Source: Nanobdellota archaeon
GTDB taxonomy: Archaea > Nanobdellota > Nanobdellia > Woesearchaeales > UBA9642
Reading direction: 5' to 3'
Length of the DNA stretch: 64,000 nucleotides
Assembly (NCBI GenBank): GCA_021813435.1
Contig: JAKAKR010000013.1
Span: 120,107 to 184,106, forward strand
The notes beneath the pieces were generated by a model that was not told the DNA's origin, did no database searches, and saw only the letters and a program-made list of their open reading frames with translations. Position 1 is the first letter of the stretch. Each line of letters begins with the position of its first letter. Made by a program: the position numbers and the translations under genes. Below, piece by piece: positions 1-64,000 of the stretch.

Positions 1-123
1 GAACAGGTGCAGCCCGTACTTGCCGTTGCAGGACACATCCATGAGGCATTTGATGAAGAGGACCACATCAAACATACGCAACTCATCAATCCGGGGCCCC
101 AGGGAAAGATTATCGAATTCTAG
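1..123 (+). CDS. metallophosphoesterase-family protein, C-terminal end (5'-partial, runs off window start)
   Basis: Frame 1 is open from base 1 to TAG at 121-123: EQVQPVLAVAGHIHEAFDEEDHIKHTQLINPGPQGKIIEF*. A GH[IT]HE motif followed by NPG near the C-terminus resembles YfcE/MJ0936-type phosphoesterases. It is absent from the ORF track because it has no in-window start. Confidence 0.4.
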   Translation, partial: EQVQPVLAVAGHIHEAFDEEDHIKHTQLINPGPQGKIIEF

Positions 124-1073
124 AATTGCATGATCCGGTCTTTGCGGTCTTCTTTCATCAGGAGCACGACACGCGAGGATTTCTGCTCGTCAATGAACGT
201 GTAATCACAATGTGTACAAATTTCTGCTGCAAATGCCTTGACCTCTTCATGATACGGCATTGCAGTAATATCGAGACGTTCCCGCGATGAGCCGACATGC
301 ATGTATGCCTTGACCTCAACATAGGTTGCGTTTGCGCGTTCAAGCAATTGCGCGTACTGTTCCGGATGCACCATGTTCATGCCCTTGATGAGCGTGATGC
401 GAACAGCAGTCCGGGTCTTATCCTGCAATGCGTTGAGGACATCAAATGATTCCATGAGCCGCTCCCATCCATCCTTTACTGCGCAGCGATCAATCTTAAA
501 GAATAATTCCTTGTTCGGCGCATCAAGCGAGATATAGAGCTGGGTAGGAAGCGCTTTTTTCTTCTCGAGCATCCGGAGCTGGTCTGGGAGCAGACCATTG
601 GTGACAATGAATGTGGACTTCTTTTTTTCATGCAGTTCTGTGACGAGTTCTGCAAGTTTTGGGTACATGGTCGGCTCACCCGAGAGGGATATCGCAAAGT
701 GCATGGGCTCCTGCGATTCACGATACTTCTTCTTATTCACCTTGCTGTTGCCCGGATATCCGTTGAGCAGGTGATTATGCCCCGTGATGGATTCCTCAAT
801 CACAAATGCCGGATCATCCACCTGCATGTTCTTGCCGGTCTTCTCTGAGCCTTCAAGGTTTCTCCAGCAGAAGATGCAGGCATTCTGGCAGTATTGCACG
901 TCAGGCGTCATCTGGCAGCAGCGATGGGACCTGATGCCATAGAATTTTTCCTTATAGCAGACGCCCTGGTCCTGCAATGATTTCTTGGTCCAGGTGCAGA
1001 TCTTGACTGCTGAATTGTTGCCGAACGGATAATACTGCTGTTTCTTGAGAAGCTTGCGATAGGTTTCATCCAT
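120..1073 (-). CDS. taw1: tRNA 4-demethylwyosine synthase (Taw1/TYW1-type radical SAM)
   Basis: 317 aa. Radical SAM motif CQNACIFC (CX3CX2C). An upstream Cys-rich region (CTW..CYKE..CCQM) could hold a second cluster. SLSGEPT SAM-binding-like motif. Length and layout fit archaeal Taw1. Confidence 0.8.
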   Translation of the reverse strand: MDETYRKLLKKQQYYPFGNNSAVKICTWTKKSLQDQGVCYKEKFYGIRSHRCCQMTPDVQYCQNACIFCWRNLEGSEKTGKNMQVDDPAFVIEESITGHNHLLNGYPGNSKVNKKKYRESQEPMHFAISLSGEPTMYPKLAELVTELHEKKKSTFIVTNGLLPDQLRMLEKKKALPTQLYISLDAPNKELFFKIDRCAVKDGWERLMESFDVLNALQDKTRTAVRITLIKGMNMVHPEQYAQLLERANATYVEVKAYMHVGSSRERLDITAMPYHEEVKAFAAEICTHCDYTFIDEQKSSRVVLLMKEDRKDRIMQF

Positions 1074-1095
1074 ATAGCGATGGAATAAGAGAGGA

Positions 1096-1104
1096 TTTTT
1101 AAAT
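1096..1104 (-). promoter_or_regulatory. TATA-like box for taw1
   Basis: tttttaaat lies 23 nt upstream of the start codon at 1073. This is archaeal TATA geometry for a leaderless mRNA. Confidence 0.45.
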
Positions 1105-1120
1105 GTTTAGAATGATATCA

Positions 1121-1150
1121 GTACAGATATGTTACAGATAGTTACAGATA
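1121..1150. repeat. three tandem 10-nt units (gtacagatat / gttacagata / gttacagata)
   Basis: Read directly from the sequence. The units sit just upstream of the taw1 TATA-like box. Confidence 0.8.
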
Positions 1151-1158
1151 AGCAAATG

Positions 1159-1176
1159 ATAGTTATAGATAACTAT
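1159..1176. repeat. palindrome ATAGTTAT-AG-ATAACTAT
   Basis: Perfect 8-bp inverted arms read directly, between the stop of the nuclease gene (1184) and the taw1 promoter. Confidence 0.8.
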
Positions 1177-1183
1177 AGATATG

Positions 1184-2050
1184 CTACACTGATTCGAGTG
1201 TTTCCTGTGTCGAGGATTTTGCAGGAGGATGTTTCGGGACCGGCTTATTATTGAAGCAGTAATCATAGAAGTCGCATTGCCCACCGGACCATTTGCAGAG
1301 CGGCGAGGGCTTCATCGGATAATCCTCGATGCGATTAGCGCCGTCGGTTGCGGCATGGATCTCCTCGATCTTGACTTTTGCATGCAATAGCAGGTCATCA
1401 TTCACTGGCAGAAGCTGCTCTGTATCCTTCAGGAAATAGATCCCGACATGCTGCGGCCGCTTGCCATGCTTTTCCTCGTAGAGCAGGGCATAGATTGCAA
1501 GCTGCAATCTATAAGCGTCAGTGATGTGCGGTCTACTTGAAGTCTTATAATCCATCAATCGAACTGTGCCCTGATATTCTTCAATCGCGTCAATGAATCC
1601 GTGCACGCCATGTGTGCTGCTCGTATACTCGATTTCAGTAATAGGGCGCAGCGCAGTGAATGCCTCGCTGAATGATAAGCCTGCAGTCTGCATGAGCTGC
1701 TCGATCCGGTTGATGAATTGTTTGAGCCAATTGAGAAGCATCTGCTGCGTCTCGACAAAATAATAATTGAATTCCTGCGGGGTGAGACCCAGCGATTCAA
1801 GCTGCGGCAGTGCCTTGTTCCAATAATTCTTGAGAAGTTCCAAGACAATAATCTGCAGGTCATGTTTATAGGTTGCTGCAATCCCCGAGGGCTTGAGGGT
1901 GAAGAGATGCTCAAGGACAAGATGCGCCACTGATCCGCGGATAAGATGGATCGATGGGCTTGTCGGCATCTTCAGATGATACTGATAATAATATTTTCTC
2001 GGGCACTGCAAGAATGTATTGATCGACGATGGCGACTGGACCCGCTTCAT
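1184..2050 (-). CDS. PD-(D/E)XK nuclease, Cas4/RecB-like with 4-Cys cluster
   Basis: 288 aa. N-terminal Cys (FLQCPRKYYY) plus C-terminal CKWSGGQCDFYDYC give the Cas4/AddB-type four-Cys arrangement. GFIDAIEE...LMDYKTS fits the D..(D/E)xK nuclease core. Confidence 0.65.
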   Translation of the reverse strand: MKRVQSPSSINTFLQCPRKYYYQYHLKMPTSPSIHLIRGSVAHLVLEHLFTLKPSGIAATYKHDLQIIVLELLKNYWNKALPQLESLGLTPQEFNYYFVETQQMLLNWLKQFINRIEQLMQTAGLSFSEAFTALRPITEIEYTSSTHGVHGFIDAIEEYQGTVRLMDYKTSSRPHITDAYRLQLAIYALLYEEKHGKRPQHVGIYFLKDTEQLLPVNDDLLLHAKVKIEEIHAATDGANRIEDYPMKPSPLCKWSGGQCDFYDYCFNNKPVPKHPPAKSSTQETLESV

Positions 2051-2070
2051 GATACACAGAATTTTTCAGC

Positions 2071-2079
2071 ATTTAAATA
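2071..2079 (-). promoter_or_regulatory. TATA-like box for the Cas4-like nuclease gene
   Basis: atttaaata lies 21 nt upstream of the start at 2050. Confidence 0.4.
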
Positions 2080-2294
2080 GGTAATGGATACCTGTCCAGT
2101 GCGCAGGATAGGATTAGAAAAACAGCAGTTTTATCGCGCCGCCAAAAGTGACGATGAGAATGACATAGCGCGCTCACATCACAGAGATAAGAGCAGTAGT
2201 TCACGAGCTATTGTTCCTCACATCTGCTGTTCGAAGGTTCGCAAGGCGCTACTTTTTCGAGCATACCCTGCAATAGATTTACAAAACATAAAAC

Positions 2295-2303
2295 TATTTA
2301 AAT
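2295..2303 (+). promoter_or_regulatory. TATA-like box for the 2324 ORF
   Basis: tatttaaat lies 21 nt upstream of ATG 2324. This favours the internal start over the track start at 2084. Confidence 0.45.
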
Positions 2304-2323
2304 CGCCGGAATTCTTTGAGATT

Positions 2324-2824
2324 ATGGATATAAAGTCATTGATTACGACTATTGAATCATCTCCGGCATTCCAAGAGACTATCCAAAAATTTCCTGAACA
2401 GTATCTGACGCACATCTTTACCATCATGGACAGCCGCAAGGCTGAGGAATGGGATGTCGGGTATTATAGCAAGAAGACTGACCGGATCATTGTGTTCAAG
2501 TATGCTAATAACACAGTTACTGCTGAGCCGCCCCAGGAAGTCTTCAAGGAAAAAGGGTATGTTGAGCCATTGGTCCTTGATGCAGTCACTATCGGAAAAG
2601 ACGAGGCAATCGCCCAGGCAAACGCGGTTCTCAAAGAGAATTATTCAGCAGAATCCATCATGAACGCAATTGTTCTGCTCCAGAACATCAAGGAATACGG
2701 GCAGGTCTGGAATATCACCTTGACCACACTAACCTTTCATGTGATCAATGTCAAGATCAATGCGATTACCGGCGAAGTCGTCAAGCATTCCCGCGAATCA
2801 CTCATCGGATGGAACAAAAAATAA
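2324..2824 (+). CDS. hypothetical protein, PepSY-like repeats
   Basis: Starts MDIKSLITT. The C-terminal ...WNITLTTLTFHVINVKINAITGEVVKHS has the PepSY-like pattern (beta strands then DaxtGev). The N-terminal 80 aa of the track ORF (2084) look non-coding. Confidence 0.4.
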   Translation: MDIKSLITTIESSPAFQETIQKFPEQYLTHIFTIMDSRKAEEWDVGYYSKKTDRIIVFKYANNTVTAEPPQEVFKEKGYVEPLVLDAVTIGKDEAIAQANAVLKENYSAESIMNAIVLLQNIKEYGQVWNITLTTLTFHVINVKINAITGEVVKHSRESLIGWNKK

Positions 2825-2829
2825 TAAAA

Positions 2830-3276
2830 TCAGTCCTTCACATGCTTCTTGCGTAATTCATAGGCGATAATCGTCGGGATATAAAAGATGATGTCAGAGA
2901 GATATTTTCCGATAATAAGACCGATGGTCACATTCCCGATCACGAGCGGGCACCAGTACAAAAAGAATGGTCTGATAAGAAGTGTGTCGAGGAGTTCTGC
3001 GACAGTAAACTCAAGGATGAGGTTGCGTACATTTTTTGCAAAATGGACAAAAGTGTAGTTCTTGCGTTTTGCACGCAATGATTTTCTTGTTGCAAGAATA
3101 TCGCTGATAAGAATAAACCCGTAATATGTAAAGAAGTCGGCAATAGAGGCGATGAAGGCTGCGGCAATGCGGTTTCCTGTTGATTCAAATACCAGCAGTG
3201 CAATAAGAACAGTCAGAATCGTACTAAAGATATTTGCCGGAAGATACCGTTTCAACCATTTCTTCCATTTAGCCAT
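2830..3276 (-). CDS. small polytopic membrane protein (about 4 TM), function unknown
   Basis: Hydrophobic segments run throughout. I chose Met7 (MAKWKKW) as the start because the box ttttataaag at 3297-3306 is 21 nt from 3276 but only 3 nt from the track start at 3294. Confidence 0.5.
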   Translation of the reverse strand: MAKWKKWLKRYLPANIFSTILTVLIALLVFESTGNRIAAAFIASIADFFTYYGFILISDILATRKSLRAKRKNYTFVHFAKNVRNLILEFTVAELLDTLLIRPFFLYWCPLVIGNVTIGLIIGKYLSDIIFYIPTIIAYELRKKHVKD

Positions 3277-3608
3277 AGGCAGACAGAGAGTCATTGTTTT
3301 ATAAAGATGCTGTAAAAAAACAACGCAGACATTGCCGTCACTTCTTCATGGTTTCGTGATTTTGTGCGTAAGTTGTTACTGGACCGATACTCATTGTGTA
3401 CTCCAACCTATAAGTTAATTCATAATGGTTTTTGTTTCTATATTTGCAAGGTTGTTTCTTGGTACAACAGTATTTATAAATAAGTGTACACAGTTAAAGG
3501 TAAACGAAAAAGCATCGACGAGTGTGTGATCAAAGGAAGATTGATCATGAGGAAAGGGGGATTCACATGGGAAAAATAAGTTATAACGCGAAAATGAGTT
3601 CGAGTGCA

Positions 3609-4067
3609 TTAAACACGTTTTTTGATACTACAGAAACTGTAGAAGAGAAAAAAGAAAACTAAATTTTTTTCATAACTATTTTTCTTGAGCATCATATACG
3701 AGAAACTGGGTGATGATATCCAGGATGTTGCGATAAGTGATGTGATGCCCTGATGATGTAAAGATGATTTCGCGTCCATTCTTGCACAGGTGATAACAGG
3801 GATGTGTAATGCGTCAGCCCAGGTTAATTCAATTTTTTGACCTTGCGAATCAAATGATATTTCTGCAAGAATAATAATTTCTGTAGCATGTTTCTCGAAT
3901 AATTCTCTTGTCGGATAAGGATCGTCACTTTGTTCGTGAGGAAGGATAAGGACAAATTGTTGCGCAAGGATGCTTTTACGGAGCGGTGTATAGAATGTTG
4001 AACGATACTGCGGGATTTTTCTTGAATGGGATACATATACAATGGAACGTTGCATGCCATTCCTCAA
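3609..4067 (-). CDS. hypothetical protein, possibly nucleoside 2-deoxyribosyltransferase-like
   Basis: Its start overlaps the tmk stop by 4 nt, suggesting operon coupling. IVYVSHS...ILPHE...EIIILAEIS..GQKIELTWADALHIPVI weakly resembles the NDT-like Rossmann pattern. The C-terminal 25 aa look non-genuine. Confidence 0.3.
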   Translation of the reverse strand: MRNGMQRSIVYVSHSRKIPQYRSTFYTPLRKSILAQQFVLILPHEQSDDPYPTRELFEKHATEIIILAEISFDSQGQKIELTWADALHIPVITCARMDAKSSLHHQGITSLIATSWISSPSFSYMMLKKNSYEKNLVFFFLFYSFCSIKKRV

Positions 4068-4777
4068 TAGTTTTTCAGATTCGGCTCAATAAATTCTGTA
4101 GTGGGGAGTTGAGGTTGTACTGCTTCCCAAACCTTCTCATGGATGTCTTCTTTGGAGATGAATGCATCACCACTATTGCAGTTGATGACAGTCCACTGAT
4201 ACTTTTTTGCGCAGTACAGGAATGCATTTGCAGCAGCGTTCAGGTGTCCAAGATCATTCTCATGGATATCACGCTTTGCATTTCCACCGATGTATGCGCG
4301 CAATTGCTTGCGATCAACAAGGATCTGTCCCATGACTGGGGGAAGGTATAAGAGGATATTGATATCAGGACGGGGTATGCCAAAAATTCCGAATTCCAAT
4401 TCATCCAGCCATGCAAGGAATGCATCGCGTTCCTTGATATCACTGATCTTTCCTGCCTGATGGCCCTGGTTTGCAGAGACATATCGGTCACAGACCACAA
4501 TCTTTCCTTCGCCCAGTGCCGCGCGGATATCAAAGGATGCAGCATAGCGGTCAGCAGCATAGAATATAGAAGCGGCTTTTGGCGCTACCTCGTGCGCTTT
4601 GCCGAATTTTCCGTTCAGGTATTCATCGACGAGTGCAGCACTGGGCTTTCCATGCTGGGGAAAATCAAAATATACTGCAGCATATCCCTCGCGTTCAAGA
4701 TGTCGTATAAGCAATTCTGATTGTGTCTTCTTGCCTGACCCGTCTGTCCCATCAATCACAATAAGTATTCCCTTCAT
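4064..4777 (-). CDS. tmk: thymidylate kinase
   Basis: MKGILIVIDGTDGSGKKTQ P-loop, DRY motif (VVCDRYVSAN) and a lid region. I used the internal Met at 4777; the track start at 4828 adds 17 atypical residues. Confidence 0.85.
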   Translation of the reverse strand: MKGILIVIDGTDGSGKKTQSELLIRHLEREGYAAVYFDFPQHGKPSAALVDEYLNGKFGKAHEVAPKAASIFYAADRYAASFDIRAALGEGKIVVCDRYVSANQGHQAGKISDIKERDAFLAWLDELEFGIFGIPRPDINILLYLPPVMGQILVDRKQLRAYIGGNAKRDIHENDLGHLNAAANAFLYCAKKYQWTVINCNSGDAFISKEDIHEKVWEAVQPQLPTTEFIEPNLKNY

Positions 4778-4814
4778 GAATCCACCCGTATGCGCCTGCA
4801 CTGATACTTTTTCA

Positions 4815-6404
4815 TCAATACCCATCAAGGATCAACTCCTTGTCCTGGGTATAGAGGATGTGTTTCTTTACTGCTATATATGCTTTTTGGATTTCAGCGC
4901 CGATATCCAAGGCATGTGCAATACTGCTGATTGCGTTATCACGCGCAAGTTCCCGCAAGAGTCGTGCAGGTGCAGTTGCCGTGTAGACATTGAGCAGTGT
5001 TCCATTCGGCGCAGTATGTGTTGCAACAATGGCATGATCTCTGGTGGTAATCACGATGTTTCCTGCAGGGTCAGGAGTGAGCGGGTTGAATGTCCGATGT
5101 TTGAGCACTGCATCTGTTGCATCAAAATCTGCAGCATAGACGTGGCCGGACATGGCATTGGTGATGAGCGATCCGAGTCCAAGTCCTAATGCGTTTGCGA
5201 CGCGCGATTGGAGTACGCGCAGTGCAATGGCATTCATGGGCCAGGCTTTCATGACATCATTGCTCCGGATCCATACTGCAAGATTGAGGACATTGTCCTG
5301 GACGAGAAAATTGAGCATGTCAATGCAGGGCGGATTTGGTGAGAGTGGATCGCAGGAGGGATTCCATAGACTGACATAGCATGCGCGGCTCTCTTTATCC
5401 TTTCTGAGTTGCCTGATGATGAGATCGATCTGGTCTATAGCGCTTGCCTGTTCCAATGCGTCAACGAGCATCTGAGCATCAAGACGCGCTGCGGTGAATG
5501 GCGCAAGTTCCTCGTGGAGTTTGGTGAGTGCATGTATCTTTTCCACGAGATGCGGCGCGATTGCGGTATAGGCAAAGATGCGCGAGCCATAGGTGTATTC
5601 GAGGTCACGCGAGGTTCTGCCGCTTGCCACTTCAGGGATATATTTTTCGACATCTTCACGCGTGAAGTGATAGTGTTCAGACCATGCAAGGTTATCCGGA
5701 TCCTCGCGCGTGATGACAGCAACAAGATGCAATAATTCCTGTTGCATTCCATGACGGCTCTGTTTCATGATCCCGAAACGCCGCACTGCATGCAATAATT
5801 CTATCCATGCATCAGCGATAGTTTCTGCGCGGACAGTGTGTGACGCGCCAGCCCAGGGAAATGATTGCGGTGGCGCAACAATGTGATCCGGATAGATGCA
5901 GGTGTGCGGGTCAGCGTAGCGATCACCGGGATGGATTGATTGGAGGAGCGCATCAGTGATGCGTTCTGCAACATGGATGCGAACATTTGCCCTGAAGAGT
6001 TCGATTGCCTCAAGCGGTATTTCCGGCTCGATCATTGCATGATCAATGCCAATGATGTGATGATGCTCATCGACGCCATTTGCACAAAGTCCGATGAGCG
6101 CTTCCTGTGTTCCGGTCTTATTGTTGCCTGTGATGATAATATCAGTGATCCTGCCGTGCAGGAGGCAATTTCTGATGATTGCGCTGATGCCCTGGCTTTT
6201 GGTCACGAGTTGCCCGATAATGCAATAATTTGCTTTTGAAAGATTCTTTGCAACTTCAGAGACCGGGGTCCATAGTGTAACCATGCCGATGTGATGAAGC
6301 GGATTTCCGACAATCAATTTATGGACATGTTCTTGGGGGTAGAGGGGGAATGGTTTGTCAAAGAGGGTCACTGATTCAGGCATCATCATAGGATCACCAC
6401 ACAA
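4815..6404 (-). CDS. thyA: thymidylate synthase (ThyA-type core) with a ~190-aa N-terminal extension
   Basis: Core motifs: YVSLWNP, catalytic-Cys context PPCIDMLNF, RSNDV (matching RSCDV in E. coli ThyA) and SGHVY. At 529 aa it is about twice the length of a normal ThyA. Confidence 0.75.
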   Translation of the reverse strand: MCGDPMMMPESVTLFDKPFPLYPQEHVHKLIVGNPLHHIGMVTLWTPVSEVAKNLSKANYCIIGQLVTKSQGISAIIRNCLLHGRITDIIITGNNKTGTQEALIGLCANGVDEHHHIIGIDHAMIEPEIPLEAIELFRANVRIHVAERITDALLQSIHPGDRYADPHTCIYPDHIVAPPQSFPWAGASHTVRAETIADAWIELLHAVRRFGIMKQSRHGMQQELLHLVAVITREDPDNLAWSEHYHFTREDVEKYIPEVASGRTSRDLEYTYGSRIFAYTAIAPHLVEKIHALTKLHEELAPFTAARLDAQMLVDALEQASAIDQIDLIIRQLRKDKESRACYVSLWNPSCDPLSPNPPCIDMLNFLVQDNVLNLAVWIRSNDVMKAWPMNAIALRVLQSRVANALGLGLGSLITNAMSGHVYAADFDATDAVLKHRTFNPLTPDPAGNIVITTRDHAIVATHTAPNGTLLNVYTATAPARLLRELARDNAISSIAHALDIGAEIQKAYIAVKKHILYTQDKELILDGY

Positions 6405-6504
6405 AATGTGAGATATTCTATGGACCTGTAATCATTTAATAGATTGTTATCAAGAAATATGCTGCAGTGTTGTAGATTCCAAAGACAGATTATCCTCAGG
6501 CAGG

Positions 6505-6774
6505 TTATTCGATCAAGAGTAGTTTTTCCCGTGACCGCATTCCTCGTTTGAGAGAGACTGTTTTCTTCAATAATTTCGAGAAGAACTTGACGATTTCCTC
6601 GTTTGCCTCATTATTGTCCGGCTTTGCATGCACGTCAACCCGCAATGCCTTTGCTGATGCGTCCCAGCCGCGGATCTTCGTTGCCGGACTGTTTGGCCTG
6701 ACGATAATTGCAAGATAACCGCTTGTGGAGATATAAGCGGAAAGTTCCTGAGCATTCATTTCTTTCCCCGCCAT
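6505..6774 (-). CDS. DUF167/YggU-family protein
   Basis: 89 aa. ...ALRVDVHAKPDNNEANEEIVKFFSKLLKKTVSLKRGMRSREKLLLIE matches the YggU pattern (ApP..G.AN.eli.fL...v.i..G..sr.K). Confidence 0.65.
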   Translation of the reverse strand: MAGKEMNAQELSAYISTSGYLAIIVRPNSPATKIRGWDASAKALRVDVHAKPDNNEANEEIVKFFSKLLKKTVSLKRGMRSREKLLLIE

Positions 6775-7427
6775 TCATCCAGGAATTCCCTGACAAATCC
6801 CTGCATATAATCATGTCTTTTTTGCGCCAGTGCTCTTGCAGTCGGAGTGTTCATGGTATCCTTGAGCCGCAAAAGTTTGCTGTAAAAATGATGCAATGTC
6901 GAGGGATCCTTAGGAAGATCTTCATCAAAATATTTTCGTCCCAAGGGGATGTCCGGGTTCCACATCGGAACCTGCAATTGATTCGAAAACCCGAATGTCC
7001 TCCCGATGCCGATGGCGCCCATTGCATCAAGATTGTCTGCATCCTGCACTATACACGTCTCAATGTCACGGGCAGTCTTCCCATTCTTGGAGAATGAATA
7101 TTCTTCATGGAATTCCACTGCATGCAACACTGCAGGAATTTTTTCTTGGGGAAAATGCACTGCGTCTAAAAGCGTTTTGATTTTTGGCAATGACGATTTC
7201 GGATCAGTATACCTGCCTGTTTCAAGCTGCATCACCCGATGGATATCGTGCAGGAATGCTGCAGCGCCGATGACGAGCCTATCACCGCCCTCTTTCTTCT
7301 GGATGTTCAACGCAAGCGTAGAGACCCGGTATAAATGATAGAGGTCATGGCACGAATCCCGGGAGAATTGCGTTCTGATCTTTCTGTCAAGTGCGCCAAT
7401 GTATCTTTTCAGAACAGTGTCAGACAT
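6756..7427 (-). CDS. HD-domain phosphohydrolase
   Basis: FLHDIHR (the H..HD motif) and VQDADNLDAMGAIGIGRTF are typical of YedJ-like HD hydrolases. It overlaps the downstream gene by 19 nt. Confidence 0.75.
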   Translation of the reverse strand: MSDTVLKRYIGALDRKIRTQFSRDSCHDLYHLYRVSTLALNIQKKEGGDRLVIGAAAFLHDIHRVMQLETGRYTDPKSSLPKIKTLLDAVHFPQEKIPAVLHAVEFHEEYSFSKNGKTARDIETCIVQDADNLDAMGAIGIGRTFGFSNQLQVPMWNPDIPLGRKYFDEDLPKDPSTLHHFYSKLLRLKDTMNTPTARALAQKRHDYMQGFVREFLDEWRGKK

Positions 7428-7435
7428 TGTTTCGC

Positions 7436-7765
7436 CTATCGCCCGTCACGCCAGGTATGCTGGCATTTGGTGCATTTGAAAAAATGCGTCTCGGGTTCGT
7501 CTCCTGCGCGCATCTGTTGCGTCCAGGAATATGCTTCCTTGTTCTTGCACTTCGGGCATTCTGCCTCTGCAATGGGATACGCGGATTCCTCTTTTTCGAT
7601 GACATCAAATTTTACTTCGTCAACATTTTTCTTGAATGTGACTGCGTTTGATGCTGCGCTCTTGTCTGCGACATAACCGCACGTACATGCCATGACCTTC
7701 TTGTCGCGCACAACCTTTGGCCGAAGTATCGACCCGCATTTTGGACAAAACTGCATTGAAACCAC
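7436..7765 (-). CDS. tfs: transcription factor S (RNA polymerase subunit M-like)
   Basis: 109 aa. N-terminal Zn ribbon CPKCGS...CTCG, C-terminal Zn ribbon CPKC...RAGDEPET.FFKCTKCQHTWR. SD-like GAGGTGG lies 5 nt upstream of the ATG. Confidence 0.9.
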   Translation of the reverse strand: MVSMQFCPKCGSILRPKVVRDKKVMACTCGYVADKSAASNAVTFKKNVDEVKFDVIEKEESAYPIAEAECPKCKNKEAYSWTQQMRAGDEPETHFFKCTKCQHTWRDGR

Positions 7766-7813
7766 CTCGAATAATCAGATATTGATGATCAGGTAATAAG
7801 TCATTTTTATGTA

Positions 7814-8464
7814 TTAATTGAAACTGCATCCGCTGAATGTGATGCATTGGATGATATCAACAAACCATATCTTTACATACCCCAGATAAGGAATCTTGAA
7901 CCATGCCTTGCCGATTACTTGGTCCTTGGTGATATATTTTTCATTGACTGAAGGATTCACGATCTGCGCCTGGTTATGATCGCCCTTGGTCTCGATGACA
8001 TCATCCTTCTGGACTACGCGATGGATGATAGGGTAAGAGAGGTGTGATTGATAGACGATGATGTCCCCTTTTTTGATCGCGTCATATGGTGCGCCGGTAA
8101 GAATGATAATATCGCCCTTGTTGAATCCATTATGCATGGGATACTGCAAGAAGTCTGCTGCACTGATGTTTTTTTGCTGATACCAGGCCTCCTGCGTGCA
8201 TTTGGTATAGGTGGTCGTGAATGTCTGCTCTCCGCAATACGCAGGACTTGTCCACCAGGTGTTGAAGTTCCCATTATGTTCCATGCTCTCAGAGATGACT
8301 GCGACAATCGGCAGGTTTGTCCCGAGCAGCAGTCCGATTCCTGGATAGATGATGAATTTGATGAGAATGAATGCGATGATGATATTGACTGCCCAACTCC
8401 AGATACTATTCTCTTCCCAGATAAAATGCCAGACCCGTTTCAATAATTTCTTTGTCTCACCCAT
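7814..8464 (-). CDS. signal peptidase I (S26, archaeal/Sec11-like)
   Basis: N-terminal TM segment, SESMEH (catalytic Ser box), GDIIIL/GDIIVY, IIHRVV and TKGDHN. I chose the start at MGETKK because the box aattataaagg (8485-8495) lies 21 nt upstream. Confidence 0.8.
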   Translation of the reverse strand: MGETKKLLKRVWHFIWEENSIWSWAVNIIIAFILIKFIIYPGIGLLLGTNLPIVAVISESMEHNGNFNTWWTSPAYCGEQTFTTTYTKCTQEAWYQQKNISAADFLQYPMHNGFNKGDIIILTGAPYDAIKKGDIIVYQSHLSYPIIHRVVQKDDVIETKGDHNQAQIVNPSVNEKYITKDQVIGKAWFKIPYLGYVKIWFVDIIQCITFSGCSFN

Positions 8465-8580
8465 GCTGCAAAGAGAAATACATGAATTATAAAGGTTATG
8501 ATTTAGAGTACAATACCTCGAGAACAATACAGTGCCGCCGCGCATCACCCGCTGCAGGCCACGCAGGATCGCGCATAATA

Positions 8581-8588
8581 TTTATATA
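8581..8588 (+). promoter_or_regulatory. TATA-like box for the 2H phosphoesterase gene
   Basis: tttatata lies 22 nt upstream of ATG 8610. Confidence 0.45.
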
Positions 8589-8609
8589 GTAAGATGTGTC
8601 TTGCGCAGT

Positions 8610-9242
8610 ATGGACCAATTAGCAATCGATCTTGCAATTATCCCGCCCGATGAGATTATAAAAAAAATTATACAGTTAAACAAGCAATTGACGTACAAAT
8701 CTCCGACATATTTCAATCTTGGAGAAATAGATTACCTGCCTCACATCACGCTTGCCATGGGAAGTGTCAATGCAAGAGACATCCCAAAGATTCAGCGCAG
8801 ACTAAAACAGATTACGGCGATGCATGAACCGATAAAGATCGTTGTAACAAAATGCATTGCACAAAAGAAACCTGATGCGACGTGGAGCTCGAATCTTGCG
8901 CTTCAGAAAACAAAAGCATTGAAAAAGATTCATGCAGATGTCATGGACGCAATGCAGCAGTTCTTTACCGGTGAGTCATCGGAAAACATGTTCATCACTC
9001 CTCCTGCAATAAACGAGAAAGCGTTGCGCTGGGTCGCGCAATACGCAAAAACCTCGGCATACGATAAGTATTACCCGCATATCACGCTCGGCAAGGGCAA
9101 ATCCCCGCAGATCAAACTGCCGATTTCTTTTGTTGTCTCAAGAATCGCGCTCTGCCATTTGGGCACGCACTGCACCTGCCGGCGTATCCTTGCAGAAGAA
9201 CGATTGCAGCGCGCATCGCAAAAAAACAAGAAGAGTCATTGA
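8610..9242 (+). CDS. 2H phosphoesterase (LigT / 2'-5' RNA ligase-like)
   Basis: Two H-x-T-x motifs (PHITLAMG and PHITLGKG) are spaced as in the 2H superfamily. Confidence 0.7.
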   Translation: MDQLAIDLAIIPPDEIIKKIIQLNKQLTYKSPTYFNLGEIDYLPHITLAMGSVNARDIPKIQRRLKQITAMHEPIKIVVTKCIAQKKPDATWSSNLALQKTKALKKIHADVMDAMQQFFTGESSENMFITPPAINEKALRWVAQYAKTSAYDKYYPHITLGKGKSPQIKLPISFVVSRIALCHLGTHCTCRRILAEERLQRASQKNKKSH

Positions 9243-9566
9243 TTACTGCTGCCGCGCGCGAATTGTTGCAATTTTCTGCGTCAGTGCCTGTTCAATATCC
9301 ACATGCATTGCCTTTGCAAGAAGCAGTGTTGCAAGGAGTACGTCTGCAAATTCAGCCGGCAGGTTATCCTTGTCGTGACTTTCGAGTTTCTGCTTGCGCT
9401 GCAATGCATTATACATAAGGACCTCATTGCAGAGTTCGCCGATCTCCTCAGTCAACTTCACTGTTCGCGCAAGAACCCGTTTCTCCTCATCCGGGTATCC
9501 GCCGTAAAGGTTGTGCAGGTACTGGTCTTCAAAGTCAATGAATGCATTCAATTCGGTGAATTCCAT
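9243..9566 (-). CDS. MazG-like nucleotide pyrophosphohydrolase
   Basis: 107 aa all-alpha protein. EEIGELCNEV and EFADVLLATLLLAKAMHVDIEQAL give the MazG-type E..E / E..D pattern. Confidence 0.7.
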   Translation of the reverse strand: MEFTELNAFIDFEDQYLHNLYGGYPDEEKRVLARTVKLTEEIGELCNEVLMYNALQRKQKLESHDKDNLPAEFADVLLATLLLAKAMHVDIEQALTQKIATIRARQQ

Positions 9567-9778
9567 GCCTGAAGAGATGCAGCGGGGTTTAACAAGTTTA
9601 CGCCGTGTCTGACTCTGGTGAAAATTTCACTGGCGTTCGTAGTCGCCATTCGCAGAATAATGTACTTTTTAATGGAAAATTGTCCCATTTGTAATTCTGG
9701 CCAATTTTCTCGCATAGACAATTATCCTGCTCATCTTAAGGCGACTCATATTTTCACCAGAGTGCATTCCCGAACAAA

Positions 9779-9788
9779 ATTTATAAAG
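9779..9788 (+). promoter_or_regulatory. TATA-like box for the NMD3-like gene
   Basis: atttataaag lies 18 nt upstream of ATG 9806. Confidence 0.4.
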
Positions 9789-9805
9789 AAGGCAGCATTC
9801 ATGGG

Positions 9806-10798
9806 ATGATGAAATCAGCACGGCTTTCTGGAAAATTCTGCCCGAAATGCGGAAATCCTGTGAGTGGGACAAAGACATTCTGCAAGGATTGCGCGACACC
9901 GGACTTTGACTTCAAGAAAATCCATATCGTTCTCTGCAATTCCTGCAGATCATACCAGTACAAGAACAAGTGGTCGTCGTATAAAGACATCAATGATGCC
10001 GCGCGCCATGTTGCTGAAGGGAGCATCAAGGCAAAGGTAAAGATTGGAAAGATCGACGATAAGACCTGTGAGGAGATGGCGACATTCAAGGCAGGGGTGC
10101 ATAGGGATTTTACTCTCGAAGTCGATTTCAAGCATGCAGTCTTTGAGATCCCTGCGTCCTATGAGGTCACGCTCTGTCCGAAATGCTCCAAGAAAGGTAC
10201 GAAATATTTCGAGTCAATACTCCAGGTGCGCAATGCGACGCCGGAGATCAATGCGTTCATCAAACATGAGGTCGAAAAACAGAAATCCAAGGGCATCTAT
10301 ATCAACAAGGAAGAGAAATTGAACAAGTATTCTGAAGAGAATGTGGACTACTCGCTCACAGACCAGACCTATGCAAAGGTCCTTGCAGAAAAATTGCACA
10401 AAACATTTGGCGCAACCATCAAGAAGAATGCACAATTATTCTCGATCAACTGGCAGACTGCAAAGAATGTCTACCGGCTCAATGTCCTGGTCGAAATCCC
10501 GGTATACAAGACTGGCGATGTCATCAAGGAAGAGGACACACTCTATAAGATCGTGAGCCTCGGGGCACGGATCGCAGTCAAGAATCTCAAGACTGAAAAG
10601 AAAACATCACTGCCGCACGATAATGAGTACCAGGTGTTAAAATCCGTCGCAGTCCAGGTCATCAAGAAATATCCTGAAGTCGAAGTCCTGGACCCGCAGA
10701 CCTATTATCAGGCGCGGCTCATGAATCCCCCTAAAACACTTGAAATCAACCAGAAGATCAAGGCAGTCATCGATGGATCAGAGGCATGGATGGTCTAA
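9806..10798 (+). CDS. NMD3-like 60S-subunit biogenesis/export factor homologue
   Basis: N-terminal CxxC pairs (CPKCGN...CKDC, CNSC) are followed by a ~250-aa beta-rich region. Size and Cys layout fit archaeal NMD3. Confidence 0.6.
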   Translation: MMKSARLSGKFCPKCGNPVSGTKTFCKDCATPDFDFKKIHIVLCNSCRSYQYKNKWSSYKDINDAARHVAEGSIKAKVKIGKIDDKTCEEMATFKAGVHRDFTLEVDFKHAVFEIPASYEVTLCPKCSKKGTKYFESILQVRNATPEINAFIKHEVEKQKSKGIYINKEEKLNKYSEENVDYSLTDQTYAKVLAEKLHKTFGATIKKNAQLFSINWQTAKNVYRLNVLVEIPVYKTGDVIKEEDTLYKIVSLGARIAVKNLKTEKKTSLPHDNEYQVLKSVAVQVIKKYPEVEVLDPQTYYQARLMNPPKTLEINQKIKAVIDGSEAWMV

Positions 10799-10810
10799 TC
10801 AATTCAGTAG

Positions 10811-12496
10811 TCACTCATCATAATCATTCAAATTGATCTGTCCCTTGCGCTTATTCTCTTTTACCTCAAGATGCTGCGGGTCAAGATCCTGTCCGACCTG
10901 TTTTTTGATGTCGAGCGCGATCGCCTTTCCGATGATCTGCGCAAGTGTTGCAAGGTCAACCTTCTTTACTGCAGCAATATCCTTGATCCTGTTATTGAAT
11001 AATTTTCGTGCACGCATGCGACCAATGCCCTTAAGCTGCAGGAGCGGGATGAGTTCCTCGCGCACCCCGTAATTGAGGCGGAACCGCAGTTTTGCAATAT
11101 CCTTGACAAGTGGATGCATCTTCAATAGTTTTGCGAGTTCCTCAGACGAATAGAGGAGCCAGTCTGCAAGTTCGCGCTTGCTGTTCAATTCTCCCGGCGT
11201 CACATTGAACTGTTCCAGGAGGTATTCCTCATCTTTTTCATCAAGCCATTCCAGAAAGAACTGCGTGGTCTTAAGCGAGGACAGGAATTCGTCATATTCG
11301 TCGCTGAATGGCTCGGCGATTGGAGTGAGCAGTTCTTCCTCGTGCTGGTTCATGAATGCGATGATCCGATCGACTTCTGCAACTTTCACCCGCAGGAGCG
11401 GGCGCAATTCCAGGCATGAAGAGATAAGGTGTGTATAAGAGAGTGGCGTGACTTTCTTTTCTGCAACAGCGGATTGGGCAATGGATGCAGCAGGGGATGC
11501 GATAGAGAATGCCTTTTGCATGTGCACAACCAGAAAGTTTGCAGTGTACGGGTCAAGGTATAATTCTGAGACGCGCCGTCCAACGATTGTTGCGGCAAGC
11601 TTGCGATCACTTGATGCGTCATGCGCAAAAGCGTATTTGAGCGCAGAGACAAAATCCGAATCAGCATCCTGCGCTGTTTTTTTCTCGATAAGGATAAATC
11701 CCCACTCCTCAAGTTGCTCAAGCATGTTCCGGATGATCTTGCGCAGGCGGTTCATGTCGCCGTATTCGTGCGCGTAAAAGGTCTTCTCGAAGAATTGCTC
11801 AAGTTCATAGGTTGTTCTGACGAATGCTGATGCGATGAGGCTCAGGATTGCAGTGCGCATGATGGGCTCGACTGCAAGTTTTGAGACTATTGCTTCAGGG
11901 ACTCCGGAGAGGTATTGCGCGATGAGTTCGCGCTTGTGCGGTTCTGAATCTGCAATGACAATTGCCTCGCCATGATCATCAAAACTTGGACGCCCTGCGC
12001 GGCCTGCCTGCTGTTCATATTCCAGGACCGGGATGTATTGCATTCCCCAATTGCCAAAGCGTTTGAGGTCGCGGATGATGACGCGATATGCCGGCAAATC
12101 AACACCCATTGCAAGGGTTGGCGTTGCGACAATGACCTTGACAATGCCCTTGCGGAAATGCTCCTCGATGAGATCGCGCTGTTTTGCCACAAGTCCGGAA
12201 TGATGGAATGCGACCCCTGCAAGAGCGATATGCGAGAGCCGCTGGCACTGTTTTGTCGGACTGTCAAGTGCATGCAGGATATCCTCAGAAAGTTTTGCAG
12301 TCGCCATTTCATCAATCAATTTTTTCTTTCGGAACTGGACTGCGATCTTTTCTGCAAGTGACTCTGCGGATTTCTTAGTGTTCACAAAGACAATGGCCTG
12401 TTTTTTGAGAAGGATGGTGTCAAGAGCGATATTGATACTTCCTTCACTGGTCTCCTCGGCAATATGCAAAGTCCGCGGCATATCCTTAGGTTTCAT
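10811..12496 (-). CDS. hel308: Hel308/Ski2-type helicase lacking the first RecA domain (RecA2 + WH + ratchet + HhH only)
   Basis: Motifs VAFHHSGL, VIVATPTLAMGVDLPA and QQAGRAGRP are present, plus a C-terminal HhH (LLQLKGIGRMRARKLF). There is no Walker A or DEAH anywhere in the ORF. The start codon is 14 nt from the 3' end of tRNA-Ile. Confidence 0.75.
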   Translation of the reverse strand: MKPKDMPRTLHIAEETSEGSINIALDTILLKKQAIVFVNTKKSAESLAEKIAVQFRKKKLIDEMATAKLSEDILHALDSPTKQCQRLSHIALAGVAFHHSGLVAKQRDLIEEHFRKGIVKVIVATPTLAMGVDLPAYRVIIRDLKRFGNWGMQYIPVLEYEQQAGRAGRPSFDDHGEAIVIADSEPHKRELIAQYLSGVPEAIVSKLAVEPIMRTAILSLIASAFVRTTYELEQFFEKTFYAHEYGDMNRLRKIIRNMLEQLEEWGFILIEKKTAQDADSDFVSALKYAFAHDASSDRKLAATIVGRRVSELYLDPYTANFLVVHMQKAFSIASPAASIAQSAVAEKKVTPLSYTHLISSCLELRPLLRVKVAEVDRIIAFMNQHEEELLTPIAEPFSDEYDEFLSSLKTTQFFLEWLDEKDEEYLLEQFNVTPGELNSKRELADWLLYSSEELAKLLKMHPLVKDIAKLRFRLNYGVREELIPLLQLKGIGRMRARKLFNNRIKDIAAVKKVDLATLAQIIGKAIALDIKKQVGQDLDPQHLEVKENKRKGQINLNDYDE

Positions 12497-12509
12497 AGGA
12501 AGAAAATAA

Positions 12510-12623
12510 TGAGCCCGGGGAGATTTGAACTCCCGACCTCACGATCTCTGTATGGATACTTTCGTATCAACAGGACTGACACATTTATCAGTCGTGCGCT
12601 CCACCAGGCTAAGCTACGGGCTC
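12510..12623 (-). tRNA. tRNA-Ile (anticodon GAU) with a ~40-nt intron after position 37
   Basis: Folded by hand. Acceptor GAGCCCG/CGGGCTC; D stem GCTT/GAGC; anticodon stem CACGA/TCGTG with loop CTGATAA; T arm GGGAG-TTCAAAT-CTCCC; discriminator A; no encoded CCA. Confidence 0.85.
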
Positions 12624-12638
12624 GAATGAATAGATAAG

Positions 12639-12746
12639 CGCCTCCGGGCAGGATCGAACTGCCGACCTCAAGATTGCTGTCGCAAATGTTTAAGAAAACA
12701 CCTGCGTTGTTAACAGTCTCGCGCTCCACCACTAAGCTACGGAGGC
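12639..12746 (-). tRNA. tRNA-Asn (anticodon GUU) with a ~36-nt intron after position 37
   Basis: Folded by hand. Acceptor GCCTCCG/CGGAGGC; D stem GCTT/GAGC; anticodon stem CGAGA/TCTTG with loop CTGTTAA; T arm GGCAG-TTCGATC-CTGCC; discriminator G; no encoded CCA. Confidence 0.85.
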
Positions 12747-12770
12747 GTATCCTAGCGAATTCGGGGGGCA

Positions 12771-12780
12771 TTTATAAATA
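12771..12780. promoter_or_regulatory. near-palindromic TATA-like box between tRNA-Asn and the ncRNA candidate
   Basis: tttataaata lies 25 nt upstream of the tRNA-Asn 5' end (minus strand) and about 19-28 nt upstream of the first helix of the candidate ncRNA (plus strand). Confidence 0.5.
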
Positions 12781-12798
12781 TTTTTGTTTCGAGAAGCT

Positions 12799-12990
12799 GT
12801 GCCGAAATCAGCATCACCATCTTAAGGGCAAACTGCATTACAGCATCCTGCAAATGCGTCGCGAGGTTTGGTCACTAGCGTTCTCAAATCTCTGTGAGAG
12901 GAAGTTCCATACGGGAACGCAGCATCATCCAGGATCAATGCGAACAGTTTGCAGATGGTGACCGCAGCGAAGCGAGGATGATTTCGGCAC
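12799..12990 (+). ncRNA. candidate structured RNA of unknown class (strand tentative)
   Basis: Three colinear, perfectly Watson-Crick helices: 12799-12810/12979-12990 (12 bp), 12815-12822/12953-12960 (8 bp) and 12828-12835/12945-12952 (8 bp). Inner hairpins include GTTCC-ATACG-GGAAC. A TATA-like box lies upstream and a short T-run (12995-12998) downstream. No convincing ORF. Confidence 0.4.
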
Positions 12991-13008
12991 AAAGGTTTTG
13001 AGGATAAA

Positions 13009-13018
13009 CTATTTAAAA
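13009..13018 (+). promoter_or_regulatory. TATA-like box for the DUF5989-SxtJ-carbamoyltransferase operon
   Basis: ctatttaaaa lies 21 nt upstream of ATG 13039. Confidence 0.45.
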
Positions 13019-13038
13019 CAAGGAATAACCAGGTAACT

Positions 13039-13200
13039 ATGACGCATAACCGACCGCTTCTCAGGGAATTATGGGACTTTCTGAAGGTACGCAAGAAGTG
13101 GTGGCTCACGCCCATTATCATCATGCTCATCATTGCCACGCTGCTCATTATCGCAAGCCAGAGCAGCCCGGTCAGCCCATTCATCTACTCATTGTTCTAA
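13039..13200 (+). CDS. DUF5989-family small membrane protein (53 aa, missing from the ORF track)
   Basis: Translated by hand: MTHNRPLLRELWDFLKVRKKWWLTPIIIMLIIATLLIIASQSSPVSPFIYSLF*. The LWxFLxxRKKWWLxPI...PFIY[ST]LF pattern matches my memory of the small protein encoded beside SxtJ/carbamoyltransferase genes. Confidence 0.7.
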   Translation: MTHNRPLLRELWDFLKVRKKWWLTPIIIMLIIATLLIIASQSSPVSPFIYSLF

Positions 13201-13217
13201 AGAGCGCAAGAGGATAC

Positions 13218-13694
13218 ATGAAGACCAGACGCACGCAAACCCGCATATACCCGACAAAAATCTTCCAGATTCTCGGATTTGCAAGTGCAATGCTGATACT
13301 TGCAACCATCCTCTTTTTCTGGCTCGTCCTGCTCAAAAGGATAGCATATTCCTGGAAAATATATGAGTACATCCTTTTCGGAATAATACTTGCAGTAATC
13401 ATATATAGTATTGTCCTCGCATGCAAAAGAGAGAGGATCATGACTGCAGAAGATGCAGGATTCTTTAAAGCATTCAAGAAAGGATTTCTTAACCTCGGAG
13501 AGATCATCGTAACCATGGTCAATTTCATCCTATTGCTCGTCGTGTATATCATCGGCGTCGGGATCACTGCGCTCATCGCAAGAATAACAGGCAAGCATTT
13601 TCTGGAACTCAAAAAACCAGAGCATATAAAGACCTACTGGAAGGAGTATGGACTAAAAAAAGAACCAAAAGAAAGATATTACCGGCAGTTTTGA
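13218..13694 (+). CDS. SxtJ-like membrane protein
   Basis: 158 aa, 3-4 TM, located between the DUF5989 and carbamoyltransferase genes as in the known triad. The His-rich N-terminal part of track ORF 13071 is an out-of-frame overlap with the DUF5989 gene. Confidence 0.55.
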   Translation: MKTRRTQTRIYPTKIFQILGFASAMLILATILFFWLVLLKRIAYSWKIYEYILFGIILAVIIYSIVLACKRERIMTAEDAGFFKAFKKGFLNLGEIIVTMVNFILLLVVYIIGVGITALIARITGKHFLELKKPEHIKTYWKEYGLKKEPKERYYRQF

Positions 13695-13749
13695 ATGATC
13701 ATACGGACAATTGCGGATACATAAAAAAATCAGCATGCGCGAGGAACAA

Positions 13750-15507
13750 ATGTATATTTTAGGGATCAGTTGCTATTATCATGATGCGGCAGCATGTCTC
13801 ATCAAGGACGGAAAGATCATTGCAGCAGCACAGGAAGAGCGCTTCACTAGAGTCAAGCACGACACAGCGTTCCCCCTCAACGCCATCAGATACTGCCTGC
13901 ATGCCGCAGGAATCACGATGCATGCCGTGGAATACTGCGCATTCTATGAAAAACCGCTTCTCAAATTTGAGCGCATCCTCTCGCAGCATCTCGAGATGTT
14001 TCCGCAGAGTTTTTCCACATTCGTCAAGGCGCTCCCTTCCTGGGTCAATGAGAAACTGCGCGTCCCAAAAAAACTCCGCAAGATAGGATACCGGGGCGAT
14101 GTATTCTTCGTCGAGCATCATCTTGCGCATGCTGCGGCAGGATTTCTTGCAAGCCCGTTCAAGAAAGCGGCAATACTTACCATTGATGGCGTCGGCGAGT
14201 GGGCAACAACAACTTACGGCATCGGCAATGGGACTGCAATCACGCTCGAAAAAAAGATTGAGTTCCCGCACTCCATCGGATTATTATACAGCGCAATCAC
14301 TGCATATCTGGGATTCAGTGTCAATAACGCAGAGTATAAGGTCATGGGTCTTGCAGCGTATGGCGCCATGAACAAACAAGAGAATACGTATTATGCAAGA
14401 CTGCGTAAAGTCATTGATATCAAGGATGACGGAAGCTTTTTTCTGGACATGTCCTATTTCACGTATCACTATGCCGACCGCATGCCCAGTAAAAGATTAT
14501 GCGCGCTCCTCGGCGGCAGGATAAGAAAACCGGGCGATGCGCTCACGAAGCGTCATCAGGACATTGCTGCAGCAGTTCAGCTCATCACTGAAGAGGTGAT
14601 CATGAAAATGCTCACTGCACTCGCGAGGAAGAGCCAGTGCACAGCAGTGGTTCTTTCCGGAGGGGTAGCGCTCAACAGTGTCGCCAATGGAAAGATACTC
14701 CAAAAGACCCCGTTCAAAAGAGTCTGGATCCCGCCGAATCCAGGCGATGGTGGCGCAGCGATCGGCGCAGCATATTATCTTTATAGTACAATACTCGGGC
14801 AAGGACGGGTTGCAGCCATGGATTCTGCATTTCTCGGACCAGAATATACTGATGCAGAGATCAGGGAATTTCTCGACCAGAACAACATTGCATATACGCA
14901 GTTTAGAAATACTGCTGAATTGATTGCAGAGACTGCATCACTCATCGCAAAAAACAATGTTGTTGCCTGGTTCCAGGGCAGAATGGAGTGGGGCCCGCGG
15001 GCGCTCGGCGCGCGAAGCATTCTTGCAAACCCCTGCAATCCTCGCATGCAACAAATCCTTAACGCAAAGGTCAAGCATCGCGAATTGTTCAGGCCATTTG
15101 CGCCAGTTGTCTGCCGCGAGGATGCACTGACATATTTTGAGTGCGATTCCCCGCTTCCCCAACCGACAGATTATATGCTCATGGTCTATGTCGTGAGAAA
15201 AACATTCAGAAAAAAATTACCTGCAATCACGCACGTCGACGGCACTGGGCGGCTGCAAACCATTGCCCGATCCCAACATACCAGGTATTATGATCTTATT
15301 AAGGCATTCGGAAAATTATCAGGGATTTCTATACTGATCAACACCTCATTCAATATCCGGGGTGAGCCGATTGTCTGCACCCCAAAAGACGCCTATCAAT
15401 GCATGATGGGAACCGGGATAGATTATCTTGTCATTGGATCATATCTTGTCCAGAGAAGCAGCAACTTGCAGGATGCATGGGATAGTGAACAGTACGCAAG
15501 GGACTGA
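13750..15507 (+). CDS. NodU/CmcH-family carbamoyltransferase
   Basis: MYILGISCYYHDAAACLIKDGKIIAAAQEERFTRVKHD is the canonical N-terminus. The C-terminal THVDGTGRLQT and NTSFNIRGEPIV motifs are present. The box ataaaaaaat ends 20 nt upstream of ATG 13750. Confidence 0.85.
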   Translation: MYILGISCYYHDAAACLIKDGKIIAAAQEERFTRVKHDTAFPLNAIRYCLHAAGITMHAVEYCAFYEKPLLKFERILSQHLEMFPQSFSTFVKALPSWVNEKLRVPKKLRKIGYRGDVFFVEHHLAHAAAGFLASPFKKAAILTIDGVGEWATTTYGIGNGTAITLEKKIEFPHSIGLLYSAITAYLGFSVNNAEYKVMGLAAYGAMNKQENTYYARLRKVIDIKDDGSFFLDMSYFTYHYADRMPSKRLCALLGGRIRKPGDALTKRHQDIAAAVQLITEEVIMKMLTALARKSQCTAVVLSGGVALNSVANGKILQKTPFKRVWIPPNPGDGGAAIGAAYYLYSTILGQGRVAAMDSAFLGPEYTDAEIREFLDQNNIAYTQFRNTAELIAETASLIAKNNVVAWFQGRMEWGPRALGARSILANPCNPRMQQILNAKVKHRELFRPFAPVVCREDALTYFECDSPLPQPTDYMLMVYVVRKTFRKKLPAITHVDGTGRLQTIARSQHTRYYDLIKAFGKLSGISILINTSFNIRGEPIVCTPKDAYQCMMGTGIDYLVIGSYLVQRSSNLQDAWDSEQYARD

Positions 15508-15529
15508 GCAATACGCTAAAATAATACAT

Positions 15530-15961
15530 TCATGACAGGGCATGTGCGGCAGTAGCGCGTAATTGTGCGATCTTCTTTTCTGTCTCCACGACTTCCTGCG
15601 GGATATGGTCAGTGATTTTTATGGTTGAAACACGCACAGTGAGTATGCGTTCATCGGTTTTGCGCGGGAGCGCTTTGAGCGCAGTGATAGTCATATACTC
15701 TTCTGTTGTCCGCGCGACTGCATACTGATGCCATCCGTTCAGCAATACCAATTGCACTGGTTTTTTGTTATGGTCAAGATGCAGTGTGATGACTTGTTCA
15801 AGATCCTCGAATGGACTAAAGAGGTTAAAGATAAAATAATTCCCTTCCTGATGCGGGATCCACAATGTTGATTCTATGGTCAGCCAGCGGAATGGCGCTC
15901 CATGCTCTAGTTCAGCCTCAAAGATTCCCCGTACACCCCAATAGTCTTCAATCATCGGCAT
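15530..15961 (-). CDS. stand-alone 'FRW' module protein (type A), unknown function
   Basis: 143 aa. GIFEAELEHGAPFRWLT...FNLFSPFEDLEQV...NGWHQYAV...RILTVRVSTIKITD aligns residue-for-residue with internal segments of the 19808 and 34549 ORFs. Confidence 0.6.
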   Translation of the reverse strand: MPMIEDYWGVRGIFEAELEHGAPFRWLTIESTLWIPHQEGNYFIFNLFSPFEDLEQVITLHLDHNKKPVQLVLLNGWHQYAVARTTEEYMTITALKALPRKTDERILTVRVSTIKITDHIPQEVVETEKKIAQLRATAAHALS

Positions 15962-16007
15962 ATTGTTCTCCGGTCATTCCTCTTGTTGTTTTTCTATTTT
16001 AATTATA

Positions 16008-17351
16008 TTATCTTAATTGTTGCTCCTTGAGTTGCCCAAGGGCAAGATGCGTCTTTCCTGCAGCGACAGTATAATAGAGCGCAAGATGCTGCTTGAGCAG
16101 TTCATCGGACTGGAAATATTCCTGACGCTTTCGTGCATGCGCGATGATGCGCCCTTTTTCTGCAGGAGAGAGTGCAAGCGCCTTCTCCATCTGTTTTTCA
16201 AGGCTGCGCGAATCCTTATTCTTGAACAACAATCCATTGACTCCTGAACGCGCGATCTGTTCAGCATAACCGCTGCCGTCTGCCGCGACAACGAGCGCTC
16301 CTGTAGCCATGGCCTCAGTGCAGGTATACCCGAAGGGTTCCATGATACTTGGCAGGACGACGAATTCGCAGGATCGCATGAGCGCATAGACGCGTGACCG
16401 GATTGTTGATGGCCTGAAATGAATCCGGTCCTGCAGGTCGCTAAGCTCCTGCATATAGTACTTGATGATTGCAACAGTCTCTTCCTCAGTATTGAATCCT
16501 ACGATATAGAGATGAAGATTAGGATGTCTGCGCAGGACTGGACCTATTGCACGCGCAAGTACCATAAGACCTTTCCGGTACTCGATTCTCCCCACATACA
16601 GGATAAATGGAGTCGTGATGCGCAGTGACTGCAGCGTCTCCTCACGTTCGGTAAATATTGATTGCGCATGAAGCGCATAATGCGGAATGTAGAGATAGGA
16701 AAAGTTTTTTCCTTTATGTCCCTGCAGATGATACACGGATTGCGTGAGCTGCATTGTCGCTTTGGAATTTGCGACTACGAGCGCAGATCGACGGTATTGA
16801 AGCGATTCCATATAATAGACAAGCCGCGACTGGATCCTGTCCATGAATTTTTCTTTGTGTTTTGCGTGAGCAGTGGTCGCGGCGGTCGCAGTGGTTGCGA
16901 TTGCATTGGCAGCATTCCTATTCAACCATTCGACAAGAAAACTGCTCCCGTGCGCGCGGGTGATGACTGGTTTTTTGCAGAAGAGCGTGATGAGCAGTGA
17001 TGAACCGGAAACATCGTCGGACTCGATGATGTCAAAATCGTATTGTCGTTCTAACTCTTTGAACCGCTTATAGAGTATGATATCCTCGATGAAAAAGGTG
17101 ACAAATTTCGGCATAAAGAAATAGCGCAGTTGTTTCACAAGGCGCATCTTCTTATTGTCCTCAGGAATACGGATCCCATGGATATGCACGCCATTTACTT
17201 CGTAATCTTCCTCTTTACCGTACGAGAGCGAGATGATGTGGACAGTATGCCCGTGCCCTGCAAGATACGGTGTGATGGATTCAAGATAGGTTGCAATCCC
17301 CCCTGCATAAAATCTCCAGGGTTGGTCCTTTGCGATAAAGCAGATATTCAC
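16008..17351 (-). CDS. GT4-family glycosyltransferase
   Basis: 447 aa with a GTG start. The C-terminal EPFGYTCTEAMATGALVVA (E-x7-E region) is typical of GT-B/GT4 enzymes. Confidence 0.8.
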   Translation of the reverse strand: MNICFIAKDQPWRFYAGGIATYLESITPYLAGHGHTVHIISLSYGKEEDYEVNGVHIHGIRIPEDNKKMRLVKQLRYFFMPKFVTFFIEDIILYKRFKELERQYDFDIIESDDVSGSSLLITLFCKKPVITRAHGSSFLVEWLNRNAANAIATTATAATTAHAKHKEKFMDRIQSRLVYYMESLQYRRSALVVANSKATMQLTQSVYHLQGHKGKNFSYLYIPHYALHAQSIFTEREETLQSLRITTPFILYVGRIEYRKGLMVLARAIGPVLRRHPNLHLYIVGFNTEEETVAIIKYYMQELSDLQDRIHFRPSTIRSRVYALMRSCEFVVLPSIMEPFGYTCTEAMATGALVVAADGSGYAEQIARSGVNGLLFKNKDSRSLEKQMEKALALSPAEKGRIIAHARKRQEYFQSDELLKQHLALYYTVAAGKTHLALGQLKEQQLR

Positions 17352-17374
17352 AAGAGAAAAAGGCTTTATTCGTC

Positions 17375-17384
17375 TATTTAAATA
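17375..17384. promoter_or_regulatory. shared divergent TATA-like box
   Basis: tatttaaata lies 24 nt from the GT4 start (17351, minus strand) and 19 nt from GTG 17403 (plus strand). A second box, tatttaaaaa at 17437-17446, lies 20 nt upstream of ATG 17466. Confidence 0.4.
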
Positions 17385-17465
17385 TTGTGACTGAAAGATG
17401 CAGTGTATTTTCCGACAAGCCTATTAAAACGAAAAGTATTTAAAAAGTTTTACGGTGTGCGTACC

Positions 17466-19817
17466 ATGGGGGTACACCATAAAGCAAACGATAGTGTGAG
17501 TACTATAAATGCAGAGAGTATGCACGCGGCAGATACCCTGTTCTTGTTCAAGGGAAAGGAATCTTTTGCGCGCATCACGCGCAGGATATCACTCACCCCG
17601 CAATCGATCAATCGCACGATTTCTGTCATCATACCGACCATGAATGAGGATACTGCGGTGCTCGAAGAGCAAATCGCATTCTTACAGCAGCAATCCTACG
17701 CGCCAATGGAGATCATCATTGTTCTTGACAATCCTAAAAGAAAATTTTCGCGAGAATTTTCCAGAGCGCATCATGTGCGTATCATCACCCACCATAAAAA
17801 TCTTGGACGGTCTGCGGCGCGCAACACTGGCGCAAGAAACGCGCAGGGAGAGCTCCTGGTGTTTGCAGATACAGGAGTAGTATTCCATAACAGTGATACG
17901 CTCGAGCGCATCAACAGGTTCTACAGCAATCCACACAACAGCAGGGTCATCCTCAAGCCGCGGGTGCTTCCTCATATCGAGCATTATGGGACGCATGCAT
18001 TCATCTGCGGCACTGATGCTGCAAAGGCAAAATTTGCGCGGCAGGAAAACTTCAGCGAGGAACGCTTCAGTGCAGTGCAGGATTTTGAAAGCAATTTTTT
18101 TGCAGTTGCTAAGCAGCAATTTGAAAAATATCCTTTTGACGAGGAATATGGCACGCGATGGGGATGGGAAGACACGGACTGGATACGCGGACAGCTCGTA
18201 CAGGACAGCATACTGGTACCCACTGGAACCATTGTTGCAAAAACCGGACTGCATGCAATAGAAGAAGACATCATTGCGCTTATCCATAAGCAGGTTCTCG
18301 GCATTGCAAATCTTAGACGATATGAACGCCGCTGGAAAAAGAAATTTCCGAAAGAGACTGCACTACTCGCCAAGGAATATCTCTACGGCAAGCACAAAAC
18401 AGCGCAAGAGTATCGCAAACTCTTCAGAAAATCATCCATTGCAGGGATCATGGCGCAACTCATCAGCACGTACCGCGATATCCATGCGCGAAACGCCGCG
18501 TTATATCTGATTCCCAAACGATTGTCTTACCGTGAATCCGAGGTGCTCTGGGAGATTATCCGCACTGCAATGGCATATACCTACCATCATGATGAGAAAG
18601 AACTTCATACGATTGTTACGCATCTTGCGCCGCTCATGCAAAAAAATACCCGCAACCCATTCAGGATACTCAGAGATTCCCTGCATCGCAGGAGGATACA
18701 GCGACTTGCGCCACAGGGGCCTATGTGCACTCCGAATGATTTCGCGCTCTGGGAACGATTCTCCTGCGCAATCAAAAAACAGCGCCGGATAAGCATCATC
18801 ATACCGACCATGGGTGAATGCGATGAACTGGCGCAGCAGATTGCGACAATCACAAAACAATCCTACGCGCCGATGGAAATTATCATTGTCCTTGACAATC
18901 CGTTAGAAGCAGAGCGCATGCAGGAATGCGCCCAGAAAGAGGGGGGGATTGTGCGCGTCATCACGCATCCTCAAAATCTTGGACGGTCTGCGGCGCGCAA
19001 TACTGGCGCAAGAAACGCGCGTGGGGATATTCTCGTATTTCTCGACACGGGCGTACTCCTCCATGACACCGACATTCTCGAACGTATCAACGCATTCTAT
19101 GGCGATCCCAGAAATGAGAATGTTATCCTCAAACCGCGCGTACTCGCAAATATCGAGGAATACGGGACATATGAATTCCTCACGAATAACTACGAGTATC
19201 CTTTCAGGTTCAGCGTGGAAGAAGGCACTGAGGAAAGGACAATTGATAATTTCCCAGCATTCCTGAGTAATTTTTTCATCATAAGAAAGGAACGGTTCCA
19301 GAGATACCCATTTGCTGAAGAGTTCGGGACGCGTTGGGGAGCTGAAGATTGTGACTGGGCAATAGGCCAGATCAACACGAGCTCAACGATCATACACACC
19401 AACAGTATTGTCGGGTTGCAGCAAAAAGCGCATACACAATCTCTTGAGCGCCATATCCATAGCAAACTCGAGGGGATATATAACCATATCCTTTGCGGAA
19501 GGAAATGGGAGAGGAGCGTATTTTCGAAGATACTCACGAGCTGCAGGCATTACTATATTTTTACCGAGGACTGGTATCGCAGTAGAGTGATTGCCACCTG
19601 CAATGACCCGCAGGCAGAACAGCATATCAGAAGGTATGTAGAGGCATATCGCGCGTTGCGCAAAGAATACGCACAGTACTCGCTCATCCCTCAGGTATGC
19701 GCGATGCATGAGATGCGTCTCTACCGGTTCATCACTGCGCTCATCACCTATTATGCCTCAACACATTTCTCGACATGGGAAGAATATCAGGCATGGGGTG
19801 ATGCCCTATGTCGTTAG
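17466..19817 (+). CDS. tandem double GT2 glycosyltransferase (internal duplication)
   Basis: Two ~340-390-aa modules each contain I(I/V)IPTM..., QSYAPMEIIIVLDNP, NLGRSAARNTGARNA, LVF.DTGV and YPF.EE.GTRWG.ED.DW. The start is ambiguous (GTG 17403 or ATG 17466). Confidence 0.8.
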   Translation: MGVHHKANDSVSTINAESMHAADTLFLFKGKESFARITRRISLTPQSINRTISVIIPTMNEDTAVLEEQIAFLQQQSYAPMEIIIVLDNPKRKFSREFSRAHHVRIITHHKNLGRSAARNTGARNAQGELLVFADTGVVFHNSDTLERINRFYSNPHNSRVILKPRVLPHIEHYGTHAFICGTDAAKAKFARQENFSEERFSAVQDFESNFFAVAKQQFEKYPFDEEYGTRWGWEDTDWIRGQLVQDSILVPTGTIVAKTGLHAIEEDIIALIHKQVLGIANLRRYERRWKKKFPKETALLAKEYLYGKHKTAQEYRKLFRKSSIAGIMAQLISTYRDIHARNAALYLIPKRLSYRESEVLWEIIRTAMAYTYHHDEKELHTIVTHLAPLMQKNTRNPFRILRDSLHRRRIQRLAPQGPMCTPNDFALWERFSCAIKKQRRISIIIPTMGECDELAQQIATITKQSYAPMEIIIVLDNPLEAERMQECAQKEGGIVRVITHPQNLGRSAARNTGARNARGDILVFLDTGVLLHDTDILERINAFYGDPRNENVILKPRVLANIEEYGTYEFLTNNYEYPFRFSVEEGTEERTIDNFPAFLSNFFIIRKERFQRYPFAEEFGTRWGAEDCDWAIGQINTSSTIIHTNSIVGLQQKAHTQSLERHIHSKLEGIYNHILCGRKWERSVFSKILTSCRHYYIFTEDWYRSRVIATCNDPQAEQHIRRYVEAYRALRKEYAQYSLIPQVCAMHEMRLYRFITALITYYASTHFSTWEEYQAWGDALCR

Positions 19818-22800
19818 ACAAGTCCGCGCGATCAATCTGTTTTATCATTGTCTACCTGGGAGCGTTTCCTGCATACTTACGCGTATTTCTCGAGGGATGC
19901 AAACGTAATAGCGATATTGACTGGATTATATTCCATGATCACGACCCGCATATCACTCCGCCTGCAAATGTCCGATTCGTCCCATTGGATCATACGGCAC
20001 TCATTAATCGCATCAAGGAAAAGACAGGTTTTGATGCAAAGATTTCTCATCCCTATAAATTAGTGGACTGCAAACCGCTCTATGGACATCTCTTCGAGGA
20101 GTATCTCACGGGCTACGCATTCTGGGGAATCACTGACCTTGACGTGATCTATGGATCAGTGCGGCGATTCATTACCGACGGTATCCTGCGGCAGTATGAC
20201 ATTATCACTGCATACGAAACATTTCTTGCAGGGCACTTCACACTGTTCCGGAACACCCCATTCATCACCCGATTGTATCTGAATAATCCTATGAGTAAGC
20301 GCGTTATAGAAAGTCCTGACCGATTTGTCTCAGTCTATGATGAGCGCAGTTTTGACTTGCTTGTCCGTAAAGAAGAGCAGAAAGGATTATTGCGCGTCTA
20401 TCGCAAGGACTTGGTGCTTGCCTGTACTGATGAGCGTTGGTATTTTGAATGGTACAAGAATACAGTGACCACGCACCAACAATATTACCCTGAACCGGAT
20501 GAAGTGCATCAACCGCTCGTTGATAAAACAGTGCGTGAGCGGGATTATGGGCCTGCAGACATTCGGGATGGCGGGGTGTTTCATCATAAGACAGGAAGAG
20601 AATATCTCTACATGCATCTTAAGGAATGGAAAGAAAATCTATCCCTGCATGCAATCCCCGGAATCGATTATGCGCAGTGTCATATTGATGATAAAGGGAT
20701 CTATGCATTGACAGGAAACAAGAGTATTGACCGGATATTGCCCCGCATCTATCGCATTGCAGCAGGGATGAATGTCCAGGGCAAAAGAGGACGCCGCAAT
20801 GCATTAACAATGCGCGGGACACCGATCAGGCGCAGGAAGAAAGCGATTGTGACGTTTGCTGACAGGAAATATATTGAACAGGCAAAACAGGTCTACACAA
20901 GTATTGCAACACATGCCGGATGGGATGGCGATTATATCCTGCTTACACCAGGTATCCCTGCGTATGCAGCAACATGGTTCGAAAAGCGGGGGGTTATTGT
21001 AAAGCAATGCTATGAATTCATGACAACTGAGGAAAAAGAAAAGACAGACACTGAAGCAAGACTTGATCCTGTTGCATTCATGAAGTGCTGCCTTTTTAGT
21101 CCATGGTTTACGCAATGGAAACATATCATCTACGTCGATGCAGACACGATTGTCAATGGCCCGCTGGATGAACTTGCAAGAGTCAAGGGACTATATGCAG
21201 TGCGGGATTATGTGGTTGATTATGCAACCCCGCTTCGCTATCAATTCATGAGTCGCAGGAACAAAACCGAGCATCAAAAGCATAAGCTCATCGCTGAACT
21301 CGAGCAGCGGATGGATTTTGACCAGCCCGCATTCAACAGCGGCGTCATGGCGTTCTCGACAGACATCATACGGCCCGATACATTTGCAACACTCATCGCG
21401 CTTGCACGAAAATATCTTGAGGTCGCCTTATACCATGACCAGGGGATACTCAATATCTACTTTTATGATCAATGGAAAGAACTACCGATCCCCTACAATT
21501 TCAATCCCCATGCAATCAGCGAGTACACTGACCTCACGCAGGAAAAGATCGATAAGATTAATGTCATCATCTATCATTTTCCCACACCGATGGATAAGCC
21601 CTGGAATCCGGGGCATCCGTATTATCAGCTCTGGACTGATCATTATAATAATCGTGAGTCCTTGGGATCATTCACCGCGCGCCCTTTGCGTAAACCGCGG
21701 GTGAATCACGCAATGATTGCTGCAGGGGATCGCGCGCTGCGCGCCGCATTGCGTTCCCATTATCATATCCTTGAAGGGATATTTGAAGAGGAGAATGATC
21801 ATGGAACGGCATTTCGCTGGATGACACGCCGGGCAAGAGTAATCTTGCCGGAGACTGCAGGATCCTCTATTATATTCAAACTCTTCAGTCCGTTTCCTGA
21901 CTATGAACAGATGCTGACCATCACTTCGCCGGATACCGAAGTGCATCATCTGAAATTGCGCAGCGGCTGGCATACGTATGCAGTGCCGCGAGAGAGAGGA
22001 AATACCTGTACACTCGAAGCTATGCAAACGCTTTCTGAAGATATTGATGATCGCATTCTTGCAGTGCGGATTGCATCAATAACCACCAGTGACACTGTTC
22101 CTGAAGGATCAATATCTGAGACAGGAGACAGCAGAGGCAGGATGATTACACATACGCGGGAAATACAATCACGGCTCGACCCGCTCAGGAGCGATGGGAT
22201 CTTTCCGATCATTGATGTCGAGGTCACGCTGAAATGTAACCAGTCATGCATGAACTGCATAAAATTCTGCAACAAACAGGATATGACCGGGATTGATTAT
22301 AGTGCATCAGCGCTGACTGAAAAGCAGATACAAAAATTTATTGATGATGTCAAACGCGTGTATCAACGCACTGGCAAAAAGGTTGCAGGAATCATATACC
22401 TTACGGGTGGCGAGCCGCTGCTCCATCCGAAGATCGTGGAATTTTTCTTTATGATCAAAAAGGAATTATGTGATACTGGTATATGCAACGGCGTATTCAT
22501 CAACTCCAATCTTACTGTACCGATTCCTGCAGTGCTCGAGCCATTCATTGTAAATTTTGTGCCGATCAGCGAGAAATCCCAAGCGCATCAGGCAGTCTTT
22601 GCGCATCCATTGGATTATGGACAGAAAGCTCCTACATATCAGACATGCACGCATTATCGCAAATGGACTGTCGTGTATCATTATGGCGGGTATAATGTCT
22701 GCTGCGCTGCTGACGGATATATTCGATTGTTTAATCGCACCGCATTGTTCTGTGACACGCTTCCGGATAATTTTGCAGGATTTCCTCTGGACAAGATGGA

Positions 22801-22972
22801 TGAGGTATGCCAGCATTGCGCCTTTGGCTGTCCTGAACCAGTCCTTGAAAGAAATCATGGAATGCCGGTATCGGATATCTATCTTCGCGCAGGAATAGAG
22901 AACAAGAAACGCCATCACGACGAAATAAACACAAAAACACAACAAAGATCCAACAGAAATAGACTGGAATAA
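19808..22972 (+). CDS. four-domain fusion: DUF6625-like putative GT + GT8 + FRW type-A module + radical SAM with Cys-rich C-terminal (SPASM/twitch-like) region
   Basis: 1054 aa. aa 8-290: YKLVDCKPLYGHLFEEYL..YAFWGITDLDVIYG. aa 345-605: DADTIV (DxD), FNSGVMAF, HDQGILN (GT8). aa 650-762: FRW module. aa 800-1015: CNQSCMNC (CX3CX2C), YLTGGEPLL, then C-rich CTHY..VCCAADG..CQHCAFGC. The start overlaps the upstream stop by 10 nt. Confidence 0.75.
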   Translation: MSLDKSARSICFIIVYLGAFPAYLRVFLEGCKRNSDIDWIIFHDHDPHITPPANVRFVPLDHTALINRIKEKTGFDAKISHPYKLVDCKPLYGHLFEEYLTGYAFWGITDLDVIYGSVRRFITDGILRQYDIITAYETFLAGHFTLFRNTPFITRLYLNNPMSKRVIESPDRFVSVYDERSFDLLVRKEEQKGLLRVYRKDLVLACTDERWYFEWYKNTVTTHQQYYPEPDEVHQPLVDKTVRERDYGPADIRDGGVFHHKTGREYLYMHLKEWKENLSLHAIPGIDYAQCHIDDKGIYALTGNKSIDRILPRIYRIAAGMNVQGKRGRRNALTMRGTPIRRRKKAIVTFADRKYIEQAKQVYTSIATHAGWDGDYILLTPGIPAYAATWFEKRGVIVKQCYEFMTTEEKEKTDTEARLDPVAFMKCCLFSPWFTQWKHIIYVDADTIVNGPLDELARVKGLYAVRDYVVDYATPLRYQFMSRRNKTEHQKHKLIAELEQRMDFDQPAFNSGVMAFSTDIIRPDTFATLIALARKYLEVALYHDQGILNIYFYDQWKELPIPYNFNPHAISEYTDLTQEKIDKINVIIYHFPTPMDKPWNPGHPYYQLWTDHYNNRESLGSFTARPLRKPRVNHAMIAAGDRALRAALRSHYHILEGIFEEENDHGTAFRWMTRRARVILPETAGSSIIFKLFSPFPDYEQMLTITSPDTEVHHLKLRSGWHTYAVPRERGNTCTLEAMQTLSEDIDDRILAVRIASITTSDTVPEGSISETGDSRGRMITHTREIQSRLDPLRSDGIFPIIDVEVTLKCNQSCMNCIKFCNKQDMTGIDYSASALTEKQIQKFIDDVKRVYQRTGKKVAGIIYLTGGEPLLHPKIVEFFFMIKKELCDTGICNGVFINSNLTVPIPAVLEPFIVNFVPISEKSQAHQAVFAHPLDYGQKAPTYQTCTHYRKWTVVYHYGGYNVCCAADGYIRLFNRTALFCDTLPDNFAGFPLDKMDEVCQHCAFGCPEPVLERNHGMPVSDIYLRAGIENKKRHHDEINTKTQQRSNRNRLE

Positions 22973-22998
22973 ACCGTGAAACTGGCGCGCATAACGGT

Positions 22999-23166
22999 TA
23001 GTTGCGGACATAACTACGCTATCATTTAGCGTCTTCTCGCTCTCATCGAAGTGTAAACGGAGTATTGTCATCTCCGAAGGAGCCAACCCTCTGACAATGT
23101 TCTAAAATTGTCGGATATTCGCTCGCCTTAGGACGCTAAATGATAAGAAACTTTTGTCTGCAACTA
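22999..23166. repeat. 168-nt element bounded by 35-nt imperfect terminal inverted repeats (28/35 matches)
   Basis: Left arm tagttgcggacataactacgctatcatttagcgtc. Reverse complement of the right arm tagttgcagacaaaagtttcttatcatttagcgtc. The interior contains nested or alternative hairpins (ATTGTCA/TGACAAT, CTCC-GAA-GGAG). It lies between the stop at 22972 and the next TATA-like box (23179-23188). Confidence 0.6.
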
Positions 23167-23210
23167 GGTTTGAGTAATCTTTTTAAAGACGGGGATGATT
23201 TGCAGAACAT

Positions 23211-23492
23211 ATGGGGGTCAGTGCAATATTACTGGTAATTTTAGGAACAGCAGTAGGAGTTATACCGGGGATTCTTGCAGTCATGGCATTTTTCAGGCAT
23301 CAATCACGCATAGAAAAAATCGTGTACAGCATCATGATCAGCATCAGCATTGCAATAATCATCGGATTGGCGCTCGGATATTTGCGATTATTCACCCTGG
23401 TCAATGTCGTCATCGCGTATCTTTTTATCGTCGCAGCGCTGATCCTTGCGCTTTTGACAAAAAAACACCTGCATCACAGGCGTAGGTCGTAG
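23211..23492 (+). CDS. small membrane protein (3 TM), unknown function
   Basis: 93 aa, hydrophobic, basic C-terminal tail HLHHRRRS. The box ctttttaaag lies 23 nt upstream. Confidence 0.45.
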   Translation: MGVSAILLVILGTAVGVIPGILAVMAFFRHQSRIEKIVYSIMISISIAIIIGLALGYLRLFTLVNVVIAYLFIVAALILALLTKKHLHHRRRS

Positions 23493-23504
23493 GGAGAACA
23501 GCAC

Positions 23505-24629
23505 ATGAAATATTCACTCGTATTGCCCTGCAAGGATGAAGAACAGAGTGTCGGGGTATGCATCAAGAAAGCGCAGGATGCATTGCGAAAACTTCACATC
23601 CAAAAAGAAGAGTATGAGATCATTGTTGTTGATAATAATTCTGTCGATCATTCTGCAACGATTGCTGCAGCGCAGGGCGCAAGTGTCCTGCGTGAACCTG
23701 TCCAGGGCTATGGCGCAGCATTGCTGCGTGGATTTAGACAGGCAAAGGGAGAGTATATCATCATGTGTGACGCGGATAACACGTATGATCTTGAGGAATT
23801 GCCGCTTCTTATCAAACATGTGACAACGCACGACATTGTCGTCGGCAATCGCTTCAATAAGCGCATGAAACCGCATGCAATGCCGCTCATGCACCGTTAC
23901 ATCGGCAACCCATTCTTCTCAAGGCTTTCACGATTATTCTTCAAGATTCCCTGCACTGATATCCACTCAGGATTCCGTGTCATGAGACGTGATGCACTGC
24001 AAAGACTCGATCTGCAGTCATCCGGCATGGAGATCTCCTCAGAGATGCTCATTAAGGCAACACAGTTGCATCTGCGTATCAAAGAAGTGAATATCACCTA
24101 TTCAAGACGCACCGGCCAGTCCAAGATGCGCAGTTTCAATGATGGCTGGCGTCATCTCAAGATGATGCTTCTCTACTCGCCCGAATACCTCTTTCTTTTT
24201 CCCGGAAGCGTCCTTGCAATCGTCGGTATGCTTGCGCTCATTGGTCTTGTCATCAGCAGTGCAGTACTGCAACAGCGCATTGCCGGCATTCATTTCATCA
24301 TTCTGAGCAGCATACTTGCAATTCTTGGCTATCAACTCATATTATTATGGCTGTATACCAAGACGTATCGCATCACGCAGCTCCATGAACAGGATCGTGT
24401 TGTCGAGTATATCCACAACAATATCACGCTCGAGAAAACCATCAGCATAGGCATTGGGATTGTCTGTGTCGGCATCATTGCAGGTGCAGCGCTTTTTATC
24501 CGATGGCCGCAGGGGAATAATCTCATTGATTCTGTAGCATTCAGTATCTTTGCGCTCACCATGATTGTGATCGGTGTGCAGACCATCGCTGCAGGATTCA
24601 TGCTCAGCATCCTTGGCAACAGGCGATGA
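23505..24629 (+). CDS. GT2 polyprenyl-phosphate glycosyltransferase-like (GtrB/ArnC/DPM1-like) with C-terminal TM domain
   Basis: LVLPCKDEE, EIIVVDNNSVDHS, GYGAALLRGF and MCDADNTYD motifs, followed by about 4 TM helices. Confidence 0.8.
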   Translation: MKYSLVLPCKDEEQSVGVCIKKAQDALRKLHIQKEEYEIIVVDNNSVDHSATIAAAQGASVLREPVQGYGAALLRGFRQAKGEYIIMCDADNTYDLEELPLLIKHVTTHDIVVGNRFNKRMKPHAMPLMHRYIGNPFFSRLSRLFFKIPCTDIHSGFRVMRRDALQRLDLQSSGMEISSEMLIKATQLHLRIKEVNITYSRRTGQSKMRSFNDGWRHLKMMLLYSPEYLFLFPGSVLAIVGMLALIGLVISSAVLQQRIAGIHFIILSSILAILGYQLILLWLYTKTYRITQLHEQDRVVEYIHNNITLEKTISIGIGIVCVGIIAGAALFIRWPQGNNLIDSVAFSIFALTMIVIGVQTIAAGFMLSILGNRR

Positions 24630-24767
24630 TGCATAAACGCTGCAGAACTATGCCGCTGCATCGTGAGGGATGCAAATTAAAAAAATTTAAATAACAAGAA
24701 AAAAATAATGCAACATCGAGAATGATCAGGGATCATCCTGGAATAAAAAGGTGTGGGGGGTTTAAAG

Positions 24768-26837
24768 ATGGTAAGAGTCAAGAAACATACTGGACTGATT
24801 GTACTGACGCGCATGACCATGATCATCGCGTTTGCAGCATTACTCGTATTTTCAATCGTCGCACTCAGCGGTTGCACTCTAAAATCAGAAGGCACCACGA
24901 CAGGCAGCACTGCATCTTCGGAAAATAAGTATCCGCAGAAACTTGATTGGTTCATCCCTGACGGGATGCGCGCAGATCCTGATCTCTTTAATATTTATCA
25001 ATGGGCGCAGGAGGGAAAGCTCCCGAATATCAAGCGCATGATGGACGAGGGATCCTATGGGTATTCGATACCGACCTATCCCTCTCATACACCGGTCAAT
25101 TTTGCAACACTGCTTACCGGAGCATATCCGAAGACAACCGGCATTGCAGACGGTCCTATGCGCATCGAAGGGTATAGTCTTGAAAAACCTTCTGTTGCAG
25201 GATTCAGTTCAAGTGCAAGAAAAATCCCTGCGATCTGGACAACATTCGAGGAAGAAGGCAAAAGCGTCGTACTCCTCTCAGTACCAGGTTCTACACCGCC
25301 TGAACTCAAGCAGAACGGCATCACGATCCGCGGAAGATGGGGCGGTTGGGGCGCAGATTTCAATTCACTCGTATTTGAGAAAAAATCAGTCGAGCAGCGC
25401 AAGAAACTTGCACGCAACGCGCGCCTATTCTATCTCGGACTTGAACTCACGGCATTTGTCGACCCGGTGATGAATGCATCCTGGGATATCACTGACCCTG
25501 ATGTGCAATCCATCGGCAATACGACTAAGATCGAGATGAAGATGTATGGCACTACATTCTATGCAAAAATGGTCGACAGCAGCGCAAACCCGCAAGCCGG
25601 ATATGATACTGTTCTCTTTTCCATCGATAGGAACACGACTGTTGCAACGCTCAAACAGGGTGAGTGGAGCATGTGGATCCCGGTCACATTCTTCTGGAAC
25701 AATAAGAGTGTTGCATCCCATGTCAAATTCAATGTGATCAAGATCGACAATGACGGATTCTACCGCTTCCGTGTTGTCGTCGATAATATGAATGAGTATA
25801 TCACTGAGCCGCAGGCAGTATCGCAGGAGATGGAAAAGGCGACAGGACCAATGGTTGATTTTGTGGATAATTTCCCGCCGCAACTCATCTATTATCCTGA
25901 AGACAAGGATACATTCATGCGTGAATCAGAATTATCATTTGACTGGCATGCGCGCGCAGTTGACGCCGTATACCGACTCTATCACCCGGATATCTTTATC
26001 CACGATATCTATTCGCCAAACCAGATGCTGACCAGCAGATGGTGGATGGGATATATTGATCCTGAGAGCAAGCGATATAATGATGTATCCGATGTCCAGC
26101 GCGAGCAATTATGGAGTGAGACCCAGGACATGTACAAGGAACTCGACCGTATCGTCGGTAAAATGCTGGACAATGCAGACAACAACACCATCATTGTCCT
26201 CAGTTCTGACCATGGCGCAGTTCCCTTTAATCGCGCAGTCAAGTTGAACAATCTCTTTGCAAAAAAAGGATGGATCAACTATACCATCAATCCCCAGACG
26301 GGAGAGCATGTGATTGATTGGACGCACTCACAAGTCGTCTTCCTCAAGATGGACAGCGTCTATGTCAACCCGAATGGCCTGGGGCCGAACTGGACGCGCG
26401 GGAGCGGACCTGCGTACGAGAAACTGCGCAGTGAGGTCATTGCAACACTGGAAAATATCACTGACACTAACGGGTCAAAACCGCTTGCCGCAGCAGTCAA
26501 ATGGGAAGATGTCAAAGCGTATCTCGACCTTCCGCCAGACCGCACAGGAGATATTGTGATTGCAAACAATGCAGGGTATGGATGGGATGAAGAGATCAGC
26601 GCTGACGGCGCCTTGTTCGCAACACCGCTCGAATCAGGATATAAACAGGCGATATTTGCAAATACGACGAAAGGACTCTGGACCCCCTTCATCATCGTCG
26701 GAAAAGGGATCAAGAAAGGATATCGCATCCCTGAACCCATCAATCATGTCGATCAGGTACCGACAATCCTGCATGCCATGAACCGGCCTATTCCTACAAC
26801 TGTCGAAGGGAGAGTGGTGAATGAGATCTTCGAATAA
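24768..26837 (+). CDS. lipobox-anchored alkaline-phosphatase-superfamily enzyme (type I phosphodiesterase/NPP-like)
   Basis: Signal peptide ending ALSGC. DGMRADP, PTYPSHTPVNFATLLTG (Thr nucleophile context) and SSDHG motifs. SD-like GGTGTGGGGGG lies upstream of ATG 24768. Confidence 0.75.
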   Translation: MVRVKKHTGLIVLTRMTMIIAFAALLVFSIVALSGCTLKSEGTTTGSTASSENKYPQKLDWFIPDGMRADPDLFNIYQWAQEGKLPNIKRMMDEGSYGYSIPTYPSHTPVNFATLLTGAYPKTTGIADGPMRIEGYSLEKPSVAGFSSSARKIPAIWTTFEEEGKSVVLLSVPGSTPPELKQNGITIRGRWGGWGADFNSLVFEKKSVEQRKKLARNARLFYLGLELTAFVDPVMNASWDITDPDVQSIGNTTKIEMKMYGTTFYAKMVDSSANPQAGYDTVLFSIDRNTTVATLKQGEWSMWIPVTFFWNNKSVASHVKFNVIKIDNDGFYRFRVVVDNMNEYITEPQAVSQEMEKATGPMVDFVDNFPPQLIYYPEDKDTFMRESELSFDWHARAVDAVYRLYHPDIFIHDIYSPNQMLTSRWWMGYIDPESKRYNDVSDVQREQLWSETQDMYKELDRIVGKMLDNADNNTIIVLSSDHGAVPFNRAVKLNNLFAKKGWINYTINPQTGEHVIDWTHSQVVFLKMDSVYVNPNGLGPNWTRGSGPAYEKLRSEVIATLENITDTNGSKPLAAAVKWEDVKAYLDLPPDRTGDIVIANNAGYGWDEEISADGALFATPLESGYKQAIFANTTKGLWTPFIIVGKGIKKGYRIPEPINHVDQVPTILHAMNRPIPTTVEGRVVNEIFE

Positions 26838-27495
26838 GAAGTACCTCAAGCAGGGAATAGTTCTTGTTTTTTTTTCAGTGATCACACTAGTCATGTTCGG
26901 ATCCCTTATCAGCATCTCCGGATGCGCAACCTCCGGGACTATCTCGAGTCAGAATGCAAGCACTGCATCGCAGGATAAGGATCTAGGGAATCACAACATA
27001 CTCGGCCGAGTATTTATTGCAAGCAGGTCTCTTTTCAACCAGACCTATTATGAGTTTGATGATGGCAATGAGAGCATCACGCTCAAGAGCATTCCTCATG
27101 TTGATGCAGTGGTTGCAGAATCATTGGTCTCTGACCGGCTCACACTGTTCAGATCAATCTTTGAACCCAAACGTGTCGACTATCCCGGGGCCTACACGCA
27201 AACCATCATCTGCCCTGAGGAATACAAGCCGAAATATGATGAGATAAATCTTACCGCGCAATCCGCGAGTACTGAGAACAGCGGCGCATACCTTAAGTAT
27301 TTTGTGGGATACGCCAACAGCAATAAAGTCGCAGGGGCATGCAGTGCTGACCTCATCGCCTACCATTACGCCTATGGATTCATGTACTGCCCAGGAGCGC
27401 AATCACTTGTCGAGATTGAATATTACGCAGTGCTTCCGCTCAATACCACGCAATCATTCATGAAAAACCTTGATTGCACGATGCTCAAAGAATAA
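26821..27495 (+). CDS. putative lipoprotein, unknown function
   Basis: Signal peptide with lipobox SISGC. It overlaps the upstream gene by 17 nt. I recognise no motif. Confidence 0.5.
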   Translation: MRSSNKKYLKQGIVLVFFSVITLVMFGSLISISGCATSGTISSQNASTASQDKDLGNHNILGRVFIASRSLFNQTYYEFDDGNESITLKSIPHVDAVVAESLVSDRLTLFRSIFEPKRVDYPGAYTQTIICPEEYKPKYDEINLTAQSASTENSGAYLKYFVGYANSNKVAGACSADLIAYHYAYGFMYCPGAQSLVEIEYYAVLPLNTTQSFMKNLDCTMLKE

Positions 27496-27506
27496 TAAGA
27501 ATAAGT

Positions 27507-29396
27507 ATGATGACAACACGAAAACAGGCGCTCACGCAAGACCGACCATACGCATTGTTCTGGTGCATTGTACTTCTTATTATCGTCATGATCACTGCCG
27601 GATGCGCGACAAAGGATACGCCCCCGCCACAAGAAGGATCCATCAATCTCTCCTGCCCGAACTGCAATATTATCCTACTTAATGTTGAGTTATTCCGCGC
27701 AGATTACATCGATCTCATCAGTACCGAGCATGGAAACAACACCCCGAATATCGACAGGTTCTTCAATAATTCAATCATATTCACTGATGCCTCAGCGCCT
27801 GCAGGATCGACCATCCAGAGCAATATTGCAGTCCTCACTGCCGAAAATCCTTTTATCATTAACCAGATACTTACCAAGAGATACCCGGGATATAATATTC
27901 TTCTCGACAAGAACGTTGATTATTTTACCGCATACCCGACGATCATACAATTGCTCAACAACGAAGGGTATTATACGGTTAATATCAATGAGGGCGGGCA
28001 TACCGGAAGATTCACATACATGGATAAGGGCGTTGACAATTATATTGAAGAGAGCGCATACGAGATGATGGGGATAAAATCTGCAAGAATGTTTCCGGCT
28101 ATTGCACGCACCATCACAGATCTCGAGAAGAATGAATCCCAAAAAAACAAGTTCTTCCTTCTTGCCCACAGCAACATCCTGCATAGTTCCCCGTATATTT
28201 ACCCCCTCAATCGATCACGGATCAATAGCTCGCTGATCAGGTATATCCCGATTTATGAAACAGGACAATACATGGTATTCGAGAATATCAGTACGGGAAA
28301 CCGCACCCCGGAATCATATGATAGCCCGGGATTCCACACCTGGTTTGAGGATTATGGATCAAAATTTCATGATATACCGCACTGGACCACTCAAAAGGAC
28401 AACACGCAGTATAAAGAAATAACGCAGCAACTGTATATACAGCAGGTGAAATACGTTGATGAAGAATTCGGAAAAATATTCGATCAGCTCGAAGAGAACA
28501 ATATGACTGACAATACCATCATCGTATTGTATGCAAACCATGGTGACGGACTCTTTGACAATGACGTGCCCGTGCATGACGTCGAATACCAATCATGCAT
28601 CCATGTCCCGATACTGATCAGGCATCCGCGAATCAATAAGACAATCGTTGTCACAACACCGGTCGCGCTCATTGACCTTATGCCTACAATCTATCATATG
28701 GTTTCTGAAAAAGAGCAGAATGGCACATTTGCAACCGCAGGACTTGCGGACGCCATGAGCGCAAAAAATTACACTCAAAAATATATCTTCGGTTTGAGCC
28801 AAAACCACGGCGATGAGTATGTACGAGATGGAGATATGAAATTACTCATACAAGCAAACAATGAAAAGACGCTCTATAATATCACCGCAGACCCGCATGA
28901 AGAGCACAATATTGCCGCGCAATATCCTGAGAAAGTAAAAGAATTAGACGATCTACTCATCACGCAGGAGATCGAATCAGAAAAAGAATACTATCGGCGG
29001 GAGGGACGCGATATAAACCTGACTGCAGCGCAGTATGAGATCATGAACGATGCATCATTTTATCACGGCTACGACAAGGAGCATAATGATGAGATATGGT
29101 ACCGATGGATAAGCGGGAATCATTCAGTCATAAGTCTTCCTGATAAGTATCATGGAAAGACTATCGAGATCCACGGAGGGTTTTTCTATTGCGAAAAGAA
29201 CCAGATGCGCCCGCAAATACGCATCAACGGGATCACAGTCACTGCATTCCCATTCAATACCACGCTCAATTCAACAAATATCACGTTCGAATCGCAAAAA
29301 GCCATGCGACCCATTGACTGCACAGTAAGCGCGAAAAGCGACGACACGAGATACCTTGCAGTATACATCGACAGCAACACACGAGTGATAAATTAA
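27507..29396 (+). CDS. lipobox-anchored sulfatase-like AP-superfamily enzyme with C-terminal FRW type-B module (paralogue 1)
   Basis: Lipobox ITAGC. ADYIDLISTEHGNNTPNIDRFF, APAGSTIQSNIAVLT, LYANHGDGL and DPHEEHNIA motifs. The last ~117 aa form the type-B module (WYRWISG...GGFFYC...RPIDC...TRYLAVYIDSNT). Confidence 0.75.
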   Translation: MMTTRKQALTQDRPYALFWCIVLLIIVMITAGCATKDTPPPQEGSINLSCPNCNIILLNVELFRADYIDLISTEHGNNTPNIDRFFNNSIIFTDASAPAGSTIQSNIAVLTAENPFIINQILTKRYPGYNILLDKNVDYFTAYPTIIQLLNNEGYYTVNINEGGHTGRFTYMDKGVDNYIEESAYEMMGIKSARMFPAIARTITDLEKNESQKNKFFLLAHSNILHSSPYIYPLNRSRINSSLIRYIPIYETGQYMVFENISTGNRTPESYDSPGFHTWFEDYGSKFHDIPHWTTQKDNTQYKEITQQLYIQQVKYVDEEFGKIFDQLEENNMTDNTIIVLYANHGDGLFDNDVPVHDVEYQSCIHVPILIRHPRINKTIVVTTPVALIDLMPTIYHMVSEKEQNGTFATAGLADAMSAKNYTQKYIFGLSQNHGDEYVRDGDMKLLIQANNEKTLYNITADPHEEHNIAAQYPEKVKELDDLLITQEIESEKEYYRREGRDINLTAAQYEIMNDASFYHGYDKEHNDEIWYRWISGNHSVISLPDKYHGKTIEIHGGFFYCEKNQMRPQIRINGITVTAFPFNTTLNSTNITFESQKAMRPIDCTVSAKSDDTRYLAVYIDSNTRVIN

Positions 29397-29417
29397 ATGT
29401 AGGCAAAGGCAAACAAC

Positions 29418-31331
29418 ATGAAAGCACGGAAAAAAACATCGCGGAGAAGATATCTTGTACTTGCATTGCTCATGAGCTGCATGTTCATCATTGCAGGATG
29501 CTCAGGGGATCATGTACGCACACAAAAGGAAGAGCTAATTGATCTCTCCTGCCCGAACTGCAATGTCATCTTTCTTAATATCGAACTATTACGCGCAGAC
29601 TACGTAGACCTCATCAGCACCGAGCACGGCAACAACACTCCAAATATCGACAAATTCTTCAATAATTCAATTATATTCACTGATGCATCAGCACCTGCAG
29701 GATCAACAATCCAGAGCAACATCGCAACACTTACTGACACCGATCCCTACATTATCGATCAGATCATCAAGCAAGGGTATAAACAACAAGAGGCATCCCC
29801 CCATGCTATTTCGCTTGGAAACACCTCATACCACAACAACCTCTTGAACCGGACCATTGCAGAGAGATTATCCGCCGAGGGGTATCACACTATCGATGTC
29901 AATGATGGCATACACGCAGGACGATATACTTCCATGGATGTAGGATTCAATGAATATAATGAAGAAACAGAATCAGGAACGCCAGAGGGCATGCGATTAA
30001 ATGCAGCACTGGTACGCACACAGGAGATAATCCAGAAAGAGAGCACGATACTTTACAAGAGCGATAACCTCCAACCCCTGAACAGAACCAATCACACTAC
30101 AAATAAATTCTTTCTTTTGCTCCACAGTAATCTCCTGCACGCGCTCCCCTATGCATATCCACTCAATCGATCAAGAATCATCGCACCGGAATTAGCATAT
30201 CTTAAATATGATGGCCTGCAATATAAATTATTTCTCGATTATCATCCCGAACAAGAACGCCCGAAGGACATGCAGGACAGTATGTTTAAGGAGTGGGCAT
30301 TACAGCACACCTGCAGTTATGGACAGACATGCTATACGAGTGAATCAGCATACCAACGCTACCATGCACTTGCGCATCAAGCCTATGCACAACAAGTACA
30401 ATATATTGATGAGGAGCTCGGAAAGATATTTGATGAGATTGAATCGCAGGGATTGATGAATAACACTATTATCGTCCTCTACTCCAATCATGGCGACGGA
30501 CTACTCGATAATAATGTTACGAATCATGATGTGTCCTACCAATCCTGCATCCACGTACCGCTCCTCATCAGACATCCCAAAGTCCACCGGCAATTACGGG
30601 TGGAGACGCCGGTTGCAATGCGTGATCTTGTGCCAACAATTACTGCGATGGTGCAAACGAAAAATACTACAACAGAAAGAAGTGTTGATCAGGGATTATT
30701 GCCCGCAATAACCAATCAGACGTATACACAGGAATATCTCTTCGGGCTCAGCAACGGGAAGTATGTCCGGCAGGGCGACATGAAATTGATCCTATTCTCG
30801 AGAAATAATCGTGAACTTTACAATATTACCGCAGACCCTCATGAAGAGCATAATATTGCAGCGCAGTATCCAGAAATCGTAAAAGAACTGAGCGATGCAT
30901 TATTTGCGCATGATATTGCAATGCAAGAAATACTCAAGAAAGAATTCAACATCAACGCGATATACCCCTACACCGTATATGACGAGGCAACATTCAAGAA
31001 TTTCTATGAGTGGGAATATGCCGCAGAAACACGTTTCCAATGGACAAGCGGTAAGCATGCTAGTATAGAGATCCCTGCAGTATACCTCGGAAGAACCATC
31101 GATATCCACGGAGGATTTTTCTATTGCGAGAATAACCAAACGCGCGCTCAAGCAAGGATCAATGGGGTCCCCATCACTGCATTCCCATTCAACATCACAC
31201 TAAACACGACAACACTGGATTTCGAATCCGATGATGCGATGCGACCGATAGATTGCGCGGCGAGTACGAAAAGCGACGACACGAGATACCTTGCAGTATA
31301 CATCGACAGCAATACACACATCATCAACTGA
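29418..31331 (+). CDS. lipobox-anchored sulfatase-like AP-superfamily enzyme with C-terminal FRW type-B module (paralogue 2)
   Basis: Lipobox IIAGC. It carries the same motif set as paralogue 1, and the two genes share long identical DNA stretches. Confidence 0.75.
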   Translation: MKARKKTSRRRYLVLALLMSCMFIIAGCSGDHVRTQKEELIDLSCPNCNVIFLNIELLRADYVDLISTEHGNNTPNIDKFFNNSIIFTDASAPAGSTIQSNIATLTDTDPYIIDQIIKQGYKQQEASPHAISLGNTSYHNNLLNRTIAERLSAEGYHTIDVNDGIHAGRYTSMDVGFNEYNEETESGTPEGMRLNAALVRTQEIIQKESTILYKSDNLQPLNRTNHTTNKFFLLLHSNLLHALPYAYPLNRSRIIAPELAYLKYDGLQYKLFLDYHPEQERPKDMQDSMFKEWALQHTCSYGQTCYTSESAYQRYHALAHQAYAQQVQYIDEELGKIFDEIESQGLMNNTIIVLYSNHGDGLLDNNVTNHDVSYQSCIHVPLLIRHPKVHRQLRVETPVAMRDLVPTITAMVQTKNTTTERSVDQGLLPAITNQTYTQEYLFGLSNGKYVRQGDMKLILFSRNNRELYNITADPHEEHNIAAQYPEIVKELSDALFAHDIAMQEILKKEFNINAIYPYTVYDEATFKNFYEWEYAAETRFQWTSGKHASIEIPAVYLGRTIDIHGGFFYCENNQTRAQARINGVPITAFPFNITLNTTTLDFESDDAMRPIDCAASTKSDDTRYLAVYIDSNTHIIN

Positions 31332-31437
31332 AAGAGGCATAACGTAACGCGATGACAGCAGAAGAGATTAAGCAATATTACTCAGGGGTAAACATTTATA
31401 AAGTCTGCCACAGCGTAGCAAAGTGAAGTGAATTATC

Positions 31438-32463
31438 ATGAAAATACTTATCATTAACCCGCTTGACGAGACGAATCTCGACGGGAAAAAAGGCGGCAAT
31501 CAACGTTTTGCAGAGGCACTTGCAAAAAATATCCGCAAGCACACCACCCACACGGTCGTTGAGAAATACACCCACTTTGATGACCATAAGCTGCGCAATA
31601 TCATCAATGCCTATATTGAGAATCGGAAGATCAATTGCCGCGGATATGACGTAGTCATTTCCATAAAATTCCCGAGTTATGTTATCCGGCACAAGAATCA
31701 TATATCACTCATCAATCATCGCATGCGGCGATACTATGATCTCTGGCCTGAATATAAAAAATCACTCCAGGGCGCCAAGCTTTGGGGGCAGATGCTAGCG
31801 CGCATGCTCTTTCATGTCGTCGATTCCTATTATCTCAAGAGGGTGAAAAGAATCTATGCGCAATCAGGAGTCATCAAGCATCGGCTTGCGCGTTCAGGCA
31901 TCCCATCACAAGTCCTCAATCCGCCAGAGACTATGCGTGGACTTACAAAGGGAAAATACCAGTACTTCCTGCTTCCCGGAAGACTCTACGATACAGGAAA
32001 GCGCGTCAGTCTTGCTATCGACGCGATGAAACAGGTCAAGGGCAATGTCAAACTGATCATTACTGGTGACGGGGGAGATGCTGCGGCGCTGCGTGAGCGT
32101 GCACGCAGTGATCCACGGATAATGTTTACAGGCTATATCAGCGAAAGAAAGCTTGCAGCACTCTACAAGGACGCACTTGCAGTCATCTTTATTCCTGTAG
32201 CAGAAGATTATGGCCTTGTCGCAGTCGAGGCGATGAAATGCGCAAAGCCTGTCATTACCTGCACGGATTCCGGCGGACCGACTGAACTTATCAAGAATCG
32301 TCGTAATGGTTTTATCTGCCCTCCACGTCCTGACCGCATCGCTTCCTGCATGACATACTTTGCAAAGAACAAAGCTGCAGCAAAGCGCATGGGCGCGCAG
32401 GCATACGCAGACACCCAATCCATCAACTGGAAGGATTATATCAGGAAAATCCTGCAACCATAA
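31438..32463 (+). CDS. GT4-family glycosyltransferase
   Basis: 341 aa. EDYGLVAVEAMKCAKPVI and TGGPTELI are typical of GT-B/GT4 enzymes. Confidence 0.8.
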   Translation: MKILIINPLDETNLDGKKGGNQRFAEALAKNIRKHTTHTVVEKYTHFDDHKLRNIINAYIENRKINCRGYDVVISIKFPSYVIRHKNHISLINHRMRRYYDLWPEYKKSLQGAKLWGQMLARMLFHVVDSYYLKRVKRIYAQSGVIKHRLARSGIPSQVLNPPETMRGLTKGKYQYFLLPGRLYDTGKRVSLAIDAMKQVKGNVKLIITGDGGDAAALRERARSDPRIMFTGYISERKLAALYKDALAVIFIPVAEDYGLVAVEAMKCAKPVITCTDSGGPTELIKNRRNGFICPPRPDRIASCMTYFAKNKAAAKRMGAQAYADTQSINWKDYIRKILQP

Positions 32464-32474
32464 CTTTTTTAACA

Positions 32475-33227
32475 ATGATCGATGTGAACCTTATCAAGGA
32501 ACTGGTGAAGACTGATTTCAAACTGAAATATTACGGATCATTCCTCGGATTTTTCTGGTCGCTGCTCAAGCCCTTTCTCATGCTCGGAATCCTCTACTAT
32601 GTATTCACCTATTTCATCAAGGTCCAGATAGAGAATTTTGCACTCTTCCTGCTCCTCGGCATCATCATCTGGAACTATTTTGTCGATACCACCTATGATA
32701 GCATGAATGCGATCACCGGCAAGAGATCAATACTGAGCAAGACAAAACTATCGCCTGCAATCATTGTCGTCAGCGCATCAATCCAACCTGAAATCACACT
32801 TTTCCTGAACCTTGTCGTCTTTTTCCTCATCTTTTTTTTCAGCGGGCATGCTATCGGAATGGAATTCTACTATTTCATCATCCTCATGGCACTCCTGATG
32901 CTCACGGCAACCGCGATATCGCTTGTCCTTATCTTTTTCCATGTCCGATTCATGGATTTCCGTCATATCTGGGATGTGTTCATCCAGATACTCTTCTGGG
33001 CGACGCCAATCGTCTACAATCTCGATTATGTCTCCCTCAATTTCCAGCGATGGTTCCTGCTCAACCCCATTGCACGCATAATCGTCGATGCGCGGGCAGT
33101 CATCCTCTATAATACGCTTCCAGAACCAAAGCAGATGATGATCACGCTCATTATTGTATTCATCATCAGTGTCGGATGCTATTATATCTACCGCATGACC
33201 CGCAACCGGATGGCTGATCTCCTATGA
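32475..33227 (+). CDS. ABC-2 type polysaccharide/teichoic-acid exporter permease (Wzm/TagG-like)
   Basis: 250 aa, 6 TM. The N-terminal DFKLKYYGSFLGFFWSLLKP motif is typical of ABC-2 permeases. It overlaps the ATPase gene by 4 nt. Confidence 0.8.
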   Translation: MIDVNLIKELVKTDFKLKYYGSFLGFFWSLLKPFLMLGILYYVFTYFIKVQIENFALFLLLGIIIWNYFVDTTYDSMNAITGKRSILSKTKLSPAIIVVSASIQPEITLFLNLVVFFLIFFFSGHAIGMEFYYFIILMALLMLTATAISLVLIFFHVRFMDFRHIWDVFIQILFWATPIVYNLDYVSLNFQRWFLLNPIARIIVDARAVILYNTLPEPKQMMITLIIVFIISVGCYYIYRMTRNRMADLL

Positions 33228-33991
33228 TCACTGCAAAAAAGATATCCAAAGAATATTACATCCCGCATATCAGAAAGACAACGCTATTTGAGAAACTGCT
33301 CAGTCTTGTGCGGGAACATCGCAAGATGGAAAAGTTCTATGCATTAAAGGATATTTCGTTCGAGGTGCAGAAAGGAGAGATCTTTGGCATCATCGGAAAG
33401 AACGGGAGCGGCAAGACAACACTGCTCAAGATCATCGGAGGGATTATCCCGCCAACGACAGGAACAGTCACTGCGACCGGAAAGGTTGTCCCATTTCTCG
33501 ACCTTGGCATCGGATTCCACCCAGAACTCACGGCGCGGGAGAACATCTACCTGTATGGCGCAATCATGGGCATGAGCCGTGAACAGATTACGCGGGAATT
33601 CAAGGAGATCCTGCGATTTGCAGGGGTCGAACGTTTCGCAGACATGAAACTCAAGCATTTCTCTGCAGGAATGGCCATGCGACTCGCATTCTCGACCATG
33701 ATCCGCACTGCATTCGACGCCATTATCCTTGACGAGGTCTTTGCGGTCGGCGATGGCGAATTCCAGAAGAAGTGTATGATAGAATTGCTTAAATTCAAAA
33801 AGCAGGGCAAGACCATCATCATCACGAGCCATGCCATGGATCCCATCATGGACTTTTGCGACCGCGCAATGCTTCTCGAGAATGGGACTGTCAAGATCAT
33901 CGGAAAGCCGCGGGATGTAGTCATGGCATACGACCCTGAGAGTGTCACGAAGAGAAGAAGATTGCGAAAATCCGCAGATAGTATCATATGA
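33224..33991 (+). CDS. ABC exporter ATP-binding protein (Wzt/TagH-like, no C-terminal carbohydrate-binding extension)
   Basis: Walker A GKNGSGKTTLLK, signature FSAGMAMRLAF and Walker B AIILDE. It is only 255 aa long. Confidence 0.85.
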   Translation: MITAKKISKEYYIPHIRKTTLFEKLLSLVREHRKMEKFYALKDISFEVQKGEIFGIIGKNGSGKTTLLKIIGGIIPPTTGTVTATGKVVPFLDLGIGFHPELTARENIYLYGAIMGMSREQITREFKEILRFAGVERFADMKLKHFSAGMAMRLAFSTMIRTAFDAIILDEVFAVGDGEFQKKCMIELLKFKKQGKTIIITSHAMDPIMDFCDRAMLLENGTVKIIGKPRDVVMAYDPESVTKRRRLRKSADSII

Positions 33992-34111
33992 AAAAAGTAA
34001 TGCATACCATGCATGCACTGACAAAGCAGCAAGAGAGCGCGCCAGCATCACCAACGATCTCGATCACCCTAATACTTTGCGCAGGACTAATTATACTGCT
34101 GCTTATCACTT

Positions 34112-34372
34112 CTACAGATTGCAGCCGCAGAGCAAGCGCAGTGCAAACCCGCGTCCCCGAGTTTCGAGCCGCAAGTAGCGGACTGTACGCAGTGCCTGCG
34201 CCAGACGCCGGCCAATCCGTGCAGTGGCGTCGGTGCGGATATTATCTGCGATGAGAATCGTGTACGTGTAGGGGAATCGCGATGATTTGAGAAAATCGAT
34301 GAGTGTGCGCACACTTGCAGCTAGCTGCTTCTCTTCATTGTAGACCGGTAGGACGATGAGGACACACGCCAA
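34112..34372 (-). pseudogene. GT2 glycosyltransferase N-terminal fragment
   Basis: VLIVLPVYNEEKQL...ILIADNIRTDAT...RGRGFAL, then a premature stop. A full GT2 would continue for about 150 more residues. TTG start. Confidence 0.55.
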
Positions 34373-34548
34373 ATGATATCTATAGTTTTTTATAGTTTTT
34401 TGAAAAATAGATCAGGGATCATTCCCAAAAAAACTCATTACAGAAAAATATTGTTTAAAAATGTTGCGACAAGATTGACGTGACGCAGTATCTGTGATCA
34501 GTATCTGGATAGATAGCATTTACCAAGCGTTCACCAAGATGAGTATAA

Positions 34549-36303
34549 TCAGTGCACTAATTTTCGGAATAGGCCGTGTACCTTGCGCGGCATAACCTCA
34601 TGAATCGTCTTGACCTCGGCTTCAGGATGCTCAGTGAGATATTTTTGCACGATCGGACAGGATTTGCTCTCCAGACAGTACTTGCTGAACCCTCCCTGCG
34701 CAAGGTGCGCGCGGATTTCCTGCATCATATCACAATTCCATAATTCTTTATATTTATCCATCGGACCGAGCGGCCGGTAACTGTAACAGCAGAATTTCAC
34801 TCCTGCACGCAAGATGTAACCTGATTCCCAGGGTTCGCGACAAATGGGCGGCGCAGAAACAAGTTTTGTGTCGCGGCGAAAAATTTTTGATGCAGATGCC
34901 GCAAGTTTTGCAGTCTTTGCAGAAAACGTAGACCTTTGGGGAGAAGGCGCTGCATGCGCAGAAGCTGATGAGGCAACAGGAGTGGCAGAATCGCCGGAAG
35001 AATCACGAAGAGAGTCATGAGGAGAATCACCGGAAGAACCAGAAGAAGAATCGCAAGCAGAATCGCATTGTGCAAAGCATGTTCGCACTGCAGACTCATC
35101 CGGCGCCGCCGTATCCTGTTCTGAAGCGAGCAGTTCCTCCTCAATACTGTTCTGGAAGTTGAGTTGGTCAACAAGGCGCACACCATACTTTTTTGCGAGT
35201 TTTCGCGCTTTGATAGATATCGGGATGCGCTCTTCACGACTGAATTTTTCCTTATGATAATCAAAGACATGACCTCCCCGTGGCTCGAGTGGCCCGGGAG
35301 TGAATGAATCATATAATGGTCGCAGTATCATGACATCGACTTTGAGATCGGCGCATAACTTGATAAAATCCTCGAGTTCATGGACATTGAGCCGCATGGG
35401 CATGAATACCAGATAGACTGCAGGCGCGCTTTGCAAGCCCCGCTCCTGAATCAATGCACGGATATTGTCAATAATGCGCGTGAAGGCATTGGATCGTAGT
35501 TTTGCGTAGGTTTCAGGGGTTGCAGCATCGATTGAGATATAGAGATTGATGTGTTTCCCGATGAGGAGCGCGCGATTTTTCGCATTGAGAAGAATTCCAT
35601 TCGTCGACATCTCAAGCATTTTCCCGTTCGTTTCAAACGCGTCAAGTATTTCTGCGATCTGCGGTGAGAGGAATGGTTCGCCAATCGAACAATTCGTCAA
35701 TTGCGCGCAGTGCGTAAAAAATGATCCGTATTCTTTTAGGGTATCTAGAGTGAATGGTGCATGGGTGAATGCCCCCTCCTTTCGCTTTGCATCATCAAAC
35801 TCGCAATAGACGCAGGAAGGCTTGATATTGCAGGTCCCGTTGATGTCAATCCCGAGACGCACCGGATAGGATTGCAGTACTATTTTTCCCTGCATGAATT
35901 CTTCGGTATTCAGTAGGGTATTCTGTGTGATGATGCTTTTCGGAGTTTCGGGAGTATCACTGAACTCCACGTTCCCTAATCGTACCGTGAGCGTTCGTGG
36001 ATCCAGCGGCGCTTCGATCTTTTTGTTTATCTTGAGAACAAGACGTTTGCCCGGAATTCGCGGAATAGTGTAAGTGTTCCAGAGAAAGGCTAATTGCAGT
36101 CGTTTCACGAGTTTTCCATCGATAAAACATTCGACCACTTGTGATCGGTCAAAAAAGTCGCTGTACAGGTCAAGGTGGATATATGCGCCAGGAGCATCCA
36201 GAAGCAGGATGCTGGCTTCAAAAGTGCACCATCGAAATTTGATAGTCCCGTCAGTTTCAGGATTATGGAATCCATACTCATAACATTCTTCTGCAAGAGA
36301 CAT
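34549..36303 (-). CDS. FRW type-A module + radical SAM + SPASM-domain protein with a Ser/Asp-rich insert
   Basis: aa 1-115: FRW module. CNIKPSCVYC cluster motif (CX5CX2C). CSIGEPFL. aa ~393-478: low-complexity region. C-terminal SPASM-like PICREPW..GVKFCCYSY..WNCD..KYCLESKSCPI. Confidence 0.75.
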   Translation of the reverse strand: MSLAEECYEYGFHNPETDGTIKFRWCTFEASILLLDAPGAYIHLDLYSDFFDRSQVVECFIDGKLVKRLQLAFLWNTYTIPRIPGKRLVLKINKKIEAPLDPRTLTVRLGNVEFSDTPETPKSIITQNTLLNTEEFMQGKIVLQSYPVRLGIDINGTCNIKPSCVYCEFDDAKRKEGAFTHAPFTLDTLKEYGSFFTHCAQLTNCSIGEPFLSPQIAEILDAFETNGKMLEMSTNGILLNAKNRALLIGKHINLYISIDAATPETYAKLRSNAFTRIIDNIRALIQERGLQSAPAVYLVFMPMRLNVHELEDFIKLCADLKVDVMILRPLYDSFTPGPLEPRGGHVFDYHKEKFSREERIPISIKARKLAKKYGVRLVDQLNFQNSIEEELLASEQDTAAPDESAVRTCFAQCDSACDSSSGSSGDSPHDSLRDSSGDSATPVASSASAHAAPSPQRSTFSAKTAKLAASASKIFRRDTKLVSAPPICREPWESGYILRAGVKFCCYSYRPLGPMDKYKELWNCDMMQEIRAHLAQGGFSKYCLESKSCPIVQKYLTEHPEAEVKTIHEVMPRKVHGLFRKLVH

Positions 36304-36323
36304 GTATCTGCAATCAGTGGAGT

Positions 36324-36333
36324 GTTTTTATAG
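36324..36333 (-). promoter_or_regulatory. TATA-like box for the 34549-36303 gene
   Basis: The minus strand reads ctataaaaac, 21 nt upstream of the start at 36303. Confidence 0.45.
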
Positions 36334-36350
36334 TTTATGGTTCGTATCAA

Positions 36351-36409
36351 AAAATATACGTCCAGATAATATACGTTCGGATAATATACGCTTGGATAAT
36401 ACGCGCTGG
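36351..36409. repeat. four tandem ~15-nt units (aaaatatacgtccag / ataatatacgttcgg / ataatatacgcttgg / ataatacgcgctgg)
   Basis: Read directly. The units lie immediately distal to the TATA-like box of the minus-strand radical SAM gene. Confidence 0.75.
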
Positions 36410-36498
36410 AGTGAGAGTGGCATGGCGTAAAAGAAATATTTTGAACAACATGCTAATAGGAGCAGAATATTTATATAGTGCAGCGGCACATCGGAGCG

Positions 36499-36657
36499 AT
36501 GGATACATTCAAGGAATGCTGGAATGGCGAGGAGATCCAAGAGATTCGAAGGAATTTAGCGGAGGGAAGGTTCAGCGAGTATTGTCTTAAAAGCAAATCT
36601 TACCGCTTATCCGAAAACATTTTTCAGAATTTGATGAAGACAGAATCGAAGGAATGA
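36499..36657 (+). pseudogene. 52-codon ORF homologous to the extreme C-terminus of a SPASM radical SAM protein (remnant or micro-protein)
   Basis: MDTFKECWNGEEIQEIRRNLAEGRFSEYCLKSKSYRLSENIF... aligns with KYKELWNCDMMQEIRAHLAQGGFSKYCLESKSCPIVQKYL of the 34549 ORF. The box atatttatata lies 22 nt upstream. Confidence 0.45.
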
Positions 36658-36672
36658 GATCGTCATAAAGAG

Positions 36673-37239
36673 ATGACACGAAGATCATCCATAAAGGCAA
36701 AAAAGATGAAATCCAAATATCGCATCAACAGAACGATGTTACTGTTGCTAATGAGCGTTGCAATCATCAGCATACTTATCAATATTGCGCTCATACTCCT
36801 TTTGATGAATTCTGAAAGGTTGCTACATCCGACAACTACTGTGGATTCGGACATGTCGACAGGGTGGATATCAACGCATCCGATCATTGATGATATGACA
36901 TTCCAAAATTTCTTCGAACAAGAGACCGACCAAAAAATACGATTCCGATGGAGTAGTGATAATTATTCTTCGATTACACTGCCTAAGAAATATGTTGGAA
37001 GGACACTTGAGATTGACGGGTTTTTTTTCGTTTGCCAAAAGAATAATACTCACCCCCATATTGTCGTAAATGGCGCCGCCATTGATGCATTCCCGTTTAA
37101 AATCCGGCTTAATTCAACAACGCTCACATTCCGCTCAAACGACGGGATGCGACCAGTGGATTGTTATACGGAAAACAGTACCTATGATAGACGGACTCTT
37201 ACATTCATGATCACTAATGAGACAAGAATTGTGGGTTAA
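36673..37239 (+). CDS. membrane-anchored stand-alone FRW type-B module protein
   Basis: 188 aa with one N-terminal TM. The remainder aligns with the C-terminal modules of the sulfatase-like paralogues (IRFRWSS...DGFFFVC...MRPVDC...RRTLTFMITNET). Confidence 0.6.
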   Translation: MTRRSSIKAKKMKSKYRINRTMLLLLMSVAIISILINIALILLLMNSERLLHPTTTVDSDMSTGWISTHPIIDDMTFQNFFEQETDQKIRFRWSSDNYSSITLPKKYVGRTLEIDGFFFVCQKNNTHPHIVVNGAAIDAFPFKIRLNSTTLTFRSNDGMRPVDCYTENSTYDRRTLTFMITNETRIVG

Positions 37240-37336
37240 GATTAGAGCACAACACATCGTAAGGGAAAAAGTTATGAGGTTGTTGATTTCCGATAATAAG
37301 AGTGCAAGACAGAAAACGGATATACCGTATCTTAAC

Positions 37337-38827
37337 ATGGATAAGAATAAAAAAAAGATAGCACGAACATTCGTTCTCATAGGCAGTGTCATGATTGGCA
37401 TCCTGCTCATCATTTCCGGATGCACAAATAATGCACAAGAGAAAAAATCAAACGATCCTTTCTGCAAGGATTGTAATGTCATATTCATCAATATTGAACT
37501 CCTCCGCGCAGATTACGTAGACCTCATCAGTACCGAACACGGCAACAACACCCCAAACATCGACAGATTCTTCAAGAACGGCATCATATTCGAGGATGTC
37601 ACCGCTTCAGCAGGAGAGACAGGGATCAGTAATATCGCCACACTCACCAATACAGATTCTTACTTCGTAAACCAGATTGTCAGCATATTCTATAAATCAC
37701 TCAATCAACTCGAACAAGGCAATAAGACTGGAGATCATTCATTGGTGAGTAAATTCACAAAATACTTGACGATTGCGCAGATTCTTCAAGCTAATGGATA
37801 CCGGACCATCTGTATAAATGATGGTGCATTTTCCGGGAAGTACACGTTTATGGATGCGGGATGCGAAAAATATTATGATGTGACAAACGACCCCTCATAC
37901 AATGCAGGGATAACTACCACAGTAAAGAATATCATGTTGCTTGAGAATCTCAAAGGGAAAGAGCAGAATAAATTCTTTTTATTATATCATAGCGATGCGC
38001 TTCACGCATTGCCCTATAAGTATCCTCTTGCACGCGAACATGATACCAATCCATTGATAGAATACATCCATCCTGAGAATAGCGATTACTATGAAACGCG
38101 GTTCCATATCGCTAAGAATGGGACAATCCTTAATAAGGGAGAACTTCGTGCAGAGTTATTCAATACTGATTGGATGGATAATACCACATTCAACACCTAC
38201 CATCAACTTGCGCACACCGTATATGCACAACAAGTAAGATATGTCGATACGGAGTTAGGGAAGATCTTTTCAGAACTAGAACAGAGCGGAATGCTCAAAA
38301 ATTCCATTGTTGTCCTCTACGCAAATCATGGAGACGGATTGTATGATAATAATATACCTAATCATGGAGTCACATATCAATCATGTGTCCATGTGCCGCT
38401 ACTCATCAGACTTCCAAGTAGTACCAGGCAGGAACGTATCACTACCCCGGTCGCATTAATTGACCTCGCGCCGACCATCTATCAGATGACAAGAGTTGAA
38501 AAAAGGAATATATCCGATCTTTCGCCAGACGCGGCCACTGCACGCGCAGGATTACTTCCGGCGATACTGAACGGCACTTATGATCGTGAGTATATCTTTG
38601 GTATGAATAATGGAGAATTTGTGCGATACCAGGATATGAAACTTCACCTCCTCACGGATAATCAGAAAGAATTGTATAATATCACCAGTGACCCGCACGA
38701 AGAGCATAACATCGCAGCGCAATACCCTGAAATCGTTAAAGCATTAAATGATATCATCAGTGCGCATGATATACAAGTGCAGAAAGAGTTTAATGATCGA
38801 TTTGAGAACAGGACTATAGGCAGATAA
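37337..38827 (+). CDS. lipobox-anchored sulfatase-like AP-superfamily enzyme (paralogue 3, no type-B module)
   Basis: Lipobox IISGC. ADYVDLISTEHGNNTPNIDRFF, SAGETGISNIATLT, LYANHGDGL and DPHEEHNIA motifs. It ends shortly after the catalytic domain. Confidence 0.75.
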   Translation: MDKNKKKIARTFVLIGSVMIGILLIISGCTNNAQEKKSNDPFCKDCNVIFINIELLRADYVDLISTEHGNNTPNIDRFFKNGIIFEDVTASAGETGISNIATLTNTDSYFVNQIVSIFYKSLNQLEQGNKTGDHSLVSKFTKYLTIAQILQANGYRTICINDGAFSGKYTFMDAGCEKYYDVTNDPSYNAGITTTVKNIMLLENLKGKEQNKFFLLYHSDALHALPYKYPLAREHDTNPLIEYIHPENSDYYETRFHIAKNGTILNKGELRAELFNTDWMDNTTFNTYHQLAHTVYAQQVRYVDTELGKIFSELEQSGMLKNSIVVLYANHGDGLYDNNIPNHGVTYQSCVHVPLLIRLPSSTRQERITTPVALIDLAPTIYQMTRVEKRNISDLSPDAATARAGLLPAILNGTYDREYIFGMNNGEFVRYQDMKLHLLTDNQKELYNITSDPHEEHNIAAQYPEIVKALNDIISAHDIQVQKEFNDRFENRTIGR

Positions 38828-38851
38828 CCAAAGATAAATGCGATGTACGGA

Positions 38852-40753
38852 TCAGGTTACCTGTAGAGGAATAGTGAGTGGGGAACTGCCCTTATCTTCA
38901 AACCAAAATTTATTTTCAACAACTAAATCAAATTTAAACAGATACATTCCGGGAGATAGTGTCTTATTGAAAATAAACTCTGTATGGAAGAGTGATCCGG
39001 GGGTAATCCCCCCTTCGGGGATTGCTTGTCGTAATTCAAGAACAGGAGTGATTGGATCCTGCGCAGCGTAGACCCTACATCCGACACGCAGGGAATGATC
39101 AGACATCCATGTCTCTTTTCCAGTATTTTTTATCTTTAGCATGAAAGAATTCTTATGAGCAATGAGTTTTTTCTGGATGATTCGCGCAGAGTAAGGGATT
39201 TTTTGTCGGTGATTGGGTGCGGGTATCTTCAAAGATAACACCTTGGTGATTGGATGAGCAAGTAAAGAGATATATCTCTTGAAGAAAGTGGATGTTTTTG
39301 GGAGCATATGCAATTTTGATTGGGGAAATGAGGGAGTGCCACCCCATGCATGCACCATTAGGGATATTCCTGATTGATCGAGATGTTTTTGCATGCGACT
39401 GACAAGTGTCAAACGCCATTCAAGAGTGCTTTTCTTATCAGCAGATTCCCAAATGTCAGGTTTTCTAAATAACGATTCCTGATTCAAGCGATAACACTCG
39501 AGATGTTCGTGGATTCCAGAACCTGGGCAGATTACGACTTCGGCAACATGTCCGACCCCTGAAATGTACGCCTTGTGTTTTGTGATGAATGAGATCGATT
39601 CCTGAAATGTGGCTTCAGTCTCTCCAGGATACCCTACCATGAGATATATCATCACCGGCAAACCTGCAGTATGTGCATCTTTCAGGTTTTTTCCAATGGT
39701 CTCGATACGTACCCCTTTTTTCATCGCATTAAGGATAGACTGAGAAAAACTTTCAGTTCCGAATGCGATAAGTGTAAACCCCGCTTTTTTTAATAGGGTA
39801 AATGTTTTTTGCGTCAATAATGGCGAATGGCGGAATTGTGCGAAGATGAATTCCACATCAAGTTTTGCTGCGATGATGAGTTCGCACAATCGTTCAATCT
39901 GGCTTATGCTTGCATTCGCGCAGAGATCGCTTACTTGGAATTTGCGGTAACCTTCTTGTATCCGCAGTTGGATTTCTGCAAGGATCTGTTCAGGATTTCG
40001 TATCCTCACCCGTTCACCCATTTCATCGCTGTCGACACAATATTCACAGACACCGGGGCATCCACGATTAAATTTTATCCTCACAAAATCTCCGAGGTAC
40101 GCAGAACGGTCATAATCAGAGAAATAAGGAAAGGGTATGGTATCGATATCGCTGATAGGCGGGCGATCACCGCAATCCACAAACGTATCGTCGATCTTGA
40201 GGGATGTTCCTAAACAGTGCCGTGGAACCGTTCCATTTTTGAGAGTATCAACGACTTCACGGAGTGTCTCTTCGCCTTCATTCTTCACAATGCAATCGAC
40301 GAATGGGAATTCATGTTTGTGCAGCGCAGTCACTTGATAACGCCATTTTTTCCGAAAGCAGAAAGTCCTCCCGCCGTAGATGATATATGTCGATGGTGAG
40401 CGTGATTTTATTTTTTGAGCAACATAATCAGTGTATCGCCGATTATAATTCGTCACTGAAAATCCTAAGGCATCCGCATGTTCTGCCAATAAGAGGTCAA
40501 TGAACTGATCCAATAATCCTTGAACATCCGGTGAGATTTCTGCCAATGTATCGCTTGATGACATCCGTGCAAAATATTCGTTTTCGCTCTTATTGATTAC
40601 TGTCGATTCGAAGAATAATTTTTCCAGGTCTACAATGCGCACAAGGATATCAGGATCGCGTGCAACATATCCTTTCAGATATGCAAGACCGAGCGGAGGG
40701 GCGTGGACATGATTACCGAAGGGAAGCATCGCCAACACAAGTTTAAAAGACAT
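38852..40753 (-). CDS. cobalamin-binding-type (class B-like) radical SAM protein with C-terminal Ig-like beta-sandwich
   Basis: N-terminal Rossmann-like LAMLPFG..PPLGLAYLKGY, RGCPGVCEYC (CX3CX2C), and a C-terminal ~115-aa domain (KIKNTGKETW...PGMYLFKFDLVVENKFWFED). Confidence 0.7.
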   Translation of the reverse strand: MSFKLVLAMLPFGNHVHAPPLGLAYLKGYVARDPDILVRIVDLEKLFFESTVINKSENEYFARMSSSDTLAEISPDVQGLLDQFIDLLLAEHADALGFSVTNYNRRYTDYVAQKIKSRSPSTYIIYGGRTFCFRKKWRYQVTALHKHEFPFVDCIVKNEGEETLREVVDTLKNGTVPRHCLGTSLKIDDTFVDCGDRPPISDIDTIPFPYFSDYDRSAYLGDFVRIKFNRGCPGVCEYCVDSDEMGERVRIRNPEQILAEIQLRIQEGYRKFQVSDLCANASISQIERLCELIIAAKLDVEFIFAQFRHSPLLTQKTFTLLKKAGFTLIAFGTESFSQSILNAMKKGVRIETIGKNLKDAHTAGLPVMIYLMVGYPGETEATFQESISFITKHKAYISGVGHVAEVVICPGSGIHEHLECYRLNQESLFRKPDIWESADKKSTLEWRLTLVSRMQKHLDQSGISLMVHAWGGTPSFPQSKLHMLPKTSTFFKRYISLLAHPITKVLSLKIPAPNHRQKIPYSARIIQKKLIAHKNSFMLKIKNTGKETWMSDHSLRVGCRVYAAQDPITPVLELRQAIPEGGITPGSLFHTEFIFNKTLSPGMYLFKFDLVVENKFWFEDKGSSPLTIPLQVT

Positions 40754-40776
40754 AGATGATAGACAATAAGAATATC

Positions 40777-40784
40777 TTTATAAA
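40777..40784 (-). promoter_or_regulatory. TATA-like box for the 38852-40753 gene
   Basis: tttataaa lies 24 nt upstream of the start at 40753. Confidence 0.45.
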
Positions 40785-40970
40785 TATTACTGATACCGCA
40801 ACAATGCCGCATCATACGATAACATTTAAATAATCGCCGATAAAGAGAAAGATAAGAGAAGAATAAGAGGACAACCGACAAGCATAAAGAATGGCGATAA
40901 TAAAGATATGCACAGACATCAAATTCATATCAGATGAAAGATCAGTATCAAATAAAAAAGAAAGTAGAAA

Positions 40971-42890
40971 ATGATTGATCGAAAAAATATCATCATACTA
41001 ACAATCATCGTAGTGCTCTATACCGCTTTTTTATTCTATGTAAGCTACCAATCACCGTATTATCTTGTCCCCGACGATGCAAACCACGTGCAGGAATCAT
41101 ATCTGCTCTCTCAGGGAAATATCCAATATGCGGTAAGAAATTGGACGAGACCGCTCTATGCCATTCCCTGCGCAACATTGATAACACTATTCGGATATAG
41201 CCTGCAATCCTGCAGGCTAATCGAAATTTTCTCGACTATTGGAACAATCATCCTACTCTATCTCATCATCTATCATTTTACAAAGTCAAAAATGTTTGCG
41301 ATGAGTGGGGTAGTATTGTTCGGTATGATCCCTATGGTCATTGTTCTTGCTACTTCAAATTTTGCTGAACCCCTATTCGCATTCATCTTGCTCCTCGGGA
41401 TCTATTTTCTGATACGAGAGAAATGGGCATTATCTGCAATAACGATCGGCCTTCTCCCATTAGTACGTACAGAAGGATTTCTGATGATTGCCGCATGGAT
41501 AGTATATTATATGTCTTTACGCCTTTTTGTGTATGAAGAAAAGACCCGCAGCGGCGTAAAGGTAAAGATAAAAGGCATTCATCTCAAAGAGACGGCGAAC
41601 CATCCGCACATCGCTTTCATCATAGCACTCATCTTGTTACCGACAATTATCTGGTGCATCGCAAGTCTATTCATCCTCGGGAATATATTTAACCCATTCC
41701 AGACATATTCACTTCAAGTATTCAAAGAGACAGAAATATTTATCCCCTTATGGTTCGTCCCCGTACGCATAGCATATTGCATAGGGATTCTTACTTCAGC
41801 ATTATTCATCTTAGCGATGATACGTCTACGCAAGATCCCCGACACTGTACGATTTGCCGCGTATATTGCATTAGGGTTTATCATCATTCTATCAGTATCA
41901 GCAGAATTCCGATTTCTTGGGCAGGGGATGGCAGAACACGCGATGATCATCGCCCCGCTCCTCATACTTACCGGCATCCTATCCATCACTACACTCCCAT
42001 TCAAAAAAAGAACACTCATCATACTCTGCATAATAATCATTCTCGCGCAAGGGATAGAACTATACTCATGGAGTATTGGACATAATACTGATATCACTAA
42101 ATGGCCCGGAATCCTGAATGGACCGACCGGACATAATCGGGAAATCATCAGAGGAAACAGTTCTCCAGAATGGTTTATCGGAGAATCATATAACAAACTC
42201 ACACTCTTCTATGACAAGACCATTCCACAGAATGAAACAATCCAACTTTGTTATATCACGATCATGACCAATTATGCAAATCAATATCCGAAGTATCGAA
42301 TTATCCACACAATAAACGATGTTGAGACACGCAGATTATGCCCCATGTGCGTCCCGAGTTGCGATTTTACAAACAGCGAGTGGATTGTCAGGCATAAGGG
42401 GATACCCCTTGACCTGTCTGACGCCATAAAGGCACGATATGCCATAGTATACGATTCTGAGATGACACAAGTGCTTAAAAAAAATGATGAAGAATTCGAG
42501 CCGGTATTCAATAATCTCACATTCATCAATTTCAGTCAAAAGGGAACTTACGTTAATTTCAGGAATGAAACCATCAGTTTCCGGCAATCGAACAGCACAT
42601 CGTTTGCGATAACCGTTCCCCGATCATTCGTCGGCAAAACAATGGTAATCAGCGGATCTCCATTCTACTGTTTTAGAAATAAGACATATGCAGATATTCG
42701 AGTGAATGGCAATCCGATCAAAGTTTTCCCGTATGAGATTTATCTTAATTCAACAACCGTCATGTTCTCGTCTCCTAATCCTATGATGCCCGCATTTTGC
42801 GAACCGATCACAGAAAATCCATCCAAACAAAACACCGATACCCGAGAGATTGCATTTACCATCAATAATAACACCGTCCTTCTCAAATAG
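40971..42890 (+). CDS. polytopic GT-C-like (ArnT/PMT-like) membrane protein with C-terminal FRW type-B-like module
   Basis: About 11 TM in the first 380 aa, with an acidic first-loop motif YYLVPDDANH. The C-terminal ~128 aa (ISFRQSN...GSPFYCF...IRVNGNPIKVFPYEIYLNSTT...REIAFTINNNT) align with the type-B modules. Confidence 0.6.
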   Translation: MIDRKNIIILTIIVVLYTAFLFYVSYQSPYYLVPDDANHVQESYLLSQGNIQYAVRNWTRPLYAIPCATLITLFGYSLQSCRLIEIFSTIGTIILLYLIIYHFTKSKMFAMSGVVLFGMIPMVIVLATSNFAEPLFAFILLLGIYFLIREKWALSAITIGLLPLVRTEGFLMIAAWIVYYMSLRLFVYEEKTRSGVKVKIKGIHLKETANHPHIAFIIALILLPTIIWCIASLFILGNIFNPFQTYSLQVFKETEIFIPLWFVPVRIAYCIGILTSALFILAMIRLRKIPDTVRFAAYIALGFIIILSVSAEFRFLGQGMAEHAMIIAPLLILTGILSITTLPFKKRTLIILCIIIILAQGIELYSWSIGHNTDITKWPGILNGPTGHNREIIRGNSSPEWFIGESYNKLTLFYDKTIPQNETIQLCYITIMTNYANQYPKYRIIHTINDVETRRLCPMCVPSCDFTNSEWIVRHKGIPLDLSDAIKARYAIVYDSEMTQVLKKNDEEFEPVFNNLTFINFSQKGTYVNFRNETISFRQSNSTSFAITVPRSFVGKTMVISGSPFYCFRNKTYADIRVNGNPIKVFPYEIYLNSTTVMFSSPNPMMPAFCEPITENPSKQNTDTREIAFTINNNTVLLK

Positions 42891-42999
42891 CATAAAAAAA
42901 TTAATAAAGAATCGAAAATCATTGGAAAGTTAAAGGGGTATTGAGGGGTTTATTGCATAGAGGAAGACGCGCGTTAGCGGAACCATAGACAAACACGAT

Positions 43000-44019
43000 A
43001 TGAAACAATCAAGATATATCAATATCGGTATAACCATCGTTGCAATAATCATCATGCTTTTCCTTTTCGAGACCGTTCTACAAATAATGCATTATCATTA
43101 TAGTCCGATTACGCTCAAGATGGATAACATCACTGCAAAAACTGACTTTAGGAATGCGCATGCATTCGAAGATGTATACACTACCTATGATGCAAAGCTT
43201 CTGTGGAAAGCAAGAGCGGGCAGCAGAGCGTTTAATGATCAAGGATTTATCGGAAGGGAGATAAACAATACGAACGCACAATACTATAGGATAATTGTGA
43301 TCGGAGATTCAAATGTTGCAGGAATCCCTCTCAATCCGATAACATGGCCTGAAGCATTGAACCAAGAATTAGAGAAGAATAATCACAAGGTCATAGTATT
43401 GAACGCAGGCATGTGGGGATATTCTGCGTACCAAGGGCTTGAACGGTTTAAACAAGTAGAATCCGAATACAAACCGGATATGATTCTTGTAAGTTTCGGA
43501 TCCAATGATGCGCAGCAGGTTAAGATTTCTGATAAATCGTGGAGGGGTGCGAGTACGTTGCAGAATATCACCGTACCACTAATCGAATACAGCAAGGTTG
43601 CCCAGTTTATCCTTTCAATAACCGACAGGATTCGTGCAAGAAGCGGGGGTAATACCACACTTACCCCCCGAGTATCAGTAGCGGATTATAAAACATACCT
43701 CGAAGAGATGATTCTTGGTTCAAGAAAATATAACACTACCATCGTTCTGCTTACGAGACCGTACCGATTCTTTCCGGGAGAGAGAGAAAATCCTGATCCT
43801 ACCGTCTGGAAGACATATGCTGCAGATTATCGTAATGCAACGATAGCGATCGGCGAGAAGTACAATGTAACAGTCATCGATGTCTATGCACTTTTCGAGA
43901 ATAAAACGGAATATTTCAGGGATGAATCACATTTTACTGATGAAGGTGCAAGCATTGCAGGAGAACTTATTGCCAAGCAGATTGATATACCCATTATGAC
44001 GCCCCGCACTACAAATTAA
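43000..44019 (+). CDS. SGNH/GDSL-family hydrolase, membrane-anchored
   Basis: N-terminal TM. Block I VIGDSNVAG, block III FGSNDA, block V DESHFTDEG. Confidence 0.7.
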   Translation: MKQSRYINIGITIVAIIIMLFLFETVLQIMHYHYSPITLKMDNITAKTDFRNAHAFEDVYTTYDAKLLWKARAGSRAFNDQGFIGREINNTNAQYYRIIVIGDSNVAGIPLNPITWPEALNQELEKNNHKVIVLNAGMWGYSAYQGLERFKQVESEYKPDMILVSFGSNDAQQVKISDKSWRGASTLQNITVPLIEYSKVAQFILSITDRIRARSGGNTTLTPRVSVADYKTYLEEMILGSRKYNTTIVLLTRPYRFFPGERENPDPTVWKTYAADYRNATIAIGEKYNVTVIDVYALFENKTEYFRDESHFTDEGASIAGELIAKQIDIPIMTPRTTN

Positions 44020-44039
44020 ACTGACCGGAGTACAAGAGA

Positions 44040-45047
44040 GTGAAAACCAAAAAGGCAAGAACAACAATGCAAAAGAATCCGAAGACCAAAAAACAACGTA
44101 AATACCTCCTACTAAAGATAGTGCTCATCGCAATACTTGTCCTCGGAGCGATAGAGATCACATTACGTATCGTCGGAAATGAGTATATCACCAAAAATTA
44201 TGTGCAAGATATTAAAGGCAGGGATATCGCAAATGCGACAGTCATCATGGCTGTCGGAGAATCATCAACCGTGGGACTATGGCTTCCATATCGTGAATCA
44301 TATCCTGCGCAACTTGAAAGCAGGTTGCAGAAAACATACCTGGATAAAAATGTCAGGATAATTGTTCCGATGTTTGTGGGCCAGAACACCGACCAAGTCG
44401 CTAATCGCATTGAAAAACATATCCAGATGTATCATCCAAAGATTATCCTGCTCATGGTCGGATATAATAATGAGTGGTCGCTTGCAGAAAGCCGTATCGG
44501 AAACTTTGTCAAAGGGCCGGAAAGTGCAAAGATCAAACTCGCCGTTTTCCTGAGTGAGTTCAGAATCTTTCGTGTATTGCGGTACGGGTACATCGCACTT
44601 CGGGTAAACAAGGACAATTTATATCGTCAACAAATTGAAGGGCAGAAATATATCTGGGGTGGGCCGGAACTTGTACGCACTCCTCCGCCGAATGAGGTAT
44701 ATGAATTTGCAAAGGCGCATCAACCCGAATTTGTCGAGTTATGGGATTATGACATGCATGAGATCATACGCGTCGCAAAAGAAAACAATGTCACCGTTAT
44801 CATCATGACCTATCACATCAATCCGACGTATCTCAACGCAAGTGAGTTTGAGAAGATGGCCATAGCAGAACAGGTATATCTGGTAAGGAATGATATCTCA
44901 TTTCGACCATTGATAGAGAATAATACCATCGACGATTATCTCCTGAGTGATCATTGGCATCCCAATGCGCAAGGATATGCGATCATTGCGGATAATGCAT
45001 ATCAAATGATAGTGGAGAATCAGTTGCTCAATAGCAGTGGAGAATAA
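44040..45047 (+). CDS. SGNH-like hydrolase, membrane-anchored (divergent blocks)
   Basis: N-terminal TM. AVGESSTVG, VGYNNEW and SDHWHPNAQG motifs. GTG start; an alternative ATG lies at 44067. Confidence 0.6.
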   Translation: MKTKKARTTMQKNPKTKKQRKYLLLKIVLIAILVLGAIEITLRIVGNEYITKNYVQDIKGRDIANATVIMAVGESSTVGLWLPYRESYPAQLESRLQKTYLDKNVRIIVPMFVGQNTDQVANRIEKHIQMYHPKIILLMVGYNNEWSLAESRIGNFVKGPESAKIKLAVFLSEFRIFRVLRYGYIALRVNKDNLYRQQIEGQKYIWGGPELVRTPPPNEVYEFAKAHQPEFVELWDYDMHEIIRVAKENNVTVIIMTYHINPTYLNASEFEKMAIAEQVYLVRNDISFRPLIENNTIDDYLLSDHWHPNAQGYAIIADNAYQMIVENQLLNSSGE

Positions 45048-45077
45048 AGAGAGTTATAGAAGGGCAAAGAACAGCGA

Positions 45078-45764
45078 TTAGCGTGACAGTCGTAGCTTTA
45101 TCATGACAATGAATGAGCGTATTCCAACGCCGATAGAATTCTTCTTTCCTTCATTTCTGTCCCGCGAGCGATAATGGATCGACAGTTCTATCACGCGGTT
45201 TTTCTTGATGGAGAGCTTAGCTGCAATTTCGGGGTCAATCTCAAAACCGCACTCTTTTAGTGAAGAAACATCGATTGCGGATTTCCTGAACAGTTTATAA
45301 CAGGTCAAGACATCAGAAAATGTCGTCTTAAAAAGGACATTAAATGCATGGGTAAGGAACCAATTCCCGAATCGGTAAGTAAAAGACATACGCGTTTTTC
45401 CCTGAAGGAATCGCGATCCGAACACGACATCCGCTGTTCCGCGCAGGATCGGTTTCAAAAGCGCGGGAATATCTTTAGGGGAGTATTCAAGGTCTGCGTC
45501 ATGAATAAGGATAATCTCTCCACGGGCGATTGCAAGTCCTTTACGCACCGCGTTGCCTTTTCCAAGATTTTTTTTGCAATGGATGATTCGGATGTGTGGG
45601 CGGTGGTTAAATGTCAAAAGCACCTTGCGGGTATTATCTGTACTTCCATCATTGACAATGATGATTTCGTATTCAAGAGGGAATCTTGTTGAAGAAATCT
45701 CCTCGATAGCATGGGATATGAACTGCTGTTCATTATAAACCGGAACGATAATAGAGAGCATCAT
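45078..45764 (-). CDS. GT2 glycosyltransferase (DPM1-like, soluble)
   Basis: LSIIVPVYNEQ, IIIVNDGSTDNT, NLGKGNAVRKG and IHDADLEYSP motifs. Confidence 0.8.
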   Translation of the reverse strand: MMLSIIVPVYNEQQFISHAIEEISSTRFPLEYEIIIVNDGSTDNTRKVLLTFNHRPHIRIIHCKKNLGKGNAVRKGLAIARGEIILIHDADLEYSPKDIPALLKPILRGTADVVFGSRFLQGKTRMSFTYRFGNWFLTHAFNVLFKTTFSDVLTCYKLFRKSAIDVSSLKECGFEIDPEIAAKLSIKKNRVIELSIHYRSRDRNEGKKNSIGVGIRSFIVMIKLRLSR

Positions 45765-45804
45765 GTAAATGGCATTATCCGATCCTATGCAGGATTATAT
45801 CTTC

Positions 45805-47208
45805 TTAAGATTTTTCTTTCATCTGTCGATGAAGTGTCTTTCTTAAACGACGTACCCGTGATTTTAAAAATGTTGTCACATAACGTGGCCGAAAATAATA
45901 CTCCCTAAACGCGAGGGAGAGCATTTCCGAAATATCTTTCGGGTTGAGATCCGGATGTCTGATAACAGGAGATAACAGATTATATGTTTCATAGTCATAA
46001 GTCAGAATGCGATTGCTTTTTTTCATATCCGCAAAGAGTGGTGTTCCGGGGTAGGGTGTAAAGATTGAAAATTTTGCAAGAGTGGTGTTCAATGTTTTTG
46101 CATAGGTTAATGTTGCACGCATTGATTCTTTGGTATCTGTATCATATCCGAAGATGTAGAATGCGGCGATAGTGATCCCGTTCTTTTCTGCAAATCGTAT
46201 CAATGATTCATCACGGGGAGAGCAATTGATGACGCGCTTATTATGGATTCCTACTTTAGCGTTTATTGTTTCCATACCGACATTGATATTGCAGAGTCCA
46301 ACATCGCGCATCATAAGGATCTTTTTTTCGTCAAGGATAGATAACCTTGTCTCTATTCCCCATTGCAGGGGAAGTCTGTGCTTGCGTAGTTCGGCGCAGA
46401 ATTCTTCAATATAGCCCGGGGTCAGACCAAAGACCGGATCTCGAAACTGGAATCCTCGAATGCCGAATTTCGTGTAGAGATAATGCATATCCCCGACTAC
46501 TTTTTTTGGCGAGCGTAGATTGATTTTCGAACCTTGAAAATGCGGGTATAGACAGTAATAGGAACAACTGAAAGGACAGCCTTTTGAACTCTGCAATGTA
46601 AAAAAAGGTCTACGGGTTATTGCAGGATAATAGTTATAGCTTCGTATAGGGAATCCTTCAAGTTCAGGACGGGGGAGTGAGTCCATGTCAACATTCCCAT
46701 GAACAGTAATTACGTCACGAAGTTCAGCGATGTCCGCAAAAATGTTGAGGAAATATTTTTCAAAATCTCCTTTGATGATGAAATCAGCATTGGTAAAAAG
46801 TTCAGGCATTGTCGAAGGGAATGGGCCGATAAATCCTATTCTTGAATGAGGAAACCGTTCTTTCAATTCCCGGCAGACCTTATTTTCATGAGTATAATCA
46901 ACGATTGATCCGAAGATTAATATGACGGTAAACTCCTCTTGCGGCAGCGTCCCTTCAAAATAGGTTGCACGGATTCCTCGCGCTTTGAAAATACCCATCA
47001 GGAATGCAAGAGAGATGATGGGCAATTTCACCATACGTTTTTTGAAGGACCCGATGATTTTTTCAAAAACCGTGTTAGAATGATCGTCAGCAGTCCCGAA
47101 ACCGCAAAGATCCTTATTCATTGCATAATGCTTTTTCGTATTTACGATATTTACGACTGCAAAAGAAGGTTTCGAAGATCCATAAAAAGAATTTTTTTGG
47201 CGGAGCAT
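45805..47208 (-). CDS. class B-like radical SAM protein with unusual CX3CX3C motif
   Basis: N-terminal Rossmann-like domain. KGCPFSCSYYC was verified from the DNA (46552-46578). The downstream radical SAM core includes GIETRL.. and NVGMET. Confidence 0.65.
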   Translation of the reverse strand: MLRQKNSFYGSSKPSFAVVNIVNTKKHYAMNKDLCGFGTADDHSNTVFEKIIGSFKKRMVKLPIISLAFLMGIFKARGIRATYFEGTLPQEEFTVILIFGSIVDYTHENKVCRELKERFPHSRIGFIGPFPSTMPELFTNADFIIKGDFEKYFLNIFADIAELRDVITVHGNVDMDSLPRPELEGFPIRSYNYYPAITRRPFFTLQSSKGCPFSCSYYCLYPHFQGSKINLRSPKKVVGDMHYLYTKFGIRGFQFRDPVFGLTPGYIEEFCAELRKHRLPLQWGIETRLSILDEKKILMMRDVGLCNINVGMETINAKVGIHNKRVINCSPRDESLIRFAEKNGITIAAFYIFGYDTDTKESMRATLTYAKTLNTTLAKFSIFTPYPGTPLFADMKKSNRILTYDYETYNLLSPVIRHPDLNPKDISEMLSLAFREYYFRPRYVTTFLKSRVRRLRKTLHRQMKEKS

Positions 47209-47520
47209 GGTGTTTGTTTGAGGTAAAATGTAAATGCCAGAGACATCTTATGGACGCAATATCTGCAAGATTCAAAGGCATATGTCCTGCCATGATAAAA
47301 CAATGTAAATTTATAAAGCTGTTGTTACAGTATTGTCACAGCGTATTATATAACTATAACCGCCGATAGTAAGACTGATGATAGCAATGCAGATAATTGC
47401 GATCGATAATAATAATGACCCAGATAACCGCGATATTGGCAGCATCAATCAGTTTCAACAATTTTATAAACATCATCCCATTAATAGAACGATTGAGATA
47501 ATCAATCACGATAGAAGACA

Positions 47521-49008
47521 ATGATTCAAAAGGACCGACATCACAACGTATTAAGAACAGACATTCTATTTGTAAGTCTTCCTCTATCATTGAAAGAACG
47601 GCATGGTACGAACGCGCAAGAAGTGGGGGGTTATCTTCCGCCCCTCGGAATCGCGTATCTTGCAGCATATGCTCGATCCCATGGATTCAGTGTCGGAATC
47701 ATCGATAATGCTATCGAAAATAATACGACAGCAACACTCATCAATAAGGTTCTTAAAGCGCATCCAAAAGTCGTCGGGATATCCGCATTAACACCGCACT
47801 ATTTTAAGGCGGTAGAATTTGCCCAAGGACTGAAGAAACAAGATAAAGATATCGTAATCATTCTTGGCGGACCCCACGCAACGATTATGCCAAAGGAATC
47901 CATAAACGAAGGATGTTTTGATATACTGGTCCGCGGCGAGGGAGAGTTGACCATAAAAGAAGTACTAGATGCATTAAAGAGACAGCGATGGAATAAAGAT
48001 AATTTTTTGAAAGATCATGATACATTACAACAGATTAAAGGGATTGTATTCCGGAAACATAAAGAGATCATCATTACACCCCCACGAGAACGGATCGCGG
48101 ATCTCGATGAACTTCCCTTTCCGGCATGGGATTTACTGCCCATGGAAAAATATCTTCCATTACCTAATCAATACAAAAGAAAGCCCGTAACAAGCCTGGT
48201 CGTCATAAGAGGATGCCCATTCAATTGTAGTTTCTGCTCAAGCAGCCAGTTCTTCGGTCGAAAAGTTCGAGCGATGAGCCCTGAACGGGTCATAGAACTT
48301 ATGCGCCACTTAAAGAAGACATATCATATCAAAGAGATAGATTTTTGGGATGATATGCTCACCATAGACAAGAAATGGATGCATAGATTATGTCGATTGA
48401 TGATCAGTAAAAAGATCGATATGAGCTGGACATGTTATGCACGTGTCGATTCAGTCGATGAAAAACTATTGGCGCATATGAAGAATGCGGGATGTTGGAG
48501 TATTTTTTTCGGGTATGAATCAGGAAGCCAGGAATTATTGGATAATATCGGCAAGGGCATCACGATAGAACAGATAATACGTACAAACGCATTATGTAAA
48601 AAAGTAGGGATAGAGATAAGAGCGGCATTTATGTTGGGACTTCCAGGAGAGACTCCCGAATTAGGGAGAAAGACCATCGAATTCGCAAAGAAGTTAAATC
48701 CTGATTATGCGCAATTTGCAATCACAACCCCATTTCCGGGAACAAAACTATATGCTGATGCAAAAAGATACGGTACGTTAAAAAAAAATTTTACTGCATA
48801 CACGGGATGGAAAGCAGTATTTGTTCCATACGGATATAAAAATGCGGAGCAGATAGAAGAATTAAAGATAATGGCAATAAAAGAATTCCATATCAGGCTC
48901 GCATATATGATGAATCGACTTCAAAAGATCGACAGCCTAGAAGACATTTCACGGTACGTGAAGGGGATGAGACTGCTTGCAGGGTTTAGACAAAAGAAAA
49001 AGAGATGA
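47521..49008 (+). CDS. cobalamin-binding (class B) radical SAM protein
   Basis: GGYLPPLGIAYLAAY... and VVGISALT.. (B12-binding-like domain), then RGCPFNCSFC and FGYESGS. Confidence 0.8.
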   Translation: MIQKDRHHNVLRTDILFVSLPLSLKERHGTNAQEVGGYLPPLGIAYLAAYARSHGFSVGIIDNAIENNTTATLINKVLKAHPKVVGISALTPHYFKAVEFAQGLKKQDKDIVIILGGPHATIMPKESINEGCFDILVRGEGELTIKEVLDALKRQRWNKDNFLKDHDTLQQIKGIVFRKHKEIIITPPRERIADLDELPFPAWDLLPMEKYLPLPNQYKRKPVTSLVVIRGCPFNCSFCSSSQFFGRKVRAMSPERVIELMRHLKKTYHIKEIDFWDDMLTIDKKWMHRLCRLMISKKIDMSWTCYARVDSVDEKLLAHMKNAGCWSIFFGYESGSQELLDNIGKGITIEQIIRTNALCKKVGIEIRAAFMLGLPGETPELGRKTIEFAKKLNPDYAQFAITTPFPGTKLYADAKRYGTLKKNFTAYTGWKAVFVPYGYKNAEQIEELKIMAIKEFHIRLAYMMNRLQKIDSLEDISRYVKGMRLLAGFRQKKKR

Positions 49009-49069
49009 ATATAAGAAAAGAGGTGAATATAAGAATTGATAAGATATGATCCAGAAAAACAGCCCAATA

Positions 49070-49591
49070 TCATTCATGGACTCCATCAGATCGTTCTAAC
49101 ACCATAAAATTATTAAGACCGCATTGAAAAGAAGAATACGTAACGACGCGGAATCCACACGCATCGGCAAGTGCATATAATTCATGTTTACGCCAATACT
49201 TTTTATGTTCTAGAATATTTTTTCTATCAACAATCCGCAAGAATGAAAGTACTTCAAGGATCGGTTTAGCTGCAGGAGCAGGTGTTGTCAGGATAAGGAA
49301 TCCATCCTTTCTCAGATGAGTCTTTAGCATCGACAATACAGGCTTAACACGACTCACCGTAATATGTTCCAGTACGCCAAGCATAATGATACGATCGAAT
49401 CGTTTATGTTTGAGGACAGCATAATTCTTATTGCAAAGCGTATATGTTCCCGAAACAAGGGGCCGTAACTCTCCTTTATTACCGCCGAAATCTAAAACAT
49501 CACCGTTGAGATATTTACGCGCCTGCCTAAAGCGCCGAAGTTGAAGGAAACGTTCAAGAATATTAGTGTCAGTAGGGATCATCATCACCAT
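49070..49591 (-). CDS. class I SAM-dependent methyltransferase
   Basis: VLDFGGNKG (motif I-like), RFDRIIMLGVLEHI and DGFLILTTP. I chose an internal start; the 65-aa N-terminal extension in the track looks non-coding. Confidence 0.65.
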   Translation of the reverse strand: MVMMIPTDTNILERFLQLRRFRQARKYLNGDVLDFGGNKGELRPLVSGTYTLCNKNYAVLKHKRFDRIIMLGVLEHITVSRVKPVLSMLKTHLRKDGFLILTTPAPAAKPILEVLSFLRIVDRKNILEHKKYWRKHELYALADACGFRVVTYSSFQCGLNNFMVLERSDGVHE

Positions 49592-49801
49592 AAGACAGGT
49601 ACATTTTAAAATATTGCTATTTCCAATAACCAAAAAGCGTGTGCAATCAGGGCGAGTAATAACATTGCTGCCAAGTAAATAAGTGATGCAGACACAATAC
49701 TGACCGCAATGATCATGACTTGACTTTCTCTGCAAGGAGAAGAATTTATAAAGAAAAGTAATATAAAAAAAGAAAGAATAACACATAGAACGTGTAATGC
49801 C

Positions 49802-50890
49802 ATGGCGTCAATAAAAAATAATCTTGCACATCTGAGATTCATACAACGAAAACCATTAGTGATGTTGCGAATCATAAATGGATTCTTCAGGACAATAATT
49901 CTGCGGAAGAATACGCTGCGAAGCGTGGATTGGGCAATGACCTATCGATGTAATTTTAATTGTCAATACTGCTCAGCAAAAGATCTTCAAGAACACACGG
50001 TAAAAACCGCGGAATTATCCGTTGATGAAATCAAGAAAATAGGAAGAGAAGCAAGTGCATTAGGAGCCATCCATTTCAATCTTACCGGCGGTGAACCGAC
50101 ACTCCGCGGCATTGAAACATTATGCGCCATCATCCGATCACTACGTCCAAAACAACATCTGATATCGATGGTCACCAATGCATCACTATTAAAAAAAGAG
50201 GATATCAAAAAACTTAAAGATGCAGGATTGGACACCATCCAATTATCCATTGAGAGTGTGGATCCACAAGTCCATGATACAATCCGAAGAACCGTTGACA
50301 ACCATAACAAGATCCTTGAAGTCATGCAATGGGCTAAGGCACAGAAACTCAATATCTGCCTGAGTGGTGTTCTGACAAGACATAATTTCCATGATATGCA
50401 GAAACTTATTGATTTCGCAAGAAAAGAGAAGGTCTTTTTCTTGATCAACCTCGCATCATCATCCGGAAATTGGAAATCCAATGATGACGTAAAACTTACG
50501 ACGGCGGATCTTAAGGCGTATTATGCATTATTCAAAGAAGGGCATGTACGGACAGACACCATCCTTAATTTCAGAGGAAGAAGCGGATGCCCCGCAGGAG
50601 TAGAGCGTATCTATATCAGCGCAAACGGGGAAGTTATGACCTGTCCTCATGTACAGGTCTCTTATGGCAATGTGAGGACAGAACCATTGGCAAAAATCTA
50701 TTATCGGATATCACATTTTCCTGTATTGAAGAAATTTGAAAAACATTGTCGGCACGTATTTAATAAAGCATATATCCAAGATTATGTATACCCTCAGAAA
50801 CATGCATCCCGATTGCCCGTATCCATCTTTGATCTTAAGACAGTCAAGGAACACAAAGAATTACAGGAGTTTCTTGATTCAACAAAATAA
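49802..50890 (+). CDS. radical SAM protein with SPASM/twitch-like C-terminal Cys region
   Basis: TYRCNFNCQYC (CX3CX2C), NLTGGEPTL, and C-terminal GRSGCPAG...GEVMTCPH. Confidence 0.75.
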   Translation: MASIKNNLAHLRFIQRKPLVMLRIINGFFRTIILRKNTLRSVDWAMTYRCNFNCQYCSAKDLQEHTVKTAELSVDEIKKIGREASALGAIHFNLTGGEPTLRGIETLCAIIRSLRPKQHLISMVTNASLLKKEDIKKLKDAGLDTIQLSIESVDPQVHDTIRRTVDNHNKILEVMQWAKAQKLNICLSGVLTRHNFHDMQKLIDFARKEKVFFLINLASSSGNWKSNDDVKLTTADLKAYYALFKEGHVRTDTILNFRGRSGCPAGVERIYISANGEVMTCPHVQVSYGNVRTEPLAKIYYRISHFPVLKKFEKHCRHVFNKAYIQDYVYPQKHASRLPVSIFDLKTVKEHKELQEFLDSTK

Positions 50891-50930
50891 GGGATGAAAA
50901 AACTGTTCACTGAAAGATATCAGCAGAACT

Positions 50931-52358
50931 ATGAAAGGAATATCCATGAAAACCGTATTGATAAGCCCGCCCACTAAACATATGCTCAAGACCACACTTC
51001 CTAAATACATCGAGGAAGAACGAGGAGCATATCCGCCACTCGGTCTTATGTATCTCGCATCATATCTTAAAGAGCGAGGAGAAGATATCACTGTTCTTGA
51101 CGGACAATTTCTTGATTATTCGCAGATTGAATCAGCATTGAGAAGGATCAAGCCGGATATTGTAGGTATCCAAGCATTAAGCTTTACATTGATTGATGCA
51201 TTATATGTTGCACGGATCGTAAGAAAGATTGATAAGAGGATCATTATCGTATTTGGAGGTCGACATCCGACATTATTCCCGCAGGAGACAGTGAATCTTC
51301 CTGAAGTGGATATTGTCGTGCAGGGTGAAGGAGAAATCCCCTTTCATGGATTGGTAAAGAATATCCACAACAAGGATGCATTGAAAAAGGTTAAAGGGTT
51401 GGTATTTATGGACGGAAAGCAGATCATCAATACCGGATTTGCAACAATACCAGAATTAGATACACTCCCATTTCCCGATATCGACAGTCTTCTCCTGAAG
51501 AAGTATAAGTGCCTCATCTCAAAAAAAGGCGGATTTATGACGATGATAACCAGCAGAGGCTGTCCATTCAACTGCACATTCTGCGATGAAAAACATAGCG
51601 TATTCCGATCCCGAAGCGCAAAAAATGTTGTCGATGAGATCGAAACGTACGTCGCGTCAGGAATCAAAAACATCTTTTTCTATGATGCTACATTTAGCAT
51701 CAATAAGACACGGGCCATTGCAATTTGCGATGAGATCATAACGCGGAACATCAAAGTCAATATTGAATTACGGACGCGGGTCGACTTAGTCGACGACGAC
51801 ATACTCAAAAAATTAAAACAGGCCGGATGCATCAGGATACAATACGGCATAGAATCGGGAAGCGACCACATCCTAAAGAATCTCAATAAACATACCACGG
51901 TAGAGAAGATTACCGCAGTTGTTCAGAAAACAGAAAAATACGGGTTTGAGATCCTTGCAGATTTTATGATCGGATGCCCCGGAGAAAAAAAGGAGGATAT
52001 TGAAAGGACCATCGCATTCGCATGTGCATTACCGATCGATTATGCACACTTCACGATTTTGACACCATACCCGGCGACTGAATTATATCATGAGGGACTA
52101 AAGAGAGGCATCATCAAAACAGATTATTGGAGAAGATTTGCAGAACATCCCCAAGAGGATTTTGAACCGAAGATTTGGGAAGAGCACTTCAAGAGGGAAG
52201 AACTTACAGAACTCCTCAACACCGCATATAAACGATTCTATACCAGACCGACGTATATCGCAAAACAATTCCTGAAGATGCGCTCATTCCATGAATTGAA
52301 GAAAAAGACTAAAGCAGGATTAATACTGCTTAAACATACCTCGCGTCAGAGAATGTAG
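50931..52358 (+). CDS. cobalamin-binding (class B) radical SAM protein (paralogue of 47521)
   Basis: GAYPPLGLMYLASYL and IVGIQALSF.., then SRGCPFNCTFC and YGIESGS. Confidence 0.8.
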   Translation: MKGISMKTVLISPPTKHMLKTTLPKYIEEERGAYPPLGLMYLASYLKERGEDITVLDGQFLDYSQIESALRRIKPDIVGIQALSFTLIDALYVARIVRKIDKRIIIVFGGRHPTLFPQETVNLPEVDIVVQGEGEIPFHGLVKNIHNKDALKKVKGLVFMDGKQIINTGFATIPELDTLPFPDIDSLLLKKYKCLISKKGGFMTMITSRGCPFNCTFCDEKHSVFRSRSAKNVVDEIETYVASGIKNIFFYDATFSINKTRAIAICDEIITRNIKVNIELRTRVDLVDDDILKKLKQAGCIRIQYGIESGSDHILKNLNKHTTVEKITAVVQKTEKYGFEILADFMIGCPGEKKEDIERTIAFACALPIDYAHFTILTPYPATELYHEGLKRGIIKTDYWRRFAEHPQEDFEPKIWEEHFKREELTELLNTAYKRFYTRPTYIAKQFLKMRSFHELKKKTKAGLILLKHTSRQRM

Positions 52359-52410
52359 ACGGGTACTTGATTCTCGAGATAGGCGGCATACCTATACCAC
52401 ATGATATTAA

Positions 52411-52908
52411 TCAAAAATACTCATTAAGGATATTGCGCAGTGATTCTTTCCAGAATGATAACCGCACCCGCATAAGCGAAGGGGTAAATTCAATCATGCC
52501 ATACCCGAGATTAAAACGGGAATCGCCATCGTCAGTCCAATGCACATCAATCTGTTTGATGCGCATACGTTTTCGCTCTGCAAGGAGCAAGAGTTCTGTA
52601 TCAAAAAACCAATTATCATTCTTGATATGATGAGCGATCTTTCGGAAGCGTTTCGAATTCATCGCCTTGAAACCACATTGATAATCAGCGATAGGGTTCA
52701 TAAACAGGATCTTGACTAAAAAATTGTATGCACGAGAACAAGCATTTCTTACAGGATACTCAGGCCTTCAGGCCTGAGAGGTTCATTTTTTAAGAAATTG
52801 AATGAGTTGCATAGTGGCCCGCGTCAAAGAATGTTCTTCATTATAGACGGGGATAATGATGACGACAAGGTCTTTTGTACGGCCTACATGATGTCCGCCG
52901 GGGGTCAT
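52411..52908 (-). pseudogene. GT2 glycosyltransferase with internal deletion (N-terminal 41 codons plus C-terminal ~96 codons)
   Basis: Hand translation of 52783-52908 gives MTPGGHHVGRTKDLVVIIIPVYNEEHSLTRATMQLIQFLKK*. 52411-52701 encodes ...CGFKAMN...FFDTELLLLAE...IDVHWTDDGDS. The middle of the fold (DxD region) is absent. A TATA-like box is retained at 52930-52938. Confidence 0.6.
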
Positions 52909-52982
52909 AGCATCAGGTAATGATTAAAACTTATAAATCTGCCGCTCGATCAGATCAAGATACATAATAATACATCGCTTCA

Positions 52983-53225
52983 TTAAAACATCACTTCATC
53001 AAAATAGCACGCCATTAAAACAAGCTTACAATACCCTTGATCGAAAGGTATCCTACAAAGATGTAACTTACTGTCTCTATACACTGTCTCTATACAGAAT
53101 AAAATCATAAGGAGCATATAAATCCCGACGATACCGTCAATGACGCTGAAGAAATCGCCGAAGAAGAGTATCGCTTTGAGCAATAGATAAAATGCGAAAG
53201 CCATGACGATATGATCGGGAACCAT
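52983..53225 (-). CDS. small membrane protein, start uncertain
   Basis: The 80-aa track ORF is hydrophobic. The same frame stays open upstream to about 53366 and encodes another TM-like segment (GKLLGIFDISAGIVILLY) without an ATG, GTG or TTG. It is either a decayed gene or uses a non-standard start. Confidence 0.3.
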   Translation of the reverse strand: MVPDHIVMAFAFYLLLKAILFFGDFFSVIDGIVGIYMLLMILFCIETVYRDSKLHLCRIPFDQGYCKLVLMACYFDEVMF

Positions 53226-53353
53226 CGTATGCTGATAGAGAAGGATAACGATGCCTGCACTGATATCAAATATCCCTAATAGTTTTCCGATTATAAGACG
53301 ATACCTACGCGATAATTCAATGACGACACCAGATAAGGCATGGTAATGAACGG

Positions 53354-54463
53354 TTAATGAGATGTTTTAATACGTTTTTTTATTTTTCGTATAAATACCT
53401 GCGTATCAAATTCCTTTGCACGCTGCAGGCAGGCATCGGTGTATTTGTCAGGATTCTTTTCCAATTGCATATTAATTTTCTCGATTGCATGGATGAGCTT
53501 CGCTGAATTAATATCACCTATCAGTATTCCTGTCTTTCCATTGATGACTGTCTCTTTGTATCCGCCCTCATTTGCTGCAATGACCGGCTTTCCGGATGCC
53601 ATTGCCTCGACCGGCGTCATGCCGAAATCCTCGTCCTGCGCTGTCGTGATGAATCCCTTACAATGTGCGTAGAGCTTGCGAAGTTTCTCGTCAGTTATCC
53701 AGCTCAGGACAGTGACGTTTTTGGGTTTGGTGCGTATCATGCGCGTCGCGTATTCCTCGAACTGGATTGAGGGTTCATAGCATCCGACGACGATCAATCG
53801 CTCGTGAGGGAGCGAGCTGAATGCATCCCATTGCATCTCGATGCGTTTATGATAATAGAGCCGGTTGACGGAAAGCCAGTATCCGCGTGATTTCTTGCAG
53901 GAATATTTCTTGTTCTCTATCGGCGGGTTGATGACAATGGCGCTGCGCCCGAGGAATCTTTTTATCCGTTGCTGCACATTCTGCGAGTTGCAGGCGATCT
54001 GCTGCGCATGGGCAACGTATCTGCGGTAGAGGAACCGGTAATAGTAAACCCAGAGATCATAGCTTGCTCGCGAGATGAAGTTTGTAAGGAAGGTTTTTCT
54101 GATGTGCGAATACAGGTCGAATAATTCCCGGACAGGAGAGTGCGAGTACCAGAGGTTTGGTTTGTTGTTGACTGCGCCGGATATCGCCCAATCACCGGCG
54201 ATGATATAATAATCATACTTGCGCCCCAGATTGAGTCTTCTAAAGTAAAAAAGTGTAAGTTGTTGGCGGAGCGGTGCATTGATAGGAACCTTGCCGATGG
54301 ATATGATGCGCGGCAGGACATCTGCAAATCCCATTGCGCGGATCTTTTGTTTGTCATAATTTGTCGTGTAGACATCAGCATGCAATTCACGCGCGAGCGT
54401 GAGAACGACAATCTCTGCGCCGCCGATATGCTCGAGATAATTGTGGAATACTGCGATTTTCAT
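53354..54463 (-). CDS. GT4-family glycosyltransferase
   Basis: 369 aa. EDFGMTPVEAMASGKPVIAANEGGYKE is the GT-B/GT4 hallmark. Confidence 0.8.
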   Translation of the reverse strand: MKIAVFHNYLEHIGGAEIVVLTLARELHADVYTTNYDKQKIRAMGFADVLPRIISIGKVPINAPLRQQLTLFYFRRLNLGRKYDYYIIAGDWAISGAVNNKPNLWYSHSPVRELFDLYSHIRKTFLTNFISRASYDLWVYYYRFLYRRYVAHAQQIACNSQNVQQRIKRFLGRSAIVINPPIENKKYSCKKSRGYWLSVNRLYYHKRIEMQWDAFSSLPHERLIVVGCYEPSIQFEEYATRMIRTKPKNVTVLSWITDEKLRKLYAHCKGFITTAQDEDFGMTPVEAMASGKPVIAANEGGYKETVINGKTGILIGDINSAKLIHAIEKINMQLEKNPDKYTDACLQRAKEFDTQVFIRKIKKRIKTSH

Positions 54464-54529
54464 GGGATCAGGGGAAATGACGGATAGTGCAGATGCATCA
54501 GGAGTGCTTATGCATCATCATATCATTGT

Positions 54530-56107
54530 TTATCGTATCTGTACCTCATAGACATAACGTTCCTTGTTGTAGACTTCTCGGAGAAAGTCGCAACGCAGTG
54601 GAGTCATGGAATAGACGAGTTTTGGCACAGGAGTGACACTGAGCAGTACTTGTTTGCGCTCGGCGCATGTCGATGCGCCATTATAGAATCGCGGGATTGC
54701 AGTCACATCGCCTGCGCCTGCAGCAGAGAATGGCAGGGCAACAATCTGCGTGTATGCAATCGGGTAAGAGATTGGCGCAGTCACTGCATCAACCATCATC
54801 ATGGTGTTCTGTGGATAATTGTTCCTTATCCAGAGGAGCGCGTAATAATCCTTCATCTCAGTGAGTTGGAGCGGTGTTTGCAGGGAATCAGTCGGGTTCT
54901 GCATTGACGGTTGCAGTGCAAGAATGATCGCAAGAATCAAAAGCATTGTTCCGACCGCAACAACATGATGCATAGTCTGCTGTTGTTTTACGCGCAAGCA
55001 TGCCCAATCGGCAATCGCGACTATCCCTGCAGCGCTCAAGGGGATCAGAAAGACCAGAAGATAAAAATATGCGCGTGCAGCAGGGATCATGATTGTTGCA
55101 TTGATTGAAGCAAAGAGGAGGAGTTCTCCCATAAGAACGCCTACTATCCCCAAAAGGAATAGGGTATATTTTTTTCTGATGAATGTGTATATGCCGACAA
55201 ATGCAAGCAGCATGAGCGGTATACCGAGTCCAGTGAGCGGATTATAATCAGATGCAAGACTTCCTGCCTGCTGGTCATAGCTGATGAGGAGCGGGAATTG
55301 GGAGAGTTTTCCGTGAAATACGACAAGTATTACTGCAAAAAGAAGCAGGATACCGATGCCGATAATGATAAGGAATGTTCGTGAATGCTTGAAGCGATGC
55401 TGGATGGATTTTCGGTATGCAGGATCACTGAGGTAGAGGTATAATTCCATGCAAAGTATCCCGAGCGCGATCATGACTGATGCAAGCGGGTACGTGAAGA
55501 GTGTGACTATGAATATGAAAAGTGTCAGCCAGCGCATTCTTCCACGAGCAAGGTATGTCGCGTACGCAGTCAGGATAAAAAATAGTCCGAATGTTGCAGG
55601 GACAAAAAACCAGAATCCTAATGAGAGATTGTTGCTCCTGATAAAAAAGAGGAGGAGCGGCGCCATGAGCGCAATCGCGTACCTTCGGGTCATGAAGAGT
55701 GTGAAGAGGAACAGTGCAAGTCCGACAAGAACAATAGTGATAGTGGGAAGATACTGATAGGAAAGTACCGGGTCAAAACCAGTCAAGAGAAAAAAGAGTG
55801 CAGCAAACGTCGATACTCCTGCCTCGATATTGACATGATTTGCGTATTGCACATAGGGATTGAATGTGGGGATATAGTGTTCATTGATGAGAAACGTCGC
55901 ATAGGCAAGATGTATCCATTCGTCAGCATGATAGGGAAAAGGGTATTGCGTATGGTTGCCGATGATGATATCATTACTTGCCCGGGGATCACGGTACGGT
56001 CCGGAATAATCTACATGAAGTTGCAGGGTATGTGCGGCAATAATCAAGAGCACTCCTGCAAGAAGTATCCACTGCCACCATTGCAATGCGAAAACTGAAT
56101 CCCCCAT
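54530..56107 (-). CDS. large polytopic membrane protein (GT-C or polymerase-like), unknown function
   Basis: About 13 TM with no WWDYG-type STT3 motif. I chose the start at MGDSVF because the box ttatttaaag (56128-56137) lies 21 nt upstream. Confidence 0.55.
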   Translation of the reverse strand: MGDSVFALQWWQWILLAGVLLIIAAHTLQLHVDYSGPYRDPRASNDIIIGNHTQYPFPYHADEWIHLAYATFLINEHYIPTFNPYVQYANHVNIEAGVSTFAALFFLLTGFDPVLSYQYLPTITIVLVGLALFLFTLFMTRRYAIALMAPLLLFFIRSNNLSLGFWFFVPATFGLFFILTAYATYLARGRMRWLTLFIFIVTLFTYPLASVMIALGILCMELYLYLSDPAYRKSIQHRFKHSRTFLIIIGIGILLLFAVILVVFHGKLSQFPLLISYDQQAGSLASDYNPLTGLGIPLMLLAFVGIYTFIRKKYTLFLLGIVGVLMGELLLFASINATIMIPAARAYFYLLVFLIPLSAAGIVAIADWACLRVKQQQTMHHVVAVGTMLLILAIILALQPSMQNPTDSLQTPLQLTEMKDYYALLWIRNNYPQNTMMMVDAVTAPISYPIAYTQIVALPFSAAGAGDVTAIPRFYNGASTCAERKQVLLSVTPVPKLVYSMTPLRCDFLREVYNKERYVYEVQIR

Positions 56108-56393
56108 ACTCTCCCAAACCACAGCAGTTATTTAAAGATTGCTGTTGTAAAAGGTTCTTCTCAAAAAAAATTTTATTGTCCTGTGAACCTTCAGATGGCT
56201 ATTGCGATTGCAAATATCTCTAAGGGATATACGAACGCAGTAAATATCGCCGTTGCACAATGATGCATTGCTGCGCGGTGAGCAGCAAAAAAACGAGCTA
56301 GAGGAAAAGGTTCTAAAAAGAGTCCATGAAAATAGCTAACTTTTTAAACATGCGTCCCCTAGAGCGTATTATCAAAAAGCAGGTGGTCTTGGC

Positions 56394-58256
56394 GTGAAGA
56401 GCTTTATTGTTATTATATTGTTGCTGGTGCTTCTTGTCATCCCTGTTGCTGTTGCGATTGTGCCGGGGTGTCTTTGTTCTGATTGCAGCAACTGTGACTT
56501 GTCCGATCCATGCTGTTCGGCTGGTGGTGGTAATTCGGTTTGTACTGCTGTTGAAAATACTGCTGTTGCAGGATGTTATCTCAGTAATCCTGGTGATGCA
56601 CATACGGTGAGTGTTGGTTGCCTGATCGCCGGGAAGGCGTGCTATGTTTGTGATGATGGGTATTATTATGATGGGAAGGGCGGTTGTGTTCTAGGGACAT
56701 GTACTGATACTGATTATAAGCAGCCACAATTTTTGATTGATGCGAATGGTTATGCTCCCTGTTGTACTGGCACTGTTAGTGGTCATCTTGCAACGCGTGC
56801 TGGTGGGTCAACAACGCTTGCGATTCCTGCAAATGGGGTGTATAGTTATACTGATAGTTGTGCAAGCACTGGTTTAAATGGTCAATTATTTGAGTATTAT
56901 TGCGCAAACAATTCTCCCGATGCTGTTACTGACGTAAAGTTTTATACTTATAACTGTGGTGCAACATATCTTTGTTCTAATAGTCCTGATAGTTTCGGCA
57001 TTTCCGGCGGGCATTGTGAGTGTCCACCGCACATGGTTGATACTGGTGATGGGAATGGGTGTTCTACTTGCGCATCCGGATATGCAAATTGTAATGGTCA
57101 GCAGGACGATGGTTGTGAAGTGAATCTTAATACTGATGTCAATAATTGTGGTTCTTGCGGTGCAAAGTGTACTGGCGTGTCGCTTAATGGAAATGCGGTC
57201 TGTGATCAGGGGCATTGTTGTCCACCAAATGGAGTCACCAGTACCACTCAATATCAGAATCAGTGGTATCATTGGATTTCTGGATTGCCGTATAATGGAA
57301 AATGCGCGCAGTGTGGTGATGCAACGCATACCTGCGCGACTGCAACGGATTACACCACGTGCGATACCAGTGATGCTGTTCGAACATGCCAATGTCCATT
57401 GCATGCAGAATGGAATGGTACACATTCTCCTGCAGGATGTTTTGCCTGTAATCAGAACTATGGCAATTGTGATAGCAATTGGGCTAATGGCTGCGAAACA
57501 AATACTGCAGCAAATTCCGCCAATTGTGGTTCTTGTGGTACTGTATGCTCGAGCCTTGCTCCTCCTCCTGCAAATTGTACGAGCAGTACTACGAAGACAA
57601 CATATGGAATGTCCGGGTATTGTTCTGGCGGGATATGCACATTGAACAAGGTAAATACAGTCTGTTCACAACGCAATGCAGTATGTTATGATACTGCAAC
57701 AATAATAGATTATTCATCAACCAGCTGCACAAATAACGATTGCAGTTCGGCATATCCACAAGCATGCCCTGCAAATCCCGCTGAGCCGATATGTCAGCCG
57801 GGTGTATGCACGACAAATAATGGCGTTGCAAGCTGCGCGTATAGTAAGGCAGCAAACGGAACTGCATGCACCGGAGGAACATGCCAAGGAGGAATATGCA
57901 CGGCGGCAGATAATTGTCCTGTTGGCGGGTCATCGCCGAACAGTTATACGAATTGCACTTCAACAGCACCGCTTCACGCGACAATAGATAATACTTATAC
58001 TTGTAGTTCCGGAAGAGCATGCTACAAATGCAACGCAGGATACGAATGGATTGCTGATGCAACTGGTATAAAAAAATGTTCTCCTGTTTCTACGGTTTGT
58101 ACTGCTAGTGGGGATTTTAGTGCTGTTTGTATGCCTTGGGATAAGGGTTGTGTCGCTTTTGGTGCGCAGTATGGTTCTTATGGTACTGCGTGTTGTAGTG
58201 CGTGTGGTTCGAAGAATTATGATTACGCGTGTGTAATAGATGTTGTTCGTTACTGA
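56394..58256 (+). CDS. secreted cysteine-rich protein (about 71 Cys in 620 aa by my count)
   Basis: GTG start with SD-like AGGTGG 8 nt upstream. Signal peptide MKSFIVIILLLVLLVIPVAVA. Two copies of a C..GY.NC......GCE.N...D..NCGSCG..C module. Confidence 0.65.
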   Translation: MKSFIVIILLLVLLVIPVAVAIVPGCLCSDCSNCDLSDPCCSAGGGNSVCTAVENTAVAGCYLSNPGDAHTVSVGCLIAGKACYVCDDGYYYDGKGGCVLGTCTDTDYKQPQFLIDANGYAPCCTGTVSGHLATRAGGSTTLAIPANGVYSYTDSCASTGLNGQLFEYYCANNSPDAVTDVKFYTYNCGATYLCSNSPDSFGISGGHCECPPHMVDTGDGNGCSTCASGYANCNGQQDDGCEVNLNTDVNNCGSCGAKCTGVSLNGNAVCDQGHCCPPNGVTSTTQYQNQWYHWISGLPYNGKCAQCGDATHTCATATDYTTCDTSDAVRTCQCPLHAEWNGTHSPAGCFACNQNYGNCDSNWANGCETNTAANSANCGSCGTVCSSLAPPPANCTSSTTKTTYGMSGYCSGGICTLNKVNTVCSQRNAVCYDTATIIDYSSTSCTNNDCSSAYPQACPANPAEPICQPGVCTTNNGVASCAYSKAANGTACTGGTCQGGICTAADNCPVGGSSPNSYTNCTSTAPLHATIDNTYTCSSGRACYKCNAGYEWIADATGIKKCSPVSTVCTASGDFSAVCMPWDKGCVAFGAQYGSYGTACCSACGSKNYDYACVIDVVRY

Positions 58257-58261
58257 CTTTT

Positions 58262-59821
58262 TTATTTGTAGTATTCTAATAGTTTTGGGTTTCGTTCTAA
58301 GAAGTAGAGTATTTTTCTTGCGTTTATTTCTTTTTCGCTTCCAAAATCCGTAAAATGGCTGTATCGGGATAATACGTCTAGGTATATTATGTCTTTCATG
58401 TATTGGCTGTGTTCTCCGCTTGAGAATATTGCGTGTTCTGCTTCGTGTGCTACGACGTATGGTACTATTATTGGTTGTAATAGGCTTGTGCTTCCTGGTG
58501 GTCCTCTGATGTTTATGTCCCAGTTTTTGATGTATGGTCCTTGTTCGTCTGATCCGCCGATGAGGTTTGTTCCGTTTCCTACGTTTGGATTGGTGTAGAG
58601 CATGTGTATTTGCGCTGCTGTTGAGTCTGTTGTTTCTTCGAATTTTAGTTGGTCGTTTTCTATGTGTTTGAATCCTGCGTATGCGGAGTCCGGGTACCAT
58701 GAGTTGGGTGCATTCTTTCTATTCAAATATACCAGTATTGTCTTATTTTTGAATCGCGGCGTAGTATTAATATATGTTGGATTATCGAGCCATTTGCTTT
58801 TTATATCTGTTATTTTTTGTGTGAATTCTATTTCGTCTTCTTTGTTGTCTGGGTCAGTATATCGTTGTATCATTGGTGTTCCTGTGTTGTCGTTGAATGC
58901 TGTGGTGTTGTTTTTTCCTTGTTGTATGTTTATGGGGTGTTTCCAGTTGTAGTATGTTGTGTCTTCTATTATTAGTGTGTCTGTTCCGCTGTTTGCTGTT
59001 TTTAGTGTGTAGTTTCCGTTGTTGTCTGATAGTGCACTTTTTTCTGGTGTTGATTTTAGGTATATTTTTGCTCCTGTTATTCCTTTTTTTGTGGTGAATT
59101 TTGTGTCGAGGTCGTAGAGGTGTCCTGTGATTGTGTTTTTTCCTTCTGTGTATATTGTTCCTACGTTATAGTTTGTTCCTGTTTGTGGTGGGTAGTTTTT
59201 TGTTATGGTGTCTTCAATGTTTGCTCCGCTGACTTTTATGCTGTCTATTTGCCATGTTCCTGCGATTTTTTTTATTCTTTTTATGTCGTTTGGTGTGGTG
59301 AGGTATGTGTTTATTGGTGTTTTTCCTGGTGTGATGTATCCTTCGGTGTTTATGAATTTTTGTGGTTGGTGTATTCCTTTTTCGTCTTCTATGGCGTAGA
59401 GGTATATTCCGCTTGCGATGTTTTTTAGTGGGATGTGTATTTCTTGTATTCCGTTTCCCTTGATTTTTTGTTCTTCTATTTTTTGTCCGATGATGTTGTA
59501 TATGGTGATTTTTCCGTTTCCGTTGATGATGTCTGTGAGGTGTAGTTGGTTGTATGCGCTGTATGCTCCAACTTTCACTGTTTGTGTTTCGTTTTGTATG
59601 TCTGTGAGTGTGGTGTTGAATTCTCCGTTGTTGTTTGTTGTGGTGATGTCTGGGGTTTTTATGTTGTTGCTGTAGATTTCTATTCTGGCGTTTGGTATGG
59701 GGTTGTTGTTTGTTTCTTTTTCTATGACTCTTCCGGTAATATTCTGCCCACTAATGATGCTTTGGGCGAATAACCATCCAGCAGCAACATATGGTGCTAT
59801 CTTCTTGAGGAACGCATTCAT
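58262..59821 (-). CDS. secreted protein with CarboxypepD_reg-like repeats, an internal T9SS-CTD-like beta-sandwich and a C-terminal HEXXH motif
   Basis: Signal peptide MNAFLKKIAPYVAAGWLFAQS; the box tatttataaa lies 21 nt upstream of ATG 59821. ITGRVIE..ARIEIY; GKITIYNIIGQKI...IASGIYLYAIEDE. VAHEAEHAIF was verified from the DNA at 58433-58447. Confidence 0.65.
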   Translation of the reverse strand: MNAFLKKIAPYVAAGWLFAQSIISGQNITGRVIEKETNNNPIPNARIEIYSNNIKTPDITTTNNNGEFNTTLTDIQNETQTVKVGAYSAYNQLHLTDIINGNGKITIYNIIGQKIEEQKIKGNGIQEIHIPLKNIASGIYLYAIEDEKGIHQPQKFINTEGYITPGKTPINTYLTTPNDIKRIKKIAGTWQIDSIKVSGANIEDTITKNYPPQTGTNYNVGTIYTEGKNTITGHLYDLDTKFTTKKGITGAKIYLKSTPEKSALSDNNGNYTLKTANSGTDTLIIEDTTYYNWKHPINIQQGKNNTTAFNDNTGTPMIQRYTDPDNKEDEIEFTQKITDIKSKWLDNPTYINTTPRFKNKTILVYLNRKNAPNSWYPDSAYAGFKHIENDQLKFEETTDSTAAQIHMLYTNPNVGNGTNLIGGSDEQGPYIKNWDINIRGPPGSTSLLQPIIVPYVVAHEAEHAIFSSGEHSQYMKDIIYLDVLSRYSHFTDFGSEKEINARKILYFLERNPKLLEYYK

Positions 59822-59951
59822 GCCCTCTTCCAAGGCCCCAGTATTTATAAACTTTACGGTTGTTACCACTAAGAAGAGACTATTTAAATGGTTTCCTGCA
59901 TTCTACAGGTATCTCTTAAAATACCTACTTAGTAGTAAGAATTTTCAGCAA

Positions 59952-59961
59952 AATTTATAAA
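59952..59961 (+). promoter_or_regulatory. TATA-like box for the Tat-signal protein gene
   Basis: aatttataaa lies 19 nt upstream of ATG 59980. Confidence 0.45.
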
Positions 59962-59979
59962 GGAGCATACTTCCATGCA

Positions 59980-61392
59980 ATGATGGACAGAAGGGAATTT
60001 CTCAAGAAAGCAGCAACAATTTCCATAGGTACTGCTGCGTATCTCTCGCTACCGCGCGCACTCCGCGCAGACGCGTTTCTCAAAGTCATCTGCCCGGAAC
60101 TTGAGGGCAGAACCTACAACAATTCCTTGGTCGAAGTCTTTGATACCACAACCGGAAAAAAACTCGGCGAGGGCACCACAATAAAATCTGAGGCGATCAT
60201 CTCTTCTCCTCCACCGACTGGCGTAAAGAATACGCAGGACAACACCGGATTACTTGCAAAAATCAACGCAGAAAATGCCGGCGGACATATTGTCATCAAT
60301 TATCCAGTGCATCGCGAATCAAAAGTTGATATCGGACTCTATGATATACTCGGCCGCAGGATCACAGCGTGGAGCGGGAATGAAAGTCGCGGAAATCATG
60401 CATTCGAGATGCAGACAAGAGACCTTAACCTTGCCCAAGGAAGATATATCATCCGGGTAAATACCGACTCCTATGACGGAGCAATCATGATACCCATTAT
60501 CGGAAACACTATCGCTACCCCGCCAGGAACTGCGCTTAGCGGCAGTGTAGTCAGCACGCAATCAAAGCAGGAGATTCACCGGCTCGACAAGATGTACACT
60601 GGAGAATACAAGATCGTCATGAGTCCTGACAAGAATAATCCGCAACATTTCATCCGCACGCTCTATACTGTTCCTCCTGCAACAAATATTGTCCATGACA
60701 AGGTCACTGGATACGTCGATCAGCCCGGGGTCACGCCGGATATATTCAGATCACTTGCAGGACAGGTCAACTTTGGCTCGATCACCGGAGTGCATAATGT
60801 GCAGGGATGCGATTATGAAGGAATGAAGACCTATCTGCAAAAAAAGAATAAACTTATCTGGATAGGATTCGAGGATCCTGGACATTTCCATAAACAGACT
60901 CCGGAGAGTCAGGCATATGTCAAGAATCTTATTACGCAAAAGATTTTTCCCGCAATCAGCACTGCAGACCAGCCAGATATATATGTCGTTGATCCTGCAA
61001 AACCCGAGGATATCCCGAGTGATTGGGATGGAAAAATAATAATAGTACCAACAACGTATACATTCTATAACTGGGCAATCATCAGCCAGGATGTTCTCAC
61101 AGGTAAGAGTAGCAACGGATATATCGATACTGCAACACTTTTTTTTGGCGGTGGAGACAACTCGGGCAGCGGAAGCACCTGGGCTGATCCTGCCTATGAT
61201 CAGAAAAAAATCACACTCTTTATGCGCGCGTTCTGCGCGCCGGCAGATACTGCAGACCCGACATTCAACAACCTGACTGCTCTCTCGACCAATGCACCTG
61301 CATCAGAATTGACTGCGATGGACAAAAAACTCATCAAAGTGTCAGAGTATTATACGCCGAAATCATCAATCGACGATATTCTTAAGATATAA
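59980..61392 (+). CDS. Tat-signal secreted protein with internal T9SS-CTD-like beta-sandwich
   Basis: MMDRREFLKKAATISIGTAAYL is a twin-arginine motif. aa 91-174: HIVINYPV..VDIGLYDILGRRI...LAQGRYIIRVNTD. Confidence 0.65.
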   Translation: MMDRREFLKKAATISIGTAAYLSLPRALRADAFLKVICPELEGRTYNNSLVEVFDTTTGKKLGEGTTIKSEAIISSPPPTGVKNTQDNTGLLAKINAENAGGHIVINYPVHRESKVDIGLYDILGRRITAWSGNESRGNHAFEMQTRDLNLAQGRYIIRVNTDSYDGAIMIPIIGNTIATPPGTALSGSVVSTQSKQEIHRLDKMYTGEYKIVMSPDKNNPQHFIRTLYTVPPATNIVHDKVTGYVDQPGVTPDIFRSLAGQVNFGSITGVHNVQGCDYEGMKTYLQKKNKLIWIGFEDPGHFHKQTPESQAYVKNLITQKIFPAISTADQPDIYVVDPAKPEDIPSDWDGKIIIVPTTYTFYNWAIISQDVLTGKSSNGYIDTATLFFGGGDNSGSGSTWADPAYDQKKITLFMRAFCAPADTADPTFNNLTALSTNAPASELTAMDKKLIKVSEYYTPKSSIDDILKI

Positions 61393-61790
61393 ATCAGAGG
61401 AGTATATTTCATTCTTGAAAAGTGCGTTCAAAATATTTTCCTTACGCCATGCCGCTCGCATTCGTATCGCGCTTTGATTGCTGACAGTTATTCTTGGAAT
61501 ATTTTATGTCAGCTTGCAGAAATAATCCTTAAGATGCTCGCACATTGGCATTGGCGTATTTTTTGAACACGCCCCTTTCACAACAAGAAACTATTTAAAC
61601 CAAAAGAATTCTTAAGAAAGCGGGGTATAGCATGATGCGATGCATATGTATCATGCATATACAGTCGATCATAACAACTATTCTTGCAGGCGCAATTTTC
61701 CTCAAGTCACAAAAAGGTATACTACTTACAAAGTAAGTATACTAGTTCTTTTCAAAACAAGGCAATTCTTAGACGATAAAAAGCAAAACC

Positions 61791-61798
61791 TTTATAAA
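61791..61798 (+). promoter_or_regulatory. TATA-like box for the HTH gene
   Basis: tttataaa lies 32 nt upstream of GTG 61830. Confidence 0.4.
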
Positions 61799-61829
61799 TG
61801 AAAACCTACAATGTAAGTGTTATTATGTT

Positions 61830-62078
61830 GTGGGTGGGGCTGTGAAGGAAAAAGCGCAACATGCGCGGGAGGAATTGACAGAAATCCCGGTCATTCACGT
61901 AGACAGCTTTATCTTCAAGGACCGCTCATTATCAGTTCTCGAATCACTCGTCTTTTATCTTAAAGAGGTCAAGAAATATTCTTATCATGAGATCGCAGTC
62001 ATCCTCAACCGCGACGATCGCACCATCTGGACAGTCCACAACCGTGCGATAAAAAAGAGAAAACGCAATGGATCATAA
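61830..62078 (+). CDS. small HTH DNA-binding protein (sigma-70 region 4 / LuxR-like)
   Basis: 82 aa. LSVLESLVFYLKEVKKYSYHEIAVILNRDDRTIWTVHNRAIKK fits a helix-turn-helix with a recognition helix. Its stop overlaps the next ORF's start by 11 nt. Confidence 0.55.
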   Translation: MGGAVKEKAQHAREELTEIPVIHVDSFIFKDRSLSVLESLVFYLKEVKKYSYHEIAVILNRDDRTIWTVHNRAIKKRKRNGS

Positions 62079-64000
62079 AGAGCAACTTGCAGCGCTGGAA
62101 AAAGAAAAAGAGCAGTTCACAAGACTTCTTGAAGCAACAGACAGAAAAGTCCAGCGCAAGGAGATGACGACATACGAACAGGAATTTCTCATCCGCGGCG
62201 CAACACGCGGGCTTGATCGCAAGAAATATCTGGAACTACTCAACACAAAAATCAAGGATGCGCGTGATGCCATTGACGTGCAAAAAGAGCGCGCACCATT
62301 CCGGCATAAACAGTTAATCATCAGCAGCGCTGCAATAGTTCTCGTCCTCATTATAGCATCATTCATCATCACAAACAGCGCGTTCACCGGATTATTCACT
62401 TATACAGTCACCAATACCTCAACGCAGGATATCAACCAGTCGTTTAATTCTGGAATGCATACATTACCGATCGACCTCGGCAAAGGGGTCATCACATCCC
62501 TGGGGATTGATGCACGGTACAGTGGGGATTTCAAGATCTTTCTGGTCAATGACAATGCCACCTATCTTGTCTATGATACTGCAACAACGCATACCGGCCT
62601 TGGAGGGATAACCGGCAATGTCATCCAGGAAAACAATTCTGGAAATGAGACCAGCGCAGGATTGAATGAATCAATGAATGCATCAATACTGCCTGCAGCA
62701 TCCATCAACACGACCCCTGAAAATATCAGCAACACCACAAGTACGCTGCCTGCAGAAAATCAAACCGGCAATACTACAACCAACAGCACGATAAATTCTA
62801 CGGCAATCATCACCAATGCATCAAACAACACTACAGAAAATACCACAAGCAATGCCACATCAAATATCGAGACAGGAAATCTCACTGCAAATAGCACAAC
62901 AAACAGTACAGAAAACAGCACAATCAACGCTACGTTCACGCCCGTGCAAAACAGTACGAATAGCACAGAGATAAAAACTAATATCACAACAAACACGACA
63001 AACACTCCACCGTCCCAGACAGGAGAAGCTGTTCCCGGACAAGAGGTTCAGGCGCCAACAAAGACTCAGCAAACACCAGTACAAACACCATCCGAGAACA
63101 ATACCTACACCAAGGAACTGCTCATACTCTCCAATGCCTGCAAGGAAACATGCTTAGTAAATATCAAGCCAAAAAAATTATCCTTAAGAATAGAAGTCGC
63201 GCAAGGTGGTTCATTGGAATTGCAGCGCATCCAATACCAACAGGAAGCAGCGCCAGTATCCCTTACGCAGACCGCAAATATCAGCGACATCAACCTTTTC
63301 GGCAGCACCACACTTGATCTCTCACAATACTTCCAGGACGAGAACAATGCAGGAATCATCTATGACACCAGTACATTGCAAGGGATCACTGTCAAGATTG
63401 AGGGATCAAAGATCACCTATACACTCCAGGAAGGGTATTCTTATCAGGATAGTTATGACGCATTCATCTATGCCACCAATGGCAAGACCATCATCACGTC
63501 TAACACATTCAAGATTTATATCAGGCCAAAAACAGAAACCAATGCATCATTAAGTATCCCATTCAATAATTCCAATACTACAGGACTCGTTACAACGCTT
63601 ACTCCAGAGACTCCGCAGGTTTCTGCAAATGCAACAGTAAACGCAAGCACTGCGCTGCCATTCATTGTCGATAAAAAGATCAGTGAAGCAATCAATGCAA
63701 ATATCTCAATCAAAAAACGTATCATCATCAAATACAAGGATAATCAGGTGAATGCGCCGCGAACCCAGCAGTATCTTGAGGATCTCAAGGCAAATGTGAC
63801 CCGGGAAGCAAAAAAGAACAGGAATGATTACAATATCACTGTTCTTGAAAAAGAAAAGAGCGCGCTTGTCCAGACCGCAGGGGCAAAGACTCCTGCCGCA
63901 GGAAATCTCATCACAGGAAATGTCGTCGGAGAAAATCCATCGCAAGTAGCAGATAATGTGACTGCAGCGATTGCGACCATCGATCAAAAAATCGAGCAGG
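62068..64000 (+). CDS. type II membrane / surface protein, N-glycosylation-sequon-rich (3'-partial, runs off window end)
   Basis: I translated it codon by codon from ATG 62068. The frame is open to base 64000, so it is absent from the ORF track. N-terminal coiled-coil-like region, one TM (LIISSAAIVLVLIIASFIITNSAF), then a long Asn/Thr/Ser-rich tract with dozens of N-x-S/T sequons. Confidence 0.7.
   Translation, partial: MDHKEQLAALEKEKEQFTRLLEATDRKVQRKEMTTYEQEFLIRGATRGLDRKKYLELLNTKIKDARDAIDVQKERAPFRHKQLIISSAAIVLVLIIASFIITNSAFTGLFTYTVTNTSTQDINQSFNSGMHTLPIDLGKGVITSLGIDARYSGDFKIFLVNDNATYLVYDTATTHTGLGGITGNVIQENNSGNETSAGLNESMNASILPAASINTTPENISNTTSTLPAENQTGNTTTNSTINSTAIITNASNNTTENTTSNATSNIETGNLTANSTTNSTENSTINATFTPVQNSTNSTEIKTNITTNTTNTPPSQTGEAVPGQEVQAPTKTQQTPVQTPSENNTYTKELLILSNACKETCLVNIKPKKLSLRIEVAQGGSLELQRIQYQQEAAPVSLTQTANISDINLFGSTTLDLSQYFQDENNAGIIYDTSTLQGITVKIEGSKITYTLQEGYSYQDSYDAFIYATNGKTIITSNTFKIYIRPKTETNASLSIPFNNSNTTGLVTTLTPETPQVSANATVNASTALPFIVDKKISEAINANISIKKRIIIKYKDNQVNAPRTQQYLEDLKANVTREAKKNRNDYNITVLEKEKSALVQTAGAKTPAAGNLITGNVVGENPSQVADNVTAAIATIDQKIEQ

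Follow-up and report, generated by a model that had tools for sequence, protein, structure and literature searches.

Module B is a genuine, discrete extracytoplasmic module that is common to proteins of one archaeal glycan locus. A preliminary description of the 64,000-nucleotide window (the whole stretch of DNA that was analysed) had reported four homologous type B segments of ~115 aa, and all four are present where it had placed them (M1 to M4, Table 1), the HMM envelope of M1 spanning aa 500-640 of ORF 27474-29396. An HMM of the four copies, run against the six-frame translation of the window, retrieved these four and no fifth (next score E = 0.03).

Similarity and boundaries of the four copies

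Pairwise BLASTP comparisons, run with SEG low-complexity masking and composition-based statistics, gave 57% identity between M1 and M2 (E = 7e-54), 42-43% between M3 and either M1 or M2 (E ~1e-36) and 34-38% between M4 and M1-M3 (E = 1e-18 to 1e-24). The similarity therefore survives the masking of Asn/Thr bias that had been proposed as a check, which bears directly on the possibility that the resemblance is a chance or compositional artefact of Asn/Thr-rich external sequence. The segments are indeed rich in N, S and T, but the E-values after masking, a colinear alignment whose 26 invariant columns include Cys, Trp/Phe, Pro and Gly residues, and the specificity of the HMM, which matches none of the other N/T-rich external domains in the window, rule out such an artefact and leave it with hardly any probability.

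The consensus that had been written for the module fits M1 and M2, but M3 and M4 deviate from it in places, FRW being replaced by FRQ in M4, and GGFFYC by GFFFVC in M3 and by GSPFYC in M4. Among the elements that are invariant in all four copies are C71 and C114 (M1 numbering) and the motifs G-x-T, N-G, F-P, L-N-x-T, M-x-P and D-x-R. From the sequences we infer that the two invariant Cys may form a disulfide. Each copy also contains 3-7 N-glycosylation sequons. The module had been described as rich in N-x-S/T sequons, and it has 2.5-5.5 of them per 100 aa compared to 0.2-0.8 in cytoplasmic proteins of the locus, although other extracytoplasmic domains are enriched too (1.4-2.8 per 100 aa) and the enrichment is thus not module-specific.

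The boundaries of module B are confirmed by two relatives of the carriers that lack it. S3, a third paralogue of S1 and S2, ends exactly at the linker where the module would begin in the other two, and P0009, the nearest homologue of the 11-TM carrier (Ca. Woesearchaeota, 49% identity), aligns to aa 1-522 of that carrier and then stops at the module boundary. The stand-alone module gene (36673-37239) lies directly upstream of S3 and represents a split form of the same architecture. Between S1 and S2 the catalytic domains are 52% identical and the modules 57%, and between S1 and S3, taking M3 as the module, the corresponding values are 45% and 42%. The module has kept pace with the catalytic domain in its divergence, which indicates that the module is under constraint.

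Carriers and genomic context

All four carriers had been described as placing the module outside the cell, and inspection of their signal, lipobox or TM topology agrees with this. S1 and S2 start with an n-region, an h-region and a lipobox (ITAGC and IIAGC, respectively), and the product of ORF 36673-37239 has a K/R-rich N-terminus followed by a single TM helix. The topology of the 11-TM carrier was drawn by hand from hydropathy and the positive-inside rule; its K/R-rich loops (188-213, 285-294 and 343-348) place the last 270 residues on the external side.

Table 1. Modules, carriers and neighbouring features, with coordinates given as positions in the window.
Feature	Coordinates	Strand	Description
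Third type A copy	15533..15961	-	Stand-alone 143-aa ORF; type-A HMM E = 4e-28
Type A module	21725..22132	+	Inside DUF6625-GT8-(A)-radical-SAM multidomain protein
Carrier S1	27507..29396	+	Lipobox lipoprotein; AlkP-superfamily / sulfatase-family (PF00884) domain; Thr replaces FGly residue
Module B copy M1	29043..29393	+	C-terminus of S1; alignment, BLASTP, HMM
Carrier S2	29418..31331	+	S1 paralogue (52% identity), same architecture
Module B copy M2	30975..31328	+	C-terminus of S2; alignment, BLASTP, HMM
Wzm/Wzt-type ABC-2 exporter	32475..33991	+	
Wzt homologue	33224-33991		255 aa; ABC_tran domain only, no C-terminal CBM
Type A module	35929..36303	-	N-terminus of radical-SAM/SPASM protein (cytoplasmic)
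N-in transmembrane anchor of stand-alone module protein	36733..36807	+	Hydropathy; 7 K/R in preceding 16 residues
Module B copy M3	36880..37236	+	Ectodomain of ORF 36673-37239; alignment, BLASTP, HMM
S3	37217..38827	+	Third sulfatase-family paralogue; lipobox protein without module B
Polytopic (11-TM) carrier	40971..42890	+	~11 TM helices, N-in/C-out; DD motif; external C-terminal domain; module B
Module B copy M4	42504..42887	+	C-terminus of 11-TM GT-C-like protein; alignment, BLASTP, HMM

The label 'sulfatase-like' holds for S1-S3 only in part. The PF00884 catalytic domain is recognised in all three (E = 2e-20 to 2e-32), and S1 sulfatase structures were the best matches in a search of PDB sequences, but the C/S-x-P-x-R formylglycine motif is absent from S1-S3. 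In the alignment to arylsulfatase 3ed4, SSPSR lies opposite (G)STIQSN, with a Thr at the nucleophile position and the Pro and Arg missing; the three paralogues share the motif A-[PS]-A-G-[SE]-T. In lacking the formylglycine motif, these proteins depart from type I (formylglycine) sulfatases. The label 'GT-C-like' likewise describes the topology of the 11-TM carrier and its DD motif (residues 35-36, in external loop 1, conserved in P0009) but not its sequence, for which neither Pfam nor PDB sequences, the latter searched with the single sequence and with a profile, gave a GT-C family or structure match. This carrier had a sub-threshold NCBIfam match to 'AZOBR_p60025 family cell surface glycopolymer formation protein' (E = 3.8e-4) and showed no similarity to the DUF6541 protein of the locus.

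The locus also contains GT2, GT4 and GT8 glycosyltransferases, Wzm/Wzt, a carbamoyltransferase, GDSL enzymes and B12-radical-SAM enzymes and, as judged by the predicted functions of its genes, it is an ABC-transporter-dependent surface-glycan pathway. The host archaeal genome was assembled from a mine-drainage metagenome and is related to DPANN lineages.

Relatives and predicted fold

No convincing relatives of module B turned up outside this genome, whether among 1.84 billion representatives searched with a profile, in two contig scans, or in Pfam, NCBIfam and PDB sequences. A match to a known CBM or lectin family had been named in the preliminary description as evidence against its reading; none was found in Pfam-A (carriers at E <= 0.01, isolated modules at E <= 10), NCBIfam or PDB sequences. 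At the level of detectable sequence similarity, module B is an orphan that is known from a single lineage.

The sole non-self match among the 1.84 billion representatives was P0008, with E = 1.4e-7 summed over four PF09136 Glucodextran_B repeats. Comparison of module B to these repeats by hhalign gave P = 7e-4 and a probability of 26% over ~77 columns, with the colinear pattern T-I-x-I-x-G ... V-N-G-x-x-V ... T-R-x-I in common. This match would fit a generic Ig-like spacer, i.e. a divergent Glucodextranase-domain-B or cadherin-like beta-sandwich that stabilises or spaces the catalytic domains and whose resemblance to the type A module described below is a shared strand motif rather than homology. 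We consider such a spacer distinctly unlikely. The P0008 score sums over four N/T/S-rich repeats, which makes compositional or repeat inflation likely, and the PF09136 profile itself matches none of the module B copies even at E <= 10. Module B is longer than Glucodextranase domain B (~85 aa), from which it differs by its Cys pair and by ~30 extra N-terminal residues containing the F-x-x-E...FRW strands common to type A. Furthermore, 26 invariant columns at 30-57% identity are not expected of a mere spacer, and in the stand-alone TM-anchored copy there is no catalytic domain that could be spaced.

The AlphaFold model of type B is all-beta and of low confidence (pLDDT 64), and its top Foldseek matches in the PDB, all of them weak, were CBM35, CBM29, BcsB and CDTb (a binary-toxin binding domain). 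The best was the CBM35 2w47_A (E = 7e-3, probability 0.98, TM 0.37); no match reached E <= 1e-3, and TM scores were ~0.37. The model of type A was better (pLDDT 78) and matched CBM29, BcsB, iota-toxin Ib/CDTb domains, CBM6 and CBM36, with TM scores of up to 0.55, reached on CBM6. Among jelly-roll families, CBM6 and CBM36 are the nearest to CBM35. Each of the two models came from its own alignment, and CBM29, BcsB and binary-toxin binding domains were matched by both. On the basis of these models, module B is predicted to adopt a beta-sandwich or jelly-roll fold of the CBM6/35/29 kind.

A distant relation between types A and B had also been suggested, and the resemblance is modestly above chance. 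The hhalign comparison gave P = 0.0018-0.0033 and a score of 23.8 against 12.0 +/- 2.5 for a shuffle null, with the real score being reached by 1/300 column shuffles. The type-A HMM recognised M3 best among the B copies (E = 2.9e-4) and M1 more weakly, while the best of 6382 control segments scored 9.3 bits. However, hhalign put the probability at only 10-15% and aligned no more than the N-terminal 27 columns with confidence, and the similarity of module B to the Glucodextran_B repeats is of comparable weakness. Both types share F-x-x-E...FRW...LP and D-x-R-x-L-[AT]-V at near-equal spacing (FRW to D-x-R, read from the sequences, 80 aa in B and 78 aa in A), the modules are of the same length, and their predicted strands correspond one-to-one in order. 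Taking sequences and models together, type A is probably a distant relative of module B. It differs from type B in being cytoplasmic, in having neither sequons nor the conserved Cys pair and in being fused to radical-SAM domains, and it also occurs in a Woesearchaeota locus where type B is absent.

A possible role in surface-glycan tailoring

On the reading that we consider the most likely, and in which we put roughly even confidence, module B is a lineage-restricted CBM-like targeting module and a candidate new family. A non-catalytic all-beta module of ~110 residues would have spread by shuffling to several membrane-tethered tailoring enzymes of a single locus where, to go by its fold resemblance and context, it would bind the exported glycan or a lipid-linked intermediate. 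Such binding would keep four proteins together on one polymer on the external side of the membrane, namely three AlkP-superfamily, sulfatase-family enzymes with Thr as nucleophile and the 11-TM GT-C-like protein. S1 and S2 would be targeted by their fused module, and S3 by the TM-anchored copy, whose gene immediately precedes that of S3 and which would act in trans. In the cytoplasm, type A would play the corresponding part on radical-SAM enzymes of the same locus, and type B may be a derivative of it that was adapted to the outside by the gain of two invariant Cys and several N-glycosylation sequons.

Beta-sandwich domains are also used for contacts between proteins or as spacers. The presence of one module on four functionally linked proteins would also fit a protein-protein docking module, which assembles the four external proteins into one complex or docks them onto a shared protein partner, for instance the S-layer or the exporter's outer face, and binds no carbohydrate. 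The stand-alone TM-anchored copy could then recruit S3 in trans, the type A copies on cytoplasmic radical-SAM enzymes could equally assemble into a complex, and the fold matches do include receptor-binding or oligomerising beta-sandwiches (iota toxin Ib, CDTb and the BcsB crown). We nevertheless regard docking as somewhat improbable: the best fold neighbours of A and B are mainly true CBMs, the module shows neither a coiled coil nor any other sign of oligomerisation, and the heavy N-glycosylation predicted from its 3-7 sequons would tend to mask protein interfaces.

As a tentative extension of the glycan-binding reading, one undescribed glycan-recognition (CBM-like) family may have given rise to both modules, A in the cytoplasm and B outside the cell. 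A single 'reader' fold would then follow the same polymer across the membrane, recruiting radical-SAM tailoring enzymes inside and, after Wzm/Wzt export, AlkP-type head-group transferases and the GT-C-like enzyme outside.

Module B resembles the galactose-binding-domain-like beta-jelly-roll CBMs (CBM6/35/36/29) in its predicted all-beta structure, in its similar size (about 110-130 aa) and in being appended to enzymes as an accessory module, these being carbohydrate-active enzymes in the case of CBMs. It differs from them in that Pfam gives no CBM sequence match and the structural match of type B is weak, and its carriers are biosynthetic or tailoring enzymes tethered to the archaeal membrane, whereas the hosts of those CBMs are secreted glycoside hydrolases.

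The mycobacterial GT-C glycosyltransferase AftD has three CBMs (bioRxiv 10.1101/2019.12.22.885152) and, according to PMC11127046, which cites Alderwick 2011, EmbC has a C-terminal lectin-like CBM. In these enzymes, extracytoplasmic beta-sandwich modules have been proposed or shown to hold the complex glycan acceptor (bioRxiv 10.1101/2019.12.22.885152; PMC11127046). The 11-TM carrier shares with AftD and EmbC the general layout of a polytopic membrane protein with an extracytoplasmic module, and it also resembles the GT136 protein ORF12, which has a beta-rich domain after TM11 (PMC11127046). Unlike in AftD and EmbC, the module is found on AlkP-type enzymes and as a stand-alone form as well, in an archaeon rather than in actinobacteria, and the carrier has no GT-C sequence match. 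In ABC-transporter-dependent O-antigen export, the C-terminal CBM of Wzt recognises its own polymer and couples its modification to the next step (PMC9445017; PMC11127046). The modules described here are likewise predicted beta-sandwiches within a Wzm/Wzt-type glycan pathway, but type B lies outside the membrane and type A on radical-SAM enzymes, neither being on the transporter, and no sequence similarity to the Wzt CBM was detected.

The practical significance of module B is limited, as only one lineage is known to carry the family and the case for it is computational. The locus is in itself a natural experiment in domain shuffling, with enzymes in fused, split and module-free form and a pair of probably related modules, one inside and one outside the cell. 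Arrangements of this kind have been described in the bacterial O-antigen and mycobacterial arabinan machineries; we know of no archaeal example, and a literature search specific to archaea gave nothing relevant. Should module B bind the glycan of the locus, it would represent a new CBM family, and its small soluble ectodomain would serve as a handle for identifying the surface polymer of an uncultured mine-drainage archaeon. Furthermore, if types A and B do belong to one family, this would amount to a new organising principle for the tailoring of surface glycans in archaea related to DPANN lineages.

Four copies of module B and their carriers

When the four ORFs were translated and their C-terminal or ectodomain segments aligned, module B, an external domain encoded by this surface-glycan locus, proved to be a real and cleanly delimited feature: about 115 residues form one colinear domain in all four copies (M1 and M2 at the C-termini of the paralogues S1 and S2, M3 in a stand-alone protein, M4 at the C-terminus of an 11-TM carrier), with 26 invariant columns that include both cysteines (C71 and C114 in M1 numbering). 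In pairwise BLASTP run with SEG masking and composition-based statistics, M1 and M2 matched each other at E = 7e-54 (57% identity), M3 matched either of them at E ~1e-36 (42-43% identity) and M4 matched M1-M3 at E values of 1e-18 to 1e-24 (34-38% identity). The homology of the four segments claimed in the preliminary description is thus confirmed and survives masking of the Asn/Thr bias, and a chance or compositional artefact is ruled out. With every filter switched off, an HMM built from M1-M4 likewise recovered exactly these four from the six-frame translation of the window, the next match having E = 0.03. The consensus pattern first written for the module fits M1 and M2 best, but several of its positions differ in M3 and M4.

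Outward placement of all four modules, as first proposed, is borne out by the lipoboxes of S1 and S2 (52% identical to each other), by the single TM helix of the M3 protein and by the C-out topology of the M4 carrier. In the latter, K/R-rich loops at residues 188-213, 285-294 and 343-348 face inside, the first external loop contains a DD motif, and the last 270 residues, module B included, are placed outside. These predicted topologies are consistent with the density of N-x-S/T sequons, which per 100 residues amounts to 2.5-5.5 in module B copies, 1.4-2.8 in other external domains, 0.2-0.8 in the cytoplasmic enzymes of the locus and 0 in the copies of type A, a cytoplasmic 'FRW' module of the same locus. 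Module B is indeed rich in sequons, an invariant L-N-[ST]-T among them, but because other external domains carry them as well, this richness is a sign of external location in this archaeon rather than of the module. In total, the locus encodes five lipobox proteins, two of them 5' of S1.

Window coordinates of the carriers, the type A copies and other features
Feature	Position	Strand	Description
Cas4-like protein	1184-2050	-	adjoins TYW1 gene
529-aa ORF	4815-6404	-	MtrA-like N-terminal region (~27-150); methanogen-type thymidylate synthase domain (190-428)
Hel308-type helicase ORF	10811-12496	-	family-model positions 223-719 only
tRNA gene	12510-12623	-	114 nt; detected by Rfam, missed by ARAGORN bacterial mode
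tRNA gene	12639-12746	-	108 nt; detected by Rfam, missed by ARAGORN bacterial mode
Type A copy	15533-15961	-	stand-alone 143-aa ORF between carbamoyltransferase and GT4 genes; previously unlisted; type A HMM E = 4e-28
Type A copy	21725-22132	+	within DUF6625-GT8-rSAM protein
Two lipobox proteins	24753-27495		694-aa Phosphodiest/NPP-like AlkP-superfamily enzyme; 224-aa protein without family match
S1	27507-29396		PF00884 sulfatase family, alkaline-phosphatase superfamily; n-region, h-region, lipobox ITAGC
S2	29418-31331		PF00884 sulfatase family, alkaline-phosphatase superfamily; n-region, h-region, lipobox IIAGC
Type A copy	35929-36303	-	N-terminus of radical-SAM/SPASM protein
Lower-GC stretch	36600-52400		GC 0.39-0.43 (genes from ~36.6 to 52.4 kb), against 0.44-0.49 in the upstream part of the locus
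Stand-alone module protein	36673-37239		K/R-rich N-terminus, single TM helix, then module B
S3	37217-38827		third paralogue, 45% identity to S1; lipobox, no module B
11-TM carrier	40971-42890		~11 TM helices, N-in, C-out (hydropathy and positive-inside rule, read by hand)
620-aa secreted protein	56394-58256	+	extremely Cys/Gly/Thr/Asn-rich, many C-x-x-C-like spacings, no family match
535-aa ORF	58262-59869	-	Asn/Thr/Ile-rich; HEAEH (HExxH-like) motif near C-terminus; unusual composition around it (GC 0.39, AT skew -0.46, GC skew +0.25)

The names first given to the carriers stand only in part. S1, S2 and S3 do belong to the sulfatase family, but all three are without the C/S-x-P-x-R formylglycine motif and, when aligned to arylsulfatase 3ed4, have Thr at the nucleophile position, with a shared A-[PS]-A-G-[SE]-T. 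Members of the alkaline-phosphatase superfamily that use Thr as nucleophile, LtaS and EptA among them, are typically phospho-transferases or phosphodiesterases. Given this residue and the absent motif, we predict that S1-S3 are probably phospho-head-group transferases, phosphodiesterases or hydrolases rather than sulfatases. A C-x-x-C motif (CPNCN or CKDCN) just past the lipobox is also common to the three. For the M4 carrier, the label 'GT-C-like' derives from topology and the DD motif only; neither family and PDB-sequence searches nor an hhalign comparison gave it sequence support.

Distribution, mobility and genomic context

Module B is an orphan at the sequence level and a lineage-restricted domain family. 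When 5.8 billion protein clusters were searched by word index with the module B alignment, the window's own ORF was the only match, and the same search with a two-sequence type A alignment gave zero matches. Against 1.84 billion 50%-identity representatives, a HMMER profile of module B found two window proteins and one weak match, P0008, a protein made up of five Glucodextranase-domain-B (PF09136) repeats. Contig scans detected no relatives of module B in GTDB species-representative genomes or JGI metagenome contigs, nor a match to the type-A-rSAM (radical-SAM) protein in the former. The metagenome scan with S1-S3 yielded 80 loci encoding distant sulfatase-family relatives (20-31% identity), none of which encodes a type A or type B module; the source genome itself, an archaeal MAG, occurs in mine-drainage metagenomes. 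Searches of Pfam, NCBIfam and PDB sequences gave nothing meaningful for the modules and no clear CBM or lectin family.

Within the locus, module B behaves as a discrete, movable unit. S3 ends exactly at the linker which, in S1 and S2, leads into the module, and the stand-alone module gene lies directly upstream of S3 in the same orientation, with an overlap or a gap within ~100 nt depending on the start codon; the two genes are the S1/S2 architecture in split form. Furthermore, P0009, encoded by a Ca. Woesearchaeota MAG and 49% identical, was the only homologue detected for the 11-TM carrier; it covers carrier residues 1-522 and stops where module B starts. The divergence of module and catalytic domain runs parallel (57% vs 52% identity for the S1/S2 pair, 42% vs 45% for the S1/S3 pair), and module B is therefore under constraint similar to that on its partner enzyme.

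In the Woesearchaeota locus we found orthologues of the type-A-rSAM protein (63-74% identity), a B12-rSAM enzyme (49%), a GT4 glycosyltransferase (75%) and a DUF6541 membrane protein (55%); sulfatase-family genes and module B are absent from it. Several genes in and around the lower-GC stretch of the window have 49-75% identical orthologues in this locus of GC 0.36 (L002-L004), which, together with the GC difference, suggests either common descent or gene transfer among DPANN-like archaea. On contig L002 (17690-21665), a giant (>5000 aa) Laminin_G_3-repeat surface protein adjoins the shared glycan genes. Archaeal markers in the window are TYW1, Hel308, methanogen-type ThyA and the two tRNAs, which presumably contain introns, consistent with an archaeal genome; the Hel308-type ORF may be N-terminally truncated or split.

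Predicted fold and probable relation to type A

The AlphaFold2 model of type B, built on the four-sequence alignment, is all-beta and of modest confidence (pLDDT 64, pTM 0.60). Foldseek returned no PDB match at E <= 1e-3; the best was CBM35 2w47_A (E = 7e-3, probability 0.98, TM 0.37), followed by other CBM35 entries, CBM29, BcsB and CDTb. The type A model, built from the three window copies only, has higher confidence (pLDDT 78, pTM 0.74, eight long strands) and matched the VesC C-terminal domain, the binding domains of iota toxin Ib and CDTb, CBM29, CBM6 (TM 0.55), CBM36 and BcsB. From separate alignments, CBM29, BcsB and binary-toxin binding domains were thus matched by both models, and of the closely related jelly-roll CBM families, CBM35 by B and CBM6 and CBM36 by A; both probably belong to the galactose-binding-domain-like jelly-roll class. 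The first invariant cysteine lies in the loop following the T-I-E-I-x-G-x-x-F strand and the second in the loop preceding the final D-x-R-x-L-A-V strand; by strand parity, the two loops would share one end of the sandwich, compatible with a candidate disulfide.

A distant relation between the two types had been suggested from their similar starts and ends. hhalign gave P = 0.0018-0.0033 for B against A, but a probability of 10-15% only, and the real score of 23.8 was reached by one of 300 column-shuffled type A alignments (null 12.0 +/- 2.5). The best non-self window match of a four-sequence type A HMM was the M3 ORF (E = 2.9e-4, 16.5 bits), the top score in 6382 unrelated segments being 9.3 bits. 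A relaxed alignment has 111 colinear columns, opening with the paired F-x-x-E...FRW...LP motifs and closing with D-x-R-x-L-[AT]-V; 80 residues separate the two motifs in B and 78 in A as read from the sequences, and each predicted strand of one module has its counterpart in the other. We regard homology as fairly likely, type A probably being the cytoplasmic sister family of module B.

Alternatively, module B could be a purely structural Ig-like spacer with a fold of the Glucodextranase-domain-B type, as hhalign aligned it to the P0008 repeats over 77 columns (P = 7e-4, probability 26%). However, the HMMER score of P0008 is summed over N-, T- and S-rich repeats and is probably inflated by composition and repetition, PF09136 itself gives no match to the modules, and the similarity leaves out the N-terminal strands; for these reasons we weight it below the link to type A.

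A predicted role in glycan targeting

The best-supported reading is that module B is a predicted non-catalytic targeting module; a protein-protein docking domain is the other alternative. Bacteria offer precedents for targeting to glycans: the O-antigen terminus is recognised by the CBM of Wzt (PMC9445017; PMC11127046), the GT-C enzyme AftD has three CBMs of beta-sandwich fold (bioRxiv 10.1101/2019.12.22.885152), and EmbC carries a lectin-like CBM at its C-terminus, as cited in PMC11127046. The locus encodes a Wzm/Wzt exporter, whose Wzt itself is without a CBM, along with several GT2, GT4 and GT8 glycosyltransferases, a carbamoyltransferase, many B12-radical-SAM and SPASM enzymes, a methyltransferase and two GDSL enzymes. 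Accessory beta-sandwich modules on glycan-processing enzymes are a known kind, of which module B, with its probable CBM-like jelly-roll fold, would be a predicted newcomer. In targeting, it would attach to the exported glycan or to the lipid-linked precursor of that glycan, so that four tailoring proteins tethered to the membrane would gather on the same polymer; type A may do the equivalent job for the radical-SAM enzymes before export.

Follow-up and report, generated by a model that had tools for sequence, protein, structure and literature searches.

A cell-surface glycoconjugate locus of ~45 kb, located at about 13–56 kb of the window (the whole stretch of 64,000 nucleotides analyzed here) in a Woesearchaeota (DPANN) host, a tiny archaeon of symbiotic type, contains seven radical SAM (rSAM) domains. 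We read the locus as a system for polymer assembly and ABC export joined to an acquired block in which radical chemistry yields unusual sugars for attachment via a lipid-phosphate-sugar/GT-C route, and we give this reading as a whole about an even chance. To our knowledge, the combination of rSAM sugar remodeling with attachment outside the cell has not been described for surface glycans.

Organization of the locus

Archaeal markers were found in the host sequence, the helicase at 10811 shares 71% identity with a Woesearchaeota protein, and nearly all named matches were from Woesearchaeota/Nanoarchaeota. The locus is a mosaic of a left arm (13–34 kb) and a right arm (36.6–52.4 kb), the latter probably an acquired block of lower GC content (0.385–0.432 versus 0.44–0.49 in the flanks). 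Six rSAM genes and a seventh, fused domain had been listed in a first-pass annotation, and open reading frames were present at every one of these positions. That six of 13 consecutive genes encode rSAM enzymes is far beyond chance (binomial probability about 1e-7, our own estimate, which takes rSAM genes to make up about 2% of the genes of a genome). The analysis established domain content, motifs, synteny and fusions, and the features of the locus are as follows.

13711..15507, +: left-arm O-carbamoyltransferase, NodU/CmcH type (Carbam_trans_N 264, Carbam_trans_C 240, NodU 179 bits)
15530..15961, -: type A beta-sandwich module (FRW...DxRxL) as a protein of its own, without Pfam family (BLASTP)
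16008..17351, -: GT4 glycosyltransferase (Pfam Glycos_transf_1, 102 bits)
17403..19817, +: protein with two GT2 domains, candidate polymerizing-type glycosyltransferase (Glycos_transf_2, two stretches, 134 bits)
19808..22972, +: fusion of DUF6625 (170 bits), GT8 (80 bits), type A module and rSAM/SPASM-like domain (Radical_SAM 22.8 bits, sub-threshold; Pfam, BLASTP)
23505..24629, +: GT2 of dolichol-phosphate-sugar synthase architecture (Glycos_transf_2, 99 bits), four predicted C-terminal TM helices (residues 236–358)
24753..26837, +: type I phosphodiesterase/NPP-like enzyme, secreted or anchored (Pfam Phosphodiest, 94.8 bits; N-terminal TM helix)
27474..31331, +: pair of paralogous lipoproteins of the alkaline-phosphatase superfamily ("sulfatase-like"; Pfam Sulfatase, 90 and 74 bits)
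31438..32463, +: GT4 glycosyltransferase (Pfam Glycos_transf_1, 90.7 bits)
32475..33991, +: ABC-2 permease and ATPase, Wzm/Wzt- or TagGH-type glycan exporter (ABC2_membrane 33.6, ABC_tran 76.8 bits)
34112..34372, -: DPM1-type GT2 pseudogene of which an N-terminal stretch of 86 aa remains, immediately downstream of the 34549 rSAM gene
34549..36303, -: rSAM/SPASM enzyme, type A beta-sandwich at the N-terminus, non-canonical cluster motif CX5CX2C (NCBIfam, conservation, AlphaFold/Foldseek)
36673..37239, +: type B module on its own with a TM anchor, encoded at the start of the lower-GC block (BLASTP; GC 0.40)
37217..38827, +: third lipoprotein of the sulfatase-like type (alkaline-phosphatase superfamily), with Thr as nucleophile (Pfam Sulfatase, 113 bits)
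38852..40753, -: class-B-type rSAM (CX3CX2C) with ~150-aa C-terminal extension of unknown fold (Pfam)
40971..42890, +: GT-C candidate, a polytopic membrane protein ending in a type B module (topology)
43000..45047, +: two SGNH/GDSL hydrolases, each anchored by a single N-terminal TM helix, candidate O-acyl esterases/transferases (Lipase_GDSL_2, 61 and 35 bits)
45078..45764, -: GT2 of polyprenyl-phosphate-sugar synthase type (AglJ/DPM1/ArnC/PgfS class), soluble, 228 aa (Pfam, NCBIfam)
45805..47208, -: AprD4-like rSAM (CX3CX3C), conserved core of the module (NCBIfam, motif, PDB match)
47521..49008, +: class B (B12-binding + rSAM), HpnJ/BchE/ApyD-like (Pfam, NCBIfam)
49070..49786, -: class I SAM methyltransferase (Methyltransf_23; Pfam 40.6 bits, residues 91–216)
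49802..50890, +: rSAM + SPASM/twitch enzyme (Pfam Radical_SAM 98.5 bits; SPASM 24.7 bits, cut-off 21.5)
50931..52358, +: class B (B12-binding + rSAM), BchE/HpnJ-like (Pfam)
52411..52908, -: two fragments of a degraded DPM1-type GT2, 41 aa N-terminal and 96 aa C-terminal (comparison with intact ORFs)
53354..54463, -: GT4 glycosyltransferase (Pfam Glycos_transf_1, 90 bits)
54530..56122, -: DUF6541 membrane protein with 10 TM helices, second GT-C candidate (30.2 bits, cut-off 29)

The GT2 at 45078, both SGNH hydrolases, the Methyltransf_23 protein and a sulfatase-superfamily protein, which had been described as interleaved with the rSAM genes, were confirmed; the real start of the methyltransferase is probably internal (~170 aa; public gene calls have 170–173 aa). 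For the protein at 40971, previously called GT-C-like, the topology fits (about 10–12 TM helices and a 270-aa soluble C-terminus, with "VPDD" in the first loop) but family matches were very weak (DUF2079, E 1.9; AZOBR_p60025, E 4e-4), and we treat it as a candidate GT-C enzyme from topology only. Profile searches of 13–58 kb found no nucleotide-sugar genes, Wzx or AglB/STT3, as the first-pass annotation had also noted for 13–56 kb, and no flippase of the GtrA, MATE or LPG_synthase_TM type was recognised at the locus. The missing exporter is explained by the ABC-2 transporter pair at 32475–33991, which had gone unmentioned and takes the place of Wzx.

Radical SAM enzymes

The 45805 protein missed the Pfam cut-offs for both Radical_SAM (27.9 bits) and B12-binding (16.9 bits), and matched the NCBIfam models HpnJ (140 bits) and AprD4 (101 bits) over nearly its full length. 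Its best PDB match was AprD4 (6FD2, E 4e-24), its closest relative with a solved structure, with which it shares an identical CX3CX3C spacing and YCxYP context (cluster-motif region GCPFSCSYYCLYP, AprD4 counterpart GCPYPCRFYCPYP); CX3CX3C was invariant across 30 homologues of the family. AprD4 is a cobalamin-independent sugar diol-dehydratase that does not bind cobalamin, uses a glycoside as substrate and works with a partner reductase. By analogy, the 45805 enzyme is probably cobalamin-independent as well, and an earlier count of four cobalamin-type rSAM enzymes was thus overstated. The count stands for 47521 (B12-binding 85.9, Radical_SAM 84.2 bits) and 50931 (80.3 and 97.9 bits), which passed both Pfam cut-offs, whereas 38852 reached 70.2 bits for Radical_SAM and only 25.5 bits for B12-binding (cut-off 32.1). 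The 47521 protein scored 231 bits against the HpnJ model (cut-off 578).

For the 34549 protein no Pfam family was matched, even at E ≤ 10. However, NCBIfam rSAM/SPASM maturase models matched (E 2e-19), most of its 279 homologues contain PF04055, and CX5CX2C (C158/C164/C167) as well as the C-terminal C488/C505/C543/C549 are invariant in the family. Foldseek searches with a confident AlphaFold model (pLDDT 83) returned SuiB, SkfB and DesII as top matches, followed by CteB, BlsE and anSME. We conclude that 34549 is a real rSAM/SPASM enzyme despite the absent Pfam match. Two observations count against a glycan role for it: its structural neighbors include RiPP maturases, and its nearest bacterial homologues are stand-alone genes outside glycan loci. 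Residues 657–900 of the 19808 fusion, whose rSAM domain carries a CX3CX2C motif (CNQSCMNC), are paralogous to 34549 (BLASTP, E 3e-15). The best PDB matches of 49802 were MoaA and PqqE, with anSME at E 1.6e-4 only. None of the rSAM proteins here reached a curated NCBIfam equivalog cut-off (Tes, anSME, MoaA, PqqE, HpnJ, BchE, RiPP maturases), which places them outside well-characterized families with unrelated roles, in agreement with the earlier view.

Conservation of gene partnerships

We surveyed 33 loci anchored on 45805 homologues (individual loci carry L numbers), from DPANN, Falkowbacteria, Omnitrophota, Bacteroidota, Phycisphaerae and Prochlorococcus. Homologues of the 45078 GT2 (class GT2c, 36–44% identity) occurred in 15 of these loci, mostly adjoining the 45805 orthologue. 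The 45078 protein itself (Pfam Glycos_transf_2, 127.5 bits) ranked AglJ first among NCBIfam models (122 bits), then PgfS, ArnC, Dol-P-hexose transferase and PpgS, and the best matches of its class are polyprenyl-phosphate-sugar synthases. An SDR gene lay directly downstream of, and overlapped, the 45805 homologue in 12–13 loci, and a second class-B rSAM (47521 paralogues) lay beside the AprD4-like gene in 13. Other partners were the carbamoyltransferase (13711 homologues; 7 loci), DegT aminotransferase (6) and SPASM rSAM (5). PMT_2 or YfhO enzymes adjoin the module on L007, L009, L015, L016 and L037, with weaker cases on L010 and L032. On L039, ribosomal and exosome genes surround a minimal module of GT2, rSAM and SDR. 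The SDR and DegT partners, which follow the AprD4-like gene elsewhere, are absent from the window.

GT2, PMT_2 and DegT genes accompany four B12-type rSAMs and one SPASM rSAM on L009, and three B12-type rSAMs and one further rSAM on L015, which also has a homologue of 54530. A Nitrospirota fusion protein combines GT2, Methyltransf_23, two B12-rSAM modules and a SPASM rSAM, further fusion proteins join one SPASM rSAM to four B12-rSAM modules, and relatives of 38852 are giant proteins of two to five modules. In a relative species (L042), 34549, 38852, 40971 (orthologue 53%) and the SGNH genes occur together; 38852 orthologues (41–55% identity) were found on L042–L046, and a 50931 orthologue (42%) adjoins a GT2 on L104. 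What is conserved are sub-modules, which recur in DPANN, CPR, Bacteroidota, Omnitrophota and Prochlorococcus, and not the six-gene cassette: the complete set was found only in the same species, and a single 7.9 kb contig from a relative carries part of it. The rSAM and glycan genes are functionally tied, as their linkage is repeated in other phyla. As identities are only 25–40%, the class-B paralogues may have different roles in other loci.

Proposed pathway

The conserved partners suggest that sugars are reshaped by oxygen-free radical chemistry before attachment outside the cell. Post-assembly tailoring of the polymer, as proposed in the first-pass annotation, is one option; however, an AglJ/DPM1-type GT2, an SDR and a PMT_2/YfhO GT-C enzyme together favor a more specific reading, in which a donor sugar is modified while lipid-phosphate-linked (or otherwise glycosidic) and is then transferred outside the cell. 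In the scheme below, we infer what the substrate is, in which order the steps run and whether the sugar is lipid- or polymer-linked during rSAM action.

In the left arm, GT4, GT2 and GT8 enzymes and the carbamoyltransferase would assemble a polymer in the cytoplasm for export by the ABC-2 transporter, while the Thr-type alkaline-phosphatase-superfamily lipoproteins and the NPP-type phosphodiesterase would act as extracytoplasmic phospho-ester enzymes. The right arm would serve donor-sugar diversification and decoration. There, the 45078 GT2 may load a sugar onto dolichol phosphate, and the AprD4-like 45805 enzyme may then abstract hydrogen from the glycosidically bound sugar, so that a vicinal diol would be dehydrated to a keto-deoxy sugar. 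Further radical steps by 38852, 47521, 50931 and the SPASM enzyme 49802, together with the SAM methyltransferase, could include C-methylation, epimerization or oxidation, with HpnJ/Cds-type ring contraction as a further possibility. Finally, the GT-C-like proteins (40971, 54530) would flip the finished donor and transfer it outside the cell, and the SGNH enzymes may edit O-acyl groups.

Decayed genes, phosphatase-superfamily proteins and shared modules

Two GT2 genes of the locus have decayed, and the block may therefore no longer function in all its parts. The translation of the 34112 remnant starts "...LIVLPVYNEE...ILIADN" and matched the other GT2 fragment by tblastn. The fragments at 52411..52908, identical across three assemblies, align with the N-terminal and C-terminal ends of GT2 ORFs from L007, L016 and L115 (Pfam GT2 E 0.075 for the N-terminal one).

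The lipoprotein pair at 27474..31331 has a lipobox-like AGC motif and a C-terminal type B module in each protein, and a C/S-x-P-x-R motif was not found in the pair. Aligned to 4UPI, 37217 has T-G-I-S-N at the C-x-P-S-R site of sulfatases; with Thr at the formylglycine position, these sulfatase-like proteins do not need a sulfatase maturase. In BLASTP comparisons, the 36673 type B module matched the 27474, 29418 and 40971 proteins at their C-terminal ends (E 1e-21 to 3e-33), and the 15530 module matched residues 652–770 of the fusion protein (E 1.6e-24) and residues 11–125 of the 34549 rSAM (E 1e-11). Seven proteins of the locus share the module. The beta-sandwich (FRW...DxRxL) is fused to cytoplasmic rSAMs, the GT-C candidate and lipoproteins, and probably binds the glycan common to them.

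Seven radical SAM domains in a surface-glycan locus

An open reading frame was present at each position at which the first-pass annotation had placed six radical SAM (rSAM) genes and a seventh rSAM domain fused to glycosyltransferases. Numbers standing alone in the text denote gene starts in the window, and scores for the B12-binding family PF02310 are to be read against its gathering score of 32.1 bits.

rSAM proteins of the locus
19808-22972, DUF6625 and GT8 domains plus a weak rSAM match (Pfam), motif CX3CX2C; C-terminal part a paralogue of 34549-36303 (E 3e-15)
34549-36303, rSAM and SPASM, motif CX5CX2C
38852-40753, solid rSAM core, B12-binding at 25.5 bits (Pfam), motif CX3CX2C
45805-47208, below threshold for both Pfam models, B12-binding at 16.9 bits, motif CX3CX3C
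47521-49008, B12-binding at 85.9 bits and rSAM core, both above the gathering score (Pfam), motif CX3CX2C
49802-50890, rSAM core and SPASM (PF13186, 24.7 bits against a cut-off of 21.5; Pfam), motif CX3CX2C
50931-52358, B12-binding at 80.3 bits and rSAM core, both above the gathering score (Pfam), motif CX3CX2C

All seven combine the three-cysteine motif of the radical SAM superfamily, which binds a [4Fe-4S] cluster within a partial TIM barrel and canonically reads CX3CX2C, with a Pfam or NCBIfam match; the spacings in 45805 and 34549 are non-canonical. With six of 13 genes coding for rSAM proteins and seven rSAM domains within 33 kb, the clustering is real, non-random and far beyond chance. 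The reading of 49802 as an rSAM protein with a SPASM domain agrees with its Pfam matches. The description of four proteins as cobalamin-type held for 47521 and 50931, which exceed the PF02310 cut-off, but not for 38852 and 45805, which fall below it, and the earlier cofactor assignment is thus partly wrong. AprD4 and ArsL lie within the B12-rSAM similarity network and yet do not bind cobalamin (PMC12931638).

None of the rSAM proteins reached a curated equivalog family in NCBIfam, so that the well-characterised families considered in the first-pass annotation, such as Tes/Grs, do not account for them. Assignments to the Tes/Grs, MoaA, PqqE, HpnJ, BchE and RiPP equivalogs were all rejected with scores far under the curated cut-offs; for Tes (NF045702, at least 450 bits needed), 49802 obtained 64 bits and 19808 obtained 17 bits, and PDB entry 7TOL matched 49802 at E 2.6e-7 over just 115 residues. 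A phosphonate decoration, for which PhpK/Sden_1168 P-methyltransferase models match at 148-162 bits, was dropped because no PEP mutase was present among the ORFs scanned in 13-58 kb.

The ~150 C-terminal amino acids of 38852-40753 (residues ~480-633, …NTGKETW…FKFDLVVENKFWFEDKGS…) form an extension with no Pfam match, which is kept in a few full-length orthologues (loci L042, L043 and L044 from other genomes or metagenomes).

Glycan genes and composition of the locus

The rSAM genes are accompanied by the following genes in the left arm (13-34 kb) and in the right-arm block (36.6-52.4 kb) of the locus.

Glycan-related genes of the locus and the evidence for them
13-34 kb, NodU-type carbamoyltransferase (profile matches)
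13-34 kb, GT4 glycosyltransferases (profile matches)
13-34 kb, protein with two GT2 domains (profile matches)
19808-22972, GT8-rSAM fusion (Pfam)
23505, GT2 with four C-terminal transmembrane helices, DPMS architecture (Pfam, TM prediction)
13-34 kb, NPP-type phosphodiesterase (profile matches)
27474-29396 and 29418-31331, two sulfatase-superfamily lipoproteins (Pfam, lipobox-like signal)
13-34 kb, ABC-2 permease/ATPase pair (profile matches; not listed in the first-pass annotation)
36.6-52.4 kb, two anchored SGNH hydrolases
40971, polytopic protein with ~10-12 transmembrane helices and a soluble C-terminus
45078, small GT2 of the AglJ/DPM1/ArnC/PgfS class (NCBIfam)
49070-49786 (-), methyltransferase in the 36.6-52.4 kb block

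The absence of nucleotide-sugar synthesis genes noted earlier was borne out, as Pfam detected no nucleotidyltransferase, dehydratase or epimerase among the ORFs in 13-58 kb. The absence of Wzx is explained by the ABC-2 exporter pair, and no flippase (GtrA, MATE or similar) was recognised in 13-58 kb.

For 45078, the best NCBIfam model was AglJ (122 bits), followed by PgfS, ArnC, Dol-P-hexose transferase and PpgS, all below their equivalog cut-offs; these matches assign the protein to the polyprenyl-phosphate-sugar synthase class (DPM1/GtrB/ArnC), with the activity being predicted. The polytopic protein 40971 (sole Pfam match at E ≤ 10: DUF2079, E 1.9; single-sequence AlphaFold pLDDT 39) is a GT-C candidate by its topology, and a second polytopic candidate, 54530-56122, matched DUF6541 at 30.2 bits (Pfam). 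The C/S-x-P-x-R motif is absent from all three sulfatase-like proteins, and Thr occupies the formylglycine (nucleophile) position, which points to phospho-ester-type enzymes that would need no anaerobic sulfatase-maturating enzyme (anSME). These paralogues (27474-29396, 29418-31331 and 37217-38827), all with a lipobox-like signal, are probably phospho-ester transferases or hydrolases and not sulfatases.

Five of the six rSAM genes lie in the 36.6-52.4 kb block. The GC content of the genes in 36673-52358 was 0.385-0.432 compared to 0.44-0.49 on both sides, and this drop relative to both flanks suggests that the block with five rSAM genes was gained independently of the left arm. Two decayed DPM1-type GT2 genes persist as fragments at 34112-34372 (-) and 52411-52908 (52411-52701 and 52783-52908 (-)), where they adjoin rSAM genes. 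The latter lacks its middle part and, as three assemblies carry it in identical form, reflects gene decay rather than an assembly error; the former, truncated after ~85 aa, lies outside the stretches compared in those assemblies. The methyltransferase 49070-49786, a 238-aa ORF, probably has an internal start; public gene calls are 170-173 aa long, and its first ~65 residues look non-genic.

The protein at 45805-47208 is related to AprD4

AprD4 (6FD2) was the best solved relative of 45805 (E 4e-24), 47521 (E 7e-27) and 50931 (E 1e-23). The CX3CX3C motif of 45805, located in GCPFSCSYYCLYP, aligns with GCPYPCRFYCPYP of AprD4, and the two proteins share the same GCPxxCxxYCxYP context around the motif. 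Residues C211, C215 and C219 as well as Y218 and Y221 of 45805 were invariant in 30 homologues. In NCBIfam, 45805 was matched near end-to-end by HpnJ (140 bits), while the AprD4 and BchE models scored ~101 bits each; with 100.7 bits against the cut-off of 500 for the AprD4 equivalog (NF033070), the protein is a distant relative of AprD4 and not a member of that family by the curated threshold. AprD4 is the closest known enzyme.

AprD4 dehydrates the vicinal diol of a glycosidically bound sugar, not of an NDP-sugar, and the reductase AprD3 then completes the deoxygenation. Like 45805, AprD4 has an N-terminal Rossmann-like domain that scores poorly as a B12-binding domain, and as in the AprD4/AprD3 system of apramycin and tobramycin C3'-deoxygenation, an SDR partner follows most 45805 orthologues. 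By analogy, the combination of rSAM and SDR genes in 12-13 related loci is in line with the AprD4/AprD3 logic, and DegT in other loci would fit the transamination of a keto intermediate. In contrast to AprD4, 45805 resides in a surface-glycan locus and not in an aminoglycoside cluster, and neither an SDR as an AprD3-like partner (tblastn, Pfam) nor a DegT partner was found in the window. The product of 45805 may thus stay a keto-deoxy sugar or be passed on to other rSAMs.

Conservation in other genomes

The identical 47521 protein was encoded on 15 contigs, two NCBI MAGs among them, in an unchanged gene order; these belong to the same species as the window. The co-localisation highlighted in the first-pass annotation was conserved in part: the exact six-gene cassette was seen whole only in this species, whereas sub-modules recur in other phyla. 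A 7.9 kb contig from a relative carried a partial set (34549, 38852 and 40971 with 62%, 48% and 53% identity, respectively, plus an SGNH gene), and the closest non-self homologue of 45805 shared 57% identity. A metagenome scan anchored on 38852 yielded four close orthologues, none of them on a contig longer than 6 kb.

A genome scan anchored on 45805 retrieved 33 loci with full-length homologues and missed the window's own species, since the window sequence deviates from the search pattern. The archaeal hosts were Woese-, Pace- and Nanoarchaeota, Aenigmatarchaeota and a 'Methanosarcinales' MAG, and the bacterial hosts were Falkowbacteria, Omnitrophota, Bacteroidota, Phycisphaerae, Neomarinimicrobiota and Prochlorococcus. 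The AprD4-like rSAM module owes its broad distribution to horizontal transfer.

Partners within 10 kb of the 45805-type anchor (lower bounds, several contigs being short)
GT2 of the 45078 class, usually adjacent: at least 15 of 33 loci
Second class-B rSAM: at least 13 of 33 loci
SDR directly downstream, usually overlapping: at least 12-13 of 33 loci
Carbamoyltransferase: at least 7 of 33 loci
DegT aminotransferase: at least 6 of 33 loci
SPASM-type rSAM: at least 5 of 33 loci

The minimal form is a GT2, rSAM and SDR trio amid ribosomal and exosome genes (locus L039). GT-C enzymes of the PMT_2 or YfhO type adjoin the module on L007, L009, L015, L016 and L037, and weakly on L010 and L032; other loci encode unassignable polytopic proteins resembling 40971. 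Locus L009 carries four B12-type rSAMs, one SPASM rSAM, three GT2s, two PMT_2 proteins, an SDR, a DegT and an LPG_synthase_TM protein, and L015 combines three B12-type rSAMs and one further rSAM with a sulfatase, a PMT_2 protein, a GT2 of the 45078 class, DegT, a carbamoyltransferase and a DUF6541-like protein. Among distant class-B loci of at least 15 kb from metagenomes, six of 25 contained at least three rSAM genes, with a maximum of six, and several had a GT2 similar to 45078. Single-cell genomes of the aerobic marine Prochlorococcus (L024, L025, L027, L030, L033 and L034) contain AprD4-like rSAM homologues of 29-38% identity; a GT2 of the 45078 class is located beside the rSAM gene in L024, L025 and L027, and in L024 and L025 the rSAM gene also adjoins a carbamoyltransferase gene.

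Besides few orthologues, a HMMER search with 38852 retrieved many proteins of 1000-2700 aa with two to five tandem B12-rSAM modules (P0362, P0364, P0365, P0367-P0372 and P0382). Two of these giants hold a SPASM rSAM and four B12-rSAM modules in a single chain, and a protein from a Nitrospirota MAG comprises GT2, TPR and Methyltransf_23 domains, two B12-rSAM modules and a SPASM rSAM. To our knowledge, multi-rSAM polyproteins of this kind have not been described. A one-to-one match of the fused modules to the rSAMs of the window was rejected, since all were closest to 38852 (25-30% identity), which speaks for serial action of the 38852 subfamily and not for a fused copy of the window cassette. 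In their domain composition, the fusions show a linkage of rSAM modules to GT2 and methyltransferase.

The SPASM protein at 34549-36303 and a shared beta-rich module

No Pfam family matched 34549-36303 even at E ≤ 10, and no PDB match was obtained by sequence. Its earlier assignment as an rSAM protein with a SPASM domain was confirmed by NCBIfam rSAM-maturase models (E 2e-19), by invariant cysteines and by fold matches. In an alignment of 47 family members, CX5CX2C and four C-terminal cysteines (C488, C505, C543 and C549) were invariant, the latter corresponding to the C-terminal Cys-rich auxiliary-cluster domain of SPASM/twitch proteins. The AlphaFold model (pLDDT 83, pTM 0.80) matched the folds of SuiB, SkfB, DesII, CteB, BlsE, viperin and anSME. 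Alignment and model both indicate that 34549 is a genuine rSAM/SPASM enzyme despite the absent Pfam match. We retrieved 279 homologues of ~600 aa, most of them with PF04055. The family is large and mostly bacterial, and in the two bacterial genomes examined the homologues stood alone among housekeeping or mixed genes, with neighbourhoods that gave no functional hint.

A beta-rich module of ~115-120 aa with the signature FRW...DxRxL, which belongs to no Pfam family, occurs in seven proteins of the locus in two versions.

Proteins with the FRW...DxRxL module
15530-15961, type A (cytoplasmic)
19808-22972, type A, residues 652-770
34549-36303, type A, residues 11-125
27474-29396, type B (extracytoplasmic), C-terminal ~120 aa
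29418-31331, type B, C-terminal ~120 aa
36673-37239, type B, C-terminal ~120 aa
40971-42890, type B, C-terminal ~120 aa

The link between types A and B is weak (hhalign probability 46%, E 2e-4). In the AlphaFold model of 34549, the module forms an all-beta domain (residues 12-115). It is kept at the N-terminus across the whole 34549 family, bacteria included.

Proposed function and alternative explanations

Conserved synteny and the fusions support the general idea of the first-pass annotation, radical chemistry acting on a glycoconjugate, with the specific chemistry being putative. Tentatively, and with more reservation than conviction, we propose that the CX3CX3C rSAM and the DPM1-type GT2, together with optional SDR, DegT, class-B and SPASM rSAMs, constitute a widespread and so far undescribed accessory module of polyprenyl-phosphate-sugar/GT-C glycosylation, which would have moved horizontally among DPANN, CPR, Omnitrophota, Bacteroidota and even Prochlorococcus. 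Its products might be deoxy, amino-deoxy, C-methyl or carbocyclic sugars, formed on lipid carriers through radical chemistry that needs no oxygen, with the window locus as the most elaborate known version of the module and the giants of four to five modules as a fused assembly line.

The steps of this mechanism are mostly inferred. The GT4, GT2 and GT8 enzymes and the carbamoyltransferase would assemble a polymer on the cytoplasmic face, which would be exported by the ABC-2 pair and acted on outside the cell by the Thr-type phospho-ester enzymes. In parallel, 45078 and perhaps also 23505 would make a dolichol-phosphate sugar, the radical dehydration of which could be started by 45805. Further modifications would be carried out by 38852, 47521 and 50931, two of which are probably cobalamin-dependent, and by 49802 and the methyltransferase. 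After flipping by some other protein, the donor would be used by 40971 and/or 54530 to glycosylate the exported polymer or surface proteins, and the SGNH enzymes would edit acyl groups. The shared FRW...DxRxL module may keep all these enzymes on the same glycan, comparable to the CBM of the Citrobacter GT-C.

The rSAMs could instead act one step earlier or later, on soluble nucleotide sugars (compare DesII and TDP-sugars) or on the finished cytoplasmic polymer prior to export, with the GT2 and GT-C proteins performing an independent decoration. We consider this unlikely. DesII and BlsE, which are nucleotide- or nucleoside-sugar rSAMs, do occur among the fold neighbours of 34549 and the sequence neighbours of 49802, and the glycan-binding-like type A module on the cytoplasmic rSAMs and on the GT8 of 19808 would fit docking to a polymer. 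Another point in its favour is that the DegT and SDR neighbours belong to the classical enzymes of nucleotide-sugar pathways. Against it, nucleotidyltransferase, dehydratase and epimerase genes are missing from 13-58 kb, the AprD4-like gene has as its tightest conserved neighbour a GT2 of the polyprenyl-P-sugar synthase type and no nucleotide-sugar enzyme, and the substrate of AprD4 is a glycoside.

It also seems rather improbable that the block remodels the head group of a membrane glycolipid and not a polymer, either by HpnI/HpnJ- or Cds-like ring contraction to a cyclitol or by methylation of scavenged host lipids. The DPANN host probably has no lipid synthesis of its own. Among the NCBIfam models, HpnJ ranked first for 45805 and for 47521 (231 bits) and came second to BchE for 50931 (195 bits), in each case with nearly full-length coverage, and a ladderane-lipid B12-rSAM model matched as well. 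As in HpnI/HpnK/HpnJ and the calditol synthase Cds, a GT2 is paired with a class-B-like rSAM that would act on a lipid-anchored hexose, and the GT2-rSAM pair mirrors HpnI/HpnJ. However, the scores of 140-231 bits remain far under the HpnJ cut-off (TIGR03471, 577.6 bits, against 450 for Tes), the window contains no hpn genes and the locus no hopanoid or GDGT genes, and the GT-C, ABC-2 exporter, carbamoyltransferase and DegT neighbours are typical of glycan loci. The CX3CX3C motif, compared with AprD4 alone, likewise favours AprD4 over HpnJ. HpnJ and Cds have been proposed to ring-contract lipid-bound hexoses (PMC13459092), and this type of ring contraction is a plausible alternative chemistry.

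It is very improbable that the rSAMs of the right arm serve RiPP or peptide maturation, as a cluster of class-B C-methyltransferases and a SPASM cross-linker that happens to lie inside a glycan locus. The structural neighbours of 34549 are led by SuiB, SkfB and CteB. The RiPP models of NCBIfam match (ApyD at 216 bits, rSAM_ocin_1 at 91-122 bits), but far below the cut-offs of 750 and 282, respectively. A 48-codon ORF at 47378-47524 overlaps the start of 47521 but has no Cys, Pfam family or known conservation, and a non-exhaustive search revealed no precursor peptide beside the maturases, with the remaining small gap ORFs being GT2 fragments. Moreover, the linkage to GT2, SDR and GT-C recurs in many phyla, and the fusion protein joins the same rSAM types to GT2 and methyltransferase. 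The idea that the SPASM rSAMs are anSMEs for the three Pfam Sulfatase-family proteins was rejected and has next to no likelihood: some 34549 homologues are annotated 'sulfatase maturation enzyme AslB' by JGI, but the proposed clients possess a Thr nucleophile and no formylglycine motif, and anSME is distant (E 1.6e-4 for 49802; no sequence match and fold rank 31 for 34549).

Comparison with known glycosylation systems

The preferred reading, an rSAM-containing accessory module acting on lipid-linked donors, has its closest framework, by analogy, in three-component extracytoplasmic glycosylation with auxiliary donor-modifying enzymes, with the Arn, DprE/Emb and streptococcal GAC/SCC systems as relatives. 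Examples of three-component systems are GtrABC, CsbB/GtcA/YfhO, ArnC/ArnD/ArnT and DprE1/E2 with Emb/Aft. These systems share with the window a small GT2 of the polyprenyl-P-sugar synthase class and a backbone polymer that is exported separately. They differ in that the donor-modifying enzymes of the window are rSAMs (up to six), which are undescribed for those systems, that no flippase was recognised in 13-58 kb, that 40971 is a GT-C candidate, and that the host is a DPANN archaeon. A further system of three components (polyprenyl-P-sugar synthase, flippase and GT-C) is that of Citrobacter youngae O1/O2 (Kelly et al. 2024, PMC11127046). The CBM of its ORF12 is comparable to the C-terminal beta-rich module on the polytopic GT-C or GT-C-like proteins of the window, and its donor-pathway SDR (orf13) is optional, as is the SDR of the 45805-type loci, which is kept in some and lost in others.

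In the streptococcal GAC/SCC systems, GacI/PgfS (GT2), GacL (GT-C) and GacH (LtaS-type glycerol-phosphate transferase) serve the extracellular decoration of an ABC-exported rhamnose backbone. Similarly, the locus encodes an ABC-2 exporter, a GT2 of the Und-P-sugar type for which PgfS is the second-best NCBIfam match, a GT-C candidate and extracytoplasmic Thr enzymes of the alkaline-phosphatase superfamily. In contrast, its host is an archaeon, its phosphatase-superfamily enzymes are lipoproteins without a polytopic anchor, and the streptococcal systems contain no rSAMs. The bona fide B12-binding and rSAM architecture of 47521 and 50931 resembles the class B rSAM sugar C-methyltransferases of natural-product pathways (GenK, GenD1, MoeK5 and Fom3 type), but the equivalog cut-offs were not reached, the context is the cell envelope, and methyl transfer is a predicted activity here. 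C-methylation of glycosidically bound sugars is established chemistry in natural-product class B rSAMs (PMC12931638).

In the open-access literature, where absence is no proof, we found no account of rSAMs in surface-glycan systems of this kind or in DPANN glycan loci, and searching by assembly accession returned nothing relevant; a cyanophage paper reports an rSAM maturase beside sugar genes, but from a different family. If the rSAMs diversify lipid-linked donors, radical sugar chemistry would extend from antibiotics and hopanoids to cell-envelope glycans. The rSAM would then be a new type of auxiliary enzyme in three-component glycosylation systems, and thousands of class-B rSAMs that lack annotation in metagenomes would gain a functional context. 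DPANN archaea, which live in attachment to hosts, possess genomes of roughly 1 Mb. Devoting ~4% of such a genome to a single surface-glycan locus that encodes seven Fe-S radical enzymes points to a role of unusual surface sugars in attachment, host range or the evasion of viruses.

Flanking genes and further observations

The flanks of the locus are archaeal (TYW1, NMD3, a Hel308-type helicase and an MtrA-ThyA fusion), and the nearest named relatives of the helicase are almost all Candidatus Woesearchaeota/Nanoarchaeota (71%, 60%, 58% identity and lower). An eighth rSAM gene of the window, 120-1073 (-), encodes an ordinary TYW1 of wyosine synthesis; the MtrA-like/thymidylate synthase/pterin-binding fusion protein is encoded nearby at 4815-6404 (-). 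A tRNA scan found no tRNA genes.

Just past the locus, 58262-59869 (-) and 59980-61392 (+) encode secreted proteins with CarboxypepD_reg/Big_1-like repeats and Por_Secre_tail-like segments, which may be surface proteins and candidate glycosylation targets. The AT skew of -0.46 at 58-60 kb marks an extreme strand skew. At the opposite end, the carbamoyltransferase gene is preceded by 13071-13694 (+), which encodes a small protein with three transmembrane helices. An ORF that adjoins the carbamoyltransferase gene on L007 shares 58% identity with the C-terminus of this protein, so that the small protein and the carbamoyltransferase may form a conserved pair.
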